A stretch of 64,000 nt of DNA, from positions 4,501 through 68,500 of the forward strand of contig CAWERH010000039.1 of assembly GCA_963811315.1 (NCBI GenBank), in the 5' to 3' direction. Of this stretch, positions 1 through 64,000 are shown piece by piece (within the stretch, counting starts at the first letter, position 1; each line of letters starts with the position of its first letter). The DNA comes from an uncultured delta proteobacterium. Lineage in GTDB: Bacteria; Desulfobacterota; Binatia; UBA9968. The notes beneath the pieces are model-generated. The model was not told the DNA's origin. It worked only from the letters and a program-made list of their open reading frames with translations, and did no database searches. The translations under genes were made by a program, and so were the position numbers.

Positions 1-363
1 TGTTCGCTGATTTTCGCCGCCGACGGTCGCGCGGCGCGATTGGCGACGTTGCAACCGGACCAGCATAGAATCGGCTCGACTTTTTCTTCGTCGCACCAAC
101 GCTGCAGCGCTTCGCGCACTTTCTGCACCGACTCGGCGCGCTGCTTGCCGGCGATGGATTTGTAGAGAATGCCGCGCATGCCGTTCTTCGACGCGAGCTT
201 GGCCACTGAAAGCGCGTCCTGGTGCGCCGCGTCGGCGTGACAATGGATGTCGATGGCGCCTTGGACGCCGCTGATTGCCGGCGGGTATTGAACGCCGCCT
301 TGATAGGCGCGGCGGATTTCGTAGGATTTGATGTATCGCGATTGTGTTGTTGCGTTTTCGCTC
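1..363 (-). CDS. amidohydrolase-related TIM-barrel metal-dependent hydrolase, N-terminal part only (gene runs off the window start)
   Basis: Minus-strand ORF from ATG 361-363: MSENATTQSRYIKSYEIRRAYQGG..AIDIHCHADAAHQD... The HxH metal motif and overall sequence are paralogous to the gene at 39600-40611 and to 60132-60963. Confidence 0.55.
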
Positions 364-480
364 ATTTCGTTCTCGCTTTCTCATGCGTCGAGGGTGTTTT
401 GAAGATTGCCGCCATAATGTTCCCTTCCAAGTGTATCCAATTTGCTATTGGAATGCTCGCTCGGAGAGCGCAGCGTACGA

Positions 481-1525
481 TCACTGCTCCATCAAGATCT
501 TAACCCGCTCGACTACTTCGGGCGGCTGCACCATGACTTGTTTGGCCAATGCTTCCAGTTCTTCGCCGCTGGTCGGGGTAATATCGAAATTCTTTCTCTT
601 GGCTTCGGCCAAAAGCTCGGGGTCCTTCATGACTTTCAAAAACGCCTCGCGAAGAATTCTCACTCGATCGGGGGCCACTCCCGGCGGCGCGACGATCGGA
701 CGGCCGAAATCGTTGGCGGCCAAGACCAGCGGGACCAAACGGCGCTCGGCCTCCGGAGTTTTGTGCTCATTCATGAGCTCTTGAAGCGTGGGTACGGTGG
801 ACAAGGCGGGGATCTCGCGTCGCGCCGGTCTGCATCAGAATGCGCGCGAAGTTGGTTTTGCGCCATGTGTGGTACGGTTCGCGCGAATGATACGCTTGAA
901 CGGTGAAGGCGCGGCAGTGCAGCTCGCCGCGCTCCACGGCGAGATCGATCTCACCGCCGCCCTGGTAACCGGTGACGACAGTAAACTTGGTGCCGAGAGT
1001 TTCTTCCAACATCCGCGGCATGTAGCTGCCCGAAGTGCCCGCTCCGGTGGAGCCGCATTTAGGCGGTTCTTTGGCCTTACGAACGTCGGCTAGAGTTTTA
1101 TAGGGCGTGTCGGCGCGCATGTAGAGCAAGTAGTCGGACTTATCGGAGCTGCCGATCCACGCGAACTTCGCCCAATCGTATTTCACTTCCTTCTGTTTCA
1201 ACAGTTGATTGAAGTAAATCGACGGCTGAATCGCGCCGATGGTCAGCCCATCGGGCTTGGAAACGTTGTAGATGTAATTCGTACCGATGATCGATCCCGC
1301 GCCGGTCATATTCTGGACGATGAAACTCGGATGTCCCGGAATATGCTTGCCCATGAACTGCGCCATCAGTCGGGCGTATAGATCGTAGGCGCTGCCCGCG
1401 CTTGCCGCGGCGATGAGCGTGATCGTCTTTCCCTGGTAGTAGGGAGTTTGCGACCAAGCCTCGGCATGGCAAAAAATCAAAATCGTCAGCAGCAGAAATT
1501 TCTTCATGGAGCCCTCATAATCCAA
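481..1525 (-). CDS. tripartite tricarboxylate transporter substrate-binding protein (Bug/TctC family); apparent 1-nt frameshift near 795-810
   Basis: ORFs 767-1525 and 481-804 together give a TctC-like protein with signal peptide MKKFLLLTILIFCHAEA, GTNYIYN, TGAGTSGSY and a C-terminus DVPTLQELMNEH...KILMEQ. The frame breaks between RDPRL and STVPTLQEL. Confidence 0.7.
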
Positions 1526-1532
1526 TCAATCA

Positions 1533-2646
1533 CTATAAACCGTAAAAGCGCGCGGGATTTTCGGTAAAGATTTTTTCGACCAACGATCGCGAGAGGTCTT
1601 CGCGCGATCTCATGGTGTCGACCAGCGCTTTTTCTTCCGCCGGATCGTTGTGGCCGTAGTCGGAGCCGATCAGCAAATGATCTTCGCCGACGAATTCGGC
1701 AAGGTATTTGATGTCTTCGTCGGCTTCGCAGGCGACATAGATCCGGTAATCACGGAACAAGTCCCGGCACGAGGCGTGTTTCCAGCGCGCGTTGGGAAAG
1801 GACGGGCGCGGGCGAGCCGAACGTTTCAGGTGGTGGTAAAGATAGGGTACCCAACTTGCCGAGGCTTCGAGAAAGCCGAATTTCAAACTCGGAAACTTTT
1901 CGGGAATCGCGCCGGCGATCAGGTCGCGAAAACCGATGACCGGCGGCAGTTGCGACGCCGCGAAGGTTCCATTGAGTTCAAGATCGAAGAAATCGAGCAG
2001 GTGACGCGAGCTTTGCCCGGTGTGCACGCAGATCGGTAGGCCGAGCTTTTCCGCTTCAGCGTAGATCGGTAAGAAGTGGGGATTGTTCAGGGTCAGCGTT
2101 GCCGACGATACCGCTGAAGAAGATTCCAACGGCGCCATTCTGTTTGGCTGCATGCATTTGCTTGATGGATTCGTCCACGGAATTGAGCGGCAGCACCGCG
2201 ACCCAACGGAGCCGGCCCTTCGCCCGCGCGCAGGCGTCACCCAGATAACGGTTGTAAGCGCCGCACAGCGCGACCTGCAAATCGACATCGTCGGTGACAT
2301 CAATCAAAAACAGCGTCGGGTAAATAATCTGAGTTTGGACTCCGGCCTTGTCCATGTCGGCAAGCCGGGCGTCAACGTCTGTGAGCTCGCGGCAAGCGCG
2401 CTGGATATCGGTTCGATTGGATTCGCGTTGGGAAGCGGCAGGGGTGATGATCCGAAAGCCGCCTTTGCCTGCGGCTTTGGGAAAAATCCTGCCGTCGATC
2501 AGCCACATGACGTTGAAGTCGCGATACAGCGTGTCGCCGGGAGCCGAAAGCATGACGGGGCGGCGAGCGTACATGCTCTCGTCGATGAGTTGCCACATAC
2601 TCTCCGATTCGGCGATATGAGTGTCGGCATCGATGATTCCAGTCAT
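1533..2646 (-). CDS. amidohydrolase-2 family (ACMSD/LigW-like) metal-dependent hydrolase/decarboxylase; frameshift near 2100
   Basis: N-terminus MTGIIDADTHIAESE... (ORF 2056-2889) and C-terminus ...PICVHTG...IGSDYGHND...FYGL (ORF 1533-2303). Paralog of 17018-18114. SD AAGGA lies 8 nt upstream of the ATG at 2644-2646. Confidence 0.75.
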
Positions 2647-2810
2647 TGCGGCGTCCTTTCGCTGTGCCGAGGACTGTAACGATTCTCCATTAATAACGTC
2701 AAGCGCATGGTCTGAGTTTTCTATCTGAATCTCTGGAAGTGTTTCAGTTAGAGAAAGATCTCTCACGGAGTCTACCCTGAGTCTGCCCGAAGGGTTCGAG
2801 ATGACAGATA

Positions 2811-2858
2811 AGTTGCCTGCTGTCATTCCGAGCGGAAGCGAGGAATCTTTCCCTGTCG
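2811..2858. repeat. partial MITE/REP-like element (single arm GTCATTCCGAGCGGAAGCGAGGAATC preceded by a short ATGACAG..CTGTCAT hairpin)
   Basis: Shares the GTCATTC[CT]GAGCG-AAGCG-GAATC arm with the full hairpin copies at 7135, 14928, 36470, 49717 and 52488. Confidence 0.4.
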
Positions 2859-2967
2859 TCGTTTGGTGACGAAAATCTAACTGAACCACTACCGAATCTC
2901 TATATCTAATTGCAGTTTGGCGCGGCGTTTCTTATGATCGCCGAAATTGTTTTCTGCGAGGTAGCCA

Positions 2968-3960
2968 ATGACGCTTCGGAGTCGTAAATCCAAGTTTCTT
3001 GTCTGCTTTATTTTGGCTGTTGTTATTCTCACCGGCACCCATACGGCTGCCCTCGCCCAGGACAAAATTCGCGCCGCCTATAGTTCGATCAGCGGGATTT
3101 TTACTCCGGTGTGGATCGCCAGCGATCTGCGGCTCTATCAAAAGTATCAGACCGACGCCGATCTCGTGTACATCGGCGGTTCGGCGGTGGCGGTGAGTGC
3201 GTTGATCGCCGGTGAAATCGATTTTATCTACGGCGGAGCCGATCCGATTATTGCCGGTATTTTGGGTGGCGCGGATCTCACGCTGGCGGGATTCATCTCC
3301 AATAAGACACCGATCAGTCTCTATGTTGGCCCTGGGCTTACCAAAGTCGAAGATCTGAAAGGCAAAACCGTGGCGGTGACCCGGTTGGCTTCGAGCACTG
3401 CCTATATGGCGAAGGTTTGCTTTGGCCAGTATCGCTTGGAGCCGGTGAAGGATATCCCGTTGATTCAATCGGGCGGCTACCCGGAATCGCTGGCGATGCT
3501 GCAAGCCGGACGCGTACAGGGCGCGATGCTATCGCCGCCGTTTACCTATAAAGCCGAGGCTCTTGGCTTCAAACGCATCTGGAACGGCTCCGGCGTGGAG
3601 TATCCGTCTTTCGTCCTGGCGACCCGCAAAACATTCATCCGTGACTCCGCCGATCGAGCACAAAGGGCTTTTAACGCGGTCGCCGAAGGCGTGCACATCT
3701 TCAGAACCGACAAGGAGCGGGCCATTCGCGTCATGGCGAAATACACCAAGGTCAACGACCGAACGATTCTTGAAAATACCTACTTGGATAACAAGGACGT
3801 CTACAGCCCCAACATGCGCCCGACCGCGAGCGGCGTAAAACCGATTCTGGATATTCTGGCAGCGTCCAATCCGAAGGCCGCAGCGGCGAAGCCGGAACAA
3901 TTTTTCGACGTGACCCTGTCACGGCGTTTGGAAGAGAGCGGCGTGATGAAAAAGTTCTAA
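2968..3960 (+). CDS. NMT1/THI5-like (SsuA/TauA-type) periplasmic substrate-binding protein
   Basis: 330 aa with signal peptide and DKIRAAYSSISG...DLKGKTVAV motifs. Member of a large paralog family in this window. Confidence 0.85.
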   Translation: MTLRSRKSKFLVCFILAVVILTGTHTAALAQDKIRAAYSSISGIFTPVWIASDLRLYQKYQTDADLVYIGGSAVAVSALIAGEIDFIYGGADPIIAGILGGADLTLAGFISNKTPISLYVGPGLTKVEDLKGKTVAVTRLASSTAYMAKVCFGQYRLEPVKDIPLIQSGGYPESLAMLQAGRVQGAMLSPPFTYKAEALGFKRIWNGSGVEYPSFVLATRKTFIRDSADRAQRAFNAVAEGVHIFRTDKERAIRVMAKYTKVNDRTILENTYLDNKDVYSPNMRPTASGVKPILDILAASNPKAAAAKPEQFFDVTLSRRLEESGVMKKF

Positions 3961-3965
3961 GCGGT

Positions 3966-5006
3966 TCACGTCATATTGTAAAATCGTTTGGCATTCTCGC
4001 TGAAAACTTTTCGCTTGACCCGTTCCGATAGATCGCCCCTTTCCCAGAATTCGGGGATGTCCTTGGCGAACGCGCCGGCTTCGCGCTCGTGGGGGAAGTC
4101 GGTGGGATACATCAGGTAATCCTCGCCCATCTCGCGCACGACGACATCGAGGGTCTTTTCATCGGTTTCACAGGTAATGTAGATGTTGCCGTTCTTGAAG
4201 TAGTCGCTGGGCTTCTTGCTCAGCGGAAAATGTCTGCGTTTGCGATCGATGTGGAATTTCTCATCCATTCTATCCATCATGTACGGAATCCATCCAGCGC
4301 CGGCTTCGAGGAATCCGATTCTCAGCTTCGGATAAAGGTCGAAGACACCGTCGAGGACGACGCTGGTAAGCTGGATCATCTGCGCGATCGGATGTTCGAG
4401 CGTGTGGATCATCGACATGGTCTGGAGAAAATCGAAACCCAAACCGCGGCTCACCGCCCCGTGCACGGTCAACGGTACGTTCAGATCCTGCGCTTCTTTA
4501 TAAATCGGATGGAAATCCTGATGGCCATAGCCTTTATTCAGCATGGTCACCGCGGGCAAGAGGCCCGCAACCATGCGCTGTTCTTTGACCGCGCGGCGCA
4601 GTTCGGCGGCGGCTTCCGGCGGATTGTGCACCGGCAGCAACGCCACGCCTTTCAATCGGGCGTCGACTTTGCAGTAACGATCGAAGAGCCAGTTGTTATA
4701 CATGCGCGCCACGACGCAGGCCCAATCGGGATCTTGGATCAAGCCCAGGGACAGCCCGGCGGTCGGATAGAGCACCGCGGCGGAGATCTTCGAGCCCTCG
4801 ATGAACTGGATCCAACTATCGGAGGTAACCTTGGTGACCTTGTCGATGCCGCGCACAAAGCCGCGCGGCCAGCCGTCGAGCGAGGGAAAAATTGAAAAAG
4901 TCCCGGTGCGCCGATGGCCTTTATAATCTCCATCAAAGTATTGCTCTAGCTCCGCGTCGGTTTCCAATACGTGGCCGTCCGCATCGATTACAGTGACTCC
5001 ATCCAT
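3966..5006 (-). CDS. amidohydrolase-2 family protein
   Basis: 346 aa, MDGVTVIDADGHVLE... with HxH start and a C-terminal DFPHE acid/His region. Intact ORF. Confidence 0.85.
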   Translation of the reverse strand: MDGVTVIDADGHVLETDAELEQYFDGDYKGHRRTGTFSIFPSLDGWPRGFVRGIDKVTKVTSDSWIQFIEGSKISAAVLYPTAGLSLGLIQDPDWACVVARMYNNWLFDRYCKVDARLKGVALLPVHNPPEAAAELRRAVKEQRMVAGLLPAVTMLNKGYGHQDFHPIYKEAQDLNVPLTVHGAVSRGLGFDFLQTMSMIHTLEHPIAQMIQLTSVVLDGVFDLYPKLRIGFLEAGAGWIPYMMDRMDEKFHIDRKRRHFPLSKKPSDYFKNGNIYITCETDEKTLDVVVREMGEDYLMYPTDFPHEREAGAFAKDIPEFWERGDLSERVKRKVFSENAKRFYNMT

Positions 5007-5205
5007 CTTATGAATCCTCCATCAGCGCGCTTTGGAAAAGCTTTTTCGTTTTGGCTTAGCACCAGCGCGAGAAGGGTGTCAATTCGCCGGATGGTGTTTC
5101 CGATGGGTAGTGACTTATGCGACGTGTGGCATGATCGAAAGTCCGGTTTTGACCGCGCCGCGGCTTTGTATTAAGTATCAGGAAGCCAGGAGGGAACGAG
5201 AGAAG

Positions 5206-5322
5206 ATGGATGCTGCGAATCTGCAAGACAAGATCGAAGCGACCGTTAAGTCTGGCAAAGACAAAATGTATTTCGATTTGTTCTTACTTGGCGCGGGTCT
5301 TTCAAAAACGCGTGAGGCATAA
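5206..5322 (+). CDS. small hypothetical protein (38 aa), possible leader or small ORF
   Basis: ATG at 5206 follows SD AGGAGGG (5188-5194). It encodes MDAANLQDKIEATVKSGKDKMYFDLFLLGAGLSKTREA and lies upstream of amidohydrolase 5364. No homology recognised. Confidence 0.25.
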   Translation: MDAANLQDKIEATVKSGKDKMYFDLFLLGAGLSKTREA

Positions 5323-5363
5323 TAAGAATTTAAATATCTTCATACAGTAAGGAGATCACGAGC

Positions 5364-6452
5364 GTGGGAATTATCGACGCAGACACTCATATCGACGAAA
5401 CGGACGCGACTTGGGAATACATTCAGGAAGACGACTTGCCCTACAAGCCGTCGACGGCTTATCCATCGAATCCGGACCCAAAACTGCCGCCGGCGCGTTA
5501 TTGGGTGATCGACGGCAAGCGTCAGGTGCGCTTCATTCGCAGCGATAAAGATTCGGGCACGACCGTGGCGACCCGCGAGCTGCTGGATGTCAAAGCACGC
5601 CTGAAGCATATGGATGAGTTGGGCACGGACATACAGGTGATTTATCCGACGTTGTTTCTCATGGAAGCGACGGAAAAGCCGGAAATCAATACCGCGATGC
5701 GACGCAGCTATAATCGTTGGTTGGGCGAGCGCTGCGGCGAATCGGGCGGCAGATTGCGTTGGGTGTGCATGCCGCCGCTGCAGAATATGGACGCGACTGT
5801 CGAAGAACTGACCTGGGCTAAAGAGCATGGCGCCTGCGGTGTTTTGAAAAAAGGTGACCGGGAAGTGGGTAAATATCCGGCCGATCCATACTTTGAACGG
5901 CTGTATGCCGAAGCCGAGAAACTCGATATGCCGATCTGTCTGCACACCGGATCCGGGATTCCGGATTTTTCGCCGGCGCGAGAATTCTCCCACGGTCAGT
6001 TCATGCGCACGAAGGCGGCAGTGATCAATGGAGTGCTCGGCCTGGTGCTGCACAAGATCCCCTTAAAGTTCCCCAAGCTGCGCATTGGCTGCATCGAAGC
6101 CGGTTCGATGTGGGCGCCGTTCGTGGCTTACGATTTAAAGCGCCAGGCTTTAAAACAGCAGGGACGTGAGTCGGTAGGGGTTCTCGGTGTGCCGCTGATC
6201 GACATTCCGGCGAACGTCTTCAAAGACAACCGAATCTATGTGACGTGTCAAGTGGACGAAGATTTGCCCTACATCCTCAAAACCATCGGTGAAGATAATT
6301 TGATGGTCGGATCGGATTACACCCACCGCGACCCGTCAATGGAACTGGAGTTCCGCAAGGAATTGGAAGGACGCGCCGACAAAGGCGACATCCCGCAGGC
6401 GTCGGTGCAGAAGATTCTTTACGACAACCCGAAGGCGTTCTATGCGCTATAA
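5364..6452 (+). CDS. amidohydrolase-2 family protein
   Basis: 362 aa, GTG start after SD AAGGAG: VGIIDADTHIDETD...YPTLFL...MVGSDYTHRDP. Intact. Confidence 0.85.
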   Translation: MGIIDADTHIDETDATWEYIQEDDLPYKPSTAYPSNPDPKLPPARYWVIDGKRQVRFIRSDKDSGTTVATRELLDVKARLKHMDELGTDIQVIYPTLFLMEATEKPEINTAMRRSYNRWLGERCGESGGRLRWVCMPPLQNMDATVEELTWAKEHGACGVLKKGDREVGKYPADPYFERLYAEAEKLDMPICLHTGSGIPDFSPAREFSHGQFMRTKAAVINGVLGLVLHKIPLKFPKLRIGCIEAGSMWAPFVAYDLKRQALKQQGRESVGVLGVPLIDIPANVFKDNRIYVTCQVDEDLPYILKTIGEDNLMVGSDYTHRDPSMELEFRKELEGRADKGDIPQASVQKILYDNPKAFYAL

Positions 6453-6522
6453 TCATCTTGTCGCCCGATTGCGGCGAGCTTAACGCCGTGAGCGGTCGTT
6501 AAACTGAAGAAGAGGAGTTTAG

Positions 6523-7074
6523 ATGATCATTCTCAGTCCGGAAGGAAAAGCGCAGACCTCAGGGGCAAAAATCGCGAGCTTGCCGCAGTTCACCGAACTG
6601 CGCGGCAAAGTGGTCGGTTGGCTCGACAACAGCAAGCCCAACGCCGACAAGCTGGCGGAACGGTTTGGCGAGCTTTTAAAAGAAAAATACGGCGTGGCCA
6701 ACATGATTACCAGGCGCAAACTGACCGCGCAGCAAGGCGCGCCGAAACAATATCTCGACGAGCTCGCATCGCAGGCCGACTTTGTCATCTGCGGCCTGGG
6801 TGATTGAGGCTCGTGCACGTCGTGGAGTGTCCACGACTCCCTCGAAATTCAAAAGCGCGGCCGTTTTGCGATCACGCTGATCACCCACGCTTTCGTGGCG
6901 CTGGCAAAATCCGAGAAGGAAGCTTTTGGCGCGCCCGATCACCCGGTGTTGGTCGTGCAGCATCCTATCGGCACGGTCAAAATCGAAGAAGTTAACAAGA
7001 AGGCCGAGGCGGCCTTCGATCAAGCTGGTAAAAATCCTGCTCGACGCCGGAAACGGCGCGGTCAAAGTCGCTAG
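6523..7074 (+). CDS. UGSC-motif selenoprotein (UGSC-family (seleno)protein), copy 1; in-frame UGA at 6805-6807 read as selenocysteine
   Basis: The ORF tool stops at TGA 6805-6807 (..FVICGLGD*). The same frame continues GSCTSWSVHDSLEIQKRGRF... to TAG 7072-7074. The downstream peptide is conserved with paralog 18780-19343. A SECIS-like hairpin sits 11 nt after the UGA. SD AGAGGAG lies 6 nt before the ATG. Confidence 0.7.
6819..6837 (+). other. candidate bacterial SECIS stem-loop GUCGUGG-AGUGU-CCACGAC
   Basis: A perfect 7-bp stem with a 5-nt G-containing loop starts 11 nt 3' of the UGA. The 27 nt tcgtgcacgtcgtggagtgtccacgac are identical to paralog 19071-19097, while flanking synonymous sites have diverged. 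Confidence 0.6.
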
Positions 7075-7134
7075 CCTGGAGGTTGGAGTTTCGGTCTCGA
7101 GTCCGCAGGATCGTCAAGCCGGCCCTTCGAAAGC

Positions 7135-7220
7135 TGTCATGATGAGCGCGAGCGAAGCATCCAGGTTCGCAGTGCCGTTCAGTTAAGAGAAGCCTGGATT
7201 CCTCGTGCTCATGGCAATGA
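7135..7220. repeat. MITE/REP-like imperfect hairpin element (termini GTCAT...ATGAC)
   Basis: tgtcatgatgagcgcgagcgaagcatccagg ... cctggattcctcgtgctcatggcaatgac form an ~85-nt inverted repeat. It is intergenic, between the selenoprotein gene and its partner gene. Confidence 0.55.
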
Positions 7221-7303
7221 CGGAAGGGCGACTTACAGTTGGCACAGTCAGGTTATTCTGGACGAAAGGTGACGGCGGGATTTGAGGGAACGTTTACGCA
7301 AAA

Positions 7304-8357
7304 ATGGCAGAACAACCACTTCAAGCGGAACGATTCGAAATTCCCGACGACCTTTGGGCGGCGCAGGCTTTTTTTGAAGAAAAGGGATGGTCCGATGGTT
7401 TGCCGATCATTCCGCCGACGGAAGAGCGGGTGGCGCAGATGCTCGGCGGCGACGACCCGAAAACCGGACGAGTTGATCGGCGCGGTGCCGCCGCGCTGGG
7501 CGCAGGCGAGCGTCGAGAAGATCGCGATCAATGGCGTCATGGCCGGATGCAAACCGGAGTACATGGCAACCCTGATTGCCGCGGTCGAAGCGATCACCGA
7601 TCCCAAGCTCAATCTTTATGCGTTGCAGGCGACCACGGGCGGACCGGCGGTGATGATCATCATCAACGGCCCGATCCGCCATAAGCTCAACGTCAACGGC
7701 GGGCCCAACGCGTTGGGCGAAGGGTGGCGCGCCAACGCCACCATCGGCCGGTTCGTGCAATTGATCAAACGCAATATCGGCGGCTCCTATCCGGGCACCA
7801 CCTGCAAGGCGACGCTTGGCTGGCCGGGAAAATATTCGATCTGCGTCGGCGAAAATGAAGAGGCGAGTCCGTGGGAACCGCTGCACGTGGAGCGCGGTTT
7901 CAAAGCCGAGCAAAGCACGGTGACGGCGATCAGCGCCGATGCTTCAATACGAGCGTCGGATTTGGACAGCTCGAAAGCGGAAGGCGTGCTGATCAATTTC
8001 GCGCAGAAAATGGACGGCCCGTCCGGGCCGGAAGCGATCATGGTCATTTGCCCGGAGCATGCCAAGATCATTGCCGATGACGGCTTCAGTAAGAAAGACG
8101 TGCAGAAATTTATCTGGGAGCGCGCCGCGTACCGGATGAAGGATTTGCCGGACGAGACCTTCGCGCAACGGGTCAAACGGCGCAGCGATCTGAAGCTCAC
8201 CCGCGACAGCATCATTCCGGTGACCGATAGGCCGGAGGACATACTCGTCATCGTCGCCGGCGGTGACGGCTCGCAGTCGCAGTACATCCACGTCTGGGGT
8301 CAGAGCACGCCGGAAGGCGGGTCGACGCGCAGCGTCACGAAACTCATACGGGATTAA
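7304..8357 (+). CDS. conserved hypothetical protein genetically linked to the UGSC selenoprotein (partner, copy 1); frameshift at the A4 run 7460-7463
   Basis: MAEQPLQAERFEIPDDLW..GLPIIPPTEERV (ORF 7304) continues in ORF 7239-8357 as ..ELIGAVPPRWAQASVEKIAINGVMAGCKPEY...GWPGKYSICVGENEE... It is paralogous to 19885-20967 along its whole length. Confidence 0.7.
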
Positions 8358-8405
8358 GAGTTCCAAACGTTCAAAACGTTCCAGTCGTTCCAAGTCGTTT
8401 CGGAT
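8358..8405. repeat. stop-proximal short tandem repeat array (GTTCCAAACG / GTTCAAAACG units)
   Basis: gagttccaaacgttcaaaacgttccagtcgttccaagtcgtttcgg lies immediately after the stop at 8357. Related arrays occur at 25249, 39516, 45745 and 57760. Confidence 0.4.
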
Positions 8406-8418
8406 AACGCATTGTCCG

Positions 8419-9440
8419 ATGTCTTACCCTCGCCCGCTTGCGGGAGAGGGAAGGGTGAGGGCGTGCATCGACGCGTTATTAATTATCAGCCTGCTTTTGA
8501 GCTTTGTTGTCCTGGTAGCGAAATTTGCTTCGCCGCCGACAAGCTGCGCATCAGTTACTCGGGCACGACGACGAGCAACGCGCTTCTTTGGGTGACCAAG
8601 GAAGCGAAACTTTTTGACAAGAACGGCATCGACGCGGAAGTGCTTTATCTGGCGGCGTCGCTCGGCCAGACCGCGTTGATCGCGGGCGAGACCCAGTTCG
8701 CGGTCTACACGGGACTGCTGATGACGCCAACCCGCCTGCAAGGCGCCGACGTTACGATGATCGCCGGGTTTCTAAATTATCTGGTCTCGCGCTTGGTCGT
8801 GCGTCCGGACATCAAGACCGCCGCGGATTTAAGAGGCAAACGTTTGGCCGTGTCGCGTTTCGGCACGGCGTCGGATTTCGGTACCCGCTTGATGGTGTCC
8901 AAGCTCGGTTTGAATCCCGACACCGACGTCACGATCTTGCAGATCGGCGACACGCCCACCCGGGTCGCCGCACTGATGGCCAAGAGCGTCGACGGCGCGA
9001 TCTTCGATCCGCCCGATCACAAAAAGGCCATCGAAAACGGCGGCCGCATCATGATGAACTTGGAGGAAACCGCGATTCCGTATCAGCATGCCGGTTTGAT
9101 GACGACGCGAAAGTACATCGCCGCCCGGCCGGACATCGTTCGGCGGGTGGTCAAAGCGATTGTCGAGGGCGCCGCGGTGGTGCGCAAAGATCCGGAGACC
9201 ACCAAGCGGGCGCTGTCGATCCGCATGCGCATCAAAGATCCCAAAGACCTCGAAGAAACCTATCAGCAGCTGCGCGGCTTCACGCAAGCCAAACCCTATC
9301 CAAGCCTGGAAGGTTTCAAAGCGATCTTGAACGATTTGTCCAAGCGCGTGCCCGCGGCGAAAAATGCCGATCCGAAAGATTTTGCCGATCTCCGGTTCGT
9401 CGAAGAACTGGATAAGTCGGGTTATATCGATGGACTCTAA
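8419..9440 (+). CDS. NMT1/SsuA-like periplasmic substrate-binding protein; frameshift near 8545
   Basis: The signal-peptide frame MSYPRPLAGEGRVRACIDALLIISLLLSFVVLVAKFA shifts into AADKLRISYSGTTTSNALLWV... The gene is a tandem paralog of 9494-10471. Confidence 0.75.
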
Positions 9441-9470
9441 AGGCGTGAGGCTTGAGGCGGGAGGCTAGAG
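9441..9470. repeat. 7-mer tandem array AGGCGTG AGGCTTG AGGCGGG AGGCTAG
   Basis: It follows the TAA stop at 9438-9440 directly. Confidence 0.4.
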
Positions 9471-9493
9471 TCGTGTGGACAAAGACGTATTTT

Positions 9494-10471
9494 ATGCTTG
9501 AAAAGTTAACGCCGATTCTCACTGTAATTCTGGCTGCAGTTTTGTTGCTGCGCTCCGCATCGGCCGGCGCCGCCGATAAGATTCGTATCGGTTACTCCGG
9601 CGCGACGGTCAGCAACGCGATGCTCTGGGTGACCGACGAAGGCAGACTGTTTCAAAAAAACGGCATCGATCCGCAAATCCTCTATTTGCAAACGACGCTC
9701 GGACAGACGGCGATGATCGCCGGTGAAATCGACATGTGCGTCTACTCCGGCAGTCTGCTCTCGGCGGCGCGCTTGCAGGGAGTCGACGTGGTGATGGTCG
9801 TAAGTTTTCTCAACAAGCCGCTCTATCGGCTGGTGGTTCGCCCCGAGATTCGCACGGTCGCCGATCTCAAGGGAAAACGGCTCGGCATCACGCGCTTCGG
9901 CACTGTCACCGATTCGATGTCCCGGCTCCTGATCAACAAACTCGGACTCGATGCCGAGAAAGACGTTTCTTATATTCAGGTCGGTGATGTGCCAATCCTG
10001 TTAGCTTCCTTGTCGTCAGGCAAGATTATCGACGGCGCGATCATTCAGCCGCCTTATTATTTGAAGGCGGTGGCCACCGGCATGCGCGTTTTGGTGAATA
10101 TGCAAGAGATGGACATCCCGGTCCAACAAACCGGGCTCAATACCACGCAGAAGTTCATCGCGAAAAATCCCGATGTCGTGCGGCGGGTAGTCAAGTCGGT
10201 GATCGAAGGGATCCATCTGATGCGCACCAATCCCGCCGTGGCCAAGCGGGCGCTCTCCAGGCGCATGCAGATCAAAGATGAAAAAGAGATCGAAGACACC
10301 TATCAATTGCTGAAGAGTTTCGTGCAGATCAAGCCGTATCCGACTCTGGAAGGCTTCAAAACCATTTTCGAAGATCTGGCGAAAAGAGTTCCGGCGGCAA
10401 AGAACGCCAATCCCAAGGAATTTGTCGACACCCGGTTTATCGAAGAGTTGGATAAGCTCGGGGTTTATTGA
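9494..10471 (+). CDS. NMT1/SsuA-like periplasmic substrate-binding protein
   Basis: MLEKLTPILTVILAAVLLLRSASAGAADKIRIGYSG... Intact. The ATG at 9494 is preferred over the ORF-tool start at 9452 because it gives a proper signal peptide. Confidence 0.85.
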   Translation: MLEKLTPILTVILAAVLLLRSASAGAADKIRIGYSGATVSNAMLWVTDEGRLFQKNGIDPQILYLQTTLGQTAMIAGEIDMCVYSGSLLSAARLQGVDVVMVVSFLNKPLYRLVVRPEIRTVADLKGKRLGITRFGTVTDSMSRLLINKLGLDAEKDVSYIQVGDVPILLASLSSGKIIDGAIIQPPYYLKAVATGMRVLVNMQEMDIPVQQTGLNTTQKFIAKNPDVVRRVVKSVIEGIHLMRTNPAVAKRALSRRMQIKDEKEIEDTYQLLKSFVQIKPYPTLEGFKTIFEDLAKRVPAAKNANPKEFVDTRFIEELDKLGVY

Positions 10472-10524
10472 CGCATTGGAGCGCCAGTGATACGCGATGC
10501 TTGACGGATAATTGGGGAGGAACG

Positions 10525-11520
10525 ATGTTGAGAATACAAAGATCGCTGATGGGTGTCGCTTTGATTGTGGCTTTCGCCACTCCTGCCCTGGGGCAAAGCC
10601 TGCCCAAAGTCCGCGCCGCCTACACATCCATAAGCATCCAATTCGATGCGGTTTACATCATGAAGGAGCTCAACCTGCCGCGGAAATACGGCTTGGATGC
10701 CGAAATTCTTTTTGTGCCGGTGAGTTCGCGCGCCGTGCAGGCGGCGCTCGCGGGCGAGATTCAATTTATCACCAGTGGCGGCGTGGCCAATATCAATGCG
10801 AACGTCACAGGCGCCGATTTCACCGGGCTTACCGCGACACTCAATACTTTTGTCTTCAAGGTCTTCGCGAGCCCGGAGATCAAAAAGCCTGAGATGTTAA
10901 AGGGCAAGAAGGTCGGCATTTCCCGTCTCGGCGGCGCCAGCGATTTTTCTATTCGCTATGCGCTAAATTACTGGGGTCTCGTCCCCGACAAAGACGTTGC
11001 CATCATCCAGGTGGGCGGCGAACCGGAGTCGCTTCTGGCGCTACAAAACAAAGCCGTGGACGCGGCGATCTTATCGGAACCGTTTGCAAGCCTGGCAAAG
11101 CGCAATGGCTCAGTGCTGCTGGCTGATTTAAGTCAGCTCGGCGTGCCTTACACGATGCACGGCTTCGGGGTGCGCAAGAGTTACATTCAGGCCAATCGGG
11201 ACGTTGTCGTCCGATTCATGAAAGCCTATCTCGAAGGCATCTATGTTTTCAAAACCAACAAGGACATTGCGTTGAACGTCCTGAAAAAATATACCCGGCA
11301 GGACGATCTTTCCCTCGTACAAGTGGCCTATGAGGAAATGTCCCAGAAGCTTATCCGCAGAGTCCCGTACCCCAACCGCGAAGGGATTCAGACGATCATA
11401 GATCAGCTCGCCAAGACCCGGCCGGAAATGAAAAATCTCAACCCCGGCGACTTCATCGATCCGTCGATCTTGAAAGAAATCGAGGACAGCGGGTTTATTA
11501 AAAAGTTGTATGGAAATTAG
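10525..11520 (+). CDS. NMT1/SsuA-like periplasmic substrate-binding protein
   Basis: ATG at 10525 after SD GGAGG: MLRIQRSLMGVALIVAFATPALGQSLPKVRAAYTS... Intact. Confidence 0.85.
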   Translation: MLRIQRSLMGVALIVAFATPALGQSLPKVRAAYTSISIQFDAVYIMKELNLPRKYGLDAEILFVPVSSRAVQAALAGEIQFITSGGVANINANVTGADFTGLTATLNTFVFKVFASPEIKKPEMLKGKKVGISRLGGASDFSIRYALNYWGLVPDKDVAIIQVGGEPESLLALQNKAVDAAILSEPFASLAKRNGSVLLADLSQLGVPYTMHGFGVRKSYIQANRDVVVRFMKAYLEGIYVFKTNKDIALNVLKKYTRQDDLSLVQVAYEEMSQKLIRRVPYPNREGIQTIIDQLAKTRPEMKNLNPGDFIDPSILKEIEDSGFIKKLYGN

Positions 11521-11616
11521 CGGTCGATGTCTCCATGCCTGATCCAGGATCTAATCCTGAATCTGGCCCAAACAAACTAAATCTTTGACTTACTCTGACT
11601 GTGAGATTCGGCGGCA

Positions 11617-12597
11617 TTGATGTCAAATCTAAAACTTACTCTTGCGTGTTGGGACTACGATCGTACCCGGCCGCTCATCGATGGTCGGGTGAAAGCTGAA
11701 GGAATCGATCTCGACATAAAAATCATGCGACCCCGCGAAATGTTTCCTCGGATGCTGGAAAAAAAAGAGTTTGAAATTTCCGAGCTATCGCTTGGTTCAT
11801 TATGTCACCCTCAAAGGCCGCGGCAGCTGTCCGTTCGTGGCGGTGCCCGTGGCGTTATCCAAGATCTTCCGCCACTCGTGTATTTACGTGCGGACGGATG
11901 CGGGCATCAGGAGCCCCCAGGATCTGCGGGGCAAGCGGGTGGGAACTACTCAGCTCGGGTCCACCGGAATTATTTTCATGAACGGCATGATGCAACACGA
12001 GTACGGCGTAGGTCTGGAAGATATCCACTGGTTTATTGGCGGATTGGATTCCCCGACCACGAGACCGGTGATTCCTCTGAATCTGCCGGATAAAATTAAG
12101 GTTGACTTTCTTCCTTCGGATCAAACTTTGGAGGGGATGTTAGAAGCCGGACAACTCGACGCTTTGTTCGCGCTGTACATTCCCTCGATCTTTCAGAAAG
12201 GGCTCGCCGCCGCATAGCGCGCCTGTTTCCGAACTATTATGAAGTCGAACAGGATTATTATCGTCGCACACAGATCTTTCCGATCATGCACACCGTCGTG
12301 GTGCGCGACGATGTTCATCGTGAGCATCCATGGGTGGCTGAAAGTATGTACAAGGCTTTCTGCGAGGCTCGGGATCTAGCCGTCGACGGACTTTACGACA
12401 CGGACGCGCTACGACTCTCGCTTCCTTGGCTCATCAACCATCTTGAGGAGACCTGGAAAGTCTTAGGGAAGGATTTCTGGGCCTACGGTTTGGAGCCCAA
12501 CCGCCCGGCTTTAGAGGCGATCGGCCAGTATGTCTACGAGCAGGGTTTCTCGCCCCGCGCAGTCAGCCCCGACGAGCTGTTCGCGCTGAATGTGTGA
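11617..12597 (+). CDS. cytoplasmic SBP-fold protein resembling 4,5-dihydroxyphthalate decarboxylase (PhtD-like); two frameshifts (near 11800 and 12205)
   Basis: Three ORFs (11617-12093, 11771-12217, 12286-12597) concatenate into MSNLKLTLACWDYDRTRPLIDGRVKAEGIDL...SYVTLKGRGSCPF...MHTVVVRDDVHREHPW... There is no signal peptide. Family assignment is from memory of the LTLACWDYDRTR N-terminal signature. Confidence 0.5.
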
Positions 12598-12669
12598 GGA
12601 CTCTTCTGCCAAGCATTCCTATTAACTCATGTTGTAAAACAATACTCATAGGTAAGTAGAGGAACATTA

Positions 12670-13521
12670 ATGAACGAGAGCATTTCTTCGACTGAGATGA
12701 ATGACCCTATGGTTCCGGTGCCGATTCCGGCGCAGGTTCCGGTCAAGGAGGGGATCGCCGAGCTTCCCGACACCCATCTTGGGTATTGGGATACGGGCGG
12801 CGGCGGAGAGCCGGTGGTGTTTCTCCATCCAGCGTCGGGTAGCGCGCTGGTCTGGCTGTACCAGCAGCCCGTATTTGCAAAAGCCGGTTACCGTGTCATC
12901 GCTTATTCGCGGCGCAACTATTACAACTCGGACTCGGCGCCCGAGGAGAATCCGGGGAGCGCATCGGAAGACCTGCAGAATCTGATCGAATTTCTCGGCC
13001 TGGAGAAGTTCCATTTAGTCAGCTCGGCCGCCGGCGGCAGCATCGCTGCCGACTACGCGCTATCCCACCCGGAGCGTCTGCTTAGCCTCACGGTATCCAG
13101 TAACAACCTTGCGGCTGCGAAAGGCTACATCGCCGAGGCCGCCGCCAGGATCAAACTCAGAGAGTGGGACGATCTGCCGCGCTGGCATCGCGAGCTCGGC
13201 CCTTCCTATCGCGCGGTCAACCCCGATGGCGTCGCCAAATGGACCGAGCTCAACCACAAATCAGAGACCGGCAGGGGCGCCCGGCAAAAGTTGGTGCATG
13301 TCGTGACGCCGGAGAAGCTGGCGACCCTCAAGGTTCGGACGTTGCTCATGACCGGCGCCGCCGATATGTTCACGCCGCCTTCGATTATGCGGATGATCGC
13401 GCGCCATGTTCCCGACAACGAGCTAGTGATCGTGCCCGAGTGCGGCCATTCGGTCTATTGGGAGCAACCCGAGCTGTTCAACCGCACCGTGCTCGGATTT
13501 ATCGGCCAAACTTCGAAATAG
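12670..13521 (+). CDS. alpha/beta hydrolase fold protein
   Basis: 283 aa: ..EPVVFLHPASGSALVW...HLVSSAAGGS (nucleophile elbow)...PECGHSVYWEQPELF. SD AGAGGAA lies 6 nt upstream. Confidence 0.8.
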   Translation: MNESISSTEMNDPMVPVPIPAQVPVKEGIAELPDTHLGYWDTGGGGEPVVFLHPASGSALVWLYQQPVFAKAGYRVIAYSRRNYYNSDSAPEENPGSASEDLQNLIEFLGLEKFHLVSSAAGGSIAADYALSHPERLLSLTVSSNNLAAAKGYIAEAAARIKLREWDDLPRWHRELGPSYRAVNPDGVAKWTELNHKSETGRGARQKLVHVVTPEKLATLKVRTLLMTGAADMFTPPSIMRMIARHVPDNELVIVPECGHSVYWEQPELFNRTVLGFIGQTSK

Positions 13522-13621
13522 ACCCGCGGTAAACCTGTTGCCACAGCGATAGCGCGGCAGACTGGCAACCAAAATGAGAAGAGATTGACCATAAAGGGCG
13601 CAAAGATCACAAAACAAAATG

Positions 13622-13645
13622 GAGGGCGGGTTTTCCAACCCGCCT
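13622..13645. terminator. GC-rich stem-loop GGCGGGTT-TTCC-AACCCGCC (same palindromic element as 54810-54837, opposite loop orientation)
   Basis: Perfect 8-bp stem with a tetraloop, 100 nt after the hydrolase stop. No U-tract follows. Confidence 0.3.
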
Positions 13646-13808
13646 TGGATGACGTGACAAGATTTGCGTGAGCCGCGAAACTTTTGAAGCATAGAGTGCG
13701 GAGAACATGGAGGGCAATTCCGTAACTTTGAGACTCGCTGTCCTCTGCGTCTCGGCGGTGAATCATCCGAGTTCGAGTTTATTTTCTAGAAATTTTCAGG
13801 AGATGGTC

Positions 13809-14881
13809 ATGAAAAAAAGTTTTTCGCCGCCGTGATTTCACTTCTGGTTTGCACATGGGCCGTCGCCGCGAGGCCAACGTCCGCGCAGGAGACCGCTGGC
13901 CAGATTTTGGCGAAGCTTGAAAAACTTTCCACCGAGAACCGGCAGAAAGTCCTGGTCGAGCGCGCAAGGAATGAGAAAGAAGTCACTTTCTATAGCTCCC
14001 TTCAGACCACCGATGCAGAACCCTACGTGAAGGCGTTCAACAAGCGCTATCCTTTTATCAAGGTCAATATCTACCGTGTCTCCGGGCAGAAACAGGTAAT
14101 CATGATCCAATCGGAATTTAACGCCGGCAGGCATGCCTTCGACATTACCAATGCCTCGGCTGCTCAAGCCTTTGGCATCAAGAAGACCGGCGCGTTGGAC
14201 CCGTATCAAAGTCCCCAGCGGCAATACTTTTCCACCGCGCATAAAGACAAGGAAGGATACTTCACCCCGACTTATATCGTCCCGGTGGTGCTTGGCTACA
14301 ACACCAATATGGTCAAGCGCAACGAATTGCCCAAACGCTATGAAGACCTGCTGGAGTCCAGATGGAAGAGTAATATGATCTTGGACATCGAGGAGTTTCC
14401 CTGGTTTGCGGTGTTACTCAAACACTATGGCCGCGAAAAGGGTTTGGACTACATGAGACGGCTGGCCAAACAGGATATCCAGATGGGGCGGGGACGCACC
14501 ACCCAGGCGCAGCTCATCAGCGCGGGCGAGCGGGCCGTCGGCATAGCGCTCAACAGCTCTTCCGTGCTCGACTTCAAAACTCGCGGCGCGCCAATCGACT
14601 GGACCATTCTCGATCCGTATTACGCCAAACCCAATATGCTGATGTTTGCGCGCCACGCGCCTCACCCGCATGCGGCGGCGCTATTGATCGACTGGACGCT
14701 CTCCGAGGAAGGGCAGTCGCTACTGGCGAATTCGGGTTACGTGGTAGCGCGCAAGGGCGTGAAACAAAGCACCCCGGCATTATTGGAAAAGGAGAGCTTT
14801 CTCGCCGATCCCGACTTTATTGGCCCGATCTTGGAAGAGACCGGCAGAGACTTTCGCAGCGTATTCACAGGCGGACGCTAG
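13809..14881 (+). CDS. extracellular solute-binding protein family 1 (Fe3+/ABC-type periplasmic binding protein); frameshift in the A7 run 13812-13818
   Basis: Adding one A gives MKKKFFAAVISLLVCTWAVAARPTSAQE... (signal peptide) followed by ..YPFIKVNIYR...LPKRYEDLL... Paralogous to 34193-35246, 35443-36451 and 42190-43242. Confidence 0.75.
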
Positions 14882-15061
14882 ATTTCGGTCCCGGAAGTTC
14901 GATGAAAAAGTTGATCACGCCTTAGCCGTCATACCTGCGGAAGCCGGTATCCAGATGGTTTTGAAATTCCTGGATTCCGGGTCGCCCCCGGCCTTCGCCG
15001 GGGTTGCCCGGAATGACGATCGATTTAATGTTGCTGGGCCAGGACGCTAGATTTCGGCCAA
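14874..15061. mobile_element. MITE-like hairpin element (14928-15033, termini GTCATACC..GGAATGAC) flanked by perfect 16-bp direct repeats GGACGCTAGATTTCGG (14874-14889 and 15046-15061)
   Basis: The direct repeat includes the TAG stop of the upstream SBP gene. The internal sequence is an imperfect long hairpin of the same family as 7135, 49717 and 52488. Confidence 0.5.
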
Positions 15062-15077
15062 CAACATACCGCTGCGG

Positions 15078-15611
15078 CTAGGTCCGGCGCGCGGGAAAGG
15101 TAACAAGGTTTGTGGGTTGAGTTCGCCTCTTATACATATTCACGCTAGCTTCACGAAGAAAGCTCATCGTTAAGTTCTCCGACTGTACAAAGCCAGTCCG
15201 AGTTTCATATTCAACCTGCACAACGGGATCGTCGGACAGTGAAACATGGCTGTTGTCAATCCGCAGCAACTGCCCGCGCTGGCTATCAACATATCCCCCG
15301 ATGCCGCGAAGTATTTCGGAGATGCTGTCGAACCGGATCCCGTCATTTGACTCGCCACGGCGCATTTTGCCTTCGCGATCAAGAACTTCTATTTGTGCGG
15401 TCGAAAAACGCATTTCTATCAGCGCGATGTAGGGTGGATTCGGGTCGCCGGCTTGTAAGCGGAATTCATCGGCATAGCTTTTCAATTCGAAGATATCGAT
15501 GGTTTGTTTTTGCAATGCCTGACCGATGCAGCGAAGCACTCCGGCGTAACCAAAATTCAACGGCACACAACCTCCCGCGGTTCTTGCAATAAAAACTTCA
15601 CCGCACCGCAA
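15078..15611 (-). CDS. hypothetical protein (lower-GC region)
   Basis: 177-aa ORF with non-repetitive sequence. No family recognised. It is flanked by the MITE on one side and a ~320-bp low-GC non-coding stretch on the other. Confidence 0.4.
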   Translation of the reverse strand: MRCGEVFIARTAGGCVPLNFGYAGVLRCIGQALQKQTIDIFELKSYADEFRLQAGDPNPPYIALIEMRFSTAQIEVLDREGKMRRGESNDGIRFDSISEILRGIGGYVDSQRGQLLRIDNSHVSLSDDPVVQVEYETRTGFVQSENLTMSFLREASVNMYKRRTQPTNLVTFPARRT

Positions 15612-16007
15612 AACTAGCGGTACAGCAATTCAATATGCGGCCCCAAGCGGAGCAGCCTGTGAATTTCCTTTTTTCCCGAAGTCTTTCTTTGATTGACGGA
15701 CGTGGTGTGTTTCTATGCGAGCTATGCCGCAAGTGGCATGCCATGTGAGCTGCAAAAAAAACACCGACGAGTATTTACCCCGTAAGCGCTTGAAAATTGC
15801 GGCTTTTTAAAAACAGCTTAGAAAATGACTGCGGTTAGGAAGAACTCGACTGTTCCATTTTACCGACACAATGCGATGCGGGAATTTCCGCTGTAGGAAA
15901 ATGACAACGGCGGCGTCGGCCTGTTCCTCGTGCAGGATCGGCGATTAAGCTTGCGGCGAGGTGATTGCCGGCGGTGCGGCGTGCAGCGCGACGGCTGCGT
16001 GCAGTCA

Positions 16008-17021
16008 TCAACGGTAGCCGGCATCGTCGGCAGGCAGACCACGTTCTTGGACCTCCACGAGGTAGCGCCAGCAGTCCGGCTGGGTGCCGTCGATGTCGGT
16101 GAAGCCGTAGATGGGGGCGAGCTGTCCGCTGGAGACGACCTTACCCGTCCAGCGCGCAACCTCCGGGTCCGCTGCGAGGGCGGCGACCGCGCGGCCGACG
16201 TAGGTCGGCGACTCGGAGATGCAAAAGTGCGGCATGCGGGCGGTCGCGTCCCGCCAGTTTGCTTCGGTCACGCCGTACGCGTCGAGCATCTTCTCCGAAC
16301 GCAGCCAGCCCGGAGTTACGGCGACGGCCGCGCCGTGGTGCGGGGCCAGCTCGTGACTCTGCGCGAGAGCCATGCGCTGCACGGCGTTTTTGACCAGGTC
16401 GTAGAAGAATCCCACCTGGTGGCGGTACGCCGCGTTGTACTCTGCGGTCCCGTCGGTCATCTCGATGACCAGCCCGCCGGGGCGGCGGATGAGCAGCGGC
16501 AGGGCGTGGTGGCTGGTGATCGCATGCGTGTCGATGCCCAGGCGCAGCATTCGCAGCCCGCCGGCGAGGTCGTGCTCCCACAGCTTGGTGTTGAACTGGA
16601 GGTAGGTGTCGCCGCCCCAGATGTCGTTCACGAGCACGTCGAGGCGGCCGTGGTCTCGGTCGATGCGCTGGACGAGATCGCGCACCTGCTCGCTTTCGAG
16701 GTGATCCACCCGCAAGGCGATTCCCACGCCCCCGGCGGCGGCGATCAGCTCACCGGTCTCTTCGATCGTCTCCGGCCGGTTGATTTCCGACCGGCCTGCC
16801 CGGCTGCTGCGCCCGGTGGCGTAAACTGTCGCACCCGCGCGGGCAAGCTCTACGGCAATCGCACGTCCGGCGCCGCGCGTGGCGCCTGCGACTAACGCCA
16901 CTTTCCCGGTTAATGCTCCAGCTTTTGCTTCATTCTTCGCTGTGGCTTCCATTGGCATTTTCTTCTTGCGCGCACCCTTCCGCGCGCCACGAAACTTAGG
17001 TGCGTTTTCAACAAGCCTCAT
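16008..17021 (-). CDS. short-chain dehydrogenase/reductase (SDR) family oxidoreductase
   Basis: ..GKVALVAGATRGAGRAIAVELARAGATV.. (TGxxxGxG Rossmann motif). The ATG at 17019-17021 overlaps the TGA of the upstream amidohydrolase in an ATGA arrangement. The +strand ORF 15930-16895 is an antisense artefact of ~70% GC. Confidence 0.8.
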   Translation of the reverse strand: MRLVENAPKFRGARKGARKKKMPMEATAKNEAKAGALTGKVALVAGATRGAGRAIAVELARAGATVYATGRSSRAGRSEINRPETIEETGELIAAAGGVGIALRVDHLESEQVRDLVQRIDRDHGRLDVLVNDIWGGDTYLQFNTKLWEHDLAGGLRMLRLGIDTHAITSHHALPLLIRRPGGLVIEMTDGTAEYNAAYRHQVGFFYDLVKNAVQRMALAQSHELAPHHGAAVAVTPGWLRSEKMLDAYGVTEANWRDATARMPHFCISESPTYVGRAVAALAADPEVARWTGKVVSSGQLAPIYGFTDIDGTQPDCWRYLVEVQERGLPADDAGYR

Positions 17022-18114
17022 AGCCCATAAAACTTCCTCGGATTGTCACACAAGATCTTTTCCACGAGACTTGGCGCCACGTCTTCGCGCGCCTTCATCT
17101 GGGTCACCAGATGAGCTTGTTCAGCGGGGTCGTTGTGACCGTAGTCGGAGCCGGTGAGCAGGTGGCCTTCGCCGGTGTACTTGATTAGGTAGGGAATATC
17201 TTCGTCGGCCTCGCAGGCGACGAAGAAACGGCAATCTTCGAAAAGATCGGCAGGGGATTGCCACGATGCTTTCCAGCGTTTGGTGTTGTCGCGCCGTAGC
17301 TTGTGGATCAAGTAGGGTATCCAACTGGCGGAAGCTTCGATGAAGCCGAAGCGCAGTTTTGGAAACATGTCGGGAATCTGATTGAGCACGAGATCGCGAA
17401 ACGCGTGCAGGGGCGGAAAGCCGGAGTGAGACCATTGCCGATTGCGCTCCAGATCGAACATCGCGGTGACGGCCGGGGTGCCGGAGCCGGTGTGAATGCA
17501 GATCGGTAGATCGAGTTCCATCGACGTTTGATATACCGGGAAAAAGTACGGGTTGTCCAAGGTCAAGTTGCCTTCCATGCCGCGGAAGAATACCCCGACG
17601 GCGCCGTTTTGCTTGGCCCACTTCAGCTCCTGCACCGATTCCTCGATGCAACGCAGCGGCGGGATCGCCACCCAGTGGATGCGGTCGTGACTCTGCGCGC
17701 AGGCTTGCGCCATGAAACGGTTATAGGCGCGGCTCAACGCCACGTCGAGCTCGGCGTCGTCGGTGAGGTAGATCAGAAACAGAGTCGGATAAACCACCTG
17801 AGCCGCGATGCCGCCGCGATCCATATCGGCGAGCCGGGCCGGGACGTCGGTCAACTCTCGGCACGCGACCTGAATGTCTTTTCTGTTCGATTGGATTTTC
17901 GACGCCGAGGGGTGACGAGACGGAAGCCGCCCTTGCCGACCGGCTTGGGAAAAATGTTGCCGTCGATCAGCCAGGTCGCATTCCAGCCGCCGTATAACGT
18001 GTCGTCCGGCAGAGACAGCAAAACCGGCCGGCGCGGGTACATCTCCTTGTCGATCATCTGCCACATGGCTTCCGATTCGGCTACGTGAGTATCGGCATCG
18101 ATGATGGGTTGCAT
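17018..18114 (-). CDS. amidohydrolase-2 family protein; frameshift at the G4 run near 17908-17911
   Basis: N-terminus MQPIIDADTHVAESEAMWQ..GKGGFRLVTP (ORF 17851-18114) joins ..SASKIQSNRKDIQVACRELTD...PICIHTG...TGSDYGHND..FYGL (ORF 17018-18064). Paralog of 1533-2646. Confidence 0.75.
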
Positions 18115-18213
18115 ATTTTTAATCCTTCCTTCGAAAGCGCAGTTATATCATAAGTCAGCTCTGCACTCAGGCGTTCTTTCTTCTATGCTGAGCAACTGTC
18201 GAAGTCATCTCGC

Positions 18214-18276
18214 GAAGATTTTCAGCTAATGCAAAGACGAGATTCTTCGCCTTCGGCTCAGAATGACATTGAGTCA
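18214..18276. repeat. degenerate MITE/REP-like hairpin copy
   Basis: gtcatctcgcgaagattttc...gagattcttcgccttcggctcagaatgac. The left arm lacks the CTGAGCCGAAG segment. Confidence 0.4.
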
Positions 18277-18779
18277 CAGTTCTCGATGGTGAAAAACCCC
18301 GGCTTAGACGTAGCATCAATACTGACTCCGATGTTATGGCAGAAAACTCAAGTCGACGAGCTGCGGCATGAAATCAAGACTGCGACCGACCAACGCTTGC
18401 ATCGACAACGTGCCGCCGGCGATGTAGATCACTTCAACGTCCAGTTGGTTCTGTTTAAGAATACCGGCGTCCTTGGCGATGCTGAAGGCACGGCTTCGGT
18501 GCTCGCCGGGGAATTGGTGCCGACCCGCAGAGATGTCAACTGCGCCGCAGCTATACTCGGACCGATAAGAAACAGTGCGGCGGCAAGGATTACCCAGGCA
18601 TAGCGCATCGATGAAGGAATGGATTTCAAATGAGATTCTCGCTGGGTTACGACGCTAGAGCTAGAACAATTGCCCGGACCTGTCAACGCGGAATCGCCGG
18701 CCGCTCAGGTTGCAGACACAGGATGACTTTGCCTATATAGAAACAGTCAAGTTTCGCGCTTCTTAGGAGGATTAGGTTC

Positions 18780-19343
18780 ATGGCGACGATTAAATTTCTC
18801 GATCCCCGAGTGGTGATCAATCCCAAAGACCAGCCGCTGGTGCCGGGTCTGGATACGCTCGAAGGAAAAGTTATCGGCATCATCGATAACGGGCAGGCCA
18901 ATTCGACGACGATGTTTCAAGAGCTGGCGCAACTGATGCAAGAAAAACTTCATACCAAGGAAGTTCTGTTCAAAACCAAACCGACGCACATGCAGGGCGC
19001 GCCGAAACCGATCATGGAAGAAATCCTCAACCGGTGCGACGCGGTGATCACCGGTTTAGGCGCTTGAGGGTCGTGCACGTCGTGGAGTGTCCACGACGCC
19101 ATCGAATTGCAAAAGAAGGGAAAGCCGACGGTAACCCTGTGCCAGTCGATCTTTATGGCGCTGGCGCGCACCGAGGCGAAGTTTTTCGGCATCGCTAAAT
19201 TACCTCTGGTCGAAATCCCGCATCATCCGAGCGGCGGCGCACGGCCTGGTGAGCATCGAGCGGATGCCGAGGGCGCGGTTAGTTTGGTTAATGAGCAGTT
19301 GACGCTGGGTGGGGCGGCGTTGAAGAAGACGCGACAGCGGTGA
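18780..19343 (+). CDS. UGSC-motif selenoprotein, copy 2; in-frame UGA at 19065-19067 read as selenocysteine
   Basis: ..VITGLGA U GSCTSWSVHDAIELQKKGKPTVTL... continues to TGA 19341-19343. The peptide after the UGA aligns with copy 1 (SLEIQKRGRFAITL.. versus AIELQKKGKPTVTL..). SD AGGAGG lies 9 nt before the ATG at 18780. Confidence 0.7.
19079..19097 (+). other. candidate bacterial SECIS stem-loop GUCGUGG-AGUGU-CCACGAC (identical to 6819-6837)
   Basis: It starts 11 nt after the UGA and its nucleotide sequence is conserved between the paralogs. Confidence 0.6.
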
Positions 19344-19465
19344 TCCTGGAGCGATGGAGGAAGAAATATGGATAAGCGTGATCGAGTTTCGGGTTGATTT
19401 TGAACGGTGCCGCATTCCTTTCCCCCTTGCGGGGAAAGGAAAGGATAGGGGGTATGCGAGCAACA

Positions 19466-19864
19466 ATGAACGCGAGCCCGGAAGCTGCGGAAAAATCCAA
19501 CCGATGCCGAGCGTTTGCTCTGGCAAAACTTCGTTTCTGGCAAGTTGACGGTTGCAAATTTCGCCGTCAACAACCCTATAGGAAATTACATTGTTGACTT
19601 TGTTTGTTTAGAAAAAAGATTGATTATCGAGGTCGACGGCGGACAGCATGCTGAACATATGAATTACGGATACCGACCGTGATGCTTGGTTACGAAATCC
19701 GAGGGTTATGTAATTTTAAGATTCTGGAACAACGATGTGTCTAAGAAGATAGATGGCGTCAAGGAAGTGATATTTCAATCCTTGCAAAGCACCCCCTACC
19801 TTAGTCCTTCCCCGCAATCGGGGGAGGAATGGTTGAGAAGCTAGGAAGATCGCATCGAGCACGA
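19466..19864 (+). pseudogene. DUF559 (Vsr-like endonuclease domain) gene with at least 4-5 frame disruptions; pseudogene or error-dense
   Basis: Reconstructable as M-TRARKLRKNPTDAERLLWQ|KLRFWQVDGCKFRRQQP|IGNYIVDFVCLEKRLIIEVDGGQHAEH..DRDAWLRN..GYVILRFWNNDV..IFQSLQ across three frames. Each break is at a short homopolymer. The gene sits in a ~540-bp lower-GC insert between the selenoprotein gene and its partner. Confidence 0.55.
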
Positions 19865-19884
19865 ATAATCTTTCAACGTGTGAA

Positions 19885-20967
19885 TTGGAGTTACCGACAG
19901 TGCAAAACCTCACCTCTAACCTCATCGAAGTCGAAGACAGCTGGGAAGCGGTCAATGACTGGTTCTGCAACGAAAAACTGAGTGACGGTTTGCCGATCGT
20001 GCCGCCTACGGCGGAGCGGGTCGAACGAATGCTCGAGCGCGACGAATCGCGGGATCCGCAGGAAGTCATCGGGCCAATCCCGCCGAAGTGGGCGCCTTGT
20101 TCGATCGAGAAGATTGCCATCAATGCGGTCATGGCCGGCTGTTTGCCGGAATATTTGCCGGTGATCATCGCGGCGGTGGAAGCGATCTGCGAACCGCGCT
20201 TCAATCTCTATGGCGTGCAAGCGACTACCGGATACGTCGGCCCGGCGCTCATGCTCAACGGTCCGATTCGCAAAGCACTCAACGTCAATTGCGATGCCGG
20301 CGTGTTTGGTCCCGGCTTTCGCTCCAACGCGACCATCGGCCGCGCCATTCGATTGATTCTCATCACCGTCGGCGGCGGCTACCCGGGCGACACCGATCGC
20401 TCGACTTTTGGCTGGCCGGGCAAGTACACCATGTGCTTTGGCGAAAATGAGGAGAAGAGTCCGTGGGAGCCGTATCACGTGGAGTTCGGTTTTAAACCTG
20501 ACGAAAACAGTGTGACGGTGTTCGGCATCAATGGTTTTTTGCCGATCCACACGGCCGGCAGTCGCGGCGAGCAGGCGCTTGCTTCGCTCGCAGAAGTTAT
20601 TCGCATGCACCACGGCGTGAGTCATCTCGACGTCGGCAGTTTTGGCGGCGGCACACCGCTGGTTGCCCTGGGCGTCGAAGACGCCGAGATCATGGCGCGC
20701 GACGGCATCACCAAGAAACAAGTCAAGGACTTTCTCTGGGAGCACGCGTCGCTCAAATTTTCCGAAGTTCCGGCGCGCCGCAAAGGCCACAAAGACGACG
20801 CCGAGTTGCTGCGCGAATCGCCCAACGTTACCCCCGATGGCGTCGTCCATCTTTCCACGAAGGCCGAAGACATCATGGTCATCGTGGTTGGCGGCAAGCA
20901 TCGCCATTCGGTATTTCTGCCGATGTGGACCGGGCGCAATACGCTGTGCGTGATCAAGCCAATTTAA
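19885..20967 (+). CDS. conserved hypothetical protein genetically linked to the UGSC selenoprotein (partner, copy 2)
   Basis: 360 aa and intact: ..SDGLPIVPPTAERV..EKIAINAVMAGCLPEY..NLYGVQATTG..GWPGKYTMCFGENEEKSPWEPYHVE.. TTG start at 19885. The 19891-21120 minus-strand ORF is antisense. Confidence 0.75.
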   Translation: MELPTVQNLTSNLIEVEDSWEAVNDWFCNEKLSDGLPIVPPTAERVERMLERDESRDPQEVIGPIPPKWAPCSIEKIAINAVMAGCLPEYLPVIIAAVEAICEPRFNLYGVQATTGYVGPALMLNGPIRKALNVNCDAGVFGPGFRSNATIGRAIRLILITVGGGYPGDTDRSTFGWPGKYTMCFGENEEKSPWEPYHVEFGFKPDENSVTVFGINGFLPIHTAGSRGEQALASLAEVIRMHHGVSHLDVGSFGGGTPLVALGVEDAEIMARDGITKKQVKDFLWEHASLKFSEVPARRKGHKDDAELLRESPNVTPDGVVHLSTKAEDIMVIVVGGKHRHSVFLPMWTGRNTLCVIKPI

Positions 20968-21010
20968 TAGCAATTGGAGTAGTGGAGTGATGCGGAAGAA
21001 GATCGAGGAT
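20968..21010. repeat. tandem repeat array (TGGAGTAG/TGGAGTGA then GAGGATG x3) overlapping the start region of the next gene
   Basis: ttggagtagtggagtgatgcggaagaagatcgaggatggaggatggaggatcg. Confidence 0.35.
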
Positions 21011-21999
21011 GGAGGATGGAGGATCGCCCGCGCGGCGGCGATTTTCATGCTCGCGTTTCTGTTCGCCACGGTTTGTAATGCGCAGGAGAAATTTCGCTTT
21101 CCGATCGCTGAATCGTCCAAGACCTTGAGCTATGGTCCGCTCTGGGTCGCCTCGAAGATGGGTTTCTTTGACAAGGAAGGCTTGGACGTGCCGATCGTCA
21201 CCATGCGCGGTTCGCCGCTGGCGATTCAGGCGCTGACCGCCGATTCGATTTATATCGCCAACGCGACCGTCGATACCCTGATCAACGCCTACGAGAAAGG
21301 CGCGGATATCACGATGATCGGCGGGCCTGATCAACGGGCTTGGACTTGAGCATGATCGGCGGCAAGCCCTATAAGACCTATGCCGACCTGCGCGGCACGA
21401 CGATCGGCACGCAGACGCTGACTTCCGGCACTGGATTCGCTCTTCGCTTGGTGCTCAAGGTGCACGGCTTGGAATATCCGCGCGACTACGCGCTGCTCAA
21501 CATCGGCGGCGCTTCGGACCGCTATCAAGCGCTGACGTCCGGTCAAATTTCTTCCGCCCCGGTCGGCGTGCCTCTCGATCTGGTTGCCAAACAGCAAGGC
21601 TTCAACATCATCGGTTATTTTGCCGATGACCAACCGAACTTTCAGTTTAATGTCTACATCGTCAAACGCTCCTGGGCGGAAAAAAACCGGCCGCTGACGG
21701 TGCGCTTCATGAAAGCGATGGCGTCGACCATGCGCTGGATGGCGGACAACCGCGACGCTGCCTGCACCTATCTTTCAAAGGAAATGGCGATCAGCGTCGA
21801 GCATTGCCGCTATGCCTCCGACTACAACTGGAAAAGCCGCATCTGGGACCGCAATGCCGATATCAACATCGAGGGCGTGCGCACGCTGATCAAAATCACC
21901 GCCGAGCAAGGCATTCTCAAAGAACCTTTACCCCAGCCGGCGAAATACCTCGATCAAAGTTATCTTAAGCAGGCGCTGGCGGAACTGGCGAAGAAATAA
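20987..21999 (+). CDS. NMT1-like periplasmic substrate-binding protein (subtype B, paralog of 29216-30186); frameshift near 21335
   Basis: ORF 20987-21349 (..FLFATVCNAQEKF..LWVASKMGFFD..TMIGGPDQR) joins ORF 21340-21999 (LDLSMIGGKPYKTYADLRG...LEYPRDY...). Confidence 0.75.
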
Positions 22000-22056
22000 C
22001 AAGGCGAAGAGGCACGAGGCTTGAGACGGAAAACTACAAGGGATTGAGGAGATCGC

Positions 22057-23058
22057 ATGAGACAATCAACGCGTTTGGGATTTTTGATTTTGTTCTTGAG
22101 CGCGGTGGCTGTCGCCGCTTCCGCGAATGCTCAGGACAAGATACGCATGGGGCTCAGCTCGGTGAGCGGGTTGCACAGCGCCGTGTGGGTCGCGGCGGAA
22201 AAGGGACTGTTTCGCAAGCACGGTATCGACGCCGAAGTGATCGTCACCGGGCAGGGCGGTACTGCCGGTATCAGCGCGCTGATCGCCAACGACGTCCAGA
22301 TAGTCAATTCAGCGGGTGATGTTCTAGTTGCGGCGGCGTTGCGCGGCGGTGACACCGTGATGATCGCGGGGGTCGTCAACAAGGGGCTGCAGCGATTGGT
22401 CACCAAACCGGAGATCAAAGCGCCGGCGGATTTGAAGGGCAAGCGGATCGGCGTCACCCGGATCGGCGCGGTCTCTCATTCGGTTCTGCTGATGATGCTG
22501 CAGCAGTGGAAAATGAGCCCCAGCGACGTGCAGGTCATGCAGCTCGGCTCGTCGCCGAGCATGCTGGCGAGCCTCGACAAGGGCGGCATCGAGGGCGCGG
22601 TGCTGACGATCCCGTCGATGTTCGTCGCCGAGGACCGCGGCTACCGTGTCTTGCTCGATATGGGGGATACCGACATTTACTATCTGCACACCATGGTCGC
22701 GACGACGCGCCAATACATCAAGACCAATCGCGACAAGGTTTTGCGATTTCTCAAAGGGTATGTCGAAGGTATCGCGTTCGTGAAGCAACACAAGAAGGAA
22801 AGTCTGGATATCGTCAAGAAAAAACTTCGGCTTGGCCCGGAGCAGGAACGCAATCTCGAACGGTCCATCGACCTGTTGATAGCGAAATACTACGAGTCGA
22901 TTCCCTATCCGTCGCTGCGCGGCGTCGAAACCGTGCTCGGGTTCGTCGAAAAGGACAACCCGAAAGCGAAAACCGCCGATCCGAAGTCTTTTGTCGATGA
23001 CAGTTTGCTGCGTGAGATCGAAGCCAGCGGGTTCGTCAAAACGCTTTACCAGCGCTAG
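22057..23058 (+). CDS. NMT1/SsuA-like periplasmic substrate-binding protein
   Basis: MRQSTRLGFLILFLSAVAVAASANAQDKIRMGLSS... 333 aa, intact. Confidence 0.85.
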   Translation: MRQSTRLGFLILFLSAVAVAASANAQDKIRMGLSSVSGLHSAVWVAAEKGLFRKHGIDAEVIVTGQGGTAGISALIANDVQIVNSAGDVLVAAALRGGDTVMIAGVVNKGLQRLVTKPEIKAPADLKGKRIGVTRIGAVSHSVLLMMLQQWKMSPSDVQVMQLGSSPSMLASLDKGGIEGAVLTIPSMFVAEDRGYRVLLDMGDTDIYYLHTMVATTRQYIKTNRDKVLRFLKGYVEGIAFVKQHKKESLDIVKKKLRLGPEQERNLERSIDLLIAKYYESIPYPSLRGVETVLGFVEKDNPKAKTADPKSFVDDSLLREIEASGFVKTLYQR

Positions 23059-23082
23059 GAAACGTTCGTTTCGGACAAGCCG

Positions 23083-24079
23083 ATGAAAATTCTCTGCTTT
23101 GGTCTTTTTGCCGTCGGCGTTCGCGCTTATTTTCGGCAGCCATGCCGACGCGCAGGACAAAATTAGAGTGGGGTTGAGCTCGGTGAGCGCTCTTCATGGC
23201 GCCATGTGGGTGGCTGAGCAAAAAGGATTGTTTCGTAAGCATGGCATCGAAACGGAAATCATCGTCACGGGCCAGGGTGCGACGGCGGGAATCGGCGCGC
23301 TGCTTGCCAACGATATTCAGATCGCCAGCGCCGGCGGAGATGCTCTGATTAACGCCGCCTTGCGCGGCGGCGAGACCGTGATGATCGCCGCCGGTATCAA
23401 TAAAGGATTGAACAGGATTATGGTGCGGTCGGATATCAAAACTCCGGCCGACCTTAAGGGAAGAAAGATCGGCGCGACTCGCGTCGGCGCCGTCTCTCAC
23501 TCGGTTCTTTTGATGATGCTCAAGCGCTGGAACATGAGCCCGGCGGATGTTCAGGTTCTCCAGCTCGGTTCTTCGCCGAACATGCTCCAAGCCTTGGACA
23601 AGGGCGGCATCGACGGCGCTGTGATGACGATCCCGTTCGTGTTCATCGCGGAAGATCGAGGTTTTCGCGTTTTAGTCGATCTGGCGGAAACGGATATTTA
23701 TTATCTTCACACGATGATTGCGTCCACGCGAAGCTATATCAAGGCCAATCGCGACAAGGCGTTAAGATTTCTCAAGGGTTTTCTCGAAGGCATCGCTTAT
23801 TTCAAGCATAACAAAAAGGAGAGTCTCGATATCGTCGGAAAAAAACTCCGTGTCAACGCAGACCAAGAGCGGAATCTCGAGCGCTCCTACGATCTTCTGG
23901 CGACGAAATATTACGAAGCCACGCCTTATCCGTCGCTGCGCGGCGTCGAAACCGTGCTCGGAATCGTCGAAAAGGACAATCCGAAAGCGAAAACTGCCGA
24001 TCCGAAATCTTTTGTCGATGACAGCTTGCTCCGCGAGATCGAACAGAGCGGTTTCGTAAAGACGCTGTACAAGAATTGA
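23083..24079 (+). CDS. NMT1/SsuA-like periplasmic substrate-binding protein, tandem near-duplicate of 22057-23058; frameshift in the T5 run 23104-23108
   Basis: MKILCFGL then a shift into LPSAFALIFGSHADAQDKIRVGLSS... The remainder is colinear with the upstream paralog. Confidence 0.75.
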
Positions 24080-24348
24080 CTGTGGTGCGCCAAGTCGTTG
24101 ATAGGGCAAGCGCGCCACGATGTGGTCGAAGGCGGACAAAGCGAAAAATCCCTCGCTTGACGCTGTGTCGTGATCTCGACTTCTTAAGTGGTCACGAAAC
24201 GCGAGATTCTCGCTAACGCTCAGAATCTTAGTGCACGTTTGGCAACTGCGACACGTCTCTGCTCGGCATGACAAACAAGTAAATATTCCAGTCCCGGAGA
24301 GAAGGAATTCGATAAAAGTAAAGCCCTGACTATAATTGCTAAGCGCGC

Positions 24349-24378
24349 TTGACAGATCGAGGAACGGTCGCATAAGGT
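24349..24378 (+). promoter_or_regulatory. weak sigma70-like promoter candidate (TTGACA-18-TAAGGT) ahead of the enoyl-CoA hydratase gene
   Basis: TTGACA at 24349-24354 in a 330-bp intergenic region. The -10 match is poor. SD AGGAGG 24394-24399 precedes GTG 24409. Confidence 0.25.
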
Positions 24379-24408
24379 CAAACAAAATTTCTCAGGAGGT
24401 ATAGAAAC

Positions 24409-25248
24409 GTGGCTGCAACATTATGGAAAGATTATAAGACGGTTAAAGTCGAAAAAGAGGACGGCATCACCTGGTGTATTCTCAATCGGCCGGAAAAAAG
24501 AAACGCCATGAATCCGCAGCTTCACTACGATATGCTCGAAGCTCTCACCGAATTGGAAGTCGATAAAGACACCAAAGTGCTGGTGATCACAGGCGCGGGG
24601 CCGAGTTGGTGCGCCGGACAGGACTTGCGCGAATATTTTCGCGGCACGGACACCAACCCGTTGGAGCGGCGCAAGGCGAGCTGGGCATCCCAAGAGTGGC
24701 GTTGGCGCCGGCTTTTCTGGTTCCCGAAACCGACCATCGCGATGGTGAACGGTTTCTGTTTCGGCGGTGCTTTCACCCCGCTGATCGCCTGCGATTTCGC
24801 GATCGCCGCGGAAGACGCGACCTTCGGCCTGAGCGAAGTCAATTGGGGTATTTTCCCGGGCGGTTTGGTCAGCCGAGTTTTGGCCGACGCGATGTGCTAC
24901 CGCGACGCCATGTGGGCGATCATGACCGGCGATCCCTTCGACGGCAAGAAAGCCGCTGAGATGAAGCTGATCAACTACGCTGTGCCGAAGGAGAAATTAC
25001 GCGAGGAGACGATCGCTCTGGCGCAGAAGCTGATGAAAAAGAACCCGCAGGTGCTGCGCGCCGCGAAAGAGGTTTATAAATATTGCCGCACGATGGATTA
25101 CAGCCAGGCGGAGGAATACATGAGCGCGAAAGGCACGGCGCTCCGTCTCACCGATCCGGAAAAGGGCCGCGAAACCGGCATGGAGCAATTTCTCGACAAG
25201 AAGACCTACCGTCCGGGATTGGGCGAGTACAATCGGGACGCGAAATAA
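24409..25248 (+). CDS. enoyl-CoA hydratase/isomerase (crotonase) family protein
   Basis: 279 aa: ..ILNRPEKRNAMNPQL..VITGAGPSWCAGQDL..FCFGGAFTPLIACDFAIAAEDATFGLSEVNWGIFPGG.. Confidence 0.85.
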   Translation: MAATLWKDYKTVKVEKEDGITWCILNRPEKRNAMNPQLHYDMLEALTELEVDKDTKVLVITGAGPSWCAGQDLREYFRGTDTNPLERRKASWASQEWRWRRLFWFPKPTIAMVNGFCFGGAFTPLIACDFAIAAEDATFGLSEVNWGIFPGGLVSRVLADAMCYRDAMWAIMTGDPFDGKKAAEMKLINYAVPKEKLREETIALAQKLMKKNPQVLRAAKEVYKYCRTMDYSQAEEYMSAKGTALRLTDPEKGRETGMEQFLDKKTYRPGLGEYNRDAK

Positions 25249-25300
25249 ATAAGTTCAAGGTTCAAAGGTTCAAGGTTCAACGCTGGGTGCGGATTTTGGT
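25249..25300. repeat. stop-proximal 8-9-nt tandem array (GTTCAAGG/GTTCAAAGG x4)
   Basis: aagttcaaggttcaaaggttcaaggttcaacg directly after the TAA at 25246-25248. Confidence 0.4.
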
Positions 25301-25369
25301 TTGAAGGATTGCCGTCAAGCCGAAATCCGCAATCCAAAAGTGATCCCCGCAGACTAAATTGGAGCGAAG

Positions 25370-26535
25370 GTGGATTTCAATCTTCCCGAAGAGCTGCAAG
25401 TTCTAAAAGACACCGTCCGCAAATTCGTCGATCGCGAGTTGATTCCGCTCGAGCGCGAGTGCCGCCCCGAGGGCGAGGACATGCCCGAGCAGTACATCAA
25501 GCCGCTGCAAGAAAAAGCCAAGGCCATCGGTCTATGGCTGCTCGATGTGCCGGAGGAATACGGCGGCGCCGGCCTGGATCTCATGAGCCGTTGCGTGATC
25601 ATGGAAGAGGTCGCGCGCACGGTGGCGATCCCGTTTCGCTATGCGCCGATCTTCGGGCCGGAAGTGCGGCCGGTATTGTTCCACTGCAACGAGGAACAGA
25701 AGAAGCGATTTTTGCTGCCGGTGATCGAAGGCAAGATGCGGATTTGCTTTGCGCAAACCGAGCCCGATGCCGGCAGCGATCCAGCCGGGGATGAAGACGC
25801 GGGCGGTAAGAGACGGCGATCATTACATTATCAATGGCACCAAGCGCTTCATCACCGGCGCAAAGCACGCCGACTACGCCCAAGTCATTGCGGTCACGGA
25901 CCCGCAGAAGGGCGCGCGCGGCGGCGTGAGTTGTTTCATGGTCAGCATGAAGGCGCCGGGCGTTACGCTAGAGCGGCTGTGGCCGACGATGATGGGCGAC
26001 ACGCCGGGACAGATTCATTTCGAAAACGCGCGAGTGGCTGCCGCCGACATGATCGGCGGGGAAGGGCAAGGGTTTTGCGATCGCGCAAAAATGGATCGAG
26101 GAAGGGCGCATCCGCGGCCATGGCGCGCGTCCGGTCGGCATCGCGTCGCGCGCGCTCGACATGATGATCGAGTATTCCAAAGTCCGCACGACCTTCGGCC
26201 AGCCGCTGGCGAACCGCCAGGCGATTCAATTCATGATCGCCGACTCGGCGATGGAACTGCATGCCTGCCGCTTGATGGTTTACGAGTGCGCCTGGCGTCA
26301 CGACCGCGGCGAAGATATTCGCCAGCTTTCTTACATGACGAAAATTCAGTGCGCCGAGATGGCGAGCCGGGTGGTCGACCGCTCGATTCAAGTGCACGGC
26401 GGCTTGGGACTAATGCGCGAGCTGCCGCTCGAGTGGTGGTATCGCCAGGTGCGCAGCATCCGCATCACCGAAGGCACGCCGGAAGTTTTGCGCTGGCGTT
26501 TGGCAGAGCACATCATTAAGAATCACAAAGGATGA
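25370..26535 (+). CDS. acyl-CoA dehydrogenase; two frameshifts (G4 run 25791-25794 and T4 run 26073-26076)
   Basis: Three ORFs concatenate: MDFNLPEELQVLKDTVRKF..EPDAGSDPAG | MKTRAVRDGDHYIINGTKRFITG..GEGQGF | AIAQKWIEEGRI...QVHGGLGLMRELPLEWWYRQVRSIRITEGTPEV.. Confidence 0.75.
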
Positions 26536-26540
26536 TTTGG

Positions 26541-26620
26541 CCGTCGAGGATAGAGGATCGAGGATCGAGGATAGCGTCCGGTCGATCTTCGCATCCTCCA
26601 TCTTCTATCCTCGGCTGAAA
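26541..26620. repeat. 8-mer tandem array (GAGGATAG/GAGGATCG x4) paired with its inverted complement, forming an imperfect hairpin
   Basis: cgaggatagaggatcgaggatcgaggatag...catcctccatcttctatcctcgg. Confidence 0.45.
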
Positions 26621-26645
26621 ACCGATTACACTATCATGGATTGCA

Positions 26646-27856
26646 ATGACTGATACGCTCGATGCAACTGCGCTGCTGCCCGGCTACCGAGTCCTCGATC
26701 TCACCTCGTCGATCGGCGCGCTGTGCGGCAAATTGCTCGGCGACCTGGGAATGGATGTCATCAAGATCGAGCCGCCCGACGGTGGCGCGGCGCGCAGGGA
26801 GCCGCCCTTCGCCAATGGGCACGCGCATCGGGAGGGCAGTCTCCGCTTCGCCTATCTCAACGCCGGCAAGCGCAGCATCACGCTCGATCTCACCAAGCCG
26901 AGCGCGCGAAATTTGTTGCTCCAGTTAGTCGAGCGCGCCGACGTAATCGTCGAGGACTTCGCTCCCGGGTATCTATCCGGATTGGGTTTGAGCTATGAAG
27001 CTCTGCTCGAAAAACAGAGCAAGCTTATTCTCGTGTCGATCAGCGGCTTCGGTCAGGACGGGCCCTACGCGAATTACCAAACCACGGATCTGATCGGCAA
27101 TGCCATGGGCGGGCTGCTCTATATCAGCGGCGACCCGAAAATGACGCCGTGCAATCCGCCGGAAACCCAGTCGCTCTATTACGCGAGTCTGTTCGCGTCC
27201 TACGGCGTCATGCTGGCGCTGTGGCAGCGCGAGACCCGCGGCATCGGCGCGTGGATCGATACTTCGGTGCAAGCGAGCATGGCGCTGCACGAGCACGTGG
27301 CGTTCAACTATTCCGCCGAGGGACGGGTGATGAAGCGCGCCGGCAGCCAGCACCAGCACAATGCGCCGGCGAATTTGTTCCAATGCAAGAACGGTTGGAT
27401 CTCGCTCTTCGTCACGCAGACGCATTGGCCGCTCCTGCTTAAAGTTTGGCCCGATCACGATCCCGAGCTCGACGATCCCAAGTGGATCAACAGCAACCTG
27501 CGCCGGCAGCATGCCGATTACATCAACGCGCAGGTGACCGCGTTTACGTCGGGTTTTCTCAAGGAAGATCTGGCGGAGCTGATGCAGAAGCACGGTATTC
27601 CCGGTTTGCCGGTCAACTCGCCGTCGGATTTTATGAAGGACCCGCACATTCAAGCGCGCGGGTTTTTTGCCAATGTGACGCATCCCGTGCTCGGTTCGTT
27701 TGCCCAGCCGGGAACTCCTTTTATGGTCGACGGCCAGCGCTCGCGCGCCGTCGCCCGCGCCGCTGCTGGGACAGCACAATCATGAAGTGCTTTGTGGCGA
27801 GCTGGGATTGAGCGCGGGCGAGATGGCGGTGCTGGCGGCGGAAAAAACTATTTGAG
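26646..27856 (+). CDS. CoA-transferase family III (CaiB/BaiF/BbsE-like); frameshift near 27735
   Basis: ..YRVLDLTSSIGALCGKLLGDLGMDVIKIEPPDGG... and a C-terminus recovered in the other frame: PPLLGQHNHEVLCGELGLSAGEMAVLAAEKTI*. Confidence 0.75.
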
Positions 27857-27859
27857 GCC

Positions 27860-27957
27860 AATTAAAAATTAAAAAGGCAAAATTAAAAAAGCGGGAACCC
27901 GGAACACTTTGGACCGATTCGTAGATTATTTGAATTTTTAACTTTTAATTTTTAATT
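27860..27957. promoter_or_regulatory. AT-rich inverted repeat between the tandem CoA-transferase genes (arms AATTAAAAATTAAAA..., ~40-nt spacer)
   Basis: aattaaaaattaaaaaggcaaaattaaaaaa ... ttgaatttttaacttttaatttttaatt. The arms share 15/15 nt at their outer ends. Local GC is about 25% in a ~63% GC context. Confidence 0.4.
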
Positions 27958-27959
27958 CT

Positions 27960-29171
27960 ATGTCTCCTAGTCAGATTTTAAAAGGCGTGCGCATTCTCGC
28001 TTTCACCACGGGCTACGCCGGTCCTTACGCCGGCAGGCTGCTTGCGGCCTACGGCGCGGAGGTGATCAAGATCGAGTCGAGGAAGGGCGGGCTCGATACC
28101 TTTCGCCATTACGGCCAGCACAAGGATATCGACGCCGCGCCGCGTTTCATCGAGTGCAACCTCGGCGTGCGCTCGTTTGCGGTCAATCTCAAACATCCGA
28201 CCGGCGCCAGACTGGTTCGCGAACTGGCCGGTAAATCGGATGCGATTCTGCAAAATTTTCGTCCTAGAGTGTTGGATAAGCTGGGTTTGGGTGACGACGA
28301 ACTGAGAAAACTTAATCCTAAACTTGTGGTTGTGAAATTGCCGGGCTTCGGTTCCGAAGGGCCGAAGAGCGGTTACGGCACTTGGGGATTTAATCTTACG
28401 GCTTTCTCCGGCATGACCTATCTGTGGAATCATCCCGAGCAGGATCGCCCCATCGGCAGTCAGGGCGTCTATCCCGATCACTTGGGTTTCGTTATGGGGC
28501 CGACGCTGCTGGTCGCGGCGCTGCTGAACAGCCGGCGTAGCGGCAAGGGCGTGACCATCGATTTGGCGCAGATCGAAGGCACGGCGTACACGCTCGGCGC
28601 GACTTACCTGGAAACCTCGGTGAACGGCGACGATCCTCAGCCGCAGGGAAATCACTACGCGCTCGCCGCGCCGCACGGCTGTTACCGTTGCCAGGGCGAT
28701 GACCGCTGGTGCGTTATTTCGGTGCGTGACGACGATGAGTGGCGCGCTTTCTGCCGCGTCATCGGCAGGGCGGAATTGATCAGCGACGCGCGTTTTACCG
28801 ATCTGCAAACCCGACTGGGGCATCGGACTGAGCTCGACGACATTGTCAGCGCGTGGACGCAAGCGCGGCCTGCGGAAGAGGTCATGACCCAGATGCAATC
28901 CGCCGGGGTGCCTGCCGGTGTGGTGCAGAGCGGCGCGGACCTGCTCAAGGATCCTCAACTGCGCCACCGCAACTATTTTTCGCCATTCGCCGATTCGTTG
29001 ATCGGTCCGTTTGAAATCCCGCGCAGTGGTTTCCTGTTCCGCGGCTTGAACGAAGAACCTCTGCGCTTACCCAATCGACTCGGCGCAGACAATGAGCCAA
29101 TTCTAACCGATTTGCTCGGTTATGATCAGGCAACGATCGAGCAATGGCGCCAGGAAGAAGTGCTCACATAA
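27960..29171 (+). CDS. CoA-transferase family III (CaiB/BaiF/BbsF-like)
   Basis: 403 aa, intact: ..VRILAFTTGYAGPYAGRLLAAYGAEVIKIESRKGG... Confidence 0.85.
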   Translation: MSPSQILKGVRILAFTTGYAGPYAGRLLAAYGAEVIKIESRKGGLDTFRHYGQHKDIDAAPRFIECNLGVRSFAVNLKHPTGARLVRELAGKSDAILQNFRPRVLDKLGLGDDELRKLNPKLVVVKLPGFGSEGPKSGYGTWGFNLTAFSGMTYLWNHPEQDRPIGSQGVYPDHLGFVMGPTLLVAALLNSRRSGKGVTIDLAQIEGTAYTLGATYLETSVNGDDPQPQGNHYALAAPHGCYRCQGDDRWCVISVRDDDEWRAFCRVIGRAELISDARFTDLQTRLGHRTELDDIVSAWTQARPAEEVMTQMQSAGVPAGVVQSGADLLKDPQLRHRNYFSPFADSLIGPFEIPRSGFLFRGLNEEPLRLPNRLGADNEPILTDLLGYDQATIEQWRQEEVLT

Positions 29172-29215
29172 ATTCTTAGGACCAACCCCATCGATTAAAT
29201 ACGAGAGGGATTCAG

Positions 29216-30186
29216 ATGTGGAAACGGGTTTTAGACACGGCTCATCCTCCTTTTGTTCCTCTCGTGGGCAATTCCGTGCTCACGCTCAAGAAGTCATTAA
29301 ACTCCATGCCAGCGTCGTAGCGAAAACATTCGGTTTTGGTCCCGTCTGGGTTGCGTCCAAGCAAGGATTTTTCAATCAGCAAAAACTCGACGTCGAGGTT
29401 CTCCTCATCCGCGGCTCGGACGTTTCCACGCAGGCTCTGGCCAGCGGCTCGCTGCAAGTTTCCGGCGCATCGGCCGACGCGCCAATCGCCGCCTTTGACC
29501 GCGGCTTGGACATGGTGATTATCGGCGGGATCATCAACGGTCTCAGCCAATCGCTCATGGGCGGCAAAAACTACAAAACCTATGAAGATTTGCGCGGCGC
29601 CACCCTCGGCGCCAATAGTCTTACCGCCGGCACGGCGTTCGCTCTGCGGCGCGTGCTCAAAGCCAAAGGCTTGGAATACCCGCGCGACTACAAGCTGATC
29701 AACGTCGGTGGCACGCCGCAGGCCCTGGCGGCATTGGCTTCAGGGCAGATCGCCGCGGCGCCGCTTTCTTTGCCGGTGAATTTTGTCGCCGAGGAACAGG
29801 GGTTCAATACCATCGGCCGGTTTATCGATGTGATTCCGCACTATCAGCTTTCGGTCTATTCGGTGATGCGGCCGTGGGCCGAAAAAAATCGCGGAGTCGT
29901 CGTCCGTTTCATGAGATCGATCTCATTGGCGGCGCGCTGGATATTCGCGAACAAGGATGCCGCAGTAGATTTGCTCGCCAAAGAGATGGGCCTCAAACGC
30001 GAGTACGCGCGCAAAGGCTGGGAGTTCTACACCGAAAAAGGGTTGTGGAGTCCGGTCGGCGACGTGACGCTTGACGGCCTCGCCATCGTCGCGCAAATCT
30101 ACGCGGAGCAAAACCAGCTCAAGGGACCGCCGCCCAATCCGGCCAAGTACGTCGATCAAAGTTATCTGCAGGAAGCGCTGAAATGA
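29216..30186 (+). CDS. NMT1-like periplasmic substrate-binding protein (subtype B, paralog of 20987-21999); frameshift(s) in the first 80 nt
   Basis: ATG 29216 gives MWKRVL. The signal-like TRLILLLFLSWAIP lies in a second frame and the mature part AHAQEVIKLHASVVAKTFGFGPVWVASKQG in a third. One or two indels are needed to join them. Confidence 0.65.
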
Positions 30187-30317
30187 AAAGCAGGCAATAG
30201 GCATTAGGCCAGTGAGATGCAAATGGCTCTTGCAATTCTTACTGCTAGTGCCTAGTCGCCTTCCCAGTCTCTTGAATATTTTTGGCTGTGCCCTTATAAC
30301 TCACCGATCACAAGGAG

Positions 30318-30870
30318 TTGAATCTTCCGAGAGTGATAAACCCGCCTACAAGTCTCAAAACCGATCGATTAAGTCTCAGAAAGGCAAAGTTGGCAGATGC
30401 GGAGGCGATTTTTCGCCAATACGCCACTGATCCTGAAGTCACCAAGTACGTAAGTTGGCGCGCGCACCGGAATCTCGAGGAGACCCGCGATTACATGCGT
30501 ATGTGTTCGCTCGCGTGGGATGTCGGCAGGGCATTCCATTGGGTGATCGAGCGCGCCGCAGACAAGCAGGTGATGGGCATGATGATCGCCCGCGTGGATG
30601 CCGGGAAATGGGAATTGGGTTACGTCCTGGCGCGGCAGCACTGGGGCGCAGGGCTTCATGACCGAAGCGTTGAAGGAGTTGATCGCTTGGGCGTTGAAGC
30701 AAAAAGATATTTACCGCGTTTGGGCGGTGTGCGACGTCGACAATCTCGCATCTGCGCGGGTGATGGAAAAATCGGGTATGCAACGCGAGGGCGTTTTACG
30801 GCGCTGGTCGGTGCATCCGAATCTCAGTCCCGAGCCCCGCGACTCGTATTGTTATGCGATTGTGAAGTAG
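30318..30870 (+). CDS. GNAT family N-acetyltransferase (RimJ/RimL-like); frameshift near 30648
   Basis: ..DRLSLRKAKLADAEAIF..WVIERAADKQVMGMMIARVDAGKWELGYVLARQHWG | QGFMTEALKELIAWAL..VWAVCDVDNLASARVMEKSGMQREGVLRRW.. Confidence 0.7.
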
Positions 30871-30871
30871 G

Positions 30872-30925
30872 GGAAAGGACTCGGTTGGAGTATTGGAGTA
30901 ATGGAGTATTGGAGTGATGGAAGGG
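30872..30925. repeat. 8-mer tandem array (TTGGAGTA/ATGGAGTA x5); an inverted copy of the same array is at 38182-38232
   Basis: ggttggagtattggagtaatggagtattggagtgatggaag. Confidence 0.45.
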
Positions 30926-30965
30926 AGCAGGTGCTCGATGACGGCATACCGAACTAGATGATTCC

Positions 30966-31990
30966 ATGACCCAACTCCGATTTCGTGCTGTCGCTTCGTT
31001 GGTTGCCATTCTCGTTTCGCTGCACGCCGACTTGGATTGTCATGCCGCCAGCGATGCCGGAAAGTTGGAGAAAACCGAGATCGTGCTCGCCTATCCGCAG
31101 CCCAGCGGCGTCTTTACGCCGATCTTCGTCGCCGGCGAAGCGGGGCTGTTCAAGAAGTACGGTCTCAATGTGAAGCTGCAGCAGCTCAATCCGCAGTCGT
31201 CGGTGCAAGCCGTGGTTTCGGGATCGGCGGATATGTCGGTGGCGGCGGGCGATCTGGTGAACGCTTCGCTGCAGGGCGCCAAAATCAAATTGGTCGGCAG
31301 CTCCATGTCACAGCTCGTGTTTCAGCTTTGGGCGGCCAAGGAAATCACCGGCGTAGCCCAGCTCAAGGGCAAAACTCTCGCCGGCACGACGCCGCGTTCG
31401 GTGCTTGAAATCGCCACCCGCGAAGCGCTCAAGCGGCAAGGACTCGCCTTCGGCACAGACTATCAATTGATCTACGTGCAAAGCGTGCCGGCGATTCTCA
31501 CCGCAATTACCAGCGGTCGAGCGGCGGCCGGCGCTATGTCGGCGCCGATCACCGGCAAAGCGAAGGAAGCCGGCCTCAATATGCTCGTCGACATCGCCAA
31601 GGCGAATGTTCCGGGGTTGCAGCTCGCGTACGGCTTCAGCGAAAAGTTTATCAAAGAAAATCCCAACACGATCTTCGGCGATTCTGAAAGGCGTCGCGGA
31701 GGGCGTGGCGCGAACCAAAAACGATCCGGCCGCGGCCAAGCGCGCGATCGCGAAATATACCCAAACCGAAGACATCCCGGATCGTCGACGACACCTATGA
31801 TTTTTATGCGCCGTACTTCGTCACCAGTCTCGCGCTCAAGCCCGAGCAGCTGACGACTTGGTTCGGCTATCTCGACGAGAAAGAATATCCGCAAGTAAGC
31901 AAGGCGAGCGCCAAAGATTTCTACGACAATTCCTTTGTCGAGGCGCTCGAGAAATCCGGTTTCTTTCAAAAGCTCGCGCAATCCAAAGTA
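30966..31990 (+). CDS. NMT1/SsuA-like periplasmic substrate-binding protein; three frameshifts (near 31680, 31785 and 31985). In one frame there is no stop before the next gene
   Basis: MTQLRFRAVASLVAILVSLHA...NPNTIF | AILKGVAEGVARTKNDPAAAKRAIAKYTQTEDIPD | DDTYDFYAPYF..EALEKSGFFQKLAQSK. The likely stop is TAG 31988-31990 after an A-run correction. Confidence 0.6.
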
Positions 31991-32020
31991 GAAGATATTT
32001 GCGAACCTCTCGGGGGATCC

Positions 32021-33006
32021 ATGTCGAAATTCTTGATCTGTGCCGTTACGATTATCTGTCTGTTGATGGGTGCGAAGATAAGCCGCGCTCAAGAGCGCGT
32101 GCGGGTCGGCTGGGCGGCGATGACCGCGTCGCACACACCGCTGTGGGTGGCGCAAGACAGAGGCTTCTTGGCTAAACAAGGGTTGGCCGTAGAGTCGATT
32201 TTTTTTGGCGCCGGTCCGCCGGCCATGCAGGCGCTGGTGGCGGGCGATCTCGATATCGTCGTTACGTCCGCGCCTAACGTCGTCAATCCGCGTCTCGGCG
32301 GCGTTGATGCGGTGATGATCCTGTCGATCATCCCGACTTTTATCGACCATATCGTCAGCGCGGCGAACATCACGACCACCGAGCAGTTGCGCGGCAAGAT
32401 CGGTTCGGTCAATCGTTTCGGCAGCATCTCGGAGATGGGGTTGCGGCTGTCGTTGCGGCGACTGGGCATCGATCCGGAAAAGGACGTGACGATCGTGCCC
32501 GCGGGCGGGAATCCCGAGCGGCTCGCGTCCATTTCCCGAGGGATTTCTCAGTTTACGATCATGAGTGAACCGTTTGTCAGAGAGGCCGAAAAGCTTGGGC
32601 TGCGCAATCTGGTCAGCATGGCCAATTTGAAAATCCCGCTCCATGGCAACGGTGTGGTGACGCGGGAGGCGATCATCAAGAACAAAAGGCCGATGGTCGC
32701 AAAATTTGTCCGCGGCATCACCGAAGCTATTTACTTTATCAAGAACGATAAGGAAGCGACCAAGGCAATTATCGGCAAGTATACTCGATTCACCGACCCC
32801 GAAGGCCTGGAGCGCACTTATAGAAATCACGTGGCGGTTTTGTTGGACGTGCCGTACGCCGATCCGGTGGGCATCAAGACTCTGCTGGATGATATGGCTC
32901 CGCGAAATCCCAAAGCCGCGGCAGCCGATCCGAAGGCATTTGTCGACGCCAGCTTCGTTCAGGAGATGGAAACTCAGGGTTCATCAAGCAACTGCAGAAA
33001 CGGTAG
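32021..33006 (+). CDS. NMT1/SsuA-like periplasmic substrate-binding protein; C-terminal frameshift near 32978
   Basis: MSKFLICAVTIICLLMGAKISRAQERVRVGW.. SD GGGGGA lies 6 nt upstream. The expected end ..ETQGFIKQLQKR* is recovered after a T-run correction. Confidence 0.8.
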
Positions 33007-33121
33007 GAAGGCATAGGCATCAGGCAATAGGCAACAGTGGATAAAGGCAAAAGTAAAAAGGTGAAATAAGAGACGAAATTCTAAAGCGGCAATAAACGTT
33101 CTTAGCCACGGAGGTCGCGAT

Positions 33122-34120
33122 ATGATCGCGCGAGTCGTTCGTCGATGCTGTTCGTTAGTGATCGCTTTTTTGTGTATCAGCTACCCCGCGTTGCCCGCCG
33201 AGAAACTTGTCGGCCTTCAATCCGCTCCCAGCATCGCCATGGCCGTGCCATGGTTCGCCGAGGTAGCGCGGCTTTATCCGAAATACGATCTCGACTTTCA
33301 ACTGGTTTATATCGCCTCGTCGGGCATCGTCACTGCCGCGATGAGCGGCGGCAATGGCAGTGTGGCGATCGTCGGCGGCGAAGGACCGATCCGCGCGTTC
33401 CTGAGCGGCAATACCGATTTCGTTTTCATCGGTTCGGTGAAGAACGTTCTTACTCACAGCATCATGGGCAAGGGCGACATCAGGCGTCCCGAGGATTTAA
33501 GAGGCAAGCGCATCGGCGTCGGTCGCATCGGCGGCAACTCGCACTATTTCACCCAATTGGCGATGCGCCAAAAGGGCCTCGATCCGCTCAAGGATGCCAA
33601 CTTGATTCAAACCGGCGGCGCGCCGGAAACTTTTTTGGCGCTTGCGACGGGCGCCGTCGACGCGGCTTCGATAACGACGCCGCAGGACACGCGCGCGGCT
33701 TTCCAGGGCTTCAACTACGTCATCGACGGCCGTGAGATCAAGCCGCCGTACGTCGCCACCGGGTTCGTTACGCTGCGCTCGGTTATCGCGAAACGGCCGA
33801 AAGTGATCAGCCAGTTCATGCACATGATGGCGGAGTCGCTAAAAATCATGGTGACGGATCGCGAGTTGGCGTTTCGACTGATGGCCAAAAAAATCGGCCT
33901 CACCGACCGAAAAGTTTTCGACGCCGCCTACACAGCCGAATTGAAAGTGCTGGAGCCGCGCCTGGACATCAAACCCATTGCGATCCAGGCAACCCTCGAC
34001 GAGATCGCCAAGACTGACCCCCGCGCCAAGCAAGTAAAAGCCGAGCAGTTGATCGACCGGCGCTTTCTCGAAGAGATGGAGAAGGACGGGACGTTTGATC
34101 GGCTGGGAATGGCGCGCTGA
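33122..34120 (+). CDS. NMT1/SsuA-like periplasmic substrate-binding protein
   Basis: 332 aa, intact: ..LRGKRIGVGRIGGNSHYF...RFLEEMEKDGTFDRLGMAR*. Confidence 0.85.
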   Translation: MIARVVRRCCSLVIAFLCISYPALPAEKLVGLQSAPSIAMAVPWFAEVARLYPKYDLDFQLVYIASSGIVTAAMSGGNGSVAIVGGEGPIRAFLSGNTDFVFIGSVKNVLTHSIMGKGDIRRPEDLRGKRIGVGRIGGNSHYFTQLAMRQKGLDPLKDANLIQTGGAPETFLALATGAVDAASITTPQDTRAAFQGFNYVIDGREIKPPYVATGFVTLRSVIAKRPKVISQFMHMMAESLKIMVTDRELAFRLMAKKIGLTDRKVFDAAYTAELKVLEPRLDIKPIAIQATLDEIAKTDPRAKQVKAEQLIDRRFLEEMEKDGTFDRLGMAR

Positions 34121-34192
34121 CGCGCGGCAAGGGCGTTCAAGCTTCAAAGTTTGGGAACGGAATTACCTTGCACCTGAAGTTGTCTCAACCCA

Positions 34193-35246
34193 TCACCGAC
34201 GCATGAATTCTGAAACAGTCTTCTGCCACTTGGCCATCGCCTGATCGTATTGAGAAGTTGTCAAACCCTCTTCCGGATACCAGCGTTTAAACCCGTAATC
34301 CTTTAAAGGGCTGCCGTGTTTGAAAGTCTCGATGAGCATTTTCTGTCCTTCGGGACTGAGAAGAAAATCGACCAATAACAGTGCACCATGAGGACGTTGG
34401 GCGTGAGAAAAAACAGCCGCACCGCCGGAGATCGCGGGCACGAGATCCATCGGAACCCATGCGACGGGCGCGCCTTTGTCGACTGCATGACCAATGTTGC
34501 TATGAATAGCCGTAAACGATATCGGCACCTCTCCGGATACCATTAATTCATTGAAGCCGGGACCACTAACCCCATGGACCGTAATGTCCTGTTCCTTTAA
34601 TTTTTTCACGAAACCTTCACCTTTTGCTTTGATTATGCCGCCGATAAGTCGAGCGGCGACATCGTCGTTGCTGATCGACATTTTTCCCTTCAGGGCCGGC
34701 TTTAACAGATCGTCGAAGCTCTTAGGGATGTCGGCTGAGGGCAGAGCATTCTTGTTGTAGCCCACGCCGATATAGGACTCCCGGTCAGTCGTCCAAAAAA
34801 CCAACCCGCGCGGGGCCTTTTGTTTGGCGGCGTCGGGGTATTCGGACAAATACGGCGAGGTGTATGGTAAGAGCAGTTGGCTGTCCCGTAACACCATTAG
34901 TCCGGGAGGCGAAGTTTCAATTACATCTCCGAGATAACGTTTCGAACTCGCTTCGGCCAAGACCCGGGTCGCCAGTTGGGTGCCGCTCGCTCGATAGGTC
35001 TCGATGGTTACACCGGGATATTTGGATTCAAATATTTTAACGATTTCCTTGTTCGCAATCAGAGAGGTGTACCATAAGAGCTTGCCTTCTTGCTTCGCTC
35101 CTTCATAGAGCAACCGCCCGCGGTCGGAGCCCTGTATATTTGGCCAAATCAGCTAGAGTCGTCGGCTTGGCGCTTTGACCCCAAGCGCTTCCTGGAAGAC
35201 TTGAAAGAAAAAAAATGGCGGCGAACAAGATTTGTCGGCCAGACAT
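34193..35246 (-). CDS. extracellular solute-binding protein family 1 (Fe3+-type); frameshift at the C3/G3 run near 35130
   Basis: The signal-peptide ORF 35103-35354 (MSGRQILFAAIFFLSSLPGSAWG..ADLAKYTG) joins ORF 34193-35113 (LYEGAKQEGKLLWYTSL..). SD GGAGG lies 7 nt before ATG 35244-35246. Confidence 0.75.
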
Positions 35247-35442
35247 CTGAATTCCTCCGGGTAGCACTTTGTAGTTTACGGTTCTTAGCTGCAGTGAACG
35301 GACAAAGTCAATGTAAGAAAACAACGACGGCGTTGGGATACGTTTGCTTAGCACGCATCTCTAAGGTTGACGTAAGATCCGGTTGTTGGATATCGTCTGA
35401 TCACGACCAGCGATATCGTTACCCGTCGGAGAACGTGACACG

Positions 35443-36451
35443 ATGATGCGTTTTGCTTTGGCTCTATGGATCGCCGCCTTTGTTGCCTTTGGTTTTTCTT
35501 CAGAATCGAGCGCAGCAACGAGAGAAGATCTCATTGAAGCGGCAAAAAAAGAACGTGAAGTGGTTTTTTACACCACGACGAATTTAGAAGAAGCCGCCGC
35601 GATGAGCGCGTCGCTTCAAGGCGAAATATCCGTTCCTCGACGTCAACATCAACCGGGCAGAAGGCGAAAGGATCGTCACCAAAGTCCTGCAGGAGGCGCG
35701 CGCCAAGAAATCCCTTGTGGACGTAATGCAAACGCCGGCATTTTATCTCCATGCGCTAAAAACAAGGGGGATTTTAGGCGAATACTCCTCGCCAGAGGAC
35801 CGTTTTTACCCGCGGAACTTTAAAGAAGAGAAATCCTGGACCACGACCTACTACAATCCGTACGTGGTTCTCTACAACACCAAGCTCGTCTCCGCTCAAA
35901 ACCTGCCGAAGCGGTACGAAGATCTGCTGAATCCTTTCTGGAAAAATAAAATGATCTTGGAAAAGGACAAGATCGATTGGTTCACGGCGATGCTGCAGAT
36001 TATGGGAAGAGAAAAGGGCGTTAGATACATGAGAGACCTGTCCCGGCAGAATCCGATGTTGCGGATCGGGCAGACCCTCATAACCCAATTGGTTGCCGCC
36101 GGTGAAATAGCGCTGCAGATCAACGCCAACGCCGTGAGCGTTAACCGGCTAAAGCAAAGAGGCGCTCCGATCGATTGGGTTGCGCTGGGACCTCTGCCGG
36201 GCCTGATGGTCGGAGTGGGTCTCATGTCTCAAGCGCCGCACCCTGCCGCAGCGAGACTGTTTGTCGACTTCTTGCTGTCCAAAGAGGGGCAACAGCTTTA
36301 TCAAAGCGCCGGGCGACTGGTCGCGAGATCCGATTTGCCCCAGGATGAGAGCATGAAAGTTAGAGGAGCCCAGATTGTGCCCGTCGACCCTGCCTGGGCC
36401 GAAAACTTCGACGAAGACTCGAAGCTAATGAAAGAGATTTTTTCCAACTGA
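35443..36451 (+). CDS. extracellular solute-binding protein family 1 (Fe3+-type); frameshift near 35600
   Basis: MMRFALALWIAAFVAFGFSSESSAATREDLIEAAKKEREVVFYTTTN..SASL | KAKYPFLDVNINRAEGER...LPKRYEDLLNPFWKNKM... Confidence 0.75.
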
Positions 36452-36469
36452 GAATCGAACGCGAGCATA

Positions 36470-36522
36470 TTGTCATCCCGAGCGAAAGTGCGGATCTAGA
36501 TTTCTCGCTGCGGTCGAAATGA
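36470..36522. repeat. MITE/REP-like hairpin (short copy)
   Basis: gtcatcccgagcgaaagtgcggatctagatttctcgctgcggtcgaaatgac. Confidence 0.45.
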
Positions 36523-36577
36523 CGACAGAGCACATGTTTCGGGTACGCCAAGGACTAAAGCATAGAATGAGGTAAAC

Positions 36578-37761
36578 ATGCCGGAGCAATCGATCAAAGA
36601 CAAAACCGCGATCGTCGGGATCGGATGGACCGCGTTCTCGCGTAAATCCGGAGTCACGACCTTAAGCCTCGCTGCCGAGGCAAGCCTCAAGGCGATCGCC
36701 GATGCCGGGCTGCAAGTCCAGGACATCGATGGAGTGGTTTCGTTTTACCACCGGCAGCCGGAAGGCCAGATGGTACGGGAATTGGTCCGCGCGCTCGGTC
36801 TAAAGAAATGCAACTTCGAATTCTACAGCGACGGCGGCGGCGGTTGGAACTGCGGCGCGGTGCTCTCCGGCGCGATGCTCGTGCACTCGGGGATCTGCAA
36901 GAACGTCCTGGTTTTCAAAGCGCGCAATCGTTATAGCCAAGGACGCGCCGCGCGGGCGGAGCGGGCCAACGACGTCAAGGGCGACGCGCAGTTCACCACG
37001 CCTTTCGGCATCCACCATGCCGCCGCTTCTTTCGGTCCCATCGCGACGGCGCACATGGCGCGCTACGGCACCACGACGCTGGACTTTGCCCATCTCGCCG
37101 TCACCGAGCGCAGCCACGCCGCCCTCAACCAAAAGGCGATGATGCGCAAGCCGATCACCATCGACGACCACCAGAACTCGCGCTGGATCATCTATCCTTT
37201 TCGATTGCTCGATTGCTGCCAGGAGAGCGACGGCGGCGTCGCCATGGTGATCACCTCGGCGGAACGGGCGCGCGATCTGAAACAGGCGCCGGTCTATATC
37301 ATGTCGGGCATGGGCGGCCAGGGTCAGACGGCGGGTCTTTGGGAAACCAACGGCGCCAACTCCGCTCCGCTTCTTTATGAAGGGGCGGGCATCACGCCGA
37401 AGGATGTCAGCATTGCCGAGATTTACGATCCGTTTACATTCATGTGCATGACGCACATCGAAGACTTCGGTCTGGTCAAGAAGGGCGAGATCGGCGGATG
37501 GGTCACGGCGGGCCACAATCGCCTCGACGGCGACTCTGCCGGTGAACACTCACGGCGGCCTGCATGTCCGAGGCGCACATTCACGGGCTCAATCACGTGA
37601 TCGAGGCGGTCCAGCAACTGCGCCCCGAAGGCGTGGTCGATGATCTTTGCGACGGCGCGCATACCTATGACCGCTCCACTTGCCGCCAGGTGCGAAACCC
37701 AGAGATCGCGCTGGTATGCGGCGAGTGCGGCGAGAGCGCCATGCTCCTGAGGAGGGCGTAA
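36578..37761 (+). CDS. thiolase-like protein, SCP-x/nonspecific lipid-transfer-protein type (BbsB-like); two frameshifts at 37530-37570
   Basis: MPEQSIKDKTAIVGIGWTAFSRKSG..DCCQESDGGVAMVITSAERA.. then LPVNTHGGLH and SEAHIHGLNHVIEAVQQLR..ALVCGECGESAMLL in the two other frames. Confidence 0.75.
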
Positions 37762-37763
37762 CG

Positions 37764-38181
37764 ATGGCAGACTATACCAAGCCGCTACCGATACCGGATC
37801 TTGATTCACAGCCATTCTGGGACCGATGCAAAGCGCACGAGCTTTCGGCACAGCGCTGCGACGATTGTGGAAAATTCCGCTGGCCGCCCCAAGCTTTCTG
37901 CCCGCATTGCTATTCTTGGAAATTCGCACTGGACGAAGCTCGGCGAAACCGGCACCGTGTATTCTTTCGTGGTCGTGCATTACGTGTCGATTCCTGCTTT
38001 TGAGGGCGACGTGCCGTACGTCGTAGCGCACATCACCCTCGACGGCACCGAGGATCAGATAACGATGATCAGCAACGTGATCCAATGCCCGTGGCAGGAA
38101 GTGCGGATCGGGATGCCCGTGCGGGTGGTCTTCGAAGATGTCACACCGGAAGTGACTCTGCCGAAGTTTCGCCCGCTCTGA
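37764..38181 (+). CDS. DUF35 Zn-ribbon/OB-fold protein (thiolase partner, BbsA-like); frameshift near 37905
   Basis: MADYTKPLP..FWDRCKAHELSAQRCDDCGKFRWPPQAFCPHCYSW | SHWTKLGETGTVYSFVVVHY.. The ATG is 2 nt after the thiolase stop. SD GGAGG is present. Confidence 0.7.
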
Positions 38182-38232
38182 AGAATGTGAACTCCAACAA
38201 TCCAATACTCCATCACTCCAATACTCCAGCTG
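38182..38232. repeat. inverted copy of the TGGAGTA 8-mer tandem array
   Basis: ctccaacaatccaatactccatcactccaatactccag is the reverse complement of the array at 30872-30925. Confidence 0.45.
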
Positions 38233-38252
38233 CTTTCTAGGAGGTATCAACC

Positions 38253-39415
38253 ATGCCCGGCGCTCTCCAAGACTTACGTGTGATCGACTTTACCCACGCC
38301 CTCGCCGGACCTTTCTGCGTGATGTTGCTTGGCCATCTGGGCGCCGACATTATCAAGGTCGAGCCGCCCAACGGCGATGAGTTTCGCCGGTTATGGATGC
38401 AGCCCGGCGCCACCACCGATGCCTACGAGTCCTTATGGATAAACGTCAACAAGAAAAGCATCGTGCTCAATCTAAAGACCCAAAAGGGAGTCGAGCTGGC
38501 GCGCCGGCTCATTGCCCGCGCCGACGTGCTCGTCGAGAACTACCAAAAAGGCGTGATGGAGCGATTCGGTCTGGACTACGACTCAGTCAAGGCTCTCAAC
38601 CCGCGGCTGATCTACGCCTGCTCGCGCGGTTACGGCGAGTGGGGACCGTATGCCAACTACGGCAATACCGCGGCGAGCAACAACAGCATCGCCGGATGGC
38701 TCCATAGCGCATGGAAAAACAACGGCGCGCCGGGGACCAAGACGCTTGGGCATCGGCGACGAAGCCGCCGGCGTGAGCATCGCGCTCGGCATCCTCGCGG
38801 CTCTGCACGCGCGCGAGCGCACCGGCGAGGGCCAGAAGGTCGAGGTTTCGATGCAAGAAGCCGTCCTTGGTTTCATGACCAGCTCGATGCACGAGCATTT
38901 CACAGGCAATCGCGTCGGCAATCGGCCCGATGAAAGTGGCCGACGGCTATTTCACCTTGCGTGTGCCGGACATGAGTGATGCGGTTTGGGCGCAGGCAGC
39001 AAAGGTCATCGGCGGAAACGAGCTACTTCAAGATCCCCGTTTTGCAACGGCGAGCGCGCGCCGCCAGCACCGCGCCGAACTGGAGGAGATCGTCAAAGAC
39101 TGGGCAAGCGGGAAAACTCGTCAGGAAATTTGGGACGGGCTGCGCGAGCTCGATTACTTCGGCGCGCCTGTGCTGTCCATTGGCGAAGTAATGGAAGATC
39201 AGCACATCAAAGAGCGGCGCGCGTTCATTGAACGCGATCACCCGACCGCGGGGCCGACTACATTGCTTGCTCCCTGGATTCACCTCTCTAAAACTCCCAC
39301 TAGCATCCATCATGATGCGCCCGCCATCGGCCAGCACACCGACGAAGTGCTCGGCGCGCTTGGCTTGACCACGGCGGATTTGGCCGACCTGCGGGCGCAG
39401 GGTGTTATTAAGTAG
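38253..39415 (+). CDS. CoA-transferase family III (third copy); two frameshifts (near 38745 and 38935)
   Basis: MPGALQDLRVIDFTHALAGPFCVMLLGHLGADIIKVEPPNGDE.. | ..GIGDEAAGVSIALGILAALHARERTGEGQKVEVSMQE.. | ..DYFGAPVLSIGEVMEDQHIKERRAF.. Confidence 0.7.
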
Positions 39416-39429
39416 CGCCGAGAGCGTCG

Positions 39430-39515
39430 CCGCCGAGCCACTCGATCGGCGCTTTCTCGAAGAGAGAGAAACGATGGGAGTTTGAGCGGCTGGGAATGGC
39501 GCACTGACGCGCGGT
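39430..39515 (+). pseudogene. non-coding remnant: duplicated 3' end of an NMT1-like SBP gene plus its downstream repeat
   Basis: ctcgatcggcgctttctcgaagaga...gagcggctgggaatggcgcactgacgcgcgg matches the last ~25 codons and stop of 33122-34120 (gatcgaccggcgctttctcgaagagatgg...gatcggctgggaatggcgcgctgacgcgcgg). Confidence 0.5.
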
Positions 39516-39590
39516 CGGTGCTTCAAAGTTCAAGGGTTCAATTTGAGGCGCGGGCACCTTGAACTTTTGAACATTGAACCTTGAACGGTT
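39516..39590. repeat. GTTCAAGG-type tandem units in inverted arrangement around CGCGGG (hairpin between convergent genes)
   Basis: caaagttcaagggttcaatttgaggcgcgggcaccttgaacttttgaacattgaaccttgaacgg. Confidence 0.4.
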
Positions 39591-39599
39591 TGCTCTGCT

Positions 39600-40611
39600 T
39601 TATTGCAGCTCCAACCCCACCACCTTCGCGGGGTTTTTCGTGCATACCGTATAGAGCTCTTCCTGATTTAATCCGAACGCTTCCATATAGCCGCGCACCA
39701 AACGCATCGCTTCCACTGAGTCGGGGAACAGTGGTTCGCCGGCGTCGCTGGAGAGCGTGAAGTGTTCCGGGCCGACTTCGCGGATGGTGTTGTACATGAT
39801 CTGCGGGATCGACGCCGAGGAGCGGTGAAAGTTCGTCCCAGGTGAAGTTAAAGAGAATTCCGACCGGGGCAAGTTCCTTCATCATCTCGGGCGAGACATT
39901 CAAGAACGGACTGAAGGGATGGTCGATGACGGCGCGCTTTAAACCGGCTTTGTCGACTTCTTCGGCGAGCTTGTAAATCTCCGCATGGGTCGCATGACCG
40001 AAAAAGAGCGCGACGTTTCGGTCGGCGCAGAGATGGACGATGTCGCGAATCTCGGGCTTTAACTTGCCGTTTTCATCGAGATCGTAGTGGCCAATCTGCA
40101 TGGCTTCATCCCATGGAAGAGGCCCGGTCCAACCTGGAGTGTTGCGGCTCTCGACGAAACGGCCGTAGGTGCCGACGGTGCTCATGGTGATCACGTGGGT
40201 GAACACCGGCAGCCAGACCGCGGTGATGCCGCGATCGATCATGGCGCTGACCGTCTTCGCCGAGACCGGCGCCATCTGCCGGCCGCAGACATAGCTCGAC
40301 CAGCAGGTGATCGGTGCAACGCCTTCCTTTTCCGCCCAGCGATTGACGTCGTCCTGTACGTCTTGGGTGGCTTTTACCGGATCGTCACCGGGGATGCTCT
40401 TGAAAAGCAGCCCTTTCATTTCGGCCAGCGCAGCGCGCCGCGCCAAGTCGAAAGGATCTTGCTGGCCCTCATGGGTGTGGCAGTGGATATCGATGGCGTC
40501 TTTGACTTTGATATGCGGCGGATGCACTACGCCCGGTTTGTATTGGGTGCGCGCGGCATAAGAAGTCACGCAACGTTCGTGGGTCGGGGTGGAAACTTTT
40601 TGAGTGGGCAT
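39600..40611 (-). CDS. amidohydrolase-related TIM-barrel metal-dependent hydrolase; frameshift near 39850-39880
   Basis: ATG 40609-40611 after SD AAGGAGGG: MPTQKVSTPTHERCV..VKDAIDIHCHTHEG..ILFNFTWDELSPLLGV | ..SSDAGEPLFPDSVEAMRLVRGYMEAFGLNQEELYTVCTKNPAKVVGLELQ*. Paralog of 1-363 and 60132-60963. Confidence 0.7.
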
Positions 40612-40841
40612 CGGATCGCCCTCCTTTGGGTTGCTGTTCGCGATGTTGCTACAGATCAGGTGGAAAAGGCAATAGGGAATATTGGATGGCGAGCGTTCAA
40701 GCCGTTCAAAAAGCCTAACTGTGAGATTCGGAGCGAAAGCGCGACGAAAATTGTACTTGGTTTTTGCCCTGGAGTCATTGTAAGAACGAGCGAACTGTTT
40801 GACTCTCGTTGAAACTTTCTTTGTGCCCAGGGGGGGCCGTC

Positions 40842-41858
40842 GTGAAAGCGAAACGCTTCTATCCGACTTTGCGGGCATCGTGTCTATTTCTCGCGGCGAT
40901 GCTGTTGGTCCTGCCTGAGACGAGATCTCTTGCGGCGGACAAGGTCAATATGATCTACACCGCGCGCGTGATGTCGCAGGCCTATCCCTGGTTCGCTCAG
41001 GAGGCGGGACTTTTCAAGAAATATGATCTGGACGTTCCGCTGGTTTTCGTCACGCCGGGCGCTCCGTCGGTGGCGGCGATCTTATCGGGCGACAGCGAGA
41101 TCGCCATCATTGGCGCGGCGAGCATCACCCGGCCGTTTGTGCAGGGAAACAAGGATCCGGTCTTGATCGGCGGCATCAAGAGTTTGCTGACTCACAGCAT
41201 CATCGCCAAGCCGGACATCAAACGCCCCGAGCAACTCAAGGGTAAACGCATCGGCGTCTCGCGCATCGGCAGCAATCCGCATTATTTCGCGGTGCAGGCG
41301 CTGCGCCACTTTGGCATCGAATCGCGCGAGGTCAGCTACATTCAGGCCGGCGGCGCGCCGGAGACACTCGCCGCGCTGGTGGCCCAAGGAATCGATGCGG
41401 CGGTGTTGACCGTGCCGACGGACGCGCAAGCGCTCAAGCTCGGTTATCACTATGTTGTCTATGGTCCGGACCTTGGAATCGCCTACGCCGCGACGACGAT
41501 CACGACGCGCCGCTCGATCATCGCCAAGCGCGGCCCGGTCATCGGCCGCGTGATGCGCGCCCTGGCGGAGGCCGCGAAGATCATGCACACGGACAGAGAA
41601 TATATGTACAAGGTCATGGCAAAGTATCTCCGCGTCGACGACCGCAAACTTTTGGAAGCGAGTTTCAACGTGGAAAGCAAAGCGCTGGAGCCGAGACTGG
41701 CAATAAAACTGGAAGGCATCCAATCGACGCTCGACGAGATCGCGCCGACCGAGCCACGCGCCAAGGCAGTAAAGCCGCAAGAGATGATCGACACACGCTA
41801 TCTCGACGAAATGGAAAAAAGCGGATTCATGGAACAGCTTTGGAGCGGAAAGAAGTGA
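40842..41858 (+). CDS. NMT1/SsuA-like periplasmic substrate-binding protein
   Basis: GTG 40842 after the G7 SD run: VKAKRFYPTLRASCLFLAAMLLVLPETRSLAADKVNMIYTA.. Intact. The minus-strand ORF 41082-42008 is antisense. Confidence 0.8.
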   Translation: MKAKRFYPTLRASCLFLAAMLLVLPETRSLAADKVNMIYTARVMSQAYPWFAQEAGLFKKYDLDVPLVFVTPGAPSVAAILSGDSEIAIIGAASITRPFVQGNKDPVLIGGIKSLLTHSIIAKPDIKRPEQLKGKRIGVSRIGSNPHYFAVQALRHFGIESREVSYIQAGGAPETLAALVAQGIDAAVLTVPTDAQALKLGYHYVVYGPDLGIAYAATTITTRRSIIAKRGPVIGRVMRALAEAAKIMHTDREYMYKVMAKYLRVDDRKLLEASFNVESKALEPRLAIKLEGIQSTLDEIAPTEPRAKAVKPQEMIDTRYLDEMEKSGFMEQLWSGKK

Positions 41859-42189
41859 GAGGTCATAGGCCGATCGTGCTCCGCGCACAGCCGTCCACAA
41901 GAGAGTAATTTTCCGCCTGTCGTTTGAGCATCGTGTGAGCAACAAATAAGCATCGCGCAGGGCGAAAATACTTCGCTGAATTAACGTGCGTGTGAACGCA
42001 AATCTCATGGCATAAGCATTGCTGAGCTGGCTATATGAGCGCGCGAAGCAGACGACCGTGCGAAGGGCAGATGCGAGCTACTGGAAGGCATCAGGAATTG
42101 GCGAGTACATCTCTCTTAGCGTTCAGTTATTGCTGTGCGGATATGAGTTTCACAAAAAGCGGCGTTCGGAACATGAAAGGAGAAATGTC

Positions 42190-43242
42190 ATGAGTCGTCA
42201 GCAACCTTTGTCGAACTCGATCGGACCGGGTAATCGTTCTTTGGGTTTTGGCCTTCGCTCTGGTGTTTTGCGAGACTTTTGCCGGCGCCGTTTCGTCGGC
42301 TGCGGAGTCGATCGATCAGCTTTATGAGAAAGCGAAGAAAGAAGGAAAGGTCACGATCTATGCGCCGTTTTCTGCCCGAGCGATGACGGTGATTCCGGCG
42401 GGTTTCATGAAGAGATTTCCCGGCGTCACGGTGGACCATATAGACGGCACGACCGATGTTCTGATCGCGCGAGTCATGGCCGAGTCGAAGGGAGGGCGGG
42501 TCATTGCCGATGTTATGAGCGGCGCGCTGACCTATTTGCCGCAAATCCTCGACATGAAGATTTCGGCGCTCCGTAGAAGTACCCGAGGCTGCGTCCTATC
42601 CGGCCCAGTTGAAGGGCGACCTTTGGATCGCGACCGATACGCAATATTACATTGGCGGTTGGAACACCAATCTTGTCAAAAAGGGCGAGGAGCCAAAGAG
42701 CTATGAGGATCTTGGCGAACCCTAAGTGGAAGGATAGCCTCATGGGCGAGCCGCGCGATTTCCAAGTGCTCGTCGGCTTTGCCAAGCGCAAATTCCGCAG
42801 CGACGAAAAAGCAATCGATTTGTTCAAGAAGATCGCGGCTACTCAGGTCGAGTTTCACAGGGGGCATTCTCAGTTGGCCGAGTTTCTCGTGGCCGGCCAG
42901 CGCGCCGTTTGTTTTACTTGCTATGCGCACCATTTCCCGCCACGGGTGAAGCAAGGCGCGCCGATTCAAGCGTTGATGACCGAAGGCATCGGTGAAATCG
43001 GCGGCTCTGCGACCGTGCTAAAGGGCGCGCCGCATCCCAACGCCGCTTTGCTATGGGTTCGTTGGGCTGTCAGCGAAGAGGGACAAAAGGTTTATGCTCA
43101 AGCCGGAGAAACTCCCGCCCATCCCAAAGTGGAACCTTTGGAAAAAATCCGGCCGGCAACGGCGCATATGCTGACGATCGACGACGTTAAGGAATTTCCC
43201 AGGTATGAAAAAATCTGGAAGGAGATCTTTCAAATCCGTTGA
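42190..43242 (+). CDS. extracellular solute-binding protein family 1 (Fe3+-type); three frameshifts (near 42245, 42570 and 42715)
   Basis: MSRQQPLSNSIGPGNRSL | VLAFALVFCETFAGAVSSAAESIDQLYEKAKKEGKVTIY.. | ..VEVPEAASYPAQLKGDLWIATDTQYYIGGWNTN..SYEDL | ANPKWKDSLMGEP...IFQIR*. SD AAGGAG is present. Confidence 0.6.
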
Positions 43243-43340
43243 ATTACCCAGCGGCAAGCTGACAGATATCAGAGCCGATGGAATTCGTCCCAAAGCCGTC
43301 GCTCTCCGAATGTCTCAATCAGGGACAGTTCGAGTCTAGC

Positions 43341-43372
43341 CTGGATTCCCGCTTAAAGCATGCGGGAATGAC
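43341..43372. repeat. partial MITE/REP-like arm (..GCGGGAATGAC) with a TCCCGC..GCGGGA hairpin
   Basis: ctggattcccgcttaaagcatgcgggaatgacg. Confidence 0.3.
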
Positions 43373-43495
43373 GACCTTCGGATAGATGTGCCCCTGTTTG
43401 TGAAGCCCGAGTTCTAACGTACTAAGGAAGCAGTTGCGGCGCATCGGCATGATTGAGCCGACGCGCCGCAAGCAGAAGAGCTGTCGATCGGATTA

Positions 43496-44479
43496 CTAAG
43501 CCTGTTGCACCGCCGCAAGTTTCCAAGAGTTCGGTCCGACGGGACGGGTGAAAGTCCAGTATTCTTCGAACTCGATGGGATCGGAGTTGCTGCCGGTGAC
43601 TACGGCGCCTGTCTTGGCGTCGACCGTGTAATCGAGCAGGTTGGCGCGCAACCGGACGGTGATGAAGTCGTTGCCGCTTTCGGTCCACACTTCGGTGATG
43701 TCGCTGTCGCGCAGGGCGATATTCTCCATGCGATTTTGCTGGCCGCGCGCGCGCAGATGGTCGAGCTCTTCCTGCCAGGTTTGCATCAGCTCGGCGCCGC
43801 AAAAAGTGCTTAGCGCCGCGGTGTCCTGCTTGTTCCATGCGCCCTGCACTTTGAAGAAAGTATCTTGAGCGCTTTTTAGAAAGCGATCCGGCTCGAAGCT
43901 GCGATCCATCATTGTCAATGATCGATAGTCAACCGGGTCGTTTGCCAGTTGCGCTTCTTGGACCGGTTCGCTCGCCGACGCATACTGCATGGACGGCTGG
44001 GTATTCTGATATTGCATCGAGCCGAATCCGGACGCGACGGCGGGCCTGCGAAAAAACTTACGATAGAGGAAATACCCCAAACCGCCGAGCAATAAAATCT
44101 CCATCATGCCGAATCCGCTCCCGCCAAGCCCCCCAGGGCCGCCGAAGCCGCCGAAGGCATTAGCGACGCCCGAGAAGAGCATCGAGCCCAAAAATCCCCC
44201 AAGAATAGCCGTGCCTATGCCGCGCATGAAACCGCCCGATTGCGCTCCAAACATGCCCCCGGGTTGCTGGGGCGGTGGGGTTTCCCGGCGCGCTTGAGAC
44301 GGGCTAGACGGTTGGGTCGGCCGGGCTGGCGCCTGGTAACTCCGGGAACCGCGGAAACCGCCTGAGCGGCCGCCGCCGGCGCGGGCATCGGCGTAGCTTT
44401 CCAGAACAATTTGCGAAAGCCCGAGCACTGCGAAAAGGCTGATCGCGGTCAAAACTGATGTACGTTTTGATATCGTCAT
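43496..44479 (-). CDS. Tim44-like domain membrane-associated protein with a Gly-rich low-complexity N-terminal region
   Basis: 327 aa with signal/TM, GGFGGPGGLGGSGFG and a TM segment, then a C-terminal ..FDPDRFLKSAQDTFFKVQGAWNKQD...TFTRP domain typical of Tim44-like (PF04280) proteins. Confidence 0.7.
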   Translation of the reverse strand: MTISKRTSVLTAISLFAVLGLSQIVLESYADARAGGGRSGGFRGSRSYQAPARPTQPSSPSQARRETPPPQQPGGMFGAQSGGFMRGIGTAILGGFLGSMLFSGVANAFGGFGGPGGLGGSGFGMMEILLLGGLGYFLYRKFFRRPAVASGFGSMQYQNTQPSMQYASASEPVQEAQLANDPVDYRSLTMMDRSFEPDRFLKSAQDTFFKVQGAWNKQDTAALSTFCGAELMQTWQEELDHLRARGQQNRMENIALRDSDITEVWTESGNDFITVRLRANLLDYTVDAKTGAVVTGSNSDPIEFEEYWTFTRPVGPNSWKLAAVQQA

Positions 44480-44848
44480 AAGAACTTTGCCTCCTTAGAC
44501 TAGCATTCGAAGTCTAGGCTGGAAAAAGCTAATGTCAATAGCAACGTCAAATGTGGGTTAGATAAGCAGAATCTGACAGAAGTGAACGGAGGCGACAACA
44601 TTAGGGTTACCCTCCCTAGCTGACATCTTGGGGTTGCTATGATCCAATAAATACTCTGCACCTACAGTATAGCTTTTTCGATTGACAGCGCTAACGCACG
44701 GTTGTTATGTACCCAATTCGTAGCCGGTGCGTAGATTGGTCAATGTACATTTTGGGTATGTCGGTTAACGCCGCGCTTGTCCACGGGATGAGAAAATAAT
44801 TGCTGCGTGAATGACAGCGACGCGGCAAGGCAAGAGGATCGGTTTTCC

Positions 44849-45703
44849 ATGACACAACTTTCATTGACTTGGCCCAACAATGCGCGGGTGGCATTTGTGC
44901 TCGGTATCGCCTTCGAGGCCTGGGATAGAAGCAAACCATCGCAAGGCGGTGCTCTGCAATCGCCGCTGCCGAAAGACGCCCTGTGGAAATGGGACTGGTC
45001 GACGGAAACTTTCCGTGACTTCGGGCCGAAAGTGGGGCTCAAGAGGCTGCTCGATATTTGCGATAAATATGATTTGAAAGTGAGCGTGCCGTTAAATGGC
45101 CTGTCGTGCGTTTATTATCCCGAACTGGTCAAATATGCTCACGAGCGCGGCCATGAATTGGTCGCGCACGGGTGGGATCAGGGCGAGCGGCTGTACATGC
45201 TGACACGGGAGCAGGAACGGGAGAATATTCTCAAGACCATCGATGCCATCGTAAAAGTCACCGGCGAGCGACCGACGGGGTGGTCCTCACCCGGCGTGCG
45301 TCCGACCGACAATACGATCGAGCTGGTTCTCGAAGCGGGACTGGAATATCACTGTGACTTTCATGACGACGAAATGCCTTATCCGATCTGGGTCAAAGAC
45401 AAGCTCCTGATCGAGTTCCCGCATCAATATACGATCAACGATCATCGCATGCAGGAAGAGGGAACGCGCCACGAGTTTTTCGAGAAGTTCAAGGATGAAT
45501 TCGACTACCGCTATAAAATCGGCGGCGATAATCCGACGATGATGAACGTGATCACCCATGCCTATTTAAGCTCGCGCATCCCGCTCATCGATACCTTCGA
45601 GCAGATTATCACCTACGCCACCAGCCACAAAGATGTCTGGCTGGCCCGTCGCGGCGACGTCGCGGCGTGGGCGCGGAAACAGATATTAGCAAACCGAACA
45701 TAG
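44849..45703 (+). CDS. polysaccharide deacetylase (NodB-homology, PuuE-like) family protein
   Basis: MTQLSLTWPNNARVAFVLGIAFEAW...VPLNGLSCVYYPELVKYAHERGHELVAHGWDQGE..DFHDDEMPYPIWV.. An alternative upstream ATG is at 44807. Confidence 0.75.
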   Translation: MTQLSLTWPNNARVAFVLGIAFEAWDRSKPSQGGALQSPLPKDALWKWDWSTETFRDFGPKVGLKRLLDICDKYDLKVSVPLNGLSCVYYPELVKYAHERGHELVAHGWDQGERLYMLTREQERENILKTIDAIVKVTGERPTGWSSPGVRPTDNTIELVLEAGLEYHCDFHDDEMPYPIWVKDKLLIEFPHQYTINDHRMQEEGTRHEFFEKFKDEFDYRYKIGGDNPTMMNVITHAYLSSRIPLIDTFEQIITYATSHKDVWLARRGDVAAWARKQILANRT

Positions 45704-45744
45704 CAGCTGAGTTAGCAGCGGTCATTTGCCATCGGCAGCCGCCA

Positions 45745-45800
45745 AATCACTTTTTCGTTCCAGCCGTTCAAAACGTTCCAATCGTTCCAGTTGTTTCGGA
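45745..45800. repeat. GTTCCA/GTTCAAAACG-type tandem units ending in the CCAGTT-GTTTCGG-AACTGG hairpin
   Basis: ccagccgttcaaaacgttccaatcgttccagttgtttcggaactgg after the stop at 45703. Confidence 0.4.
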
Positions 45801-45821
45801 ACTGGGCGCGCCAAGTCTCGG

Positions 45822-46793
45822 TCACTTGACCCAGAGATTGTTTAGGTCGCCGATGTTCGGCAATAGGCCGAGCGATATCCCGGACTGCAAAATTTTATTT
45901 TGCGATTGAAAAAAGGCCTCGCCCCATTTGTCGGCGAAGTTGGCTTTATTTTGCTTGATGCCGGCGGCGATTTCCTCCGGGGTGCTTAGGTTAAATAGCT
46001 CTTTGGATTTCGATTTGAAAAAATCTTCGTCCTGGCCGGCCTTGATCATCTGCACCGCGTCCGCATAGGCGCTCCTGATGGCTTTGACGATTTGCGGCTG
46101 TTTGTCGATGGTTTCCTTGAGCATGCCGACCGTCGACTTGAGCGGCGGCGCGCCGAAGATCTGCTCGAGCTCGATGTCGAAGTCGAGAAGCACGCGATAT
46201 CTGCCGGACATCACGAGCCGCGTTGTGTGCGGTTCGAACATGTTGATCGCTTCAACTTCGCCGCGCTCCAGCAACGCAATCAACGCGCCGGTTTCGGCGG
46301 GAACGTTTTGGAAGTCTTTTTCGATGTCGAGCTTTCTTTCCTTGGCGATCACCGCGGAAAAAAAGTAGGCGCCGGTGACCCGCGCGAAGTTGCCGATCTT
46401 CTTGCCTTTGAGATCACCGAGGCTTTTATACGGCGCGTCTTTTTTAATCAGCCACGAATTGCCGGACCAGATCTGCGGCGCGATCAAGCGTATGTCGGCG
46501 CCGCTCTTGACCAGGTTGACCGCCGTGCTGGGCTGCATGGCGCTGGCTATGGTGCGGCCGAGCTTGACCGCATTGGCCGCTTCGGTGAAGTCCATCATCA
46601 TGTTGGTGATCTTGAGGCCGTACTTGGTATCGAGTCCTTTGTTCTCAATCAGCGCAGCGATGTAACCGGATTGACCGGAGGCGCTGGTGGCAATGTTGAT
46701 GGGTTGCAAGGCTTGGCCGGCTTGGGCCGTGCCGCATAGTCCGGCGGCGGCAAAAAACCCACTGATTAGCCCGAGCAAAGTTCTCATCTTCAT
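45822..46793 (-). CDS. ABC transporter substrate-binding protein (NitT/TauT/SsuA family)
   Basis: 323 aa with signal peptide MKMRTLLGLISGFFAAAGLCGTAQA. Its ATG overlaps the stop of the ATPase gene (ATGA). Confidence 0.85.
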   Translation of the reverse strand: MKMRTLLGLISGFFAAAGLCGTAQAGQALQPINIATSASGQSGYIAALIENKGLDTKYGLKITNMMMDFTEAANAVKLGRTIASAMQPSTAVNLVKSGADIRLIAPQIWSGNSWLIKKDAPYKSLGDLKGKKIGNFARVTGAYFFSAVIAKERKLDIEKDFQNVPAETGALIALLERGEVEAINMFEPHTTRLVMSGRYRVLLDFDIELEQIFGAPPLKSTVGMLKETIDKQPQIVKAIRSAYADAVQMIKAGQDEDFFKSKSKELFNLSTPEEIAAGIKQNKANFADKWGEAFFQSQNKILQSGISLGLLPNIGDLNNLWVK

Positions 46794-47551
46794 GACTCTC
46801 CGTCCTCCTTCAACGTGACCTTGGTCTCCAACTCTGCGGCGAAATTATAAATCTCCGGGCCCCAATGCCGCGGCGTCGGCAGCGGATTGGCCACGTAGGC
46901 GTCGAGCGTCGCCGGCCGGCGCGTCAGCGTGACGACGAAGTCGCTCATATACGCGGCTTCCGCGAGATTGTGCGTGACGAACAACACGGTGCGATGCAAT
47001 TGTTCACACAAGCGCCGCGTGGTTTGACGCAGCTGGCGCGCGGTCAGCTCGTCGACACTGGCGAAGGGCTCGTCCATCAACACCAGATCCGATTCGACGG
47101 CCAAAGCGCGAGCCAAACCGACGCGCTGGCGCTGCCCGCCGGAGAGATAAAGCGGATATTGATTGATGTATTCGTCGAGCCCGACCAATTGCAGGTAGTG
47201 CTCCACGCGCTTCTTCCATTGCGCCTGCGGCACGTCGGCGCCTTTGAGCGCCAGACACAAGTTCTCGCCAATGGTTTTCCATGGCAACAAGCGCGGGCTT
47301 TGAAATACGTAGCCGATCAATGGGCGCTGCTGCACCTGGCCGTTGTTTGAATAGCGCAACTCACCGCGGTCGAGCGCTTCGAGCCCGACGATGGAGTTGA
47401 GCAGCGTCGATTTGCCGCAGCCCGACGGACCGATCAATACGGTAACCGAACCCGCGCGCGCTTCGAACGATAGCCGATCGATGACCTTGAACGGCTGTCC
47501 ATCTTCGCGGCGGAACCATTTTTCCGCGTCTTTGACGACGAGTTCGGCCAC
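46790..47551 (-). CDS. ABC transporter ATP-binding protein (NitT/TauT family)
   Basis: Walker A GPSGCGKST, signature LSGGQRQRV and Walker B LVLMDEPF. Confidence 0.9.
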   Translation of the reverse strand: MAELVVKDAEKWFRREDGQPFKVIDRLSFEARAGSVTVLIGPSGCGKSTLLNSIVGLEALDRGELRYSNNGQVQQRPLIGYVFQSPRLLPWKTIGENLCLALKGADVPQAQWKKRVEHYLQLVGLDEYINQYPLYLSGGQRQRVGLARALAVESDLVLMDEPFASVDELTARQLRQTTRRLCEQLHRTVLFVTHNLAEAAYMSDFVVTLTRRPATLDAYVANPLPTPRHWGPEIYNFAAELETKVTLKEDGES

Positions 47552-48415
47552 TCAGCGTCTCCACACATCGATCTTCGGCCGCCACGCGGTGAGCCGGCGT
47601 TCGGCGAAGTTGATGATGCCGTATTCGATGACGATCATCGCGACGACGAAAGTAAGCGTCCAGGCGATGACCCCTTCCATGTTGAAGACTTGATAGGATT
47701 TCATGACCTGATAACCGACGCCGTTGCTGGTGCCGAACATTTCGACAACTACGACGACTTTCCAGGCGAGTCCGAGACCGTAGCGGGTGGCGGCGAAAAT
47801 ATTGGGCACGAGCTGGGGCAGGATCACCTGCGAAATCTTCATCCATTTGGTGAAGTGAAACACATGGCTCATGTCCATCAGCTCTTTGTCGAGGGACTTT
47901 ACGCCGGCCCAGATATTGATGACCAGCATCGGAAAGATGGTCACGGTGACGGCGAAGTACGGCGAGAATTCGTTGATGCCGAACAGCATCACCGCGATCA
48001 GCGCCCACATGAGCCCCGGGATCGTCAAGCCGAGCACGACGAGAGGCTGAAAAAATCGTTCGCCCATGACCACGGTGCCCATGTAGATCCCGACACCGAT
48101 GCTGAAAAACATGGCGATCACCGAGCCGACAAAAACCCGTCGCAGGCTCTGAACCATGTGAAAGAAAAACGTGCCGTCGGTAACCAGTCGAATCGCTTCA
48201 TTGACGGTGCTGGCTGGGCTAGGCAACAAACGCGGATAGATCAGATAGAGCAGCCACCAAATTGCGCCGACGCTCGTCACCGCGAGCAAGGGCGGGAGGC
48301 CGCGCAGCGCGAGCTCATAGAGGAAGGATCCGCCATGTCCCGGAAATTCGTCGGCGTGATTGATGCCCGAAGGCTGTCCGGTCAGCGCCGCTTGATGATG
48401 ATGATCCAACGCCAC
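47552..48415 (-). CDS. ABC transporter permease (BPD_transp_1, SsuC/TauC-like)
   Basis: Six predicted TM helices. It directly abuts the ATPase start, and the three genes together form the only complete transporter operon in the window. Confidence 0.8.
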   Translation of the reverse strand: MALDHHHQAALTGQPSGINHADEFPGHGGSFLYELALRGLPPLLAVTSVGAIWWLLYLIYPRLLPSPASTVNEAIRLVTDGTFFFHMVQSLRRVFVGSVIAMFFSIGVGIYMGTVVMGERFFQPLVVLGLTIPGLMWALIAVMLFGINEFSPYFAVTVTIFPMLVINIWAGVKSLDKELMDMSHVFHFTKWMKISQVILPQLVPNIFAATRYGLGLAWKVVVVVEMFGTSNGVGYQVMKSYQVFNMEGVIAWTLTFVVAMIVIEYGIINFAERRLTAWRPKIDVWRR

Positions 48416-48555
48416 AAAATCATTACTGCAACAGAACCGGGAGCGCTGTCAATGCGAAGCGGCTTCAGTTTAGCGCCGCTTGTCGTTGACTTGAAGCTTT
48501 TGCTTCGATTACGCTCTCGGTCGTTGCACGAGCCAAATTGTCGGAGGTGACGGTT

Positions 48556-49678
48556 ATGGCGAATTCGAACAATCCTTTCGGGCCGCGGCCGATGAATGAA
48601 GTGAAAGAAGAGTTGCTCGGCCGCGCCAAGGAAAATCGCAATCCGTTTCTCTACACGATCTTCGAGGAAGTCGCGCCGGTGATCGCGGGGCTCGATTCTG
48701 TCGATCGCGAAGCTTGGGCGCGCGGGTTCAGCGCGCTGGCGGCGCCGCATGAAGAACGCGCGGCGAAAGCGGCAGCGGCGGGGGACACAGACACCGCGCG
48801 AAGAGAATATTTGGTCGCGTACGATTGTCATCATGTCGCGCGCTATCCAGCGCCCAACTCGCCGGGCAAGTTGGCGGCCTATAGAAAGTCCCAGGAAAAT
48901 TTTCTCAAAGCAGCGCGCTATTTCGATCCGCCGCTGGAGCGGGTCGACATGCCGTTCAACGGAAAATCGGCTGAAGGCAAAGTTTCCGTTGGCCTATTGC
49001 GCAAACCGAAAGGCGCGACGCAAGCCGCCGGTCGTGGTGCTTTGGGGCGGCATCGACGCGTTCAAGGAAGAGCGGCCGAGCGATCGTTATCTGCAAGCGG
49101 GAATGGCAACGCTCGCCATCGATATGCCGGGCGTGGCGGATGCCCCACTGGCGGGCTCAGAGAACGGCGAGCGGCTGTGGGATGCGGTCTTCGACTATAT
49201 CGCCGGGCGCGCCGATTTAGACGTTGGCCGGGTTGGCCTGCACGGTGGCAGCACCGGCGGTTACTGGGCAACCAAGGTCGCGCACACGCACGCCAACCGG
49301 CTGCGCGCGGCGGTCAATCAGGGAGGGCCGGCGCACTTCGCTTTTCAGGCGGATTGGATCATCAAGGCGCAGCGCGGCGAATATCCCTTCGAGCTCGCCG
49401 AAACCTTGGCGTGCGCGTTTGGCCGCTCCAGCGGCGAAGAGTGGATCGAGTACGCGCCTAAACTATCGCTCCTGATCAAGGAATTCTCGATCGGCCGTGC
49501 GCGCCGCTGCTGTGCGTCAACGGCGTCAACGATAGCGTGTTTCCGATCGCCGATATGCATCTCTTGCTCGAACACGGCAGTCCAAAGGCCGCGCGTTTCT
49601 ATCCCGGCGGCCACATGGGTGGCGGCGATTCACAATCGGTGATTGTCGCGTGGTTGAAGGAGAGATTGTCGGCGTGAT
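48556..49678 (+). CDS. alpha/beta hydrolase, FrsA/DUF1100-like esterase; two frameshifts (near 49010 and 49500)
   Basis: ATG 48556 after SD GGAGG: MANSNNPFGPRPMNEVKEELLGRAKENRNPFLY.. | ..PPVVVLWGGIDAFKEERPSD..VGLHGGSTGGYWA (GxSxG).. | ..PLLCVNGVNDSVFPIADMHLLLEHGSPKAARFYPGGHMGGG.. Confidence 0.7.
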
Positions 49679-49716
49679 CGCGGCGGACAAAATTCTTCTT
49701 GTACGTTTATTGGGAT

Positions 49717-49804
49717 GTCATCCTGAGCCGCAGGCGAAGGATCTGCTTCTGAGATAGAAAGACGCGAAAGCAGATTCTTCGTCGCGCGGCTCCTCAGAAT
49801 GACA
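49717..49804. repeat. MITE/REP-like hairpin, full copy (GTCATCCTGAGCCGCAGGCGAAGGATCTGC...GCAGATTCTTCGTCGCGCGGCTCCTCAGAATGAC)
   Basis: ~88-nt imperfect inverted repeat. The 3' flank gaatgacaccgtctatg..aaatgat is shared with the copy at 52488-52590. Confidence 0.55.
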
Positions 49805-49859
49805 CCGTCTATGTTGAAATGATGCGTGGGGTCACAGCGTGATGCGTGCGGAGTAGTGA

Positions 49860-50336
49860 TTACTTGCGCTGCAGACGGTCGAGGTTTTGCTGGGTTTGAT
49901 TGCGGCGGATTTGGTCTTGCAGGGAATCGATTCGCTGCTGGCGCTGCAAATTGTCAATTTGCTGTTGCTGGCGCACCGGATTCGACTCGCGCTGGATACG
50001 ATTGATCTGCTGGTCAGTCTGTAAGCGCTCGAGCTGCTGATCGTTTCTGTTCTGATCGAGGTCGCGCTGAATCTGTCCGGCTTGTGGTTGTGACTGAGAT
50101 GGTTCGCTCTTCTGGTTTTTGATTTGATCGAGTTGTTGCTGCTGCCGCTGGCTTTCCTGGTCGCGCTTGAGATTTTCGATCTGTTCCTGGCGCTGCGCCG
50201 CTTTGGCTTTCTCTTCCTGGCGCGCTTTGGCTTGCTCCTTCAATATTTGTTCGACCTGGTCCGTGGCAGCCGACGCGTTCACAGCGAACAGTACGATAAA
50301 AAGCGCGCTGGCGGCTGCTGTCGCAACGAATCTCAT
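49860..50336 (-). CDS. secreted Gln/Arg-rich low-complexity (coiled-coil-like) protein
   Basis: MRFVATAAASALFIVLFAVNASAATDQ (signal peptide), then ~130 aa of QxxQxQRxQ periodic repeats (..QQQQLDQIKNQ..QIQRDLDQNRNDQQLERLQTDQQINRIQRE..). Confidence 0.5.
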   Translation of the reverse strand: MRFVATAAASALFIVLFAVNASAATDQVEQILKEQAKARQEEKAKAAQRQEQIENLKRDQESQRQQQQLDQIKNQKSEPSQSQPQAGQIQRDLDQNRNDQQLERLQTDQQINRIQRESNPVRQQQQIDNLQRQQRIDSLQDQIRRNQTQQNLDRLQRK

Positions 50337-50353
50337 ACAATTATCAAAGCAAA

Positions 50354-51294
50354 CTAACGGGGTGATGGCAACATCGAGAAGTCTACTAATTTCTCGGGGT
50401 CAAGATTCTCCGGGAGCGGCCGCTCGTCACGCAGGAGCGCTAGGTAGCCGCGCACTTTTTTCAAGTCGATGGCGCCGTTGGGCGAAAGAATGCCCATGAT
50501 CGTTTCGTAGGATCTGTCTGCTTCGCTGCGGCTGATCTTAAAGCGTACCTCAATCATCCGGACGGTCTCGGCGCGGTTGGCGCGTTGCCAAGCGATGGCG
50601 TCCATGACCGCGGCGATGGTCTTTCGAATCCGCTCTCGATTGTTGCGAATCTCGTTCTGAGAGGTGAACAAGCCGACGTAGGGAATATCCGCCAAGTCAC
50701 CGAGAAAGAGGAATTTCTTGTAGCCCAGGGATACTGCCTTCTCGTCAAACGGCGGGCTCAGGACCGCGCCAACCACTTGATTGCTCGTCAGCGTCGCGAA
50801 GCTGTTGGCCGTTCCACCGGTGGTGAGAAGACCGACCTGCTTTTCGTCCAAGCCAAGCTTCTTTAATCCGGCGCGCGCGAAATAATACGGCGAAGAACGG
50901 ATGTCTGAGATGGCAATTTTCTTGCCCACCAAATCTCGAGCGCTGGAAATCTCCGCATTGGTGACCAATACCCACGGCGTGTCTCATAGAGTGACAGAAC
51001 GACTACGAGCGGCAGGCCCGCCACCGCCGCGTTGATTGCGGCTTGGGGTGAAGTGAAGAAATGGATGTTGCCGTTCATTACCGCCTGCGGGCCGATGGCG
51101 CTGCGCATCTGGATATAGTCGACGTCCAAGCCCGCTCTCGTGAAAAAGCCCTGTTCCTTCGCGACCTCGAAAGGGAGCGTGGAGACCGCCGAAGAGGGAT
51201 AGCCGATACGAACCTTTTGTGCCGGATCAGCAGGCCAGGCGACGCGCGCACTAAGGACAGAGGCGATTGTTAAGATCAGCGTCAAGGATTTCAT
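50354..51294 (-). CDS. NMT1/SsuA-like periplasmic substrate-binding protein; frameshift near 50965-50990
   Basis: MKSLTLILTIASVLSARVAWPADPAQKVRIGYPSS..VVLSLYETR | ..VTNAEISSARDLVGKKIAISDIRSSPYYF... It lies 25 nt downstream of amidohydrolase 51319-52452 on the same strand. Confidence 0.75.
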
Positions 51295-51318
51295 GGGCCT
51301 GACGATTTTGCCGGATTA

Positions 51319-52452
51319 TTACATTCCCGTCATTCCGTAATAGGTTGCGCAGTTGTCCCAGAGAATCTTTCGCTTGTCCTCGTCGGTGATTGGCAGTTGC
51401 AAGAAGCGCTCGACCGCTCTCGGATATTTCGTATCGACATGGGGAAAGTCCGTGGAGAAGACCAAGCGCTCGTTGCCGCAGAAATCGATCGCGTATTTCA
51501 CCGGATCTTCGTCGCATTCCACCGAGGCATAGCATTGCCGTTTGAAATAGTAACTTGGCGGGTTTTTGAGCTGCGGCGCCCACTGGTCGCCGTAAAGCTC
51601 CCAATGTTCATCGAGACGCCACATGAGAAAGGGCAGCCAGCCGCAGTTGCCTTCGAGAAACGCCACCCGCAGTTTCGGATGACGGTCTAAGATTCCGCCG
51701 CCGCAGAAGCTTCCGACCGCAAGCATTTGTTCCACGGGATGGGAAAAGGTATGGCGCAGCATGAAATCGTAACCGAATTGCTCGCCGACCTGGCGCGCCG
51801 CCGAGTTGTTGGACTCATGGAAGCCGAGCGGCACTCCGAGATCTTCGAGCGCGGACCAGAGCGGCTCATAGTACGGCTCGTGCCAGTTGTGGCCGTTGAC
51901 GATGTTGGCGCGCAGAAAGATCGCGCGAAAACCCAACTGTTCGACGCAGCGGCGCGTCTCGGCGATCGCATCGTCGATGTTGAAGGGCGATACCATGCCG
52001 GCGCCGATGAGCTTGCGCGGATCCGCTTGGCAGAATTCATAGAGCCAGTCGTTGTAGGCGCGCGCCAGCGCGGCGGCGAATTCGCCGTCCAAATCCGGGA
52101 TACTGAGCACGTTCAGCCCGCGGCTCGGATAGAGAATCGCCAGATCGATTCCTTCCTCCGCCATTGCGTCGAGCTGCACTTGCGGCGACCAGCCGCGCTC
52201 ATTGTGAGTCTTAAAAAGTTTCTGGTTTTTGTGAAAAATATGTCCCGGCGGGGGAAGTGTTCCCGGAGGCGGGTCGACGGGGCGGCCCCAGGCTCTGCCG
52301 TCGGGACCGATCATGCGAAGGTCGCGCACATGGTCGGTCGTGCCGATGGGCGCGAGATGTTTAAATCTCTTGTCGATGTAGCGCGGCCAAAGATCGGCCG
52401 GCTCGAGGATGTGCATGTCGCTGTCGAGAACTTTGAAACCGTTGTTGGCCAT
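51319..52452 (-). CDS. amidohydrolase-2 family protein
   Basis: MANNGFKVLDSDMHILEPADLW...LGFHESNNS...VFSTDFPHVD.. ATG 52450-52452 after SD GGAGG. Confidence 0.85.
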   Translation of the reverse strand: MANNGFKVLDSDMHILEPADLWPRYIDKRFKHLAPIGTTDHVRDLRMIGPDGRAWGRPVDPPPGTLPPPGHIFHKNQKLFKTHNERGWSPQVQLDAMAEEGIDLAILYPSRGLNVLSIPDLDGEFAAALARAYNDWLYEFCQADPRKLIGAGMVSPFNIDDAIAETRRCVEQLGFRAIFLRANIVNGHNWHEPYYEPLWSALEDLGVPLGFHESNNSAARQVGEQFGYDFMLRHTFSHPVEQMLAVGSFCGGGILDRHPKLRVAFLEGNCGWLPFLMWRLDEHWELYGDQWAPQLKNPPSYYFKRQCYASVECDEDPVKYAIDFCGNERLVFSTDFPHVDTKYPRAVERFLQLPITDEDKRKILWDNCATYYGMTGM

Positions 52453-52487
52453 AGATCCTCCTACCCGAATAAAAAACCCCATGCATG

Positions 52488-52562
52488 TCATGCTGAGCAA
52501 AGCGAAGCATCTCGCATTCCTGAATGTTTAGGTTGAGATTCTTCGGCTGCGCCTCAGAATGA
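52488..52562. repeat. MITE/REP-like hairpin, full copy (GTCATGCTGAGCAAAGCGAAGCATCTCGC...GAGATTCTTCGGCTGCGCCTCAGAATGAC)
   Basis: ~75-nt imperfect inverted repeat, intergenic. Confidence 0.55.
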
Positions 52563-52607
52563 CACCTATGAATGGCAAAATGATCAGGTTGCATCATCTT
52601 CGCGTGC

Positions 52608-53564
52608 TCATGTTGACTGCGGATTCGTCGAAATATATTTCGCCGCTTTTTGCGGGTCGATGCCGTCAGCGCGCAGTTGCACTTGCGCCGCCTCTTCCTG
52701 AAGTTGAAAGGTCACCGTGTAGGCCGACTCGTCGCCCCAGCCACGGTTGACTCCCGCTATCAGAGCTTGCTCCGCCAAATTGGCAAGCGGCAAGGGCACG
52801 TCAAGCTCACGTCCCAATGCCGTCGCCAAACCGACGTCTTTACGGAGCAACTTGAGTGGAAATGTATCGGTTTCGTAATCGTTGCGAAAAACCGTCTGCG
52901 GCACTTGCACATGGAGTACGTGCATCCGGCCGACCATGCCCCGGCGCACGCACTCCCAGAGTGATTCGGTATCGACACCCGCTTTGACGCCAAGGGTGAG
53001 TCCTTCGGCGATGGCTTGAGAGATCGTGCTGTTGATCATTTGGTGGACGAGCTTGCAGATGCTGCCGCTGCCCAATGGACCTGCGTATAAGACTTGATCG
53101 CCGAACGCGCGCAGCACCGGAGTAACCCGCTCAAAGATTTCTCGAGCCCCGCCGACCATGACCTCATGAATACCGCGCGCCGCGCCCGGCTGACCGGAGG
53201 CGACGGGCGCGTCGAGCACGAAAGCGCCTTTGGCGCGAAAAAGCGGTTCGAGGCGGCGAACCAACGACGGTGGACTGGTGGAGATATCGATGAAGACCGA
53301 TCCCGGCTTTATACCTTCGAGAATTCCCTGGACGCCGGCTGCGATCTGCTCGACGTCCTTGGGCATCGGTAGCGCGGTGATGATGATATCGCTTTGCCGC
53401 GCCAGGTCCCTGGCGGAGTCAACGACTTTGGCGCCGTGTTCGCCAAACGAGCGAGTTGCTTCGTCGCGCAGATCGAACACAACCATTGGAAAGCCCGCCC
53501 GCTGGATATGGCCCGCGACGGGTCCGCCCATGTTGCCGAGACCGATGAAACCGATTGTCTCCAT
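52608..53564 (-). CDS. NAD(P)-dependent oxidoreductase, 3-hydroxyisobutyrate dehydrogenase/6-phosphogluconate dehydrogenase-like family
   Basis: METIGFIGLGNMGGPVAGHI (Rossmann fold) ...GPLGSGSICKLVHQMI.. 318 aa, intact. Confidence 0.85.
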   Translation of the reverse strand: METIGFIGLGNMGGPVAGHIQRAGFPMVVFDLRDEATRSFGEHGAKVVDSARDLARQSDIIITALPMPKDVEQIAAGVQGILEGIKPGSVFIDISTSPPSLVRRLEPLFRAKGAFVLDAPVASGQPGAARGIHEVMVGGAREIFERVTPVLRAFGDQVLYAGPLGSGSICKLVHQMINSTISQAIAEGLTLGVKAGVDTESLWECVRRGMVGRMHVLHVQVPQTVFRNDYETDTFPLKLLRKDVGLATALGRELDVPLPLANLAEQALIAGVNRGWGDESAYTVTFQLQEEAAQVQLRADGIDPQKAAKYISTNPQST

Positions 53565-53786
53565 CGTTGCTCCTCATCGCCACGTATGATTTCCCAGCTT
53601 ATCGCAGAACGCCCAGTCCAGTGTCAACGCGGGGATACGGAAATTTCACGACGGGGAGCGCTGAGTGCGCAGAGGCAAAAGCTCAAATGAAAGAGTTGCG
53701 TTCGCAGTGTCGCCGCGGTGAGAACTTTGCCTTTCTCGTCTGCTACGATTCTGATAATGATCAGGCGCCGGAGAGGAGCAAATTCT

Positions 53787-54788
53787 ATGGGACACATGAT
53801 GGACGGCAAATGGGTTGACGACGACCGCATCACCGCCGATACGCGCGGCGCCTTCGTGCGCGCCGATTCGCAATTTCGCAGTTGGATTACCGCCGACGGC
53901 GGCGCGGGACCTTCAGGCAGCGCCGGTTTCAAAGCGGAGCCCGGCCGCTATCATCTGTTCGTTTCCTACAACTGTCCTTGGGCGCACCGCGCGATCATCT
54001 TTCGCAAGCTAAAGAAGCTCGAAGACGTGATTTCCATGTCGCTTGCCGACAAGCCCAAAGCGCATGGCTGGGCTTATTCCGAAGTCATCGACGATTTTCG
54101 TCCCGAGGACGACGGCATCTTTCGTTTGCACCAGGTCTATGCGGCGGCGGATCCGAAATATACCGGCAAGGTTACCGTGCCGACACTCTGGGACCGCGAG
54201 CGGCGCACGATCGTCAACAACGAATCCTCCGAAATCATTCGCATGTTCAATTCCGCCTTCGGGGCGTTTACCGAGGTTGATTACGATTTCTATCCGGCGT
54301 CTTTACGCGGCGAGATCGACCGGATCAACGAATTGGTTTACGGCCATTTCAATAACGGCGTGTACCGCGCCGGCTTTGCGCGCAGTCAGGAAGCCTACGA
54401 AGACGCCGCGCGCAAAGTTTTTATTTGTCTCGACGAAATGGAACGCCTGCTCGGTGCGCGGCGTTATCTTGCGGGGGAGCGAGTCACCGAAGCCGATTGG
54501 CGCGCATTTCCGACGCTGTTGCGCTTCGATCTCGTTTACTACAGCCACTTCAAGTGCAACCTGCGCCGGATCCAGGATTATCCCAACCTGGCGAATTATC
54601 TGCGCGAGCTCTATCAGTGGCCGGGGATCAAAGGCACCTTCGATTTGCAGAAAATCAAAGAGGGTTACTACAGCCAGCGCAACGTCAACCCGACGGGCAT
54701 CGTGCCGATCGGGCCGATTCTCGATCATTTAGAATCGCCGCACGACCGGAACCGGTTGCCTGCCGACGGCGGCTTGAAGGAATATTAG
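53787..54788 (+). CDS. glutathionyl-hydroquinone reductase (Xi-class GST, YqjG/ECM4 family)
   Basis: ..FRSWITADGGAGPSGSAGFKAEPGRYHLFVSYNCPWAHRAIIFRKLK.. (CPWA active site). ATG 53787 after a GGAG-rich SD. Confidence 0.8.
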   Translation: MGHMMDGKWVDDDRITADTRGAFVRADSQFRSWITADGGAGPSGSAGFKAEPGRYHLFVSYNCPWAHRAIIFRKLKKLEDVISMSLADKPKAHGWAYSEVIDDFRPEDDGIFRLHQVYAAADPKYTGKVTVPTLWDRERRTIVNNESSEIIRMFNSAFGAFTEVDYDFYPASLRGEIDRINELVYGHFNNGVYRAGFARSQEAYEDAARKVFICLDEMERLLGARRYLAGERVTEADWRAFPTLLRFDLVYYSHFKCNLRRIQDYPNLANYLRELYQWPGIKGTFDLQKIKEGYYSQRNVNPTGIVPIGPILDHLESPHDRNRLPADGGLKEY

Positions 54789-54809
54789 ACCCGAAAGGAC
54801 CAAGAGGGC

Positions 54810-54837
54810 GGGTTGGAAAACCCGCCCTCCAGGTTAG
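54810..54837. terminator. perfect palindromic hairpin GAGGGCGGGTT-GGAA-AACCCGCCCTC between convergent genes (candidate bidirectional terminator)
   Basis: 11-bp GC-rich stem with a tetraloop, between the GST stop (54788) and the corrected PPOX stop (54850). A related copy is at 13622-13645. Confidence 0.45.
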
Positions 54838-54849
54838 ACACTTTTGTGG

Positions 54850-55270
54850 TTAAATTCTGTTTACGCTCTGGGGGCCGACTTTTTCCATTTTGACGCGGAT
54901 GATCACGCGCTTTTCGTCGGCCATTTTGGTTCTTGTACTCGTCCCAGTTCTTGTGCTCGCCGCGGATCTGCTTGTACCAATAAATCAACATATCCATCGC
55001 GTCTGGCAGCTCGATTATTTCCGCTGTGCCATGGATCTGCACGAACTTCGAGCCGCTGTATTGCTCGCCGAAGATCAACAGGGAAACGCGCGGATCGCGG
55101 CGCAAATGCTTGATCTTGTAGGTCGTGCCGCGGGAGGTGATGATTACGCGTCCTTCGGCGTCGATGCCCGGCGTGACGAAAGTCATCTGCGGCCAGCCGT
55201 CTTTCTGGCGCACTGCAATACAGGCCCGGTGGTTTTGCTGTAGAAACTTTTGCGCGTCGGCGATTTCCAT
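54850..55270 (-). CDS. pyridoxamine 5'-phosphate oxidase (PPOX) family protein, putative F420/FMN-binding split-barrel; frameshift at the A4/T4 run near 54905
   Basis: ATG 55268-55270 after SD AAGGAG: MEIADAQKFLQQNHRACIAV..RVIITSRGTTYKIKHLRRDPRVSLLIF.. The C-terminus is recovered as ..MADEKRVIIRVKMEKVGPQSVNRI* in the adjacent frame. The ORF-tool tail translating the hairpin is rejected. Confidence 0.7.
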
Positions 55271-55470
55271 TGTCTCTCCTTTTAGTCGCTGCGGCTGCTT
55301 TCCGGCAGCTTGCTGCGTAACGATCAGTCTTGGTTCGTCATTCCCGCATGCTTTTAGCGGTGAATCCAGGCGCAATCAGGCGGATCGGAACTGCCCCGAT
55401 TAAAGCATTCGGGGGTGACGGTTCAGGTAAAAATTCTAAATCTAATGCCGTCAACCCAACGGGCCCGGGT

Positions 55471-55710
55471 TTAACCGTGCCCATTGGTTCCCCAGGTTCT
55501 GCCGTCGATCCACAGCTTCGCGAGTTCGAGCGCGTAGGCGTCGGCCTGCCGCTGCGTGTCGAAAGTGCCGCGGCGCCGGCCGAAGATCGGGATGCGTTTT
55601 TCTTTTTGATTTTCAAATACCACAATGGTCGCTCTGGCGACCCACTCGCCCGATTTGGTTTGCTCGGCCTCCAGTTCGACGCGATGGCCCCGATAGGTTT
55701 TAGTTCGCAC
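55471..55710 (-). CDS. small hypothetical protein (79 aa)
   Basis: Non-repetitive ORF MRTKTYRGHRVELEAEQTKSGEWVARATIVVFENQKEKRIPIFG.. No clear SD and no family recognised. Confidence 0.3.
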   Translation of the reverse strand: MRTKTYRGHRVELEAEQTKSGEWVARATIVVFENQKEKRIPIFGRRRGTFDTQRQADAYALELAKLWIDGRTWGTNGHG

Positions 55711-55718
55711 TGGTAGAG

Positions 55719-55818
55719 GAAAGGATGAAGGATAAAGGCGGAAGGATGAAGTACGCAGATCGTCGATTTGGGTCTTCCCTCAATTTATCCTTTATCCTTT
55801 TGCCTTTATCCTTTCTTC
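55719..55818. repeat. AAGGATRA-type 8-mer tandem units and their inverted complement forming a long imperfect hairpin
   Basis: ggaaaggatgaaggataaaggcggaaggatgaag ... cctcaatttatcctttatccttttgcctttatcctttc. Confidence 0.45.
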
Positions 55819-56647
55819 AAATACTGACCTTGCCGCCGTTGAGCTTGATGCCGAGCTTCGCCAATGCTTCGACCACTGGGATCTCCGCGCCGAGCGCTTT
55901 GCCGACATCGGCGGCGAGCGGCAGATCTTTGTCGTAGAGATTCGTGCCGGGATTGAACGTCAATTCGCCGCCGGAGATGTCGTAGCGGGTTTCCCAGCGA
56001 TCGAGGATGTGCTGCGACTTGGTTTTTTTCATCAGATCGAGCGCGGCCTTGTAGCTGACGCCGCCGGCCTTGGCGATCTGCAGCGCTTCATAGACGATCA
56101 ACGCTTCGGAGGCGGTGACCATGTTTTTGAATAGTTTGGTCACGTTGCCGCAGCCAAGCGGACCCATGTGCACGGCGTCTTTCGCCATCTTCAGCAGATG
56201 CGGCTTGGCGCGCTCGAAAAAAGCTTTTTGCCCGCCGACGAGAAAGGTCAAACCGCCCTGGCGCACCATGCTGGGAACCGCCGTCATGCAGGCGTCGATG
56301 ACGTTGACGCGTTTGTCGGCCGCCAGCTCGGCAACTTTTTTTGTCGTTGCCGGACGGATCGTGCTGTGGAGCAAGACCAGCGCGCCGGGCGACGCGCCCT
56401 CCAAAATGCCGTCGGCTCCGAGCACGCAGTCCAAGACTTCCTGATCGGTGCGCACGACGACGTCGATGAGCGTGCAGGATTGCGCCACGGCCTTCGCCGA
56501 CGGCGCGGTTTCAGCGCCTTCCGCGCGCGCCGCTTCCAAAGCGGCGGGGGCGATATCGAAGGCGGTAGCGACGACGTTGGCGAGTTTCAATCGCGATAAC
56601 AGGGCGCTGCCCATCGCGCCGGTGCCGACAAAGCCGATTTTGTCCAT
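55817..56647 (-). CDS. NAD(P)-dependent oxidoreductase, 3-hydroxyisobutyrate dehydrogenase-like family
   Basis: MDKIGFVGTGAMGSALLSRL.. 276 aa, intact. Confidence 0.85.
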   Translation of the reverse strand: MDKIGFVGTGAMGSALLSRLKLANVVATAFDIAPAALEAARAEGAETAPSAKAVAQSCTLIDVVVRTDQEVLDCVLGADGILEGASPGALVLLHSTIRPATTKKVAELAADKRVNVIDACMTAVPSMVRQGGLTFLVGGQKAFFERAKPHLLKMAKDAVHMGPLGCGNVTKLFKNMVTASEALIVYEALQIAKAGGVSYKAALDLMKKTKSQHILDRWETRYDISGGELTFNPGTNLYDKDLPLAADVGKALGAEIPVVEALAKLGIKLNGGKVSI

Positions 56648-56660
56648 GATTCGATTCCTC

Positions 56661-57677
56661 CTAAGCTTTTGCTTCGAGCTGCGGCATGACCTGTTTGGTA
56701 AATAATTCCAACGAGCGTGAGGTTTCGTCCGGCGACAGATCGCCGAAAGCGAATTGACCGACGAGATAGTTGCAGCCCGCTTGAGCCATTTGATCCTGTA
56801 AAAAAGCGGTAACGGTCGCCGGACTGCCGGCGATACCCTGGCCCACTTTTATGAGCGCGTCCAACTCCGCCGGTCGCTGATGCACCGGGCCTTTGCCGCC
56901 GCGATGGTAGAAAAGATGGTTGAAGCTCTTATGCCATACCGGATAGGCCCTGCGGCCAATCTTGACCGCTGCATCGTCGGTTTCCGCGACGAAGATGAAG
57001 CGGCCCAGACCGATCAGCGGCGCGATGGGATTTTTCGCCTGCGTCTCGCGCCATACTTCGCGAAAGCGATCGGTGAATTCACGGGTCTTGTCGGCGGGAT
57101 CGAGGCTCACGACATTCAGTCCTTGGCGCGCCGCTCGTTCCGCGCTCACCGTCGAGTGCACGCCGTACCAGACCGGCGGATGGGGTTTTTGCAAGCACTC
57201 CAATTCCATTGGCACGTCATCGAACGAGAAACAGTCGCCGTGAAAGTCGAGCGTCTTGTGGGTCAAGCCGCGCATGATGAGTTCGAGTCCCTCGACGTAC
57301 ATTGCCTCGGCCTTGGCGGGATCATTGCCGTAGATCGCTGCTTCGATCTGCGATGCGCCGCGGCCGAAGCCGATGTCGAGGCGGCCGCCGCTCATCTGAT
57401 CGAGCATGCAAATCTCTTCGATCAGGCGGATCGGATGATAGAGCGGCAGGGCATAAACCAGCGGCCCGAAACGCAGCCGCTTGGTGCGCTGCGCCACCGC
57501 GGAGAGAAAAACGCTGGGCGAAGGCGCCATGCCGAGCGGCGTCGAGTGATGCTCGGCGACGTGATAGGCGTAAAAACCCTCGCGATCGTAAGTCTCGATG
57601 AGTTGAAGGCGCGCCTCGTAATATTCGCGCAGCGGCAAATTGTTGCGGTCCAGGTGGTCGAAAATCCCAAACTTCAT
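56661..57677 (-). CDS. LLM-class flavin-dependent oxidoreductase (luciferase-like monooxygenase)
   Basis: MKFGIFDHL...YHVAEHH..LVYALPLYHPIRLIEEICMLDQMSGGRLDIGFGRG.. 338 aa, intact. Confidence 0.85.
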   Translation of the reverse strand: MKFGIFDHLDRNNLPLREYYEARLQLIETYDREGFYAYHVAEHHSTPLGMAPSPSVFLSAVAQRTKRLRFGPLVYALPLYHPIRLIEEICMLDQMSGGRLDIGFGRGASQIEAAIYGNDPAKAEAMYVEGLELIMRGLTHKTLDFHGDCFSFDDVPMELECLQKPHPPVWYGVHSTVSAERAARQGLNVVSLDPADKTREFTDRFREVWRETQAKNPIAPLIGLGRFIFVAETDDAAVKIGRRAYPVWHKSFNHLFYHRGGKGPVHQRPAELDALIKVGQGIAGSPATVTAFLQDQMAQAGCNYLVGQFAFGDLSPDETSRSLELFTKQVMPQLEAKA

Positions 57678-57759
57678 ATCACGCGGGATATATCGTGAAT
57701 CTTGGTGAAATCAAAGGCCGCGGCGGAGAAATTGAAGACGCGGCGGCCGGTTCGGTTTT

Positions 57760-57812
57760 GAATCAGCCAACGGCTTGAACGTTTTGAACGATTGGAACGT
57801 CTTGAACCCGGT
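57760..57812. repeat. inverted copy of the GTTCAAAACG/GTTCCAA tandem array
   Basis: ggcttgaacgttttgaacgattggaacgtcttgaaccc is the reverse complement of the 8358 and 45745 arrays. Confidence 0.4.
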
Positions 57813-57818
57813 TAAAAT

Positions 57819-58880
57819 TCAGCCAAGTCCGTAAAACTTGCGCGGATTTGACTCGAGAATCTTCTCGATGACCGCCGGGGCGATGCGGCGATCGTTGCGC
57901 AGCAGACGGATCGCGTTGAGCTCGGATGAGGGATCGTGGTGACCGTAGTCGGTGCCGATCATGAGAGCATTTTCACCGGCATGGCTCAGGACGTAAGGGA
58001 GATCGTCGGTATTCTCGCACGCCACCCACATGTTGTTGGCGGCGAGCGGATCGGCGGGAAACGGCCTGCCCTGACGGCGGAAGCGATCGGCCAGATCGTT
58101 CAGAACATAGGGCACCCATTGGGCGCTGACCTCGACGAAGCCCCAACGGACCTTCGGGAATTTTTTCGGCAACTCTTTCTCGATCAGCGTGTGACAGGCG
58201 CCGACGACCGTGAGTTTGAACTTGGTAAATGTCGTGTCCTCGGCGAAAAAATCGTGGTGGAGGAAACTGCCGTTGGCGGAATGGACGCAGACGGGCAGAT
58301 CAAGATCGCCGCACATCTCCCAGAGCGGATAAAAGTAGGGAGATCCGAGCGCCTGCTCGCACTCCAACCCGCGCATGAAAAGCCCGCAGGCGCCGTGGTT
58401 CTTGGCCCACTCCAACTCATCGCGCACCGCTGCCGGAGTTTTTTCCAGAAGCCGCAGCGGCGGCTTCACCACCCAGCGCAACCGGCCCCGTCCTTGGCGC
58501 CAGAGATCGCCCATCCAGCGATTGTACGATCTGCAGAGAGCGCGTTCGCGCGCGGCGTCCTGCACGATCGGGCGGAGAAACAGCGTCGGATAGAGCACCT
58601 GAGTCTCGATGCCAAGCTCGTCCATGTGCGCGAGCCGGGATTCGACGCTGAGCATTTCGCGCGATTCTTTCGAGGTGTCGGTGCCGACGTTGCGGTCTTT
58701 GCCGTGCGCGCGTCCTTCGATCACCCAAAAGTCGCGCACAGCAGTGCCCTCGTTGCTGCGCAGCTCCGCGCCGAAGCTCTGGGTCATCAGTTGCGGCGCA
58801 AAGCGGCGCTCATCGTCGTCAAGATAACTCCAAGTCTGCACCGTCTCGATCACGTGCGCGTCAGCGTCAATCGCTCCCAT
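57819..58880 (-). CDS. amidohydrolase-2 family protein
   Basis: MGAIDADAHVIETVQTW...YPTLFL..PVCVHSANG..IGTDYGHHDPS..FYGLG. 353 aa, intact. Confidence 0.85.
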   Translation of the reverse strand: MGAIDADAHVIETVQTWSYLDDDERRFAPQLMTQSFGAELRSNEGTAVRDFWVIEGRAHGKDRNVGTDTSKESREMLSVESRLAHMDELGIETQVLYPTLFLRPIVQDAARERALCRSYNRWMGDLWRQGRGRLRWVVKPPLRLLEKTPAAVRDELEWAKNHGACGLFMRGLECEQALGSPYFYPLWEMCGDLDLPVCVHSANGSFLHHDFFAEDTTFTKFKLTVVGACHTLIEKELPKKFPKVRWGFVEVSAQWVPYVLNDLADRFRRQGRPFPADPLAANNMWVACENTDDLPYVLSHAGENALMIGTDYGHHDPSSELNAIRLLRNDRRIAPAVIEKILESNPRKFYGLG

Positions 58881-58893
58881 CGGTTTCTCCTTA

Positions 58894-59883
58894 CTAAAGG
58901 CCCTTGGCGGCCTCTCGCACCACCGATGTGTCGATAAGTGCCGCCGGCGCGACGTTCTTTGCCTCGGGAGTACTCCTCGCTAGATCTTCAAGGATCGTCT
59001 TTATTCCATCCTCGTACGGGGTTGGAATATCGGGAAGGATTTTTATTTGGTGCTCCAGCGCCGTCTTTACCGCTTCGTGATCGGTTGTGCGCACATATTT
59101 GGCGAGTACTCTTTCGGCAAACGGCCGGTCGTTTTTGATCCGTTTGATCGCCAGCATGGAGGCTCTCATAAATCTGACCACCACTGAGCGATTCTTTTCC
59201 AAAAAGCTCCGCGTCGTGCCATGTCCCGTGAGCAAGTAGGGAACTTTGAGTTCTTCCAAATCGAGCAGGATGTGCATGCCGGCTTTCTTCACTACCGGTG
59301 TGATGATCGGCGAGAAAACCGACAGAGAAATATCTCCTCGTTGCATGGCAAGCAGTCTGTCGCCTTCTAGCCCAATTTGAATCATCGTCACGTCGGTCTT
59401 CTTTAATCCTAGATGCTTTAAGGCATACTCGGCAACGAAGTCGGAGGTCGAGCCGAAGCGGCTGACGGCCAATTTTTTTCCTTTTATATCTTCGGGCTTT
59501 TGGATCTCAGGCTTCGCTCCCAGGGTGTAGGCCATCACGTTCTGCAGTCGGCTGATGACGACCACGTCTTTATTTCCTTGCAGGTACGCATAAGCGGCGG
59601 ATGTGCCGCCGATCAAGCCGATGGGACTCTGGCCGGTAACCAGCAGCTGCACCGCGAGCGAGCCGCCACGAATCAAAAGCATGCGCACGTCCAAGCCTTG
59701 CTCGTCGAAATAGCCGGCATCCTTCGCGACCCAGAGGCTCAGCATATTCGCGTTGGTGGCGGAGTAGGTCACGGGCAGTACGGTCTTTTCCTGCGCCAAA
59801 GATTTCGAGTCGCCGCAAAAGAGAAAAATAACGGCGAGCACAAGCATCGAAGCGTTTTTCATGAGACGACTCTCCCGCGCCAT
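58894..59883 (-). CDS. NMT1/SsuA-like periplasmic substrate-binding protein
   Basis: 329 aa with signal peptide. It lies 14 nt upstream (transcriptionally) of amidohydrolase 57819-58880 on the same strand. Confidence 0.85.
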   Translation of the reverse strand: MARESRLMKNASMLVLAVIFLFCGDSKSLAQEKTVLPVTYSATNANMLSLWVAKDAGYFDEQGLDVRMLLIRGGSLAVQLLVTGQSPIGLIGGTSAAYAYLQGNKDVVVISRLQNVMAYTLGAKPEIQKPEDIKGKKLAVSRFGSTSDFVAEYALKHLGLKKTDVTMIQIGLEGDRLLAMQRGDISLSVFSPIITPVVKKAGMHILLDLEELKVPYLLTGHGTTRSFLEKNRSVVVRFMRASMLAIKRIKNDRPFAERVLAKYVRTTDHEAVKTALEHQIKILPDIPTPYEDGIKTILEDLARSTPEAKNVAPAALIDTSVVREAAKGL

Positions 59884-60131
59884 GACTGCGATTCTTGGTT
59901 GCTCCCCTTTGAAGAAGAAAACTGAGCGGATTTGATCTTTCGTGGACCCTACATCTTGTAATCTGACGGAACCTAATCCAGTTCAAGTTCGTCTGTCAAT
60001 GCGCGGAGTGCGCAAATGCCAAATGTTACGTGACGGCAGTGCGTCAGCGCTTGACAGAGTTCGCCGCGGACGTGTTATAGGTCGCCTTGAAAATGATCAA
60101 CCTTGCTAAGCGAGTGAAGGAGAGCTATCTT

Positions 60132-60963
60132 ATGATTACCGACAAAGCCGGACGCGATCACTTCGTTATCGACCAACACGTACACGTCGGCATGCGACCC
60201 GCACGCTCGACGACTGCGTCGAGTTCGTACTTACCCGATGAGTTGCTCGCCAACATGGACGCAAGCGGCGTCGATATGGTGGTGGGATTTCCGAAAGCCA
60301 ATTCGCATACGGACTACCGGGTGGAAAACGAGCGGATCATCGCCGCGATGAAGCAGCACCCGACGCGGATCGTTGCCTTTGCCCGGATCAACCCGTACTT
60401 CGGCGCCAAGGCGGTCGCCGATGTTCACGACTACGCGGCGAAAGGCGCGCTCGGCTTAAAGATTCATCCGCTGCGGGATTTCTCCGGCAACCGTGTCAAC
60501 GATCCCGAGTTGATGTTCCCCATCGTCGAAGCGGCGCAAGCGGAAAAGCTTTTGCTTCTCGTGCACAGCGGCAATTCTTGGAACTGCGCGCCGACCTTGA
60601 TCGCCGATCTCGCAAGCAATTTTCCCAAAGGCTAATTTCGTGATCGCCCACTCGGCGGGCTTCGAGGGCCATCAAGAGGCGATCGTGGCAGCGCGCCATC
60701 AAGATAATTTGTATTTCGACACCGCGTCGAACGGGTATCCCGACATCACCACCAACGTCGTGCGTGCCCTCGGCCCTGAGCGGGTCGTTTACGGTTCGGA
60801 CCATCCAACCTTGCCGTTTGGATTCGAGATCGGCAAAATCGTCAAGTATGCGGGCCTCAATTCCGATCAGTTGGATTTGATCCTCGGTAAAAACCTCACG
60901 CGCCTGTTGCGCATCGAGCCGAAACCGTCCGCGCCGAAAACCATGGACATCACGCAAATCTGA
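60132..60963 (+). CDS. amidohydrolase-related TIM-barrel metal-dependent hydrolase; frameshift near 60625
   Basis: ATG 60132 after SD AAGGAGAG: MITDKAGRDHFVIDQHVHVG..LKIHPLRDF..LLLLVHSGNSW..SNFPK | ANFVIAHSAGFEGHQEAI..LYFDTASNGYPD..VVYGSDHPTLP.. Confidence 0.7.
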
Positions 60964-61415
60964 CTCCCGTGGGTTTCATCCTTGATAGAGGCCGTTGGCG
61001 AGCGCTCGCATCACTAAAGTGTCGATCCGTGCCGCCGTTAGATTCGTACGGATAAGTCTTCATTCCGCTCTGAATGCTCGTGCGACGCGTACGCCGTCGA
61101 ATGCTACTCCAACTTGACTGTCGGGGCAGGCGCCGCAGAATGTTTCTTTGTCGATGCATCCACGCTGAACGGCCCCGCAGATGCCTTCCAAGAGCTTGGC
61201 CTGAACGATTGAGTTCCGATGAATTGCGAGCGGCTCGTCGGACGCAGATGCGCCAGCATTTGCCGCCAAAGCCCATGCGTCGACGCCGACGAATTCCCGG
61301 TTCTCCATTGCGACCGGCCTTTCCGCGTGCTTTCCTAAAAGGGTTGTGGAAGCCACGGATTTTGAGCCAGGCTCGCGCGCTGTTTTGACTGCCGGCGAAA
61401 AGCGGAGGAGCCGCC

Positions 61416-63897
61416 GTGGCTGAACACGCATCGGCTTTGGGACGCGTCCGACGTTTCTACCTGCGCCTCGCGGGATATTTCTCGGCCGCGATCGACGCCG
61501 GCAGGACGCCGCGGGCCAGAATCATTTCCGGCGCGAAGGCGCTGGCCGTGTTAGCCGCACTCGGGTTGGCGCTGTTGTTTGCGTACGCGATCATTCTAAT
61601 TCCGTTCACGCCGAGCATTGCCAATATCCGCAAAGCGAAGATCGACCAACCCAGCGTGCTGATCTCCGCCGATGGCAAGCGCCTGGCCACACTCAAGCCG
61701 ATGAATCGCGAGTGGGTCCGGTTAACGCAGATTTCGCCGCACGTGGTTAATGCCCTGATCGCCACCGAAGATCACCGCTTCTATCACCACTACGGCATCG
61801 ATGTGCTGCGCACCGTGATCGGATTCCTGCATACGATGACCGGCGATCCTGAGGGCGGTTCCACGCTAACGCAGCAACTGGCGCGCAATCTCTATCCCGA
61901 AGATGTCGGCCGCCAGCGCACGATTACGCGAAAAATGAAAGAGACGATTACGGCGATCAAGATCGAATACGCCTACAGCAAAAAGGAGATTTTGGAAATT
62001 TATCTCAACACGATTCCGTTTTTGTACAACGCCTTCGGCATCGAGATGGCGGCGCGCACCTATTTCGATAAGCCCGCGCAAAAACTCAACGTGCTCGAAA
62101 GCGCGACGTTGATCGCCATGCTCAAAGGCACCAGCTATTACAATCCGGTGCTCAATCCCGAGCGCGCGCTCAAGCGGCGCAACGTGGTGATGGGGCAAAT
62201 GGTCAAGCGCGGCGTTTTGAACCAGGCCGATTTCGATCGCTTAAAGGATAGGCCGATACACCTCGATTTCGAGCGCCAGCCGGACGCTATCGGTCCTTCC
62301 CCTCACCTGGCTACCCAGATTCGCAAATGGCTGATCGATTGGGCGGACCGTAACAATCATGACATTTATTCCGATGGATTGATGATCTACACGACCATCG
62401 ATTCTCGTTTGCAGGCCGCGGCCAACCAAGCCGTGCAGCGTCAGATGGATGCGTTACAGGCAGTAGCCGACGTCGAATGGGGGATGAGCTCTGCGGCCGT
62501 GATCTCTTCGGATGCGAACGTCTATCTCGATCAACGCAGGCGTGTACAGCCCTTCGGTTATTTCTGGAAAACCAAGAGCGCCTTGATCGATACCTTTATT
62601 CGAGAATCGGCGGCGTATCGCGGCGCCGCTGGATGCCGGCACTGCGCCGGACGAAGCCCTGGCACAGCTCAAGAGCAACAAAGAATTCATGGCGAAGCTG
62701 CGTGGTGACAAGACCCGTTTGCAGGCGGGCTTCGTCGCAATCGATCCGGCCACCGGTTACGTCAAGGCGTGGGTCGGCAGCCGCGACTTCAAAACCGACC
62801 CGTTCGACCACGTGGCGCAAGCGCGGCGGCAACCGGGTTCGACGTTCAAACCGTTCGTGTATGGCGCGGCGCTTGAACATGGCATGTCGCCCGATAAACG
62901 CTTCGTCGATCAAGCCGTCGAGATTCCGCTGCCTGACGGCAGCGTGTGGCGCCCGACCGATCTCTCCGAGCCGACCGGCCGGTCGATGACTGCGCGCGAG
63001 GGTCTCATCTATTCCAAAAACACGATCACCGCGCAGGTCATGCGGGAAATCGGCCCGAGAAAAACCGCGGAACTGGCGCGCCGCATGGGCGTTAACGGAA
63101 GCAAACTCGACGAAGTGCCCGCGTTAGCGCTGGGCACCAGTCCGGTGACGCCATTGGAGATGGTCTCCGCTTACAGCACTCTCGCTAACCGTGGCCAATA
63201 CCGCGAGCCCATTTCCGTCACCCGCATTACCGACAAGAACGGCAACGTGCTCGCCGACTTCAAAACCCAAAGTCAGGTCGTCATGTCCGACAAGACCGTG
63301 GGCGACTTGATCAACATGCTGCGCGATGCCGTCGACCTGGGCACCGGGCAGGTGGTGCGGGGGCGCTTCGGCGTGCGCGCCGATGTCGCGGGCAAGACCG
63401 GCACCACACAAAAAAATACCGACGGCTGGTTTATCTTGATGCATCCACGTCTGGTCGCCGGATCGTGGGTCGGCTTCAACGACTCGAGGGTCACCATGCG
63501 CAGTAACTACTGGGGCGAGGGCGGCCACAACGCGGTGCTCGTAGTAGGAGATTTTTTTCAGCGTGCTCTGGACGCGCGCTTGATCGATGGCAGCGCCCGC
63601 TTTCCGTATGCTAAACCGCGCGATTCGACCATCGAGCCGTATTTGGATGCAGCCAAAGATTGGTTCGACACGCTAAGCGGTTGGCTGTTCGGCGACAAAA
63701 CCCAATCGCGATCTCTGCCGCCGCGTGCGCCGCGCCGCAACCTCGACCGCGAAGCATCGCTACCCGACCCGATGAAAGATGAAGGAGCGCGCTCCGACAA
63801 TTCGCCGGAGCAGGGGACAATCGACAGGCAACGCGAACGTCAGCGGCTGTTGGAGCTGTTGAAGCAGAAGCGCGAAGAGCGCGAGCGGGAACAGTAG
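61416..63897 (+). CDS. mrcA: penicillin-binding protein 1A (class A PBP, GT51 transglycosylase + transpeptidase); frameshift near 62625
   Basis: TM anchor LAVLAALGLALLFAYAIILIPF, GT51 motifs IATEDHRFYHHYGID and GGSTLTQQLARN, then transpeptidase motifs STFKPFVY, SKN and KTGTT in ORF 62689-63897. Confidence 0.8.
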
Positions 63898-64000
63898 AAA
63901 AAAGAATACTTTCCCGGGCGATGATGTCCACCTGGGTACCGAGTCGATAGGAGCTAGGCGGAATCACTTGCCGCTGAATTCAGTGCCGGTAGAACTTCTT

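What the first reader, a model, noticed from the sequence alone, without database searches (positions are those of the whole stretch)
7135..52562. Family of MITE/REP-like long hairpin repeats with conserved termini GTCAT[CT]C[CT]GAG...CTCAGAATGAC
There are eight copies. Full copies are at 7135-7220, 14928-15033, 36470-36522, 49717-49804 and 52488-52562. Degenerate or partial copies are at 2811-2858, 18214-18276 and 43341-43372. All are intergenic. Each arm carries a sub-motif GAGCGAAGCGAAGAATC-like and its complement, giving an ~80-110-nt imperfect hairpin. The copies at 49717 and 52488 share an extra 3' flank (gaatgacacc..tatg..aaatgat). These structured elements would terminate or stabilise transcripts. 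They produce spurious small ORF calls in the track (for example 6926-7186 and 14820-15050).
Basis: seen in the sequence. Interest (0 to 1): 0.55.

Follow-up and report, generated by a model that had tools for sequence, protein, structure and literature searches.

The report
Ssn-type hairpin repeats, mostly paired
The repeats are real, but they belong to a known bacterial family of small DNA hairpins (CGTC/TGTC-tagged REPs, also called Ssn-related motifs, like Neisseria dRS3/NTS), here mostly as inverted pairs in a probable Binatia genome, so this is a new host and sequence variant, not a new kind of element.

Summary
The window has nine intergenic sites with about 17 units. A strict unit pattern matches 10 times against 0.79 expected. 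Four long hairpins fold better than all 200 shuffles.

The basic entity is a 24-48 nt unit, not the 80-110 nt hairpin: (T/C)GTC, a palindrome that starts AT and ends AT, then C. Its stem is kept by compensatory changes. The long hairpins are inverted pairs of units around unrelated spacers.

This anatomy matches the CGTC-tagged REPs of Di Nocera 2013 and the NTS/Ssn-related motifs of Chenal 2025. A 94-aa GIY-YIG nuclease, SsnA, binds those motifs as single-stranded DNA hairpins and cuts just upstream.

The window's main variant (GTCATYCTGAG..CGAAGRATC) occurs in most bacterial phyla. It brackets Ssn homologues in eight loci elsewhere. It does not fit the published SRM search string.

The window has no Ssn gene and the source genome is unavailable, so a cognate nuclease is inferred. 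A collinear relative (76-85% nucleotide identity) lacks the repeats at all three comparable sites.

There are no target-site duplications, GTAG tags or T-tracts. MITE, RAYT-REP and terminator readings are not supported.

Verdict: a new member of a known kind, of low to moderate interest.

The parts
2758..2805 (-). Unit with a long loop: GTCATCTC..GAGATC. It lies back-to-back with the unit at 2822, 16 nt away.
   Evidence: Model R1 E=0.0034. Sequence read. The same long-loop variant (..CTCAGGGTAGACTCCG..) recurs in L006, L012 and L033.
2822..2847 (+). Single unit: GTCATTCCGAGCGGAAGCGAGGAATC.
   Evidence: R1 E=1.1e-6. Strict pattern match.
7136..7221 (.). Inverted pair: unit 7136-7161 (+) and unit 7197-7221 (-), each with one stem defect.
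   Evidence: R1 E=0.0041 and 0.042. Long-hairpin fold z -3.44.
14928..15017 (.). Inverted pair: unit 14928-14951 (+) and a long G+C-rich unit 14973-15017 (-), both ending ATCCAG.
   Evidence: Strict pattern match for 14928-14951. Both units found by the permissive unit finder. R1 E=0.042 for the minus-strand unit. Pair fold z -3.73. The minus-strand unit folded as DNA gives z -3.76.
18204..18267 (.). Intact unit 18241-18267 (-) with a decayed partner at 18204-18240.
   Evidence: R1 E=8e-7 for the unit. The whole stretch does not fold better than shuffles, z -0.88.
36472..36523 (.). Compact inverted pair with almost no spacer: units 36472-36496 (+) and 36499-36523 (-).
   Evidence: R1 E=0.11 and 0.001. 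Fold z -1.9.
43344..43372 (-). Single unit of the Neisseria NTS type: GTCATTCCCGCATGCTTTAAGCGGGAATC, followed by CAG.
   Evidence: The only window match to the published SRM search string. DNA fold z -4.13. R1 E=0.38; the model was trained mainly on the other unit class.
45721..45748 (+). Possible single unit: GTCATTTGCCATCGGCAGCCGCCAAATC.
   Evidence: Strict pattern match only. Not found by R1. Preceded by G rather than T or C. Doubtful.
49717..49803 (.). Inverted pair: units 49717-49743 (+) and 49773-49803 (-), with a 29-nt spacer.
   Evidence: R1 E=1.6e-5 and 1.8e-5. Fold z -5.94. Absent at the collinear site of L121.
52487..52563 (.). Inverted pair: units 52487-52511 (+) and 52537-52563 (-). 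It ends 35 nt upstream of the amidohydrolase start codon.
   Evidence: R1 E=2.1e-6 and 9.3e-6. Fold z -3.46. A decayed orthologous pair is present in L126-L131. The pair is absent in L121 and L124.
55337..55419 (.). Degenerate inverted pair of the NTS-like class: 55337-55364 (+) and 55392-55419 (-).
   Evidence: Sequence read. R1 E=1.6. The window has 197 nt where L121 has 16 nt.

Best explanation
These are copies of the CGTC/TGTC-tagged REP superfamily, also called Ssn-related motifs. Neisseria dRS3/NTS are the best-known members.

The working part is a unit of 24-48 nt: a T/C-GTC tag, a palindrome that begins AT and ends AT, a C, and a short tail. In the commonest form here the stem holds five Watson-Crick pairs, a tandem G.A/A.G, and a GC/GC clamp on a GNA loop: GTC-ATTCT-GA-GC-GAA-GC-GA-AGAAT-C.

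Most units sit as inverted pairs around an unrelated spacer of 2-60 nt.

Proposed mechanism: the unit acts as a hairpin in single-stranded DNA, on the strand that reads GTCAT. A small single-domain GIY-YIG nuclease of the Ssn family binds it and nicks a few bases 5' of the tag.

In an inverted pair the two nick sites fall on opposite strands just outside the pair. Units that bracket ssn genes have the same geometry. The pairs therefore look like gene-less relatives of a unit-ssn-unit element, gained and lost over evolutionary time. Any effect on transcripts would be secondary.

Shown here: unit anatomy, covariation, enrichment, intergenic placement, wide distribution, linkage of this unit class to Ssn genes in other genomes, and gain/loss between relatives.

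Taken from the literature: binding and cleavage by SsnA.

Inferred: that this genome encodes an Ssn that uses these units, and that Ssn is what spreads them.
For: Anatomy: 16 of 17 units start GTCAT (the other GTCAC), 16 are preceded by T or C, and 16 have C after the palindrome. PMC11893778 reports exactly these positions as critical: GTC for cleavage and the 3' C for binding.

Covariation: of 61 units chosen without regard to the stem, 53 have perfectly complementary triplets of 8 kinds. The inner GC/GC pair changes to AC/GT or GT/AC. On 78 units, 62 cells changed on both sides against 14 in shuffles, and slid controls pair only 16-51%.

Distribution: 120 loci from most bacterial phyla.

Linkage to Ssn:
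- 7 of those 120 loci carry a 93-110 aa GIY-YIG ORF bracketed by units within 100 nt.
- These ORFs are 40-56% identical to the 94-aa gonococcal SsnA orthologue, which itself sits among NTS pairs.
- The catalytic residues Y6, Y17 and E64 are invariant.
- In 32 loci chosen by protein alone, 10 have flanking units. Density is about 0.9 per kb near the gene against 0.09 per kb further away.

Pair statistics: 72 inverted +/- neighbours against 24, 12 and 4 for the other arrangements. This agrees with the reported predominance of one inverted (HH) dimer class among CGTC REPs; I did not map my +/- orientation onto that nomenclature.

Gain and loss: L121 is collinear at 76-85% nucleotide identity and lacks the repeats at all three shared sites. 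Model R1 finds 11 units in the 64-kb window (E<0.05) and 2 in 73 kb of relatives (E<0.1).
Against: There is no Ssn or GIY-YIG gene in the 64-kb window or in the relatives' loci L121-L131. The source genome is not available.

Only one window unit fits the published SRM search string.

Single units of the main class fold no better than shuffles with DNA parameters (z -0.2 to -0.7, and +2.3 for 49770-49806). The hairpin therefore rests on covariation, not on energy.

GIY-YIG nucleases hydrolyse DNA and are not known to join strands, so a role in spreading the units has no demonstrated chemistry.

The orthologous pair in L126 is decaying. That argues against strong selection at each individual site.
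Confidence: 0.75

Rival explanations
1. Classical MITEs: short non-autonomous transposons whose terminal inverted repeats are cut and pasted by a DDE transposase, leaving target-site duplications.
For: The two units of a pair are inverted, like terminal inverted repeats. Copies are dispersed and polymorphic. One pair, 55337-55419, is flanked by GAACC on both sides.
Against: 67 of 72 pairs have no duplication. Only 6 of 70 pairs have identical arms, and spacers are unrelated between copies. Units also occur singly, back-to-back and in tandem. No transposase-like protein family recurs near the units. The largest protein cluster covers 9 of 120 loci, and the only unit-adjacent one is the GIY-YIG ORF.
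Confidence: 0.04
2. GTAG-type REPs or REPINs, mobilised by a RAYT (an IS200/IS605-like tyrosine transposase).
For: The overall design is the same: a short tagged palindrome, mostly in inverted pairs that can form one long hairpin, intergenic, with copy number varying between relatives.
Against: The tag is T/C-GTC, not GTAG. Di Nocera 2013 found no RAYT gene flanked by CGTC repeats. The gene found bracketed by these units is a GIY-YIG nuclease.
Confidence: 0.05
3. Primarily RNA elements: hairpins in transcripts that terminate transcription or protect 3' ends.
For: Four pairs give stable RNA hairpins. Five sites lie after 3' ends or between co-directional or convergent genes. Di Nocera 2013 argues that many REPs are transcribed.
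Against: No terminator-like pattern was found at the two copies scanned, and no T-run follows the others by eye. No Rfam family matches. Stem variation is Watson-Crick with only 2 G-U cells among 546. Several sites lie upstream of genes or between divergent genes. The two units of a pair each keep their own stem at the cost of mismatches in the long hairpin, for example ATGCT against AGAAT at 52487/52563. SsnA does not bind RNA.
Confidence: 0.1
4. Local duplications or chance palindromes with no family identity.
For: The 49717 and 52487 copies share a one-sided flank.
Against: There are 10 strict matches against 0.79 expected. The same unit occurs in 120 loci from other phyla. Spacers and other flanks are unrelated.
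Confidence: 0.01

Closest known systems
Ssn-related motifs (SRM), including the Neisseria Transformation Sequence (NTS, CGTCATTCCCGCGMAVGCGGGAATCYRG), and the SsnA GIY-YIG single-stranded DNA nuclease (Chenal et al. 2025, PMC11893778)
   Same: GTC tag, a palindrome running from AT to AT, C after the palindrome, and a Y-N-N tail. Orientation matters. Copies are intergenic and clustered. Units bracket the small GIY-YIG gene. The unit at 43344-43372 is a near-canonical NTS.
   Different: Most window units carry a GAG..CGAAG interior with tandem G.A pairs, and they fail the published degenerate search string. The host is a probable Binatia genome. No ssn gene lies in the window. Cleavage was not tested.
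CGTC-tagged REPs, families CGTC-1 to CGTC-4 (Di Nocera et al. 2013, PMC3733652)
   Same: The tag is CGTC, often changed to TGTC. The stem starts with AT. There is a short unpaired tail. Inverted dimers predominate, with variable spacers of 20-100 bp. Copies are mostly intergenic, and copy number differs between relatives.
   Different: That survey listed five phyla and reported no associated enzyme. Loops there are 4-5 nt, whereas many units here have longer or nested interiors. The figure with the family consensus sequences is not held, so I could not assign these units to a numbered family.
Neisseria dRS3 repeats and intergenic mosaic elements (NIMEs)
   Same: Palindromes of the ATTCCC-N8-GGGAAT type occur in inverted pairs around 50-150 bp of other sequence. 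I saw this directly in the gonococcal locus L132.
   Different: In Neisseria the copies form large arrays around surface-protein genes. Here there are isolated pairs or single units, about one site per 7 kb.
REPIN-RAYT systems (GTAG REP doublets and their domesticated tyrosine transposase)
   Same: The logic is the same: a single-copy nuclease gene bracketed by its own hairpin repeats, plus many gene-less inverted doublets that form long hairpins and act through single-stranded DNA.
   Different: The tag differs (GTAG) and the enzyme fold and chemistry differ: HUH/Y1 with a covalent intermediate, against a hydrolytic GIY-YIG nuclease.

Membership tests
Ssn-related motif / NTS (Chenal 2025) | GTC immediately 5' of the palindrome (needed for cleavage) | tested here: met
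   All 17 listed units start GTC: 16 read GTCAT and one reads GTCAC.
Ssn-related motif / NTS (Chenal 2025) | A hairpin-forming palindrome | tested here: met
   53 of 61 independently anchored units have complementary triplets of 8 kinds. 90.5% of cells are paired against 79% in shuffles and 16-51% in slid controls. Energy alone is not significant for single units of the main class.
Ssn-related motif / NTS (Chenal 2025) | C immediately 3' of the palindrome (needed for binding) | tested here: met
   16 of 17 window units. 86% of 337 units in other genomes.
Ssn-related motif / NTS (Chenal 2025) | Match to the published search string HGTCWYN(0-2)YYVSBRHN(0-5)WNVSBRGN(0-2)RNCYNB | tested here: not met
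   Only 43341-43373 (-) matches, against 0.34 matches expected by chance per window. The canonical GTCATTCTGAGCGAAGCGAAGAATC does not match. The string is a search tool derived from 29 genomes, not a definition of function.
Ssn-related motif / NTS (Chenal 2025) | This unit class brackets Ssn-family genes (single-domain GIY-YIG of about 94 aa) | tested here: met
   Seen in L004, L025, L088, L095, L100, L108 and L109 and in L162. These are other genomes, not the source genome.
Ssn-related motif / NTS (Chenal 2025) | An Ssn gene in the same genome | not testable with these tools
   None in the window or in relatives' loci. The source genome is not in the collections. A profile search was saturated, with 7993 of 8000 candidates passing, and named no Binatia protein.
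Ssn-related motif / NTS (Chenal 2025) | Strand-specific cleavage of single-stranded DNA just upstream of the motif | not testable with these tools
   This needs a biochemical assay.
CGTC-tagged REP (Di Nocera 2013) | Terminal tag CGTC or TGTC | tested here: met
   The base before GTC is T in 10 and C in 6 of 17 units. In other genomes it is T in 67% and C in 19%.
CGTC-tagged REP (Di Nocera 2013) | Stem of 8-9 positions starting with AT; loop of 4-5 nt | tested here: inconclusive
   AT comes first in all but one unit. The commonest form has 9 stem positions if the tandem G.A is counted, with a 3-nt loop. Many units have longer interiors.
CGTC-tagged REP (Di Nocera 2013) | Short unpaired 3' tail, consensus CCA | tested here: inconclusive
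   The tail is CCAG in 6 units and CT-N-N in 9 others.
CGTC-tagged REP (Di Nocera 2013) | Mostly inverted dimers with variable spacers; intergenic | tested here: met
   72 +/- neighbours against 24, 12 and 4 for the other arrangements. Six of nine window sites are such pairs. All sites are intergenic.
GTAG REP / REPIN-RAYT | GTAG tag at one end | tested here: not met
   No unit carries GTAG at either end.
GTAG REP / REPIN-RAYT | A RAYT gene flanked by the repeats | not tested
   I did not screen the window for Y1 transposases. Di Nocera 2013 reports no such association for CGTC repeats.
MITE | Target-site duplication and copies alike along their whole length | tested here: not met
   67 of 72 pairs have no duplication. 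Spacers are unrelated, and arms are identical in only 6 of 70 pairs.
Intrinsic terminator | G+C-rich stem followed by a T-run | tested here: not met
   No terminator-like site at the 49717 or 52487 copies. By eye, no T-run follows any copy.
Any Rfam family | Score at or above the curated threshold | tested here: not met
   No matches at gathering thresholds over the whole window. Only chance-level matches at E of 1.8 or worse around two copies.

The most novel reading that the evidence does not exclude
The inverted pairs may be non-autonomous elements that an Ssn-type GIY-YIG nuclease spreads or maintains through single-stranded DNA. That would be a hydrolytic-nuclease counterpart of the REPIN-RAYT partnership.

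The GAG..CGAAG unit class is missed by the published search string. It is present in candidate-phyla bacteria, Omnitrophota, Chloroflexota, Acidobacteriota, Clostridia, Bacteroidota and Binatia. It would then be the most widespread form of this system, and the system's reach has been underestimated.
Probability: 0.3. Interest if true: 0.6.

Novelty: new member of a known kind. Interest (0 to 1): 0.3.

Why it matters
For annotation, these units explain spurious small ORFs and over-long 5' gene extensions. Examples are 6926-7186, 14820-15050, and the extensions of 2056-2889, 51319-52500 and 54785-55375. They should be masked as repeats.

For biology, this adds a soil lineage (probable Binatia) and a very widespread unit variant to the Ssn-motif family. 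The published degenerate search string misses that variant. Surveys based on the string probably undercount both the motifs and the genomes in which Ssn nucleases have targets.

What these nucleases and their hundreds of genomic target hairpins do outside Neisseria is still open. Candidates are restriction of incoming single-stranded DNA, selfish spread, and genome structuring. A lineage with clear gain and loss between close relatives is a useful place to study the question.

Tried and rejected
- Literature search by sequence strings returned only primers and vector sequences.
- Three exact-protein look-ups to find the source contig returned nothing on record.
- Rfam at gathering and at E-value thresholds gave nothing relevant.
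- Clustering all ORFs of 90 aa or more from the 120 loci, to find an associated transposase, gave no recurrent transposase. The only unit-adjacent cluster was the small GIY-YIG ORF.
- tblastn and hmmsearch for Ssn in the window and in relatives found none.
- A profile search for a Binatia Ssn was saturated, with no Binatia name among the 120 proteins listed, so it was uninformative.
- A sequence search of the Protein Data Bank with an Ssn homologue found no match.
- The paper's supplementary tables, which might list this unit variant, are not held.
- DNA-parameter folding of single units gave the expected hairpin as the best fold, but it was not better than shuffles for the main class. I do not use energy as evidence for the unit.
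- Considered by eye and dropped: a hammerhead ribozyme core (there is no CUGA-N-GA arrangement), a kink-turn (there is no 3-nt bulge beside the tandem G.A), integron attC sites, and CRISPR repeats.
- Target-site duplication: one pair has GAACC on both sides, but the survey shows this is not general.

Full report

They are 49717-49803, 14928-15017, 7136-7221 and 52487-52563, then 36472-36523 and 18204-18267.

Against 200 dinucleotide shuffles the first four have z of -5.9, -3.7, -3.4 and -3.5, and no shuffle folded as well. The other two have z of -1.9 and -0.9 and are not significant.

Actual lengths are 52-90 nt.

**The unit.** Each arm of a long hairpin is itself a small hairpin: GTC, then AT plus three bases, an interior, the complementary three bases plus AT, then C. 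The triplets differ between units but stay complementary: TCT/AGA, CCT/AGG, GCT/AGC, TCC/GGA, ACC/GGT.

In several pairs the two units keep their own stems at the cost of mismatches in the long hairpin. An example is ATGCT on the left against AGAAT on the right at 52487/52563. So the unit is the conserved entity.

A strict unit pattern matches 10 times in the window against 0.79 expected, with a maximum of 5 in 200 dinucleotide shuffles.

**Distribution.** They come from Nitrospirota, candidate-phyla bacteria, Bacteroidota (including cultured Lacinutrix, Flavobacterium, Mucilaginibacter and Pedobacter), Acidobacteriota, Chloroflexota, Desulfobacterota, Clostridia, Helicobacter, Verrucomicrobiota, Planctomycetota, Omnitrophota and others.

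The commonest unit is GTCATTCTGA-GCGNAGC-GAAGAATC. Read as a hairpin, it has five Watson-Crick pairs, a tandem G.A/A.G, and a GC/GC clamp on a GNA loop. Longer variants keep the same design.

**Covariation.** I anchored units on features that do not involve the outer stem and left out the scanned TCT/AGA class. Of the remaining 61 units, 53 have perfectly complementary triplets of eight kinds. The inner clamp changes GC/GC to AC/GT or GT/AC.

On an alignment of 78 distinct units:
- 90.5% of cells pair, against 79% in shuffles and 16-51% when partners are slid.
- 62 cells changed on both sides, against 14 in shuffles.
- Only two cells are G-U.

The three variable stem positions in that alignment were selected for complementarity. 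The independent evidence is therefore and the two inner pairs.

With DNA energy parameters the expected hairpin is the best fold for each unit. For the main class it is no better than shuffles (z -0.2 to -0.7, and +2.3 for 49770-49806). The two G+C-rich units reach z -4.1 and -3.8. The model does not credit sheared G.A pairs or GNA loops, so I rest the hairpin on covariation.

**Enumeration in the window.** A covariance model built from those 78 foreign units was run with filters off. It finds 11 window units at E<0.05 and four weaker ones.

Together with direct reading this gives nine sites:
- 2758-2805 (-) with 2822-2847 (+), back to back
- 7136-7221
- 14928-15017
- 18241-18267 (-) with a decayed partner
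- 36472-36523
- 43344-43372 (-)
- 49717-49803
- 52487-52563

45721-45748 is a doubtful extra. A weak hit at 51325-51371 lies inside the amidohydrolase gene and is probably chance.

All nine sites lie outside likely genes, or only under mechanical 5' extensions of ORFs. This rests on a crude map with about 81% coding sequence and on Pfam domain positions.

The ORFs 6926-7186 and 14820-15050 exist and read through repeats.

**Identification.** The resemblance to Neisseria dRS3 (ATTCCC-N8-GGGAAT) led to Chenal et al. 2025 (PMC11893778).
- Their Neisseria Transformation Sequence is CGTCATTCCCGCGMAVGCGGGAATCYRG.
- SsnA, a 94-aa single-domain GIY-YIG protein, binds it as a hairpin in single-stranded DNA only and cuts a few bases upstream.
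- The three bases before the palindrome (GTC) matter most for cutting. The C after the palindrome matters most for binding.
- Double-stranded DNA, RNA and the reverse strand are not substrates.
- ssnA genes are flanked by such motifs in many phyla.

Di Nocera et al. 2013 (PMC3733652) had catalogued the same elements as CGTC-tagged REPs.
- The tag is often TGTC.
- Stems start with AT.
- There is a short tail.
- Inverted dimers predominate, with spacers of 20-100 bp.
- Neisseria dRS3 is their family CGTC-1.
- They found no associated transposase.

The window units match this anatomy. All 17 have GTC, 16 have T or C before it, and 16 have C after the palindrome. The tails are CCAG or CT-N-N.

**Test of the link for this unit class.**
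- Seven of the 120 loci carry a 93-110 aa ORF bracketed by units within 100 nt.
- The three of these ORFs I scanned match Pfam GIY-YIG at E of about 2e-14 to 3e-17.
- The seven ORFs are 40-56% identical over their full length to the 94-aa gonococcal orthologue. I recovered that orthologue from a record filed among plasmids, and it sits among NTS pairs.
- Y6, Y17 and E64, the residues mutated in the paper, are invariant.
- In 32 loci chosen by protein similarity alone, 10 have flanking units. The usual arrangement is a plus-strand unit on the left and a minus-strand unit on the right. Density is about ten times higher near the gene than 500 nt away. One locus (L162) has the GAG..CGAAG class.

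**Limits.**
- Only 43341-43373 fits the published degenerate search string. The canonical unit of the main class does not.
- The window has no Ssn homologue, and neither do the relatives' loci L121-L131.
- The source genome is not in the collections.
- A profile search was saturated and named no Binatia protein.

Membership in the repeat superfamily is therefore well supported. That an Ssn acts on these particular copies is an inference.

**Source and polymorphism.** The amidohydrolase at 51319-52452 (-) has homologues of 83-93% identity. One, at 85%, is named Candidatus Binatus sp., so the window is probably from Binatia.

L121 is collinear with window 49000-57500 at 76-85% nucleotide identity in the genes. 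It lacks units at all three repeat sites:

| Window site | Spacer in window | Spacer in L121 |
|---|---|---|
| 55337 | 197 nt | 16 nt |
| 52487 | 163 nt | 79 nt |
| 49717 | 201 nt | 89 nt |

At the 52487 site the relatives differ:
- L126-L131 carry an orthologous but decaying pair.
- L124 and L121 have none.
- L122, L123 and L125 carry a different repeat made of GTTCAA-type 9-mers.

L122 has a unit where the window has none. The model finds 11 units in the 64-kb window (E<0.05) and 2 in 73 kb of relatives (E<0.1). The elements are gained and lost on the time scale of species divergence.

**Architecture and mechanism.** Among 337 units in other genomes, neighbours within 150 nt are +/- in 72 cases, -/+ in 24, and direct in 16.
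- 67 of 72 pairs have no target-site duplication.
- Only 6 of 70 pairs have identical arms.
- Complementarity usually runs 1-4 nt, and up to 7 nt, past the units into the spacer. Part of this comes from the conserved tail.

In a +/- pair, Ssn nicks would fall on opposite strands just outside the pair. Units bracketing ssn genes have the same geometry. The pairs thus look like gene-less relatives of a unit-ssn-unit element, as REPINs relate to RAYT genes.

The chemistry of any spread is unknown, because GIY-YIG enzymes hydrolyse DNA and do not join it.

**Rivals.**
- A DDE-type MITE is excluded by the lack of duplications and the unrelated interiors.
- GTAG-REP/RAYT fails on the tag.
- A primarily RNA role is not supported. 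There is no T-tract and no Rfam match. Covariation is Watson-Crick only. Placement relative to genes is mixed. A secondary effect on transcripts cannot be ruled out.
- Chance and local duplication are excluded.

**Verdict.** This is a real, dispersed hairpin repeat family that belongs to a kind described in 2013 and given a partner enzyme in 2025. What is new is the host lineage and the observation that the very widespread GAG..CGAAG unit class escapes the published search string. Interest is low to moderate.

Noticed in passing
window 8360-8400, 45757-45800, 57766-57810 (other strand); also L122, L123, L125 near 9840-10000: A second intergenic repeat family made of tandem 9-mers, GTTC[CA]A-N-N-C. 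The pattern TTGAACGGCTTGAAC with up to 3 mismatches gives 14 hits against 2.35 expected. In relatives, inverted arrays of these 9-mers form long hairpins at the very site where the window has the 52487 pair.
   Followed up: partly
window 55716-55818; L121 6890-6975: A 35-nt-arm hairpin (GAGGAAAGGATGAAGGATAAAGG.. and its complement) lies directly upstream of a conserved 79/80-aa gene. It is conserved in the relative L121, unlike the neighbouring repeat pair. It may be a regulatory leader or a terminator.
   Followed up: partly
window 27860-27957 and 26545-26613: Two further imperfect hairpins lie just upstream of the genes starting at 27960 and 26646. One is AT-rich (AATTAAAAATTAAAAAGG arms). 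The other has GAGGAT-repeat arms. Neither is related to the family studied.
   Followed up: no
window 55332-55424: The degenerate pair 55337-55419 is flanked by GAACC on both sides. The empty site in L121 reads CCTGAATTG. This could be a 5-bp duplication, but 67 of 72 pairs elsewhere have none.
   Followed up: partly
window 49804-49826 and 52564-52587: The two minus-strand units at 49773-49803 and 52537-52563 share, by eye, about 17 of 22 bases upstream of the GTC tag (ATCATTT..CAT..GGT). That is the stretch where an Ssn nick would fall. It suggests either a sub-family with a longer conserved 5' part or a copying event that included the flank.
   Followed up: partly
window 24202-24226: A fragment resembling the 3' half of a unit (GAGATTCTCGCTAACGCTCAGAATC), model E=1.3. 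It is probably a decayed remnant.
   Followed up: no
L069 7195-7343 (Fibrobacter MAG): Units appear inside what looks like a serine-rich coding stretch. This agrees with published reports of intragenic copies of this repeat family.
   Followed up: no
L025, L042, L044: In a Gracilibacteria, a Lachnospiraceae and a Helicobacter MAG the units form dense arrays, spaced 75-210 nt apart, rather than isolated pairs.
   Followed up: no
L132 (NZ_CP119140.1): A 2.17-Mb Neisseria gonorrhoeae record is filed as a plasmid in the plasmid collection. It is evidently a chromosome. Its ssnA orthologue has no annotated feature there.
   Followed up: no

What the first reader, a model, noticed from the sequence alone, without database searches (positions are those of the whole stretch)
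7304..8357. Conserved ~360-aa unknown protein always immediately downstream of the UGSC selenoprotein (two paralogous cassettes)
The genes 7304-8357 and 19885-20967 are paralogs over their full length. Shared blocks include GLPI(I/V)PPT(E/A)ERV, EKIAIN(G/A)VMAGC(K/L)PEY, LY(A/G)(L/V)QATTG, NATIGR, GWPGKY(S/T)(I/M)C(V/F)GENEE and SPWEP(L/Y)HVE. Each follows a UGSC selenoprotein gene on the same strand, separated by 230 bp in copy 1 and 540 bp in copy 2. I do not recognise the family. The invariant Cys in the VMAGC motif together with a Sec-containing small partner suggests a two-component redox or catalytic system. Both cassettes are embedded among amidohydrolase and SBP genes, so they may act on the same unknown substrate class. 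This is my best candidate for an undescribed system in the window.
Basis: partly seen in the sequence, partly recalled or inferred. Interest (0 to 1): 0.8.

Follow-up and report, generated by a model that had tools for sequence, protein, structure and literature searches.

The report
UGSC selenoprotein's conserved unknown partner enzyme
The ~350-residue unknown protein is the near-obligate partner, often physically fused, of the abundant orphan selenoprotein UGSC, and the pair is most likely a widespread thioredoxin-driven selenoenzyme whose catalytic subunit matches no known family or solved structure.

Summary
The window carries two UGSC selenoprotein genes, each with an in-frame TGA and a SECIS-like hairpin. 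Each is followed on the same strand by a paralog (44% identity) of a ~350-aa protein. Copy 2 (19885-20967) is intact. Copy 1 (7304-8357) is not one ORF: it has a +1 frame break near 7455-7463, in a window where several other genes are also frame-broken.

The large protein matches no Pfam or NCBIfam model and no PDB sequence or fold, despite a confident model (pLDDT 90). It represents about 7,700 clusters at 50% identity.

The linkage is reciprocal. 79 of 93 family genes in 80 genomes have an adjacent UGSC gene, in either order. 88 of 120 metagenomic loci chosen only by the Sec motif have the large gene adjacent, and none with full flanks lacks it.

About a third of the top family representatives are natural UGSC fusions. 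Other members carry an AhpC/TSA CxxC domain, or sit in operons with trxB and trxA.

UGSC is a Rossmann-like distant relative of the Sec region of GrdB/PrdB.

Best reading: a thioredoxin-dependent two-subunit selenoenzyme in organic-acid catabolic clusters. The substrate is unknown. The pairing appears undescribed beyond a 2008 remark about a UGSC fusion.

The parts
6523..7074 (+). UGSC selenoprotein gene, cassette 1. Sec codon TGA at 6805-6807, motif GLGD-U-GSC-TSWSVHD. The C-terminal reading frame is disturbed near 7020; in the alternative frame the ORF runs to 7186.
   Evidence: Translation. PF24696 E 6.5e-43; NF041046 127.8 bits against a cutoff of 125. The alternative frame matches the C-termini of intact orthologs in L002 and L004.
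6819..6837 (+). SECIS-like hairpin of cassette 1: 8-bp stem GUCGUGGA/UCCACGAC with loop GUG, starting 14 nt after the U of UGA.
   Evidence: Fold. Across 111 non-redundant UGSC genes, 91% of stem cells pair, against 19-49% in shifted registers. 0 of 500 shuffles reach the observed value. A GC/CG swap is seen at one pair.
7304..8357 (+). UGSC-partner protein gene, cassette 1. About 350 aa after repair. Frame break (+1) at roughly 7455-7463.
   Evidence: Two ORFs in different frames. tblastn HSPs: frame 2 at 7313-7456 and frame 3 at 7455-8297. The repaired protein is 44% identical to copy 2. The L002 ortholog is intact.
7456..7463 (+). Site of the single-base frame disruption in cassette 1: CCC G AAAA homopolymer runs.
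   Evidence: Sequence. HSP junction.
18780..19343 (+). UGSC selenoprotein gene, cassette 2. Sec codon TGA at 19065-19067, motif GLGA-U-GSC-TSWSVHD.
   Evidence: Translation. PF24696 E 1.1e-40. NF041046 110 bits, and a weak TIGR01917 GrdB hit at E 0.007 centred on the Sec motif.
19079..19097 (+). SECIS-like hairpin of cassette 2.
   Evidence: Fold. Covariation statistics.
19885..20967 (+). UGSC-partner protein gene, cassette 2. Intact, 360 aa. Used as the reference for residue numbering (C86, R153, C184, E187).
   Evidence: ORF. More than 7,500 homologs, all unnamed. 7,704 clusters at 50% identity. AF2 pLDDT 89.9, pTM 0.91. No PDB fold match.

Best explanation
The large protein and UGSC are the two subunits of one enzyme. 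In many organisms they are two domains of a single polypeptide.

The ~350-aa protein is the substrate-binding, catalytic subunit. Its fold has no solved relative. It carries nearly universal Asp34, Thr114/115, Asn148, Arg153, Glu187 and Trp194, plus two highly conserved cysteines (C86 in VMAGC, C184 in the G-x-P-G-K-Y-x-x-C block).

UGSC is a small Rossmann/flavodoxin-like redox subunit. Its U-G-S-C motif sits at the N-terminus of a helix. It is distantly homologous to the Sec-bearing region of the protein B selenoproteins of glycine, sarcosine, betaine and D-proline reductases.

Inferred cycle:
1. The selenolate attacks or reduces a small, probably carboxylate-bearing substrate held by the large subunit.
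2. A selenenyl-sulfide forms, either within U-x-x-C or with a Cys of the large subunit.
3. It is re-reduced by NADPH through thioredoxin reductase and thioredoxin. In some lineages an AhpC/TSA-type CxxC domain fused to the large subunit does this instead.

The module is plugged into variable catabolic gene clusters and is often multi-copy. Different paralogs therefore probably act on different organic-acid or amino-acid-derived substrates.

Shown: the pairing, the fusions, the remote GrdB/PrdB homology, and the recurrent thioredoxin-system linkage.
Inferred: reductase chemistry, the roles of individual residues, and the substrate class.
For: Linkage from the large gene:
- 79 of 93 family genes in 80 species-level genomes have UGSC adjacent on the same strand. 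53 are UGSC-first and 26 large-first. 64 of 66 motif codons are TGA.

Linkage from UGSC:
- All 120 metagenomic loci selected only by a Sec-motif DNA pattern carry UGSC. 88 have the large gene adjacent, and no locus with at least 1.3 kb on both sides lacks it.

Fusions:
- Among the top 150 cluster representatives, 46 are UGSC-large fusions, 4 are large-UGSC and 6 are large-large.
- Sequences were checked directly: P0187 has Cys, P0177 ends exactly before Sec, and L019 and L008 read through TGA.
- The AF2 model of fusion P0187 has pLDDT 87.7 and pTM 0.89 despite a disordered linker. This indicates a defined interface.

Redox partners:
- An AhpC/TSA domain with a CxxC-type motif (CPTC, CETC, CATC; degraded to CPTT in L044) is fused N-terminally in L044, L071, L074, L072 and P0305.
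- Operons: trxB-trxA-large-UGSC in Arthrobacter; large-UGSC-trxB in Roseovarius; trxB-TctC-SDR-large-UGSC in Variovorax; UGSC-large followed by a 303-aa NAD(P)/FAD oxidoreductase in Haloterrigena; a TrxB-like gene, then UGSC, then large in Chloroflexi L081. TrxB-like genes are also present within the L006 and L046 loci.

Homology and fold of UGSC:
- 18 of 29 UGSC sequences hit the GrdB model TIGR01917 (best E 6e-6). 11 hit TIGR01918, 11 GrdF, 7 GrdH and 2 PrdB.

Conservation over 157 members: E187 157/157, R153 156, W194 156, N148 152, C86 147, C184 141. Only 2 members lack both Cys.

Context: catabolic genes such as family III CoA-transferase, amidohydrolase, SDR, TctC/TRAP/SBP and aconitase X.
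Against: - No biochemical data exist for either protein.
- No third gene is universally conserved. A TrxB-like gene is adjacent in only a minority of loci (2 of 80 genome loci; 3 of 10 annotated plasmid loci, plus a TrxB-sized flavoprotein in Haloterrigena). None is present in this window.
- Similarity to GrdB/PrdB is far below family cutoffs and covers only about 65 residues.
- The large subunit shows no similarity to the pyruvoyl proproteins GrdE/PrdA.
- Nine members have Ala and one Val at C86, yet at least six of these pair with Sec-UGSC. Some fused UGSC-like domains have lost both U and C (L046, 'SGGS'). Not every member can therefore use the same thiol/selenol chemistry.
- About 10-15% of large genes have no UGSC within 6 kb.
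- The Sec-to-Cys distance could not be measured, because model coordinates are not returned.
Confidence: 0.55

Rival explanations
1. The pair is a redox-neutral enzyme, such as an isomerase, racemase or lyase. Sec/Cys of UGSC and Cys or Glu of the large subunit act as catalytic nucleophile or acid-base pair. The thioredoxin system only keeps them reduced.
For: - The best conserved residues of the large subunit are Glu187, Arg153, Asp34, Asn148 and Thr114/115 rather than the cysteines.
- Most loci encode no dedicated reductant.
Against: - Dedicated trxB/trxA in the same operon recurs in unrelated phyla, and a CxxC AhpC/TSA domain is covalently fused. Such arrangements are typical of enzymes that consume reducing equivalents every turnover.
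- UGSC's only detectable relatives are reductase selenoproteins.
Confidence: 0.2
2. The large protein is a functional analog of GrdE/PrdA. It self-cleaves at Gly85|Cys86 (VMAG|C) to make a pyruvoyl group that binds an amine substrate. UGSC then plays the exact role of GrdB/PrdB.
For: - UGSC is remotely homologous to GrdB/PrdB.
- The Cys is preceded by a conserved Ala-Gly, as in Gly|Ser-type pyruvoyl sites. This comparison rests on textbook knowledge of pyruvoyl enzymes.
- Linkage to the thioredoxin system resembles grd operons.
Against: - No sequence or profile similarity to GrdE/PrdA.
- Nine members have Ala and one Val at this position and still pair with Sec-UGSC.
- In the AF2 model, C86 sits in a short turn between two helices of a compact domain, not in a strand-loop typical of self-processing sites.
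- A single-chain model with high confidence throughout gives no hint of two fragments.
Confidence: 0.08
3. The pair is not a catabolic enzyme. It is a sulfur/selenium-trafficking, sensing or protective module, for example a persulfide/perselenide carrier or a peroxide/electrophile detoxifier.
For: - In Paracoccus ferrooxidans pFER4 the pair lies near DsrE, TusA, cysteine desulfurase and selB.
- The AhpC/TSA fusion could suggest peroxide chemistry.
- The earlier literature assumes a generic redox role (PMC2398784).
Against: - There are many paralogs per genome: at least 8 copies on the sampled contigs of one Chloroflexi MAG, and two in this window.
- The pairs are consistently embedded in transporter and catabolic operons with LysR regulators. 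This fits substrate-diverse catabolic enzymes better than a housekeeping carrier.
- The fused AhpC/TSA domains carry a CxxC-type motif, as in Trx-like reductants.
Confidence: 0.1
4. Cassette 1 of this window (6523-8357) is a decaying pseudogene copy. Only cassette 2 is functional.
For: There are two independent frame disruptions within about 450 nt: near 7020 in UGSC and near 7460 in the large gene.
Against: - Both halves remain fully alignable with no stop codons other than those caused by the shift. All motifs are conserved.
- Orthologs are intact in a related Binatia MAG.
- At least three unrelated genes in the window show the same kind of single frame break: 1536-2643(-), 17021-18114(-) and 20987-21999. 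This pattern is typical of homopolymer indel errors.
Confidence: 0.3

Closest known systems
UGSC family (seleno)protein (Pfam PF24696, NCBIfam NF041046; 'UGSC-containing protein' of Zhang and Gladyshev)
   Same: The two small genes of the window are members. They have the U-G-S-C motif, a TGA codon, a SECIS hairpin and model scores above the Pfam cutoff.
   Different: The family is listed as a selenoprotein of unknown function (PMC1976440, PMC2398784, PMC13188914). It was guessed to have a Trx-like fold, but here it models as a Rossmann/flavodoxin-like fold. Its systematic pairing with the ~350-aa protein is not described in the papers that could be searched.
Substrate-specific 'protein B' components of glycine, sarcosine and betaine reductases (GrdB/GrdF/GrdH with GrdE) and D-proline reductase (PrdB with PrdA)
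   Same: - A Sec in a U-x-x-C context.
- Remote but recurrent profile similarity of UGSC to the Sec region of GrdB/PrdB.
- A Sec subunit that works with a separate substrate-binding subunit.
- Operon linkage to thioredoxin reductase and thioredoxin. That grd operons have the same linkage is established knowledge.
   Different: - UGSC is about 180 aa, against about 430 aa for GrdB, and scores far below family cutoffs (12-15 bits against 65 and 602).
- The partner has no similarity to the pyruvoyl proproteins GrdE/PrdA and no evidence of self-cleavage.
- There is no GrdA/GrdC/GrdD equivalent.
- The module occurs in aerobes, haloarchaea and soil or marine heterotrophs rather than Stickland fermenters.
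Thioredoxin-dependent thiol/selenol reductases (MsrA/B, ArsC, PAPS reductase, peroxiredoxins)
   Same: A catalytic Cys/Sec forms a (seleno)disulfide that is recycled by Trx/TrxB. Sec and Cys forms are interchangeable between lineages (64 TGA against 2 TGC; Cys forms in haloarchaea).
   Different: No sequence or fold relationship of either subunit to these families. The system has a two-subunit architecture with a large, novel substrate-binding subunit.
'UGSC/Unknown_1 fusion' noted in the GOS metagenome (Zhang and Gladyshev 2008, PMC2398784, Fig. S1A)
   Same: That fusion joins UGSC to a conserved uncharacterised domain containing conserved Cys. The abundant UGSC-large fusions found here are the obvious candidate for it.
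   Different: Identity could not be verified. The figure is held only as an image, and the stored sequence supplement (which is truncated) lacks the motifs. The paper does not report gene-neighbourhood linkage, distribution or a mechanism.

Membership tests
UGSC family (PF24696 / NF041046), small genes | Profile score above the curated cutoff | tested here: met
   PF24696: 147.3 and 140 bits against a cutoff of 25. NF041046: copy 1 scores 127.8 against 125. Copy 2 scores 110.2, below the NCBIfam equivalog cutoff.
UGSC family (PF24696 / NF041046), small genes | U-G-S-C motif with Sec encoded by in-frame TGA, followed by a SECIS hairpin | tested here: met
   TGA at 6805-6807 and 19065-19067. The hairpin is supported by 91% pairing and compensatory changes over 111 sequences.
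Glycine/betaine/sarcosine/D-proline reductase selenoprotein B (TIGR01917/TIGR01918, PF07355), small genes | Full-length profile match above cutoff (about 430 aa protein) | tested here: not met
   Best 15.3 bits against 602 (TIGR01917) and 12.2 against 65.45 (TIGR01918). Only about 65 residues around Sec align. 18 of 29 relatives give sub-threshold hits. No PF07355 hit.
Glycine/betaine/sarcosine/D-proline reductase system | Partner is a pyruvoyl proprotein of the GrdE/PrdA family | tested here: not met
   None of the 48 large-family members hits any Grd/Prd model in Pfam or NCBIfam at E up to 1.
Glycine/betaine/sarcosine/D-proline reductase system | Self-cleavage of the partner to a pyruvoyl group | not testable with these tools
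   Needs protein mass spectrometry. Sequence argues weakly against it: 9 of 157 members have Ala and 1 Val at C86.
Glycine/betaine/sarcosine/D-proline reductase system | Electron supply by the thioredoxin system encoded with the reductase genes | tested here: inconclusive
   trxB with or without trxA lies in the same operon in Arthrobacter, Roseovarius, Variovorax and Chloroflexi L081. TrxB-like genes lie within the L006 and L046 loci. It is absent from most loci and from this window.
Any curated protein family, large protein | Significant match to a Pfam-A or NCBIfam model, or to a PDB sequence or structure | tested here: not met
   - No family at E below 0.04 for either copy or for 48 relatives.
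- phmmer and profile searches against PDB sequences found nothing.
- Foldseek: no hit with E at or below 0.001, TM at most 0.26.
- PGAP names it 'hypothetical protein' in 24 plasmid records.
Thioredoxin-fold oxidoreductases (as suggested for UGSC in 2008) | Trx fold with the CxxC/UxxC motif at the helix alpha-1 N-terminus | tested here: not met

The most novel reading that the evidence does not exclude
UGSC plus its partner is a previously unrecognised class of selenoenzyme. Its catalytic subunit has a new fold, and its chemistry (for example thioredoxin-driven reductive cleavage or reduction of organic-acid or amino-acid derivatives, without a pyruvoyl or metal cofactor) is not that of any known Sec enzyme. 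It is spread over most soil, freshwater and marine heterotroph phyla and haloarchaea. If so, it would finally assign a function to one of the most abundant orphan selenoprotein families in environmental metagenomes.
Probability: 0.35. Interest if true: 0.9.

Novelty: new variant of a known kind. Interest (0 to 1): 0.78.

Why it matters
UGSC-containing proteins have been catalogued since 2007-2008 as one of the most abundant prokaryotic selenoprotein families in ocean and freshwater metagenomes. A 2026 review still lists them as of unknown function (PMC1976440, PMC2398784, PMC13188914).

UGSC is almost never alone. It comes with, or is fused to, one specific uncharacterised protein family of about 7,700 clusters at 50% identity, and the pair is repeatedly wired to thioredoxin reductase. 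That turns an orphan into a testable enzyme system.

- It names the second subunit.
- It offers natural Cys-containing fusions that can be expressed without Sec machinery.
- It gives cultured hosts for genetics: Paracoccus versutus, Roseovarius, Variovorax, Arthrobacter, Vibrio europaeus, haloarchaea.
- It suggests the assay: NADPH, TrxB and Trx plus operon-guided substrates.

It also flags a large family with a confidently predicted fold that has no solved relative. Finally, it shows that public annotations systematically split or mistranslate the UGSC gene.

Tried and rejected
2. AFDB50 fold search. The library was not available.
3. Identity of the 2008 'Unknown_1' fusion domain. The supplement figure is an image and the stored sequence file is truncated, so it could not be verified.
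4. A conserved third gene. Clustering of all neighbours in 80 loci found no cluster present in more than 11 loci. The crude longest-ORF caller also produced antisense artefacts, which were ignored.
It was replaced by a natural Cys-type fusion.
6. Complementary-Cys heterodimer idea. Tandem paralogs with A86/C184 next to C86/V184 occur in L128, L142 and L190. The large-large fusions do not follow that pattern: both halves keep C86 and lack C184. The idea was left as an observation only.
7. Rfam scan of the window: no hit, and no bacterial SECIS match was reported. No tRNA-Sec or any other tRNA in the window.
8. Source contig of the window: the exact protein is not on record.
9. Programmed frameshifting at 7456-7463 was considered and rejected. 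There is no conserved shift in orthologs (intact in L002), and similar breaks occur in unrelated genes of the window.
Full report
**1. What is in the window**

Two cassettes lie on the + strand.

Cassette 1:
- A UGSC gene at 6523-7074, with an in-frame TGA at 6805-6807 (…VICGLGD-U-GSCTSWSVHD…).
- 229 nt downstream, a large gene starting at 7304.

Cassette 2:
- A UGSC gene at 18780-19343, with TGA at 19065-19067.
- 541 nt downstream, an intact 360-codon ORF at 19885-20967.

Both small proteins match Pfam PF24696 'UGSC' (E 6.5e-43 and 1.1e-40) and NCBIfam NF041046. Copy 1 scores 127.8 bits against a cutoff of 125, and copy 2 scores 110.2.

Each UGA is followed, 13-14 nt later, by an 8-9 bp hairpin with loop GUG. 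I extracted this stem from 111 non-redundant (below 90% identity) UGSC genes.
- It is paired in 91% of cells, against 19-49% in shifted registers.
- 0 of 500 column shuffles reach the observed value.
- Compensatory swaps are present, for example 86 G-C against 20 C-G at one pair.

The selenoprotein reading is therefore sound.

**2. Correction to the observation**

The two large genes are true paralogs over their full length: 156/353 identical, E 5e-97.

However, 7304-8357 is 1054 nt and is not one ORF.
- The N-terminal 50 codons (…DGLPIIPPTEERVAQMLGGDDPK) are in one frame. The rest (…PDELIGAVPPRW…EKIAINGVMAGC…) is in the +1 frame.
- tblastn with copy 2 gives residues 7-54 at 7313-7456 (frame 2) and residues 55-348 at 7455-8297 (frame 3).
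- The break falls in the CCC-G-AAAA runs at 7456-7463.

UGSC copy 1 also leaves the ortholog-supported frame near 7020. Window …AEAAFDQ|AGKNP… compares with the alternative frame …KLVKILLDAG. Orthologs read …ADAAFAKLVDLLLEP and …ADAAFDKLLETLVEP.

The orthologous cassette in a related Binatia MAG (L002) is intact.

At least three unrelated genes of the window are split in the same way:
- Amidohydro_2 at 1536-2643(-).
- Amidohydro_2 at 17021-18114(-).
- An NMT1-type SBP at 20987-21999.

I therefore regard assembly indels as at least as likely as pseudogenisation, and I reject programmed frameshifting.

The long spacer of cassette 2 contains a split DUF559 endonuclease-like remnant at 19515-19844.

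**3. The large protein is an uncurated, very large family with no solved relative**

- Neither copy, nor any of 48 diverse relatives scanned individually, matches a Pfam-A or NCBIfam model.
- Single-sequence and profile searches of all PDB sequences found nothing.
- The word-indexed search returned more than 7,500 homologs. Every source name was 'hypothetical protein'.
- An exhaustive HMM search of 1.84 billion cluster representatives found 7,704 clusters at E up to 1e-3, 5,239 at up to 1e-10 and 2,517 at up to 1e-30.
- In 24 plasmid or chromid records of cultured organisms, PGAP and GenBank also call it 'hypothetical protein'.
- An AF2 model built from 48 sequences is confident: pLDDT 89.9, pTM 0.91.
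- Foldseek against the PDB gives no hit with E at or below 0.001 and TM at most 0.26.
- AFDB was not available.

Conservation over 157 members taken from genomes and metagenomes (numbering of the 19885-20967 protein):

| Residue | Conserved in |
|---|---|
| Glu187 (GENEE) | 157/157 |
| Arg153 (NATIGR) | 156 |
| Asp34-Gly35 (DGLP) | 156 |
| Trp194 | 156 |
| Thr115 | 153 |
| Asn148 | 152 |
| Cys86 (VMAGC) | 147 (9 Ala, 1 Val) |
| Cys184 | 141 |

Only two members lack both cysteines.

**4. The linkage to UGSC is reciprocal and crosses phyla and domains**

Starting from the large protein, a scan of one genome per GTDB species returned 80 loci. They come from Binatia, Chloroflexota/Dehalococcoidia, Rokubacteria/Methylomirabilota, Alpha-, Beta- and Gammaproteobacteria, Actinomycetota, Bacillota, Acidobacteriota, Poribacteria, Entotheonella and the haloarchaeon Natrialba.

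A six-frame HMM search that reads through TGA gave the following:
- UGSC lies on the same strand next to 79 of 93 family genes.
- 53 are UGSC-first and 26 are large-first.
- 14 have none, three of them at contig edges.
- The Sec position is TGA in 64 of 66 cases and TGC in 2 (Natrialba, Sphingomonas).

Starting from UGSC, I scanned metagenome contigs with a DNA pattern for U-G-S-C-T-S-W-S-x-H-D only. This yielded 120 loci.
- All 120 carry a UGSC gene.
- 88 have the large gene adjacent (80 downstream, 8 upstream).
- No locus with at least 1.3 kb on both sides lacks it.
- The other 32 are truncated on at least one side.

The title's 'always immediately downstream' is thus too narrow, because either order occurs. 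The linkage itself is close to obligate.

**5. Natural fusions**

Architectures among the 150 best cluster representatives:

| Architecture | Count |
|---|---|
| Stand-alone large protein | 84 |
| UGSC-large fusion | 46 |
| Large-UGSC fusion | 4 |
| Large-large tandem fusion | 6 |
| Other extensions | 10 |

- About 15 of the UGSC-large fusions have a complete UGSC domain. Nine of these show a recognisable C-G-S-C-type motif with Cys at the Sec position, for example P0187 …GDCGSCTSW….
- About 31 begin just after the Sec codon, which is what a gene caller produces when it stops at TGA.
- The large-UGSC fusions end exactly at …GSGD, just before Sec.
- In the loci themselves, in-frame read-through fusions are visible in L019 (large-UGSC with U-G-G-C), and in L008 and a second L019 gene (UGSC-large).

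AF2 on the Cys-type fusion P0187, using 14 fusion sequences, gives pLDDT 87.7 and pTM 0.89. Only the linker (residues 182-198) is disordered. The two domains are therefore predicted to pack in a defined way. Coordinates are not returned, so the Sec-Cys distance remains untested.

**6. Evidence that the chemistry is redox**

(a) Homology of UGSC.
- 18 of 29 UGSC sequences give sub-threshold hits to TIGR01917 (GrdB; best E 6e-6). 11 hit TIGR01918, 11 GrdF, 7 GrdH and 2 PrdB.
- Where the aligned coordinates were shown (window copy 2), the match covers the Sec region.

(b) Fold of UGSC.
- The UGSC domain is a Rossmann/flavodoxin-like alpha/beta fold. The U-x-x-C motif sits between a beta-strand and the N-terminus of a helix.
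- This is not the thioredoxin fold guessed in 2008.

(c) A fused thiol-redox domain.
- One sub-family of the large protein carries an N-terminal AhpC/TSA or Redoxin domain (Pfam E 1e-6 to 1e-10). Most copies have a CxxC motif (CPTC, CETC, CATC); L044 has CPTT.
- It is followed by a conserved P-G-C-G-S motif (L044, L071, L074, L072, P0305).

(d) Thioredoxin-system genes in the same operon:

| Organism | Gene order |
|---|---|
| Arthrobacter sp. ERGS1:01 | trxB-trxA-large-UGSC |
| Roseovarius sp. THAF8 | large-UGSC-trxB |
| Variovorax sp. SRS16 | trxB-TctC-SDR-large-UGSC |
| Haloterrigena turkmenica | UGSC-large, then a 303-aa NAD(P)/FAD oxidoreductase |
| Chloroflexi (L081) | TrxB-like gene, then UGSC, then large |

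TrxB-like genes are also present within the L006 and L046 loci.

This association is recurrent but not universal. It holds for 2 of 80 genome loci, and none is present in this window.

**7. Context and copy number**

No third gene is conserved. The largest neighbour cluster is present in 11 of 80 loci. Neighbours are catabolic and transport genes:
- In the window: Amidohydro_2, many NMT1-type SBPs, alpha/beta hydrolase, SDR, enoyl-CoA hydratase, acyl-CoA dehydrogenase and two family III CoA-transferases.
- Elsewhere: family III CoA-transferase (Natrinema, Roseovarius, Halalkalicoccus, Haladaptatus), CoA-ester lyase, TctC/TRAP/TAXI binding proteins, LysR regulators, DUF6282 and phosphosulfolactate synthase (twice).
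- Next to the fused form in Vibrio europaeus and Sporomusa termitida: aconitase X plus DUF126.

Genomes often hold many copies. There are at least eight on the sampled contigs of one Chloroflexi MAG, three in tandem in L020, and two in this window. This is the signature of a substrate-diversified catabolic enzyme module, not a housekeeping factor.

**8. Most likely mechanism**

I propose a two-subunit (or fused) thioredoxin-dependent selenoenzyme.
- The large subunit binds a small, probably carboxylate-bearing substrate. The invariant Arg153, Glu187, Asp34, Asn148 and Thr114/115 would form the pocket and provide acid-base groups.
- The selenolate of UGSC performs the nucleophilic or reductive step. 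A selenenyl-sulfide forms with the resolving Cys of U-x-x-C, or with C86 or C184.
- Trx and TrxB, or the fused CxxC domain, regenerate it.

The subunit partnership I consider essentially shown (confidence about 0.9). The reductase cycle is inferred (about 0.55). The substrate is unknown.

Arguments against are listed under the best explanation. The main ones:
- The Ala86 variants still pair with Sec-UGSC.
- One fused sub-family has a redox-dead UGSC-like domain (SGGS in L046).
- 10-15% of large genes are orphans.
- Most loci lack a dedicated reductant.

**9. Rivals**

- A redox-neutral isomerase or lyase using Sec/Cys as catalytic residues (0.2).
- A true GrdE/PrdA-like pyruvoyl partner cleaved at G85|C86 (0.08).
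- A sulfur/selenium trafficking or protective module (0.1). The Paracoccus ferrooxidans locus has DsrE, TusA, cysteine desulfurase and selB nearby.
- Separately, cassette 1 may be a pseudogene (0.3).

**10. Comparison with what is known, and novelty**

UGSC itself is a known family of unknown function. It was among the top selenoprotein families in the GOS data (255 Sec sequences, against 21 Cys homologs) and is still listed without function in 2022 and 2026 reviews (PMC2398784, PMC9312934, PMC13188914).

The 2008 paper mentions a 'UGSC/Unknown_1' fusion with conserved Cys. That is probably this family, but I could not verify it. Full-text searches for UGSC found nothing on a partner, an operon or an activity.

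The system works like the protein B modules of glycine and proline reductases. It fails the membership tests for them: scores are far below cutoff, and the partner is unrelated to GrdE/PrdA.

I rate it a new variant of a known kind (a thioredoxin-linked Sec/Cys reductase). There is a substantial chance (about 0.35) that it is a categorically new selenoenzyme class with a new catalytic fold.

**11. Caveats**

- All functional statements are computational.
- The 80 genome loci are the best-scoring of at least 595 hits. The Sec-motif scan samples only one UGSC sub-motif.
- Adjacency was judged from HMM alignments on six-frame translations, not from curated gene models.
- The pTM value is indirect evidence for an interface.
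- The TrxB association is a minority pattern.

Noticed in passing
window 1536-2643(-), 17021-18114(-), 20987-21999(+), probably 25309-26519(+): Several unrelated genes are each split between two reading frames by single frame breaks: two Amidohydro_2 genes, an NMT1-type SBP, and probably an acyl-CoA dehydrogenase. This suggests homopolymer indel errors in the assembly, or a decaying genome region.
   Followed up: partly
window 19515-19844 (+): A DUF559 (endonuclease-like) gene remnant, itself split into two ORFs, sits in the 541-nt spacer between UGSC copy 2 and its partner gene (Pfam E 2.5e-14 and 1.3e-5). The L002 ortholog has a similarly long spacer (534 nt). L001 and L003 have 282 and 156 nt.
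   Followed up: partly
window, whole: There is strong paralog expansion: 13 NMT1-type substrate-binding protein genes and 6 Amidohydro_2 genes are detectable by tblastn in 64 kb. There are also two tandem family III CoA-transferases (26646-29171), an enoyl-CoA hydratase and TctC. No tRNA and no Rfam family is present in the window.
   Followed up: partly
L203 (Paracoccus ferrooxidans pFER4) 6414-8071 and 11386-13161: The UGSC gene is annotated as two separate 'hypothetical proteins' split at the Sec codon. selB lies 3 kb downstream of the pair, and DsrE, TusA and cysteine desulfurase lie upstream. JGI entries (P0121, P0123, P0124) translate the Sec codon as Trp.
   Followed up: no
L204 (Vibrio europaeus pVEu) 4052-8059; L205 (Sporomusa termitida pSPTER) 2947-8101: In two unrelated bacteria, a 561-574 aa protein that contains the partner domain lies next to aconitase X plus DUF126. 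Its size fits a UGSC-partner fusion, but I did not check the N-terminal half. The aconitase X/DUF126 pair is known elsewhere as cis-3-hydroxy-L-proline or mevalonate-5-phosphate dehydratase. This is a possible hint to a substrate class.
   Followed up: no
L128, L142, L190 (metagenome loci); P0170, P0175, P0176, P0226, P0249, P0270: Tandem partner-family paralogs have complementary cysteines (A86/C184 next to C86/V184). There are also ~710-aa large-large fusion proteins in which both halves keep C86 and lack C184. Together these suggest a dimeric or heterodimeric assembly.
   Followed up: partly
L044, L071, L074, L072; P0305: Between the fused AhpC/TSA domain and the partner domain there is a conserved P-G-C-G-S motif. 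It echoes the U-G-S of UGSC. Three of these loci still have a separate Sec-UGSC gene downstream (motif A-D-U-G-S-C-T-T-C-S-V/L-H-D).
   Followed up: no
L059, L065, L066, L073, L076 (Poribacteria): A shorter variant of the partner protein (about 315 aa) lacks part of the C-terminal region and has no UGSC within 6 kb. In L065 it lies next to an MlrC-like peptidase and an aldo-keto reductase.
   Followed up: partly
L046 9411-11132: This is a fusion whose UGSC-like domain has lost both Sec and the resolving Cys (…MSGGSTT…). The attached partner domain keeps C86 but has Leu at position 184. It may be a redox-dead or mechanistically different sub-family.
   Followed up: no

What the first reader, a model, noticed from the sequence alone, without database searches (positions are those of the whole stretch)
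7304..8357. Conserved ~360-aa unknown protein always immediately downstream of the UGSC selenoprotein (two paralogous cassettes)
The genes 7304-8357 and 19885-20967 are paralogs over their full length. Shared blocks include GLPI(I/V)PPT(E/A)ERV, EKIAIN(G/A)VMAGC(K/L)PEY, LY(A/G)(L/V)QATTG, NATIGR, GWPGKY(S/T)(I/M)C(V/F)GENEE and SPWEP(L/Y)HVE. Each follows a UGSC selenoprotein gene on the same strand, separated by 230 bp in copy 1 and 540 bp in copy 2. I do not recognise the family. The invariant Cys in the VMAGC motif together with a Sec-containing small partner suggests a two-component redox or catalytic system. Both cassettes are embedded among amidohydrolase and SBP genes, so they may act on the same unknown substrate class. 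This is my best candidate for an undescribed system in the window.
Basis: partly seen in the sequence, partly recalled or inferred. Interest (0 to 1): 0.8.

Follow-up and report, generated by a model that had tools for sequence, protein, structure and literature searches.

The report
UGSC selenoprotein and its obligate partner
The two ~355-residue genes belong to a huge unnamed protein family that is almost always encoded next to, or fused with, the UGSC selenoprotein, so the pair most likely forms an uncharacterised two-subunit selenium enzyme common in soil and water bacteria.

Summary
Window 19885-20967 is an intact 360-aa gene. Window 7304-8357 is its paralog (45% identity, E 3e-85), but the assembly breaks it with a 1-nt insertion near 7445-7449. 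Each follows a UGSC selenoprotein gene (Pfam PF24696) with an in-frame TGA and a covarying SECIS-like hairpin.

The large protein matches no Pfam, NCBIfam, PADLOC or PDB entry, and no solved fold convincingly. It has about 5,000 clusters of relatives.

The linkage is very strong:
- 83 of 94 large genes in 80 foreign loci have a same-strand UGSC gene next to them, on either side.
- 66 of 67 UGSC genes in 15 genomes lie beside a large gene.
- In a sample of 81 genomes of one phylum, 10 have both families and 71 have neither.
- Natural fusions exist in both orders, one of them in this genome.
- A co-fold of a natural Cys-type pair scores 0.81 against 0.00 for the controls.

The Sec-bearing half of UGSC resembles that of GrdB/PrdB (hhalign 75%). 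The partner is unrelated to GrdE/PrdA.

Most likely this is a two-subunit Sec-dependent catalytic module. Its chemistry is inferred, not shown. The amidohydrolase and SBP neighbourhood is specific to this lineage. Side finding: one Chloroflexi MAG carries at least 150 such pairs.

The parts
6523..7186 (+). UGSC selenoprotein gene, cassette 1. The Sec codon TGA is at 6805-6807. A 1-nt insertion near 7022-7024 shifts the C-terminal about 55 codons into another frame.
   Evidence: Pfam PF24696 147.5 bits and NCBIfam NF041046 128 bits against a cut-off of 125. Translation with TGA=U gives ...GLGD-U-GSCTSWSVHD. A related contig lacks one base at 7024. The ortholog in L016 continues ...AAFDKLLETLVE, matching the +1 frame LVKILLD here.
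6819..6837 (+). SECIS-like hairpin 12-30 nt after the UGA of cassette 1.
   Evidence: 8-bp stem, z -3.0. Across 37 UGSC genes the core 5-bp stem is kept, and 3 of its 5 pairs show compensatory changes. Many unrelated soil contigs match only 6805-6837 (depth spike and loose ends).
7304..8357 (+). Large partner gene, copy 1. Its reading frame is broken by a 1-nt insertion at about 7445-7449.
   Evidence: ORF pieces 7304-7684 and 7239-8357 lie in different frames. It is 45% identical to copy 2. Intact orthologs P0119 and P0123 exist. A related contig lacks one base at 7447.
18780..19343 (+). UGSC selenoprotein gene, cassette 2 (187 aa). The Sec codon TGA is at 19065-19067.
   Evidence: Pfam PF24696 139.9 bits. 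NCBIfam NF041046 110.1 bits, below its cut-off of 125. Translation. AF2 model pLDDT 89.9, with a flavodoxin-like alpha/beta fold.
19078..19098 (+). SECIS-like hairpin of cassette 2.
   Evidence: 9-bp stem; covariation across the family.
19394..19844 (+). Broken DUF559 (endonuclease-like) gene lying between UGSC-2 and large-2. Not part of the system.
   Evidence: Pfam PF04480 hits on 19515-19682 (E 2.5e-14) and 19686-19844 (E 1.3e-5), separated by a stop.
19885..20967 (+). Large partner gene, copy 2, intact (360 aa, TTG start).
   Evidence: Single ORF. More than 7,500 word-index homologs, and 4,953 representative clusters at E<=1e-3. AF2 model pLDDT 85.7, pTM 0.89.

Best explanation
The two large genes are paralogs of a very large unnamed protein family, about 350 aa, with the motifs DGLPxxPPT, AINAVMAGC, NATIGR and GxPGKYxxCxxENEE. 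This family is the dedicated partner subunit of the UGSC selenoprotein.

Shown:
- The two families co-occur and are adjacent almost without exception.
- They are often fused into one polypeptide, in either order.
- A natural Cys-type pair is predicted to bind.
- In that model the conserved N-terminal 'xLDP' tail of UGSC lies on the partner's PPT motif and on the helix that runs up to VMAGC.
- UGSC is a flavodoxin-like alpha/beta domain. Its Sec sits at the start of a helix in a U-G-S-C motif.
- The Sec-bearing half of UGSC resembles that of the selenoprotein B subunits GrdB/PrdB.

Inferred:
- The complex is a substrate-specific enzyme.
- The large subunit supplies the substrate pocket. Residues E187, N148 and R153 are essentially invariant, and C86 and C184 nearly so.
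- UGSC supplies a selenolate nucleophile or redox centre. It cycles through a Se-S bond with Cys99 and is re-reduced by a thiol system. By analogy with the Stickland reductases, it would perform a reductive cleavage or a related group transfer on small organic substrates.
- Expansion to tens or more than a hundred paralogs per genome points to many substrates rather than one housekeeping role.

Both window cassettes are probably functional. The frame breaks in cassette 1 look like indel errors of the assembly.
For: Linkage:
- 83 of 94 large genes in 80 loci from at least ten phylum- or class-level groups have a same-strand UGSC gene within 1.6 kb.
- In a sample of 81 genomes of the own phylum, the same 10 genomes carry both families and 71 carry neither. 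All 32 UGSC matches there lie beside a large-gene match.
- In five further genomes 34 of 35 UGSC genes are adjacent to a large gene.
- In the own genome 5 of 5 are paired.

Fusions:
- The own-genome C11 copy is one 558-aa frame with an in-frame TGA.
- Representatives P0142, P0146, P0151, P0164 and P0205 are UGSC followed by the large domain.
- P0145 and P0148 begin just after the Sec codon.
- P0152 is the large domain followed by UGSC, cut off at the Sec codon.

Co-fold:
- The Natrialba asiatica pair, whose genes overlap in ATGA, scores ipSAE 0.81 in three runs. The best of 3 controls scores 0.00.
- That mark was reached by 51 of 78 solved complexes and by 2 of 108 mismatched pairs.
- The runs share at least 81% of their contacts, and the partner's pLDDT is at least 81.
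- No similar complex is in the PDB by sequence.

Sec reading:
- 74 of 78 UGSC genes have TGA at the motif, 3 have TGC, and 1 divergent copy has a Ser codon.
- The hairpin shows compensatory changes.

Likeness to GrdB:
- NCBIfam gives a weak hit.
- hhalign gives 75% probability, E 2.5e-5, with Sec aligned on Sec and shared U-G-[ST]-C and PHPxG motifs.

Paralog expansions of 14, 24 and at least 150 copies per genome are.
Against: - No assay, cofactor or substrate is known, so the chemistry rests on analogy.
- The partner shows no similarity to GrdE/PrdA (hhalign 0.02%) or to the N-domain of GrdB.
- The confident co-fold contacts do not include the Sec loop.
- The co-fold used a stand-in pair from a haloarchaeon, folded without alignments, not the window's own proteins.
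- About 10% of large genes have no adjacent UGSC gene. In Poribacteria the two genes are unlinked.
- C86 and C184 are each replaceable in some members.
- selA, selB, selD and a clear tRNA-Sec were not found in this 92.7%-complete MAG.
- Cassette 1 carries two frame breaks as assembled.
Confidence: 0.55

Rival explanations
1. Thiol-selenol relay. UGSC is the actual enzyme or an electron carrier, and the large protein is its dedicated oxidoreductase or recycling partner. Reducing equivalents would pass between its C86/C184 pair and the Sec96/Cys99 pair, with no small-molecule pocket in the large subunit.
For: - There are two near-invariant cysteines in the partner (144 and 133 of 149) and a U-x-x-C motif in UGSC.
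- 70 of 94 pairs carry all four residues.
- A tight complex is predicted.
Against: - The partner has no nucleotide, flavin or Fe-S motif and no Pfam redox domain.
- The most invariant residues are E187, N148 and R153, not the cysteines.
- Members that lack C86 or C184 keep Sec.
- More than 100 paralogs in one genome is odd for a relay.
Confidence: 0.17
2. Metal or Fe-S site at the interface. Sec96 and Cys99 of UGSC together with C86 and C184 of the partner would bind a metal or cluster. The complex would then be a hydro-lyase-type or metal-dependent enzyme rather than a selenol redox enzyme.
For: - There are four conserved chalcogen ligands spread over the two chains.
- The weak fold hits include class I (Fe-S) fumarate hydratase and L-serine dehydratase domains.
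Against: - The fold matches are at noise level: TM 0.18-0.28 and Z at most 4.3.
- The confident interface does not include the Sec loop.
- The Sec segment is related to that of GrdB/PrdB, where Sec acts as a nucleophile rather than a ligand (established knowledge of glycine and proline reductases).
Confidence: 0.1
3. Functional analogue of GrdE/PrdA. The large protein would be a proenzyme that cleaves itself at Cys86 to make a pyruvoyl or other electrophilic group. That group binds an amine substrate, which the Sec of UGSC then attacks.
For: - The Sec segment of UGSC resembles GrdB/PrdB.
- This genome also holds 7 adjacent GrdE-like and GrdB-like pairs with the same 'partner plus U-G-x-C selenoprotein' layout.
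- GrdE and PrdA are processed at a Cys (established literature).
- C86 is 97% conserved and sits in a turn between two helices.
Against: - There is no sequence or profile similarity to PF09338.
- C86 is Ala in the Sec-bearing fused copy of this genome.
- There is no evidence of cleavage.
Confidence: 0.07
4. No functional system in this window. Cassette 1 would be a decaying pseudogene pair and the adjacency merely inherited.
For: - There are two frame breaks in cassette 1.
- A DUF559 remnant sits inside cassette 2.
- The sel genes were not found.
Against: - Several other genes in this assembly are split in the same way, which fits assembly indel errors. Examples are the SBP at 20987-21999, the amidohydrolase at 17018-18114, and the C47 and C57 copies.
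- Contigs from related populations lack the extra bases.
- Cassette 2 is intact and 87-89% identical to orthologs.
- Relatives carry selA and selB.
Confidence: 0.05

Closest known systems
UGSC-containing selenoprotein family (Pfam PF24696, NCBIfam NF041046; Zhang & Gladyshev 2007/2008, PMC1976440, PMC2398784)
   Same: - The small genes of both cassettes are members, with the U-G-S-C motif, an in-frame TGA and a downstream hairpin.
- The 2008 paper already noted a UGSC fusion to an unnamed domain it called 'Unknown_1', which is probably this partner family.
   Different: - The literature held here treats UGSC as a stand-alone protein of unknown function with a 'likely Trx-like fold'. A 2026 review (PMC13188914) still lists it as uncharacterised.
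- Here it is shown to be one half of a near-obligate pair.
- Its model is flavodoxin-like.
- Whether 'Unknown_1' is the same family could not be checked, because Fig. S1A is held only as an image.
Selenoprotein B systems of Stickland reductases: GrdB+GrdE (glycine/sarcosine/betaine reductase) and PrdB+PrdA (D-proline reductase)
   Same: - The layout is two components: a protein carrying Sec in U-G-[ST]-C at a strand-to-helix turn, plus a 350-430-aa partner encoded next to it.
- The Sec half of UGSC aligns with GrdB-like residues 339-423, including PHPxG.
   Different: - UGSC lacks the 330-aa GRDB N-domain.
- The partner is unrelated to GrdE/PrdA.
- No GrdA, GrdC or GrdD genes are linked.
- The hosts include records named as Sphingomonas, a Natrialba strain and Burkholderiales, whose cultured members are aerobes as far as I know. 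Stickland reductases are known from anaerobic fermenters.
Toblerone-fold cyclic amide hydrolases, class I fumarate hydratase, and YjgF / chorismate-mutase-like domains
   Same: These are the best structural hits for the large subunit. Residues ~185-351 (Z 4.3) or ~110-352 (Z 4.2) align with beta-alpha-beta-beta modules of this kind.
   Different: The scores are at background level: Foldseek E 8e-4 with TM 0.18, and VIA Z at most 4.3. There are no shared catalytic residues and no sequence similarity.

Membership tests
UGSC family (PF24696 / NF041046), small genes | HMM score above the curated cut-off | tested here: met
   Pfam gives 147.5 and 139.9 bits against a cut-off of 25. NCBIfam gives 128 against 125 for copy 1. 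Copy 2 scores 110.1, below that equivalog cut-off.
UGSC family (PF24696 / NF041046), small genes | U-G-S-C motif with Sec encoded by in-frame TGA, plus a SECIS-type hairpin | tested here: met
   Searches show the motif. TGA is used in 74 of 78 family genes. The hairpin has compensatory pairs.
UGSC family (PF24696 / NF041046), small genes | Host encodes the Sec insertion machinery (selA, selB, selD, tRNA-Sec) | tested here: not met
   There are no matches over the cut-offs in this 92.7%-complete MAG. All five relatives tested have selA and selB, which are adjacent in two of them. Incompleteness of the MAG is therefore the likely reason.
Unnamed UGSC-partner family (large genes) | Full-length homology and the conserved motifs (DGLPxxPPT, VMAGC, NATIGR, KYxxCxxENEE, PW) | tested here: met
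   Both window copies carry the motifs. Conservation across 150 representatives is.
Unnamed UGSC-partner family (large genes) | Adjacent to or fused with a UGSC gene | tested here: met
   Window 2 of 2 and own genome 5 of 5. Elsewhere 83 of 94 large genes and 66 of 67 UGSC genes are paired.
GrdB/PrdB selenoprotein B (PF07355, TIGR01917/8), for UGSC | HMM score above the cut-off and presence of the GRDB N-terminal domain | tested here: not met
   TIGR01917 gives 15.3 bits against a cut-off of 602, and there is no PF07355 hit. UGSC is only 187 aa.
GrdB/PrdB selenoprotein B (PF07355, TIGR01917/8), for UGSC | Homologous Sec-bearing segment (U-G-x-C ... PHPxG) | tested here: inconclusive
   hhalign gives 75% probability, E 2.5e-5, over 82 columns, with Sec aligned on Sec. 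This suggests homology but does not prove it.
GrdE/PrdA pyruvoyl proenzymes (PF09338), for the large protein | Sequence or profile similarity | tested here: not met
   No Pfam hit at E<=1. hhalign against this genome's own GrdE-like proteins gives 0.02% probability.
GrdE/PrdA pyruvoyl proenzymes (PF09338), for the large protein | Self-cleavage at a Cys to give a pyruvoyl group | not testable with these tools
   This needs intact-mass or carbonyl-reagent experiments.
Thioredoxin-fold redox proteins (the 2008 suggestion for UGSC) | Thioredoxin fold around the U-x-x-C motif | tested here: inconclusive
   The AF2 model has five parallel beta-alpha units. The best matches are flavodoxin, CheY and PBP-type domains at Z 10-11. 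No thioredoxin appears among the top rows.
Toblerone-fold hydrolases / class I fumarate hydratase, for the large protein | Shared fold | tested here: inconclusive
   Foldseek E 8e-4 with TM 0.18; VIA Z at most 4.3.
Anti-phage defence systems (PADLOC) | HMM match | tested here: not met
   No hit for either protein.

The most novel reading that the evidence does not exclude
UGSC and its partner would be a previously unrecognised major class of two-subunit selenoenzymes. The catalytic subunit would have a new fold. The class would be a non-Stickland counterpart of the GrdB/PrdB reductases. It would have diversified into tens to more than 150 substrate-specific paralogs per genome in Chloroflexota, Burkholderiales, Binatia and others. 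Some bacteria would then have selenoproteomes more than twice the published record.
Probability: 0.3. Interest if true: 0.9.

Novelty: new variant of a known kind. Interest (0 to 1): 0.72.

Why it matters
[quoted passage not shown] The reviews I read, including one from 2026, still list it as uncharacterised.
- Showing that it almost never occurs without one specific partner of about 350 aa, and is often fused to it, turns an orphan selenoprotein into a defined two-component system. That system can be expressed, co-purified and assayed.
- Cys-type pairs occur in records named for a cultured strain, Natrialba asiatica DSM 12278, and for Sphingomonas, and should not need Sec insertion.
- The likeness to the Sec segment of GrdB/PrdB gives a concrete mechanistic hypothesis.
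- The partner family has about 5,000 clusters at 50% identity, no Pfam or NCBIfam model and no convincing solved fold. It is a sizeable gap in protein annotation.
- The paralog expansions bear on how much selenium some soil and groundwater bacteria use.

Tried and rejected
- Pfam, NCBIfam and PADLOC scans of the large protein gave nothing usable.
- PDB sequence searches with profiles of both proteins gave only noise.
- Foldseek and VIA-align found no convincing fold for the large model. The best results were E 8e-4 with TM 0.18, and Z 4.3.
- hhalign of the large family against GrdB-like and GrdE-like proteins found nothing.
- I looked for a third conserved gene by clustering ORFs from 80 loci. 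None was found. The largest extra 'cluster' was antisense shadow ORFs.
- I tested a link to amidohydrolases and NMT1-type SBPs. They occur in only 5 and 4 of 80 loci.
- My first guess for the frameshift site, the AAAA run at 7460-7463, was dropped in favour of about 7445-7449 after the reads were laid.
The window's own UGSC could not be sent, because it needs TGA read as Sec. A natural Cys-type pair was used instead.
- Fig. S1A of PMC2398784 (the 'Unknown_1' domain) is held only as an image.
- selA, selB, selD and tRNA-Sec were not found over their cut-offs in the own genome.
- The ESM Atlas gave only 'hypothetical' clusters, plus one labelled 'Thioredoxin (Fragment)' and one 417-aa cluster in which 16% of members carry PF24696.
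Full report
**What is in the window**

Cassette 2 is clean. The UGSC gene runs from 18780 to 19343 (187 aa). Its in-frame TGA at 19065-19067 reads ...GLGA-U-GSCTSWSVHD. The large gene at 19885-20967 is a single 360-aa frame starting with TTG.

Cassette 1 has the same parts. Its UGSC gene starts at 6523 with TGA at 6805-6807. Its large gene starts at 7304. That large gene is not one open frame: 7304-8357 is 1054 nt, and the N-terminal part lies in a different frame from the rest.

The two large proteins are 45% identical (E 3e-85). Both small proteins are clear UGSC family members by Pfam, at 147.5 and 139.9 bits against a cut-off of 25. By NCBIfam copy 1 passes (128 against 125), while copy 2 scores 110.1, below that cut-off.

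**The frame breaks**

I laid contigs from four soil metagenome runs that hold close relatives of this stretch. One contig lacks a base at 7447. That restores ...MLGATTRKPDELIGAVPPRW, the reading seen in intact orthologs P0119 and P0123. Another contig lacks a base at 7024. That restores a UGSC C-terminus (...AAFDQ-LVKILLD...) like the one in the L016 ortholog.

Several other genes in this assembly are split in the same way:
- the NMT1-type SBP at 20987-21349 / 21340-21999;
- the amidohydrolase at 17018-18064 / 17851-18114;
- the large-gene copy on contig C47;
- a GrdB-like gene on C57, in three pieces.

I therefore read the breaks as indel errors of the assembly rather than decay. Each correction rests on a single low-depth contig from a relative, so this is likely but not proven.

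The 540-bp spacer of cassette 2 holds a broken DUF559 gene.

**Is TGA really Sec?**

Both UGAs are followed by a hairpin 12-14 nt downstream. I aligned 37 UGSC genes from many lineages. The 5-bp core stem is kept, and three of its pairs show compensatory changes. One example: where Trp (UGG) becomes Cys (UGC), the Val codon changes from GUC to GUG, which keeps the pair.

Of 78 UGSC genes next to large genes, 74 have TGA at the motif, 3 have TGC, and 1 divergent copy has a Ser codon.

The 33-nt stretch 6805-6837 is matched by many otherwise unrelated soil contigs (depth spike and loose ends). This fits conservation at the nucleotide level.

An open point remains. In the window's own MAG (92.7% complete), selA, selB and selD gave no match over their cut-offs, and the best tRNA-Sec hit scored 46.2 against a threshold of 47. 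Five relatives that carry UGSC all have selA and selB. The two genes are adjacent in two of those relatives, so one missing contig could explain the gap.

**The large protein as a family**

It has no hit in Pfam, NCBIfam or PADLOC and none among PDB sequences. It has many relatives. The word-index search found more than 7,500, all labelled 'hypothetical'. The exhaustive search found 4,953 representative clusters at E<=1e-3 and 1,279 at E<=1e-30.

The AlphaFold model is confident (pLDDT 85.7, pTM 0.89) but matches no solved fold convincingly. The Foldseek best hit is E 8e-4 with TM 0.18, to Toblerone-fold cyclic amide hydrolases. Class I fumarate hydratases and YjgF or chorismate-mutase-like domains follow. 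VIA-align gives Z at most 4.3.

Conservation across 150 representatives:

| Residue (copy 2 numbering) | Conserved in |
|---|---|
| E187 | 149 of 149 |
| N148 | 148 of 149 |
| R153 | 148 of 149 |
| W194 | 146 of 149 |
| C86 (in VMAGC) | 144 of 149 |
| C184 | 133 of 149 |

**Linkage with UGSC**

A scan of one genome per species returned 80 loci. By their record labels they come from Binatia, Chloroflexota/Dehalococcoidia, Methylomirabilota/Rokubacteria, Betaproteobacteria, Acidobacteriota, Actinomycetota, Poribacteria, Sphingomonas, a gammaproteobacterium and the haloarchaeon Natrialba asiatica.
- Of 94 large genes in these loci, 82 have a same-strand UGSC gene within 1.6 kb. It lies upstream in 58 and downstream in 24, with a median gap of about 120-130 nt.
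- One more large gene has a divergent UGSC copy beside it.

In the reverse direction the link is even tighter.
- In 81 genomes sampled evenly from the window's phylum, the same 10 have both families and 71 have neither. All 32 UGSC matches sit beside a large-gene match.
- In five further genomes 34 of 35 UGSC genes are adjacent to a large gene.
- The own genome has five pairs.

No third gene is conserved. Amidohydro_2 and NMT1-type SBP genes occur near the pair in only 5 and 4 of the 80 loci, nearly all of them records labelled Binatia or Deltaproteobacteria.

**Fusions**

The own-genome copy on C11 is one 558-aa frame: a UGSC domain with in-frame TGA, followed by the large domain. There C86 is Ala and C184 is kept.

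Among the representatives:
- many proteins of 528-563 aa are full UGSC followed by the large domain;
- many of 410-470 aa start just after the Sec codon, which is gene-caller truncation of such fusions;
- P0152 is the large domain followed by UGSC, cut off exactly before the Sec;
- proteins of 709-741 aa carry two large domains.

Zhang and Gladyshev (PMC2398784) reported a UGSC fusion to a domain they called 'Unknown_1' in 2008. It is probably this family, but the figure is held only as an image.

**Predicted complex**

The window's UGSC proteins need TGA read as Sec and could not be sent. I therefore folded the natural Cys-type pair of Natrialba asiatica, whose two genes overlap in ATGA.
- The score was 0.81 in all three runs. 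The best of three controls scored 0.00.
- That mark was reached by 51 of 78 solved complexes and by 2 of 108 mismatched pairs.
- The runs share at least 81% of their contacts, and the partner's pLDDT is at least 81.
- This supports binding but does not show it.

On the UGSC side, the confident interface is residues 11-24, the conserved N-terminal '...ILDP...' tail, plus residue 137. That tail has no regular secondary structure in the model of UGSC folded alone.

On the partner side, the interface covers the N-terminal strand, the PPT motif, the stretch from the PPxW motif (PPKW in copy 2) through the helix that runs up to VMAGC, and residues 149-162.

The Sec/Cys loop is not among the confident contacts.

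**What UGSC resembles**

The model of UGSC (pLDDT 89.9) is a flavodoxin- or CheY-like alpha/beta sandwich. Sec96 sits at the turn from strand 3 into a helix. This is not the thioredoxin fold suggested in 2008.

NCBIfam gave a weak hit to GrdB around the Sec. The own genome encodes seven GrdB-like selenoproteins (PF07355), each with TGA directly after ...LTAT/LTST. A profile comparison aligns UGSC 86-174 with GrdB-like 339-423 at 75% probability and E 2.5e-5. Sec aligns on Sec, and the U-G-[ST]-C, E-L-x-K-x-G-x-P and PHPxG motifs are shared.

Each of those GrdB-like genes sits beside a GrdE/PrdA-like gene (PF09338). The layout therefore mirrors the UGSC cassettes: a partner next to a U-G-x-C selenoprotein. 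The UGSC partner itself is unrelated to GrdE/PrdA (0.02%) and to the GrdB N-domain.

**Interpretation**

Shown:
- a near-obligate, often fused, two-protein unit;
- a Sec in a U-x-x-C motif on a small alpha/beta domain whose Sec-bearing half resembles that of selenoprotein B;
- a partner with an essentially invariant Glu/Asn/Arg set and two near-invariant cysteines.

Inferred: the complex is an enzyme in which the large subunit binds the substrate. The UGSC selenolate acts as the nucleophile or redox centre, resolved by Cys99 and re-reduced by cellular thiols. This would be analogous to PrdB/GrdB chemistry.

The strong paralog expansions argue for many substrates rather than one housekeeping role:
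- 14 fused copies in G034;
- 24 copies in the betaproteobacterial MAG G083;
- at least 150 in the Chloroflexi MAG G086.

Three rivals remain open: a Cys/Sec relay, an interface metal site, and a pyruvoyl-type proenzyme.

About 10% of large genes lack an adjacent UGSC gene. All nine such genomes tested do carry UGSC elsewhere. In Poribacteria a shorter 315-aa form of the large gene is unlinked to UGSC.

**Novelty**

The UGSC family itself is known, and one fusion was glimpsed in 2008. None of the papers my two searches of the held library returned describes the partner family, the near-universal pairing, the likeness to the Sec segment of GrdB, or a function. I rate this a new variant of a known kind, the two-component Sec enzymes, with an unrelated partner that is structurally unplaced.

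**Side finding**

G086 is record JACPQD01, about 5 Mb, a co-assembled MAG with a single selA gene. It has at least 150 distinct UGSC matches over the Pfam cut-off, nearly all with exactly one TGA. It also has at least 150 matches to the large family. A 2026 review gives the largest predicted bacterial selenoproteomes as 57 and 63 genes (PMC13188914). This count needs checking for strain mixing in the MAG.

Noticed in passing
G086 (genome of L022, L023, L030, L033, L034 and L055; record JACPQD01, Chloroflexi MAG, about 5.0 Mb): At least 150 distinct places match Pfam UGSC over its cut-off, nearly all with exactly one in-frame TGA. At least 150 places match the large-partner profile, and many are fused. 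The MAG has one selA gene. A 2026 review puts the largest predicted bacterial selenoproteomes at 57 and 63 genes. The MAG is a co-assembly, so strain mixing must be checked.
   Followed up: partly
own genome G000 (whole assembly): selA, selB and selD gave no match over their cut-offs, and the best tRNA-Sec hit scored 46.2 against 47. Yet the genome has 5 UGSC genes and about 7 GrdB-like genes with an in-frame TGA. Five related UGSC-bearing genomes all have selA and selB. G083 also lacks selA.
   Followed up: partly
own genome: C47:78284-80927, C52:66017-68555, C52:103034-105378, C54:87980-90392, C57:19100-21458, C67:11404-13806, C70:25655-30836: Seven adjacent pairs of a GrdE/PrdA-like gene (PF09338) and a GrdB-like gene (PF07355, with TGA after ..LTAT/LTST, then G-T-[CSG]). 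This is unexpected for a soil Binatia-type MAG, and no GrdA search was done.
   Followed up: partly
window about 7024, about 7447, about 21340, about 17850-18064; own genome C47:66319-66329 and C57:19100-20133: Many genes are split by single-base frame shifts, which suggests an indel-rich (long-read-type) assembly. Contigs from relatives lack the extra base at 7024 and at 7447.
   Followed up: partly
window 19394-19844: A broken DUF559 (endonuclease-like) gene is wedged between the UGSC gene and the large gene of cassette 2. This explains the 540-bp spacer. In relatives the spacer varies from about 150 to about 525 bp.
   Followed up: yes
window 2968-3960, 8412-11520 and 20987-24079 (SBPs); 3966-6452 and 17018-18114 (amidohydrolases): There are runs of tandem NMT1/THI5-like solute-binding protein genes, three in a row in two places, and Amidohydro_2 genes. 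Other neighbours are an alpha/beta hydrolase (12670-13521), an SBP_bac_6/SBP_bac_1 type solute-binding protein (13832-14881), an SDR (16008-17021) and an enoyl-CoA hydratase (24409-25248).
   Followed up: partly
L014 (Binatia MAG DATBMR01), 845-7077: In this relative the orthologs of both window cassettes lie directly in tandem: Amidohydro_2, UGSC-1 type, large-1 type, UGSC-2 type, large-2 type, SBP. In the window they are 12 kb apart.
   Followed up: no
window 6805-6837: Soil contigs from four runs pile up on just this 33-nt UGA-plus-hairpin stretch and diverge on both sides. The stretch is conserved at the nucleotide level across many different UGSC genes.
   Followed up: partly
P0126, P0133, P0135, P0154, P0203, P0269 (709-741 aa): These representatives carry two tandem large-partner domains in one chain and have no Pfam hit. 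Two of them were scanned against Pfam.
   Followed up: no
L029 (Natrialba asiatica DSM 12278), 2805-8235: A Cys-type UGSC gene and its partner overlap by ATGA. They are flanked by a Lyase_1/ADSL-like gene, a DUF6282 gene and an ORF (7297-8235, minus strand) that I did not scan and only guess, from its sequence, to be of the isocitrate-lyase/PEP-mutase type. The record is from a named culture-collection strain and the genes need no Sec, so the pair suits experiments.
   Followed up: partly
L073, L081, L082, L088 (Poribacteria); G089-G091: A shorter 315-aa form of the large protein has no adjacent UGSC gene. The genome's UGSC gene lies on another contig or 2.3 Mb away. In L081 the neighbours are a 493-aa ORF and an ORF for a likely aldo/keto reductase; neither was scanned against Pfam.
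   Followed up: partly
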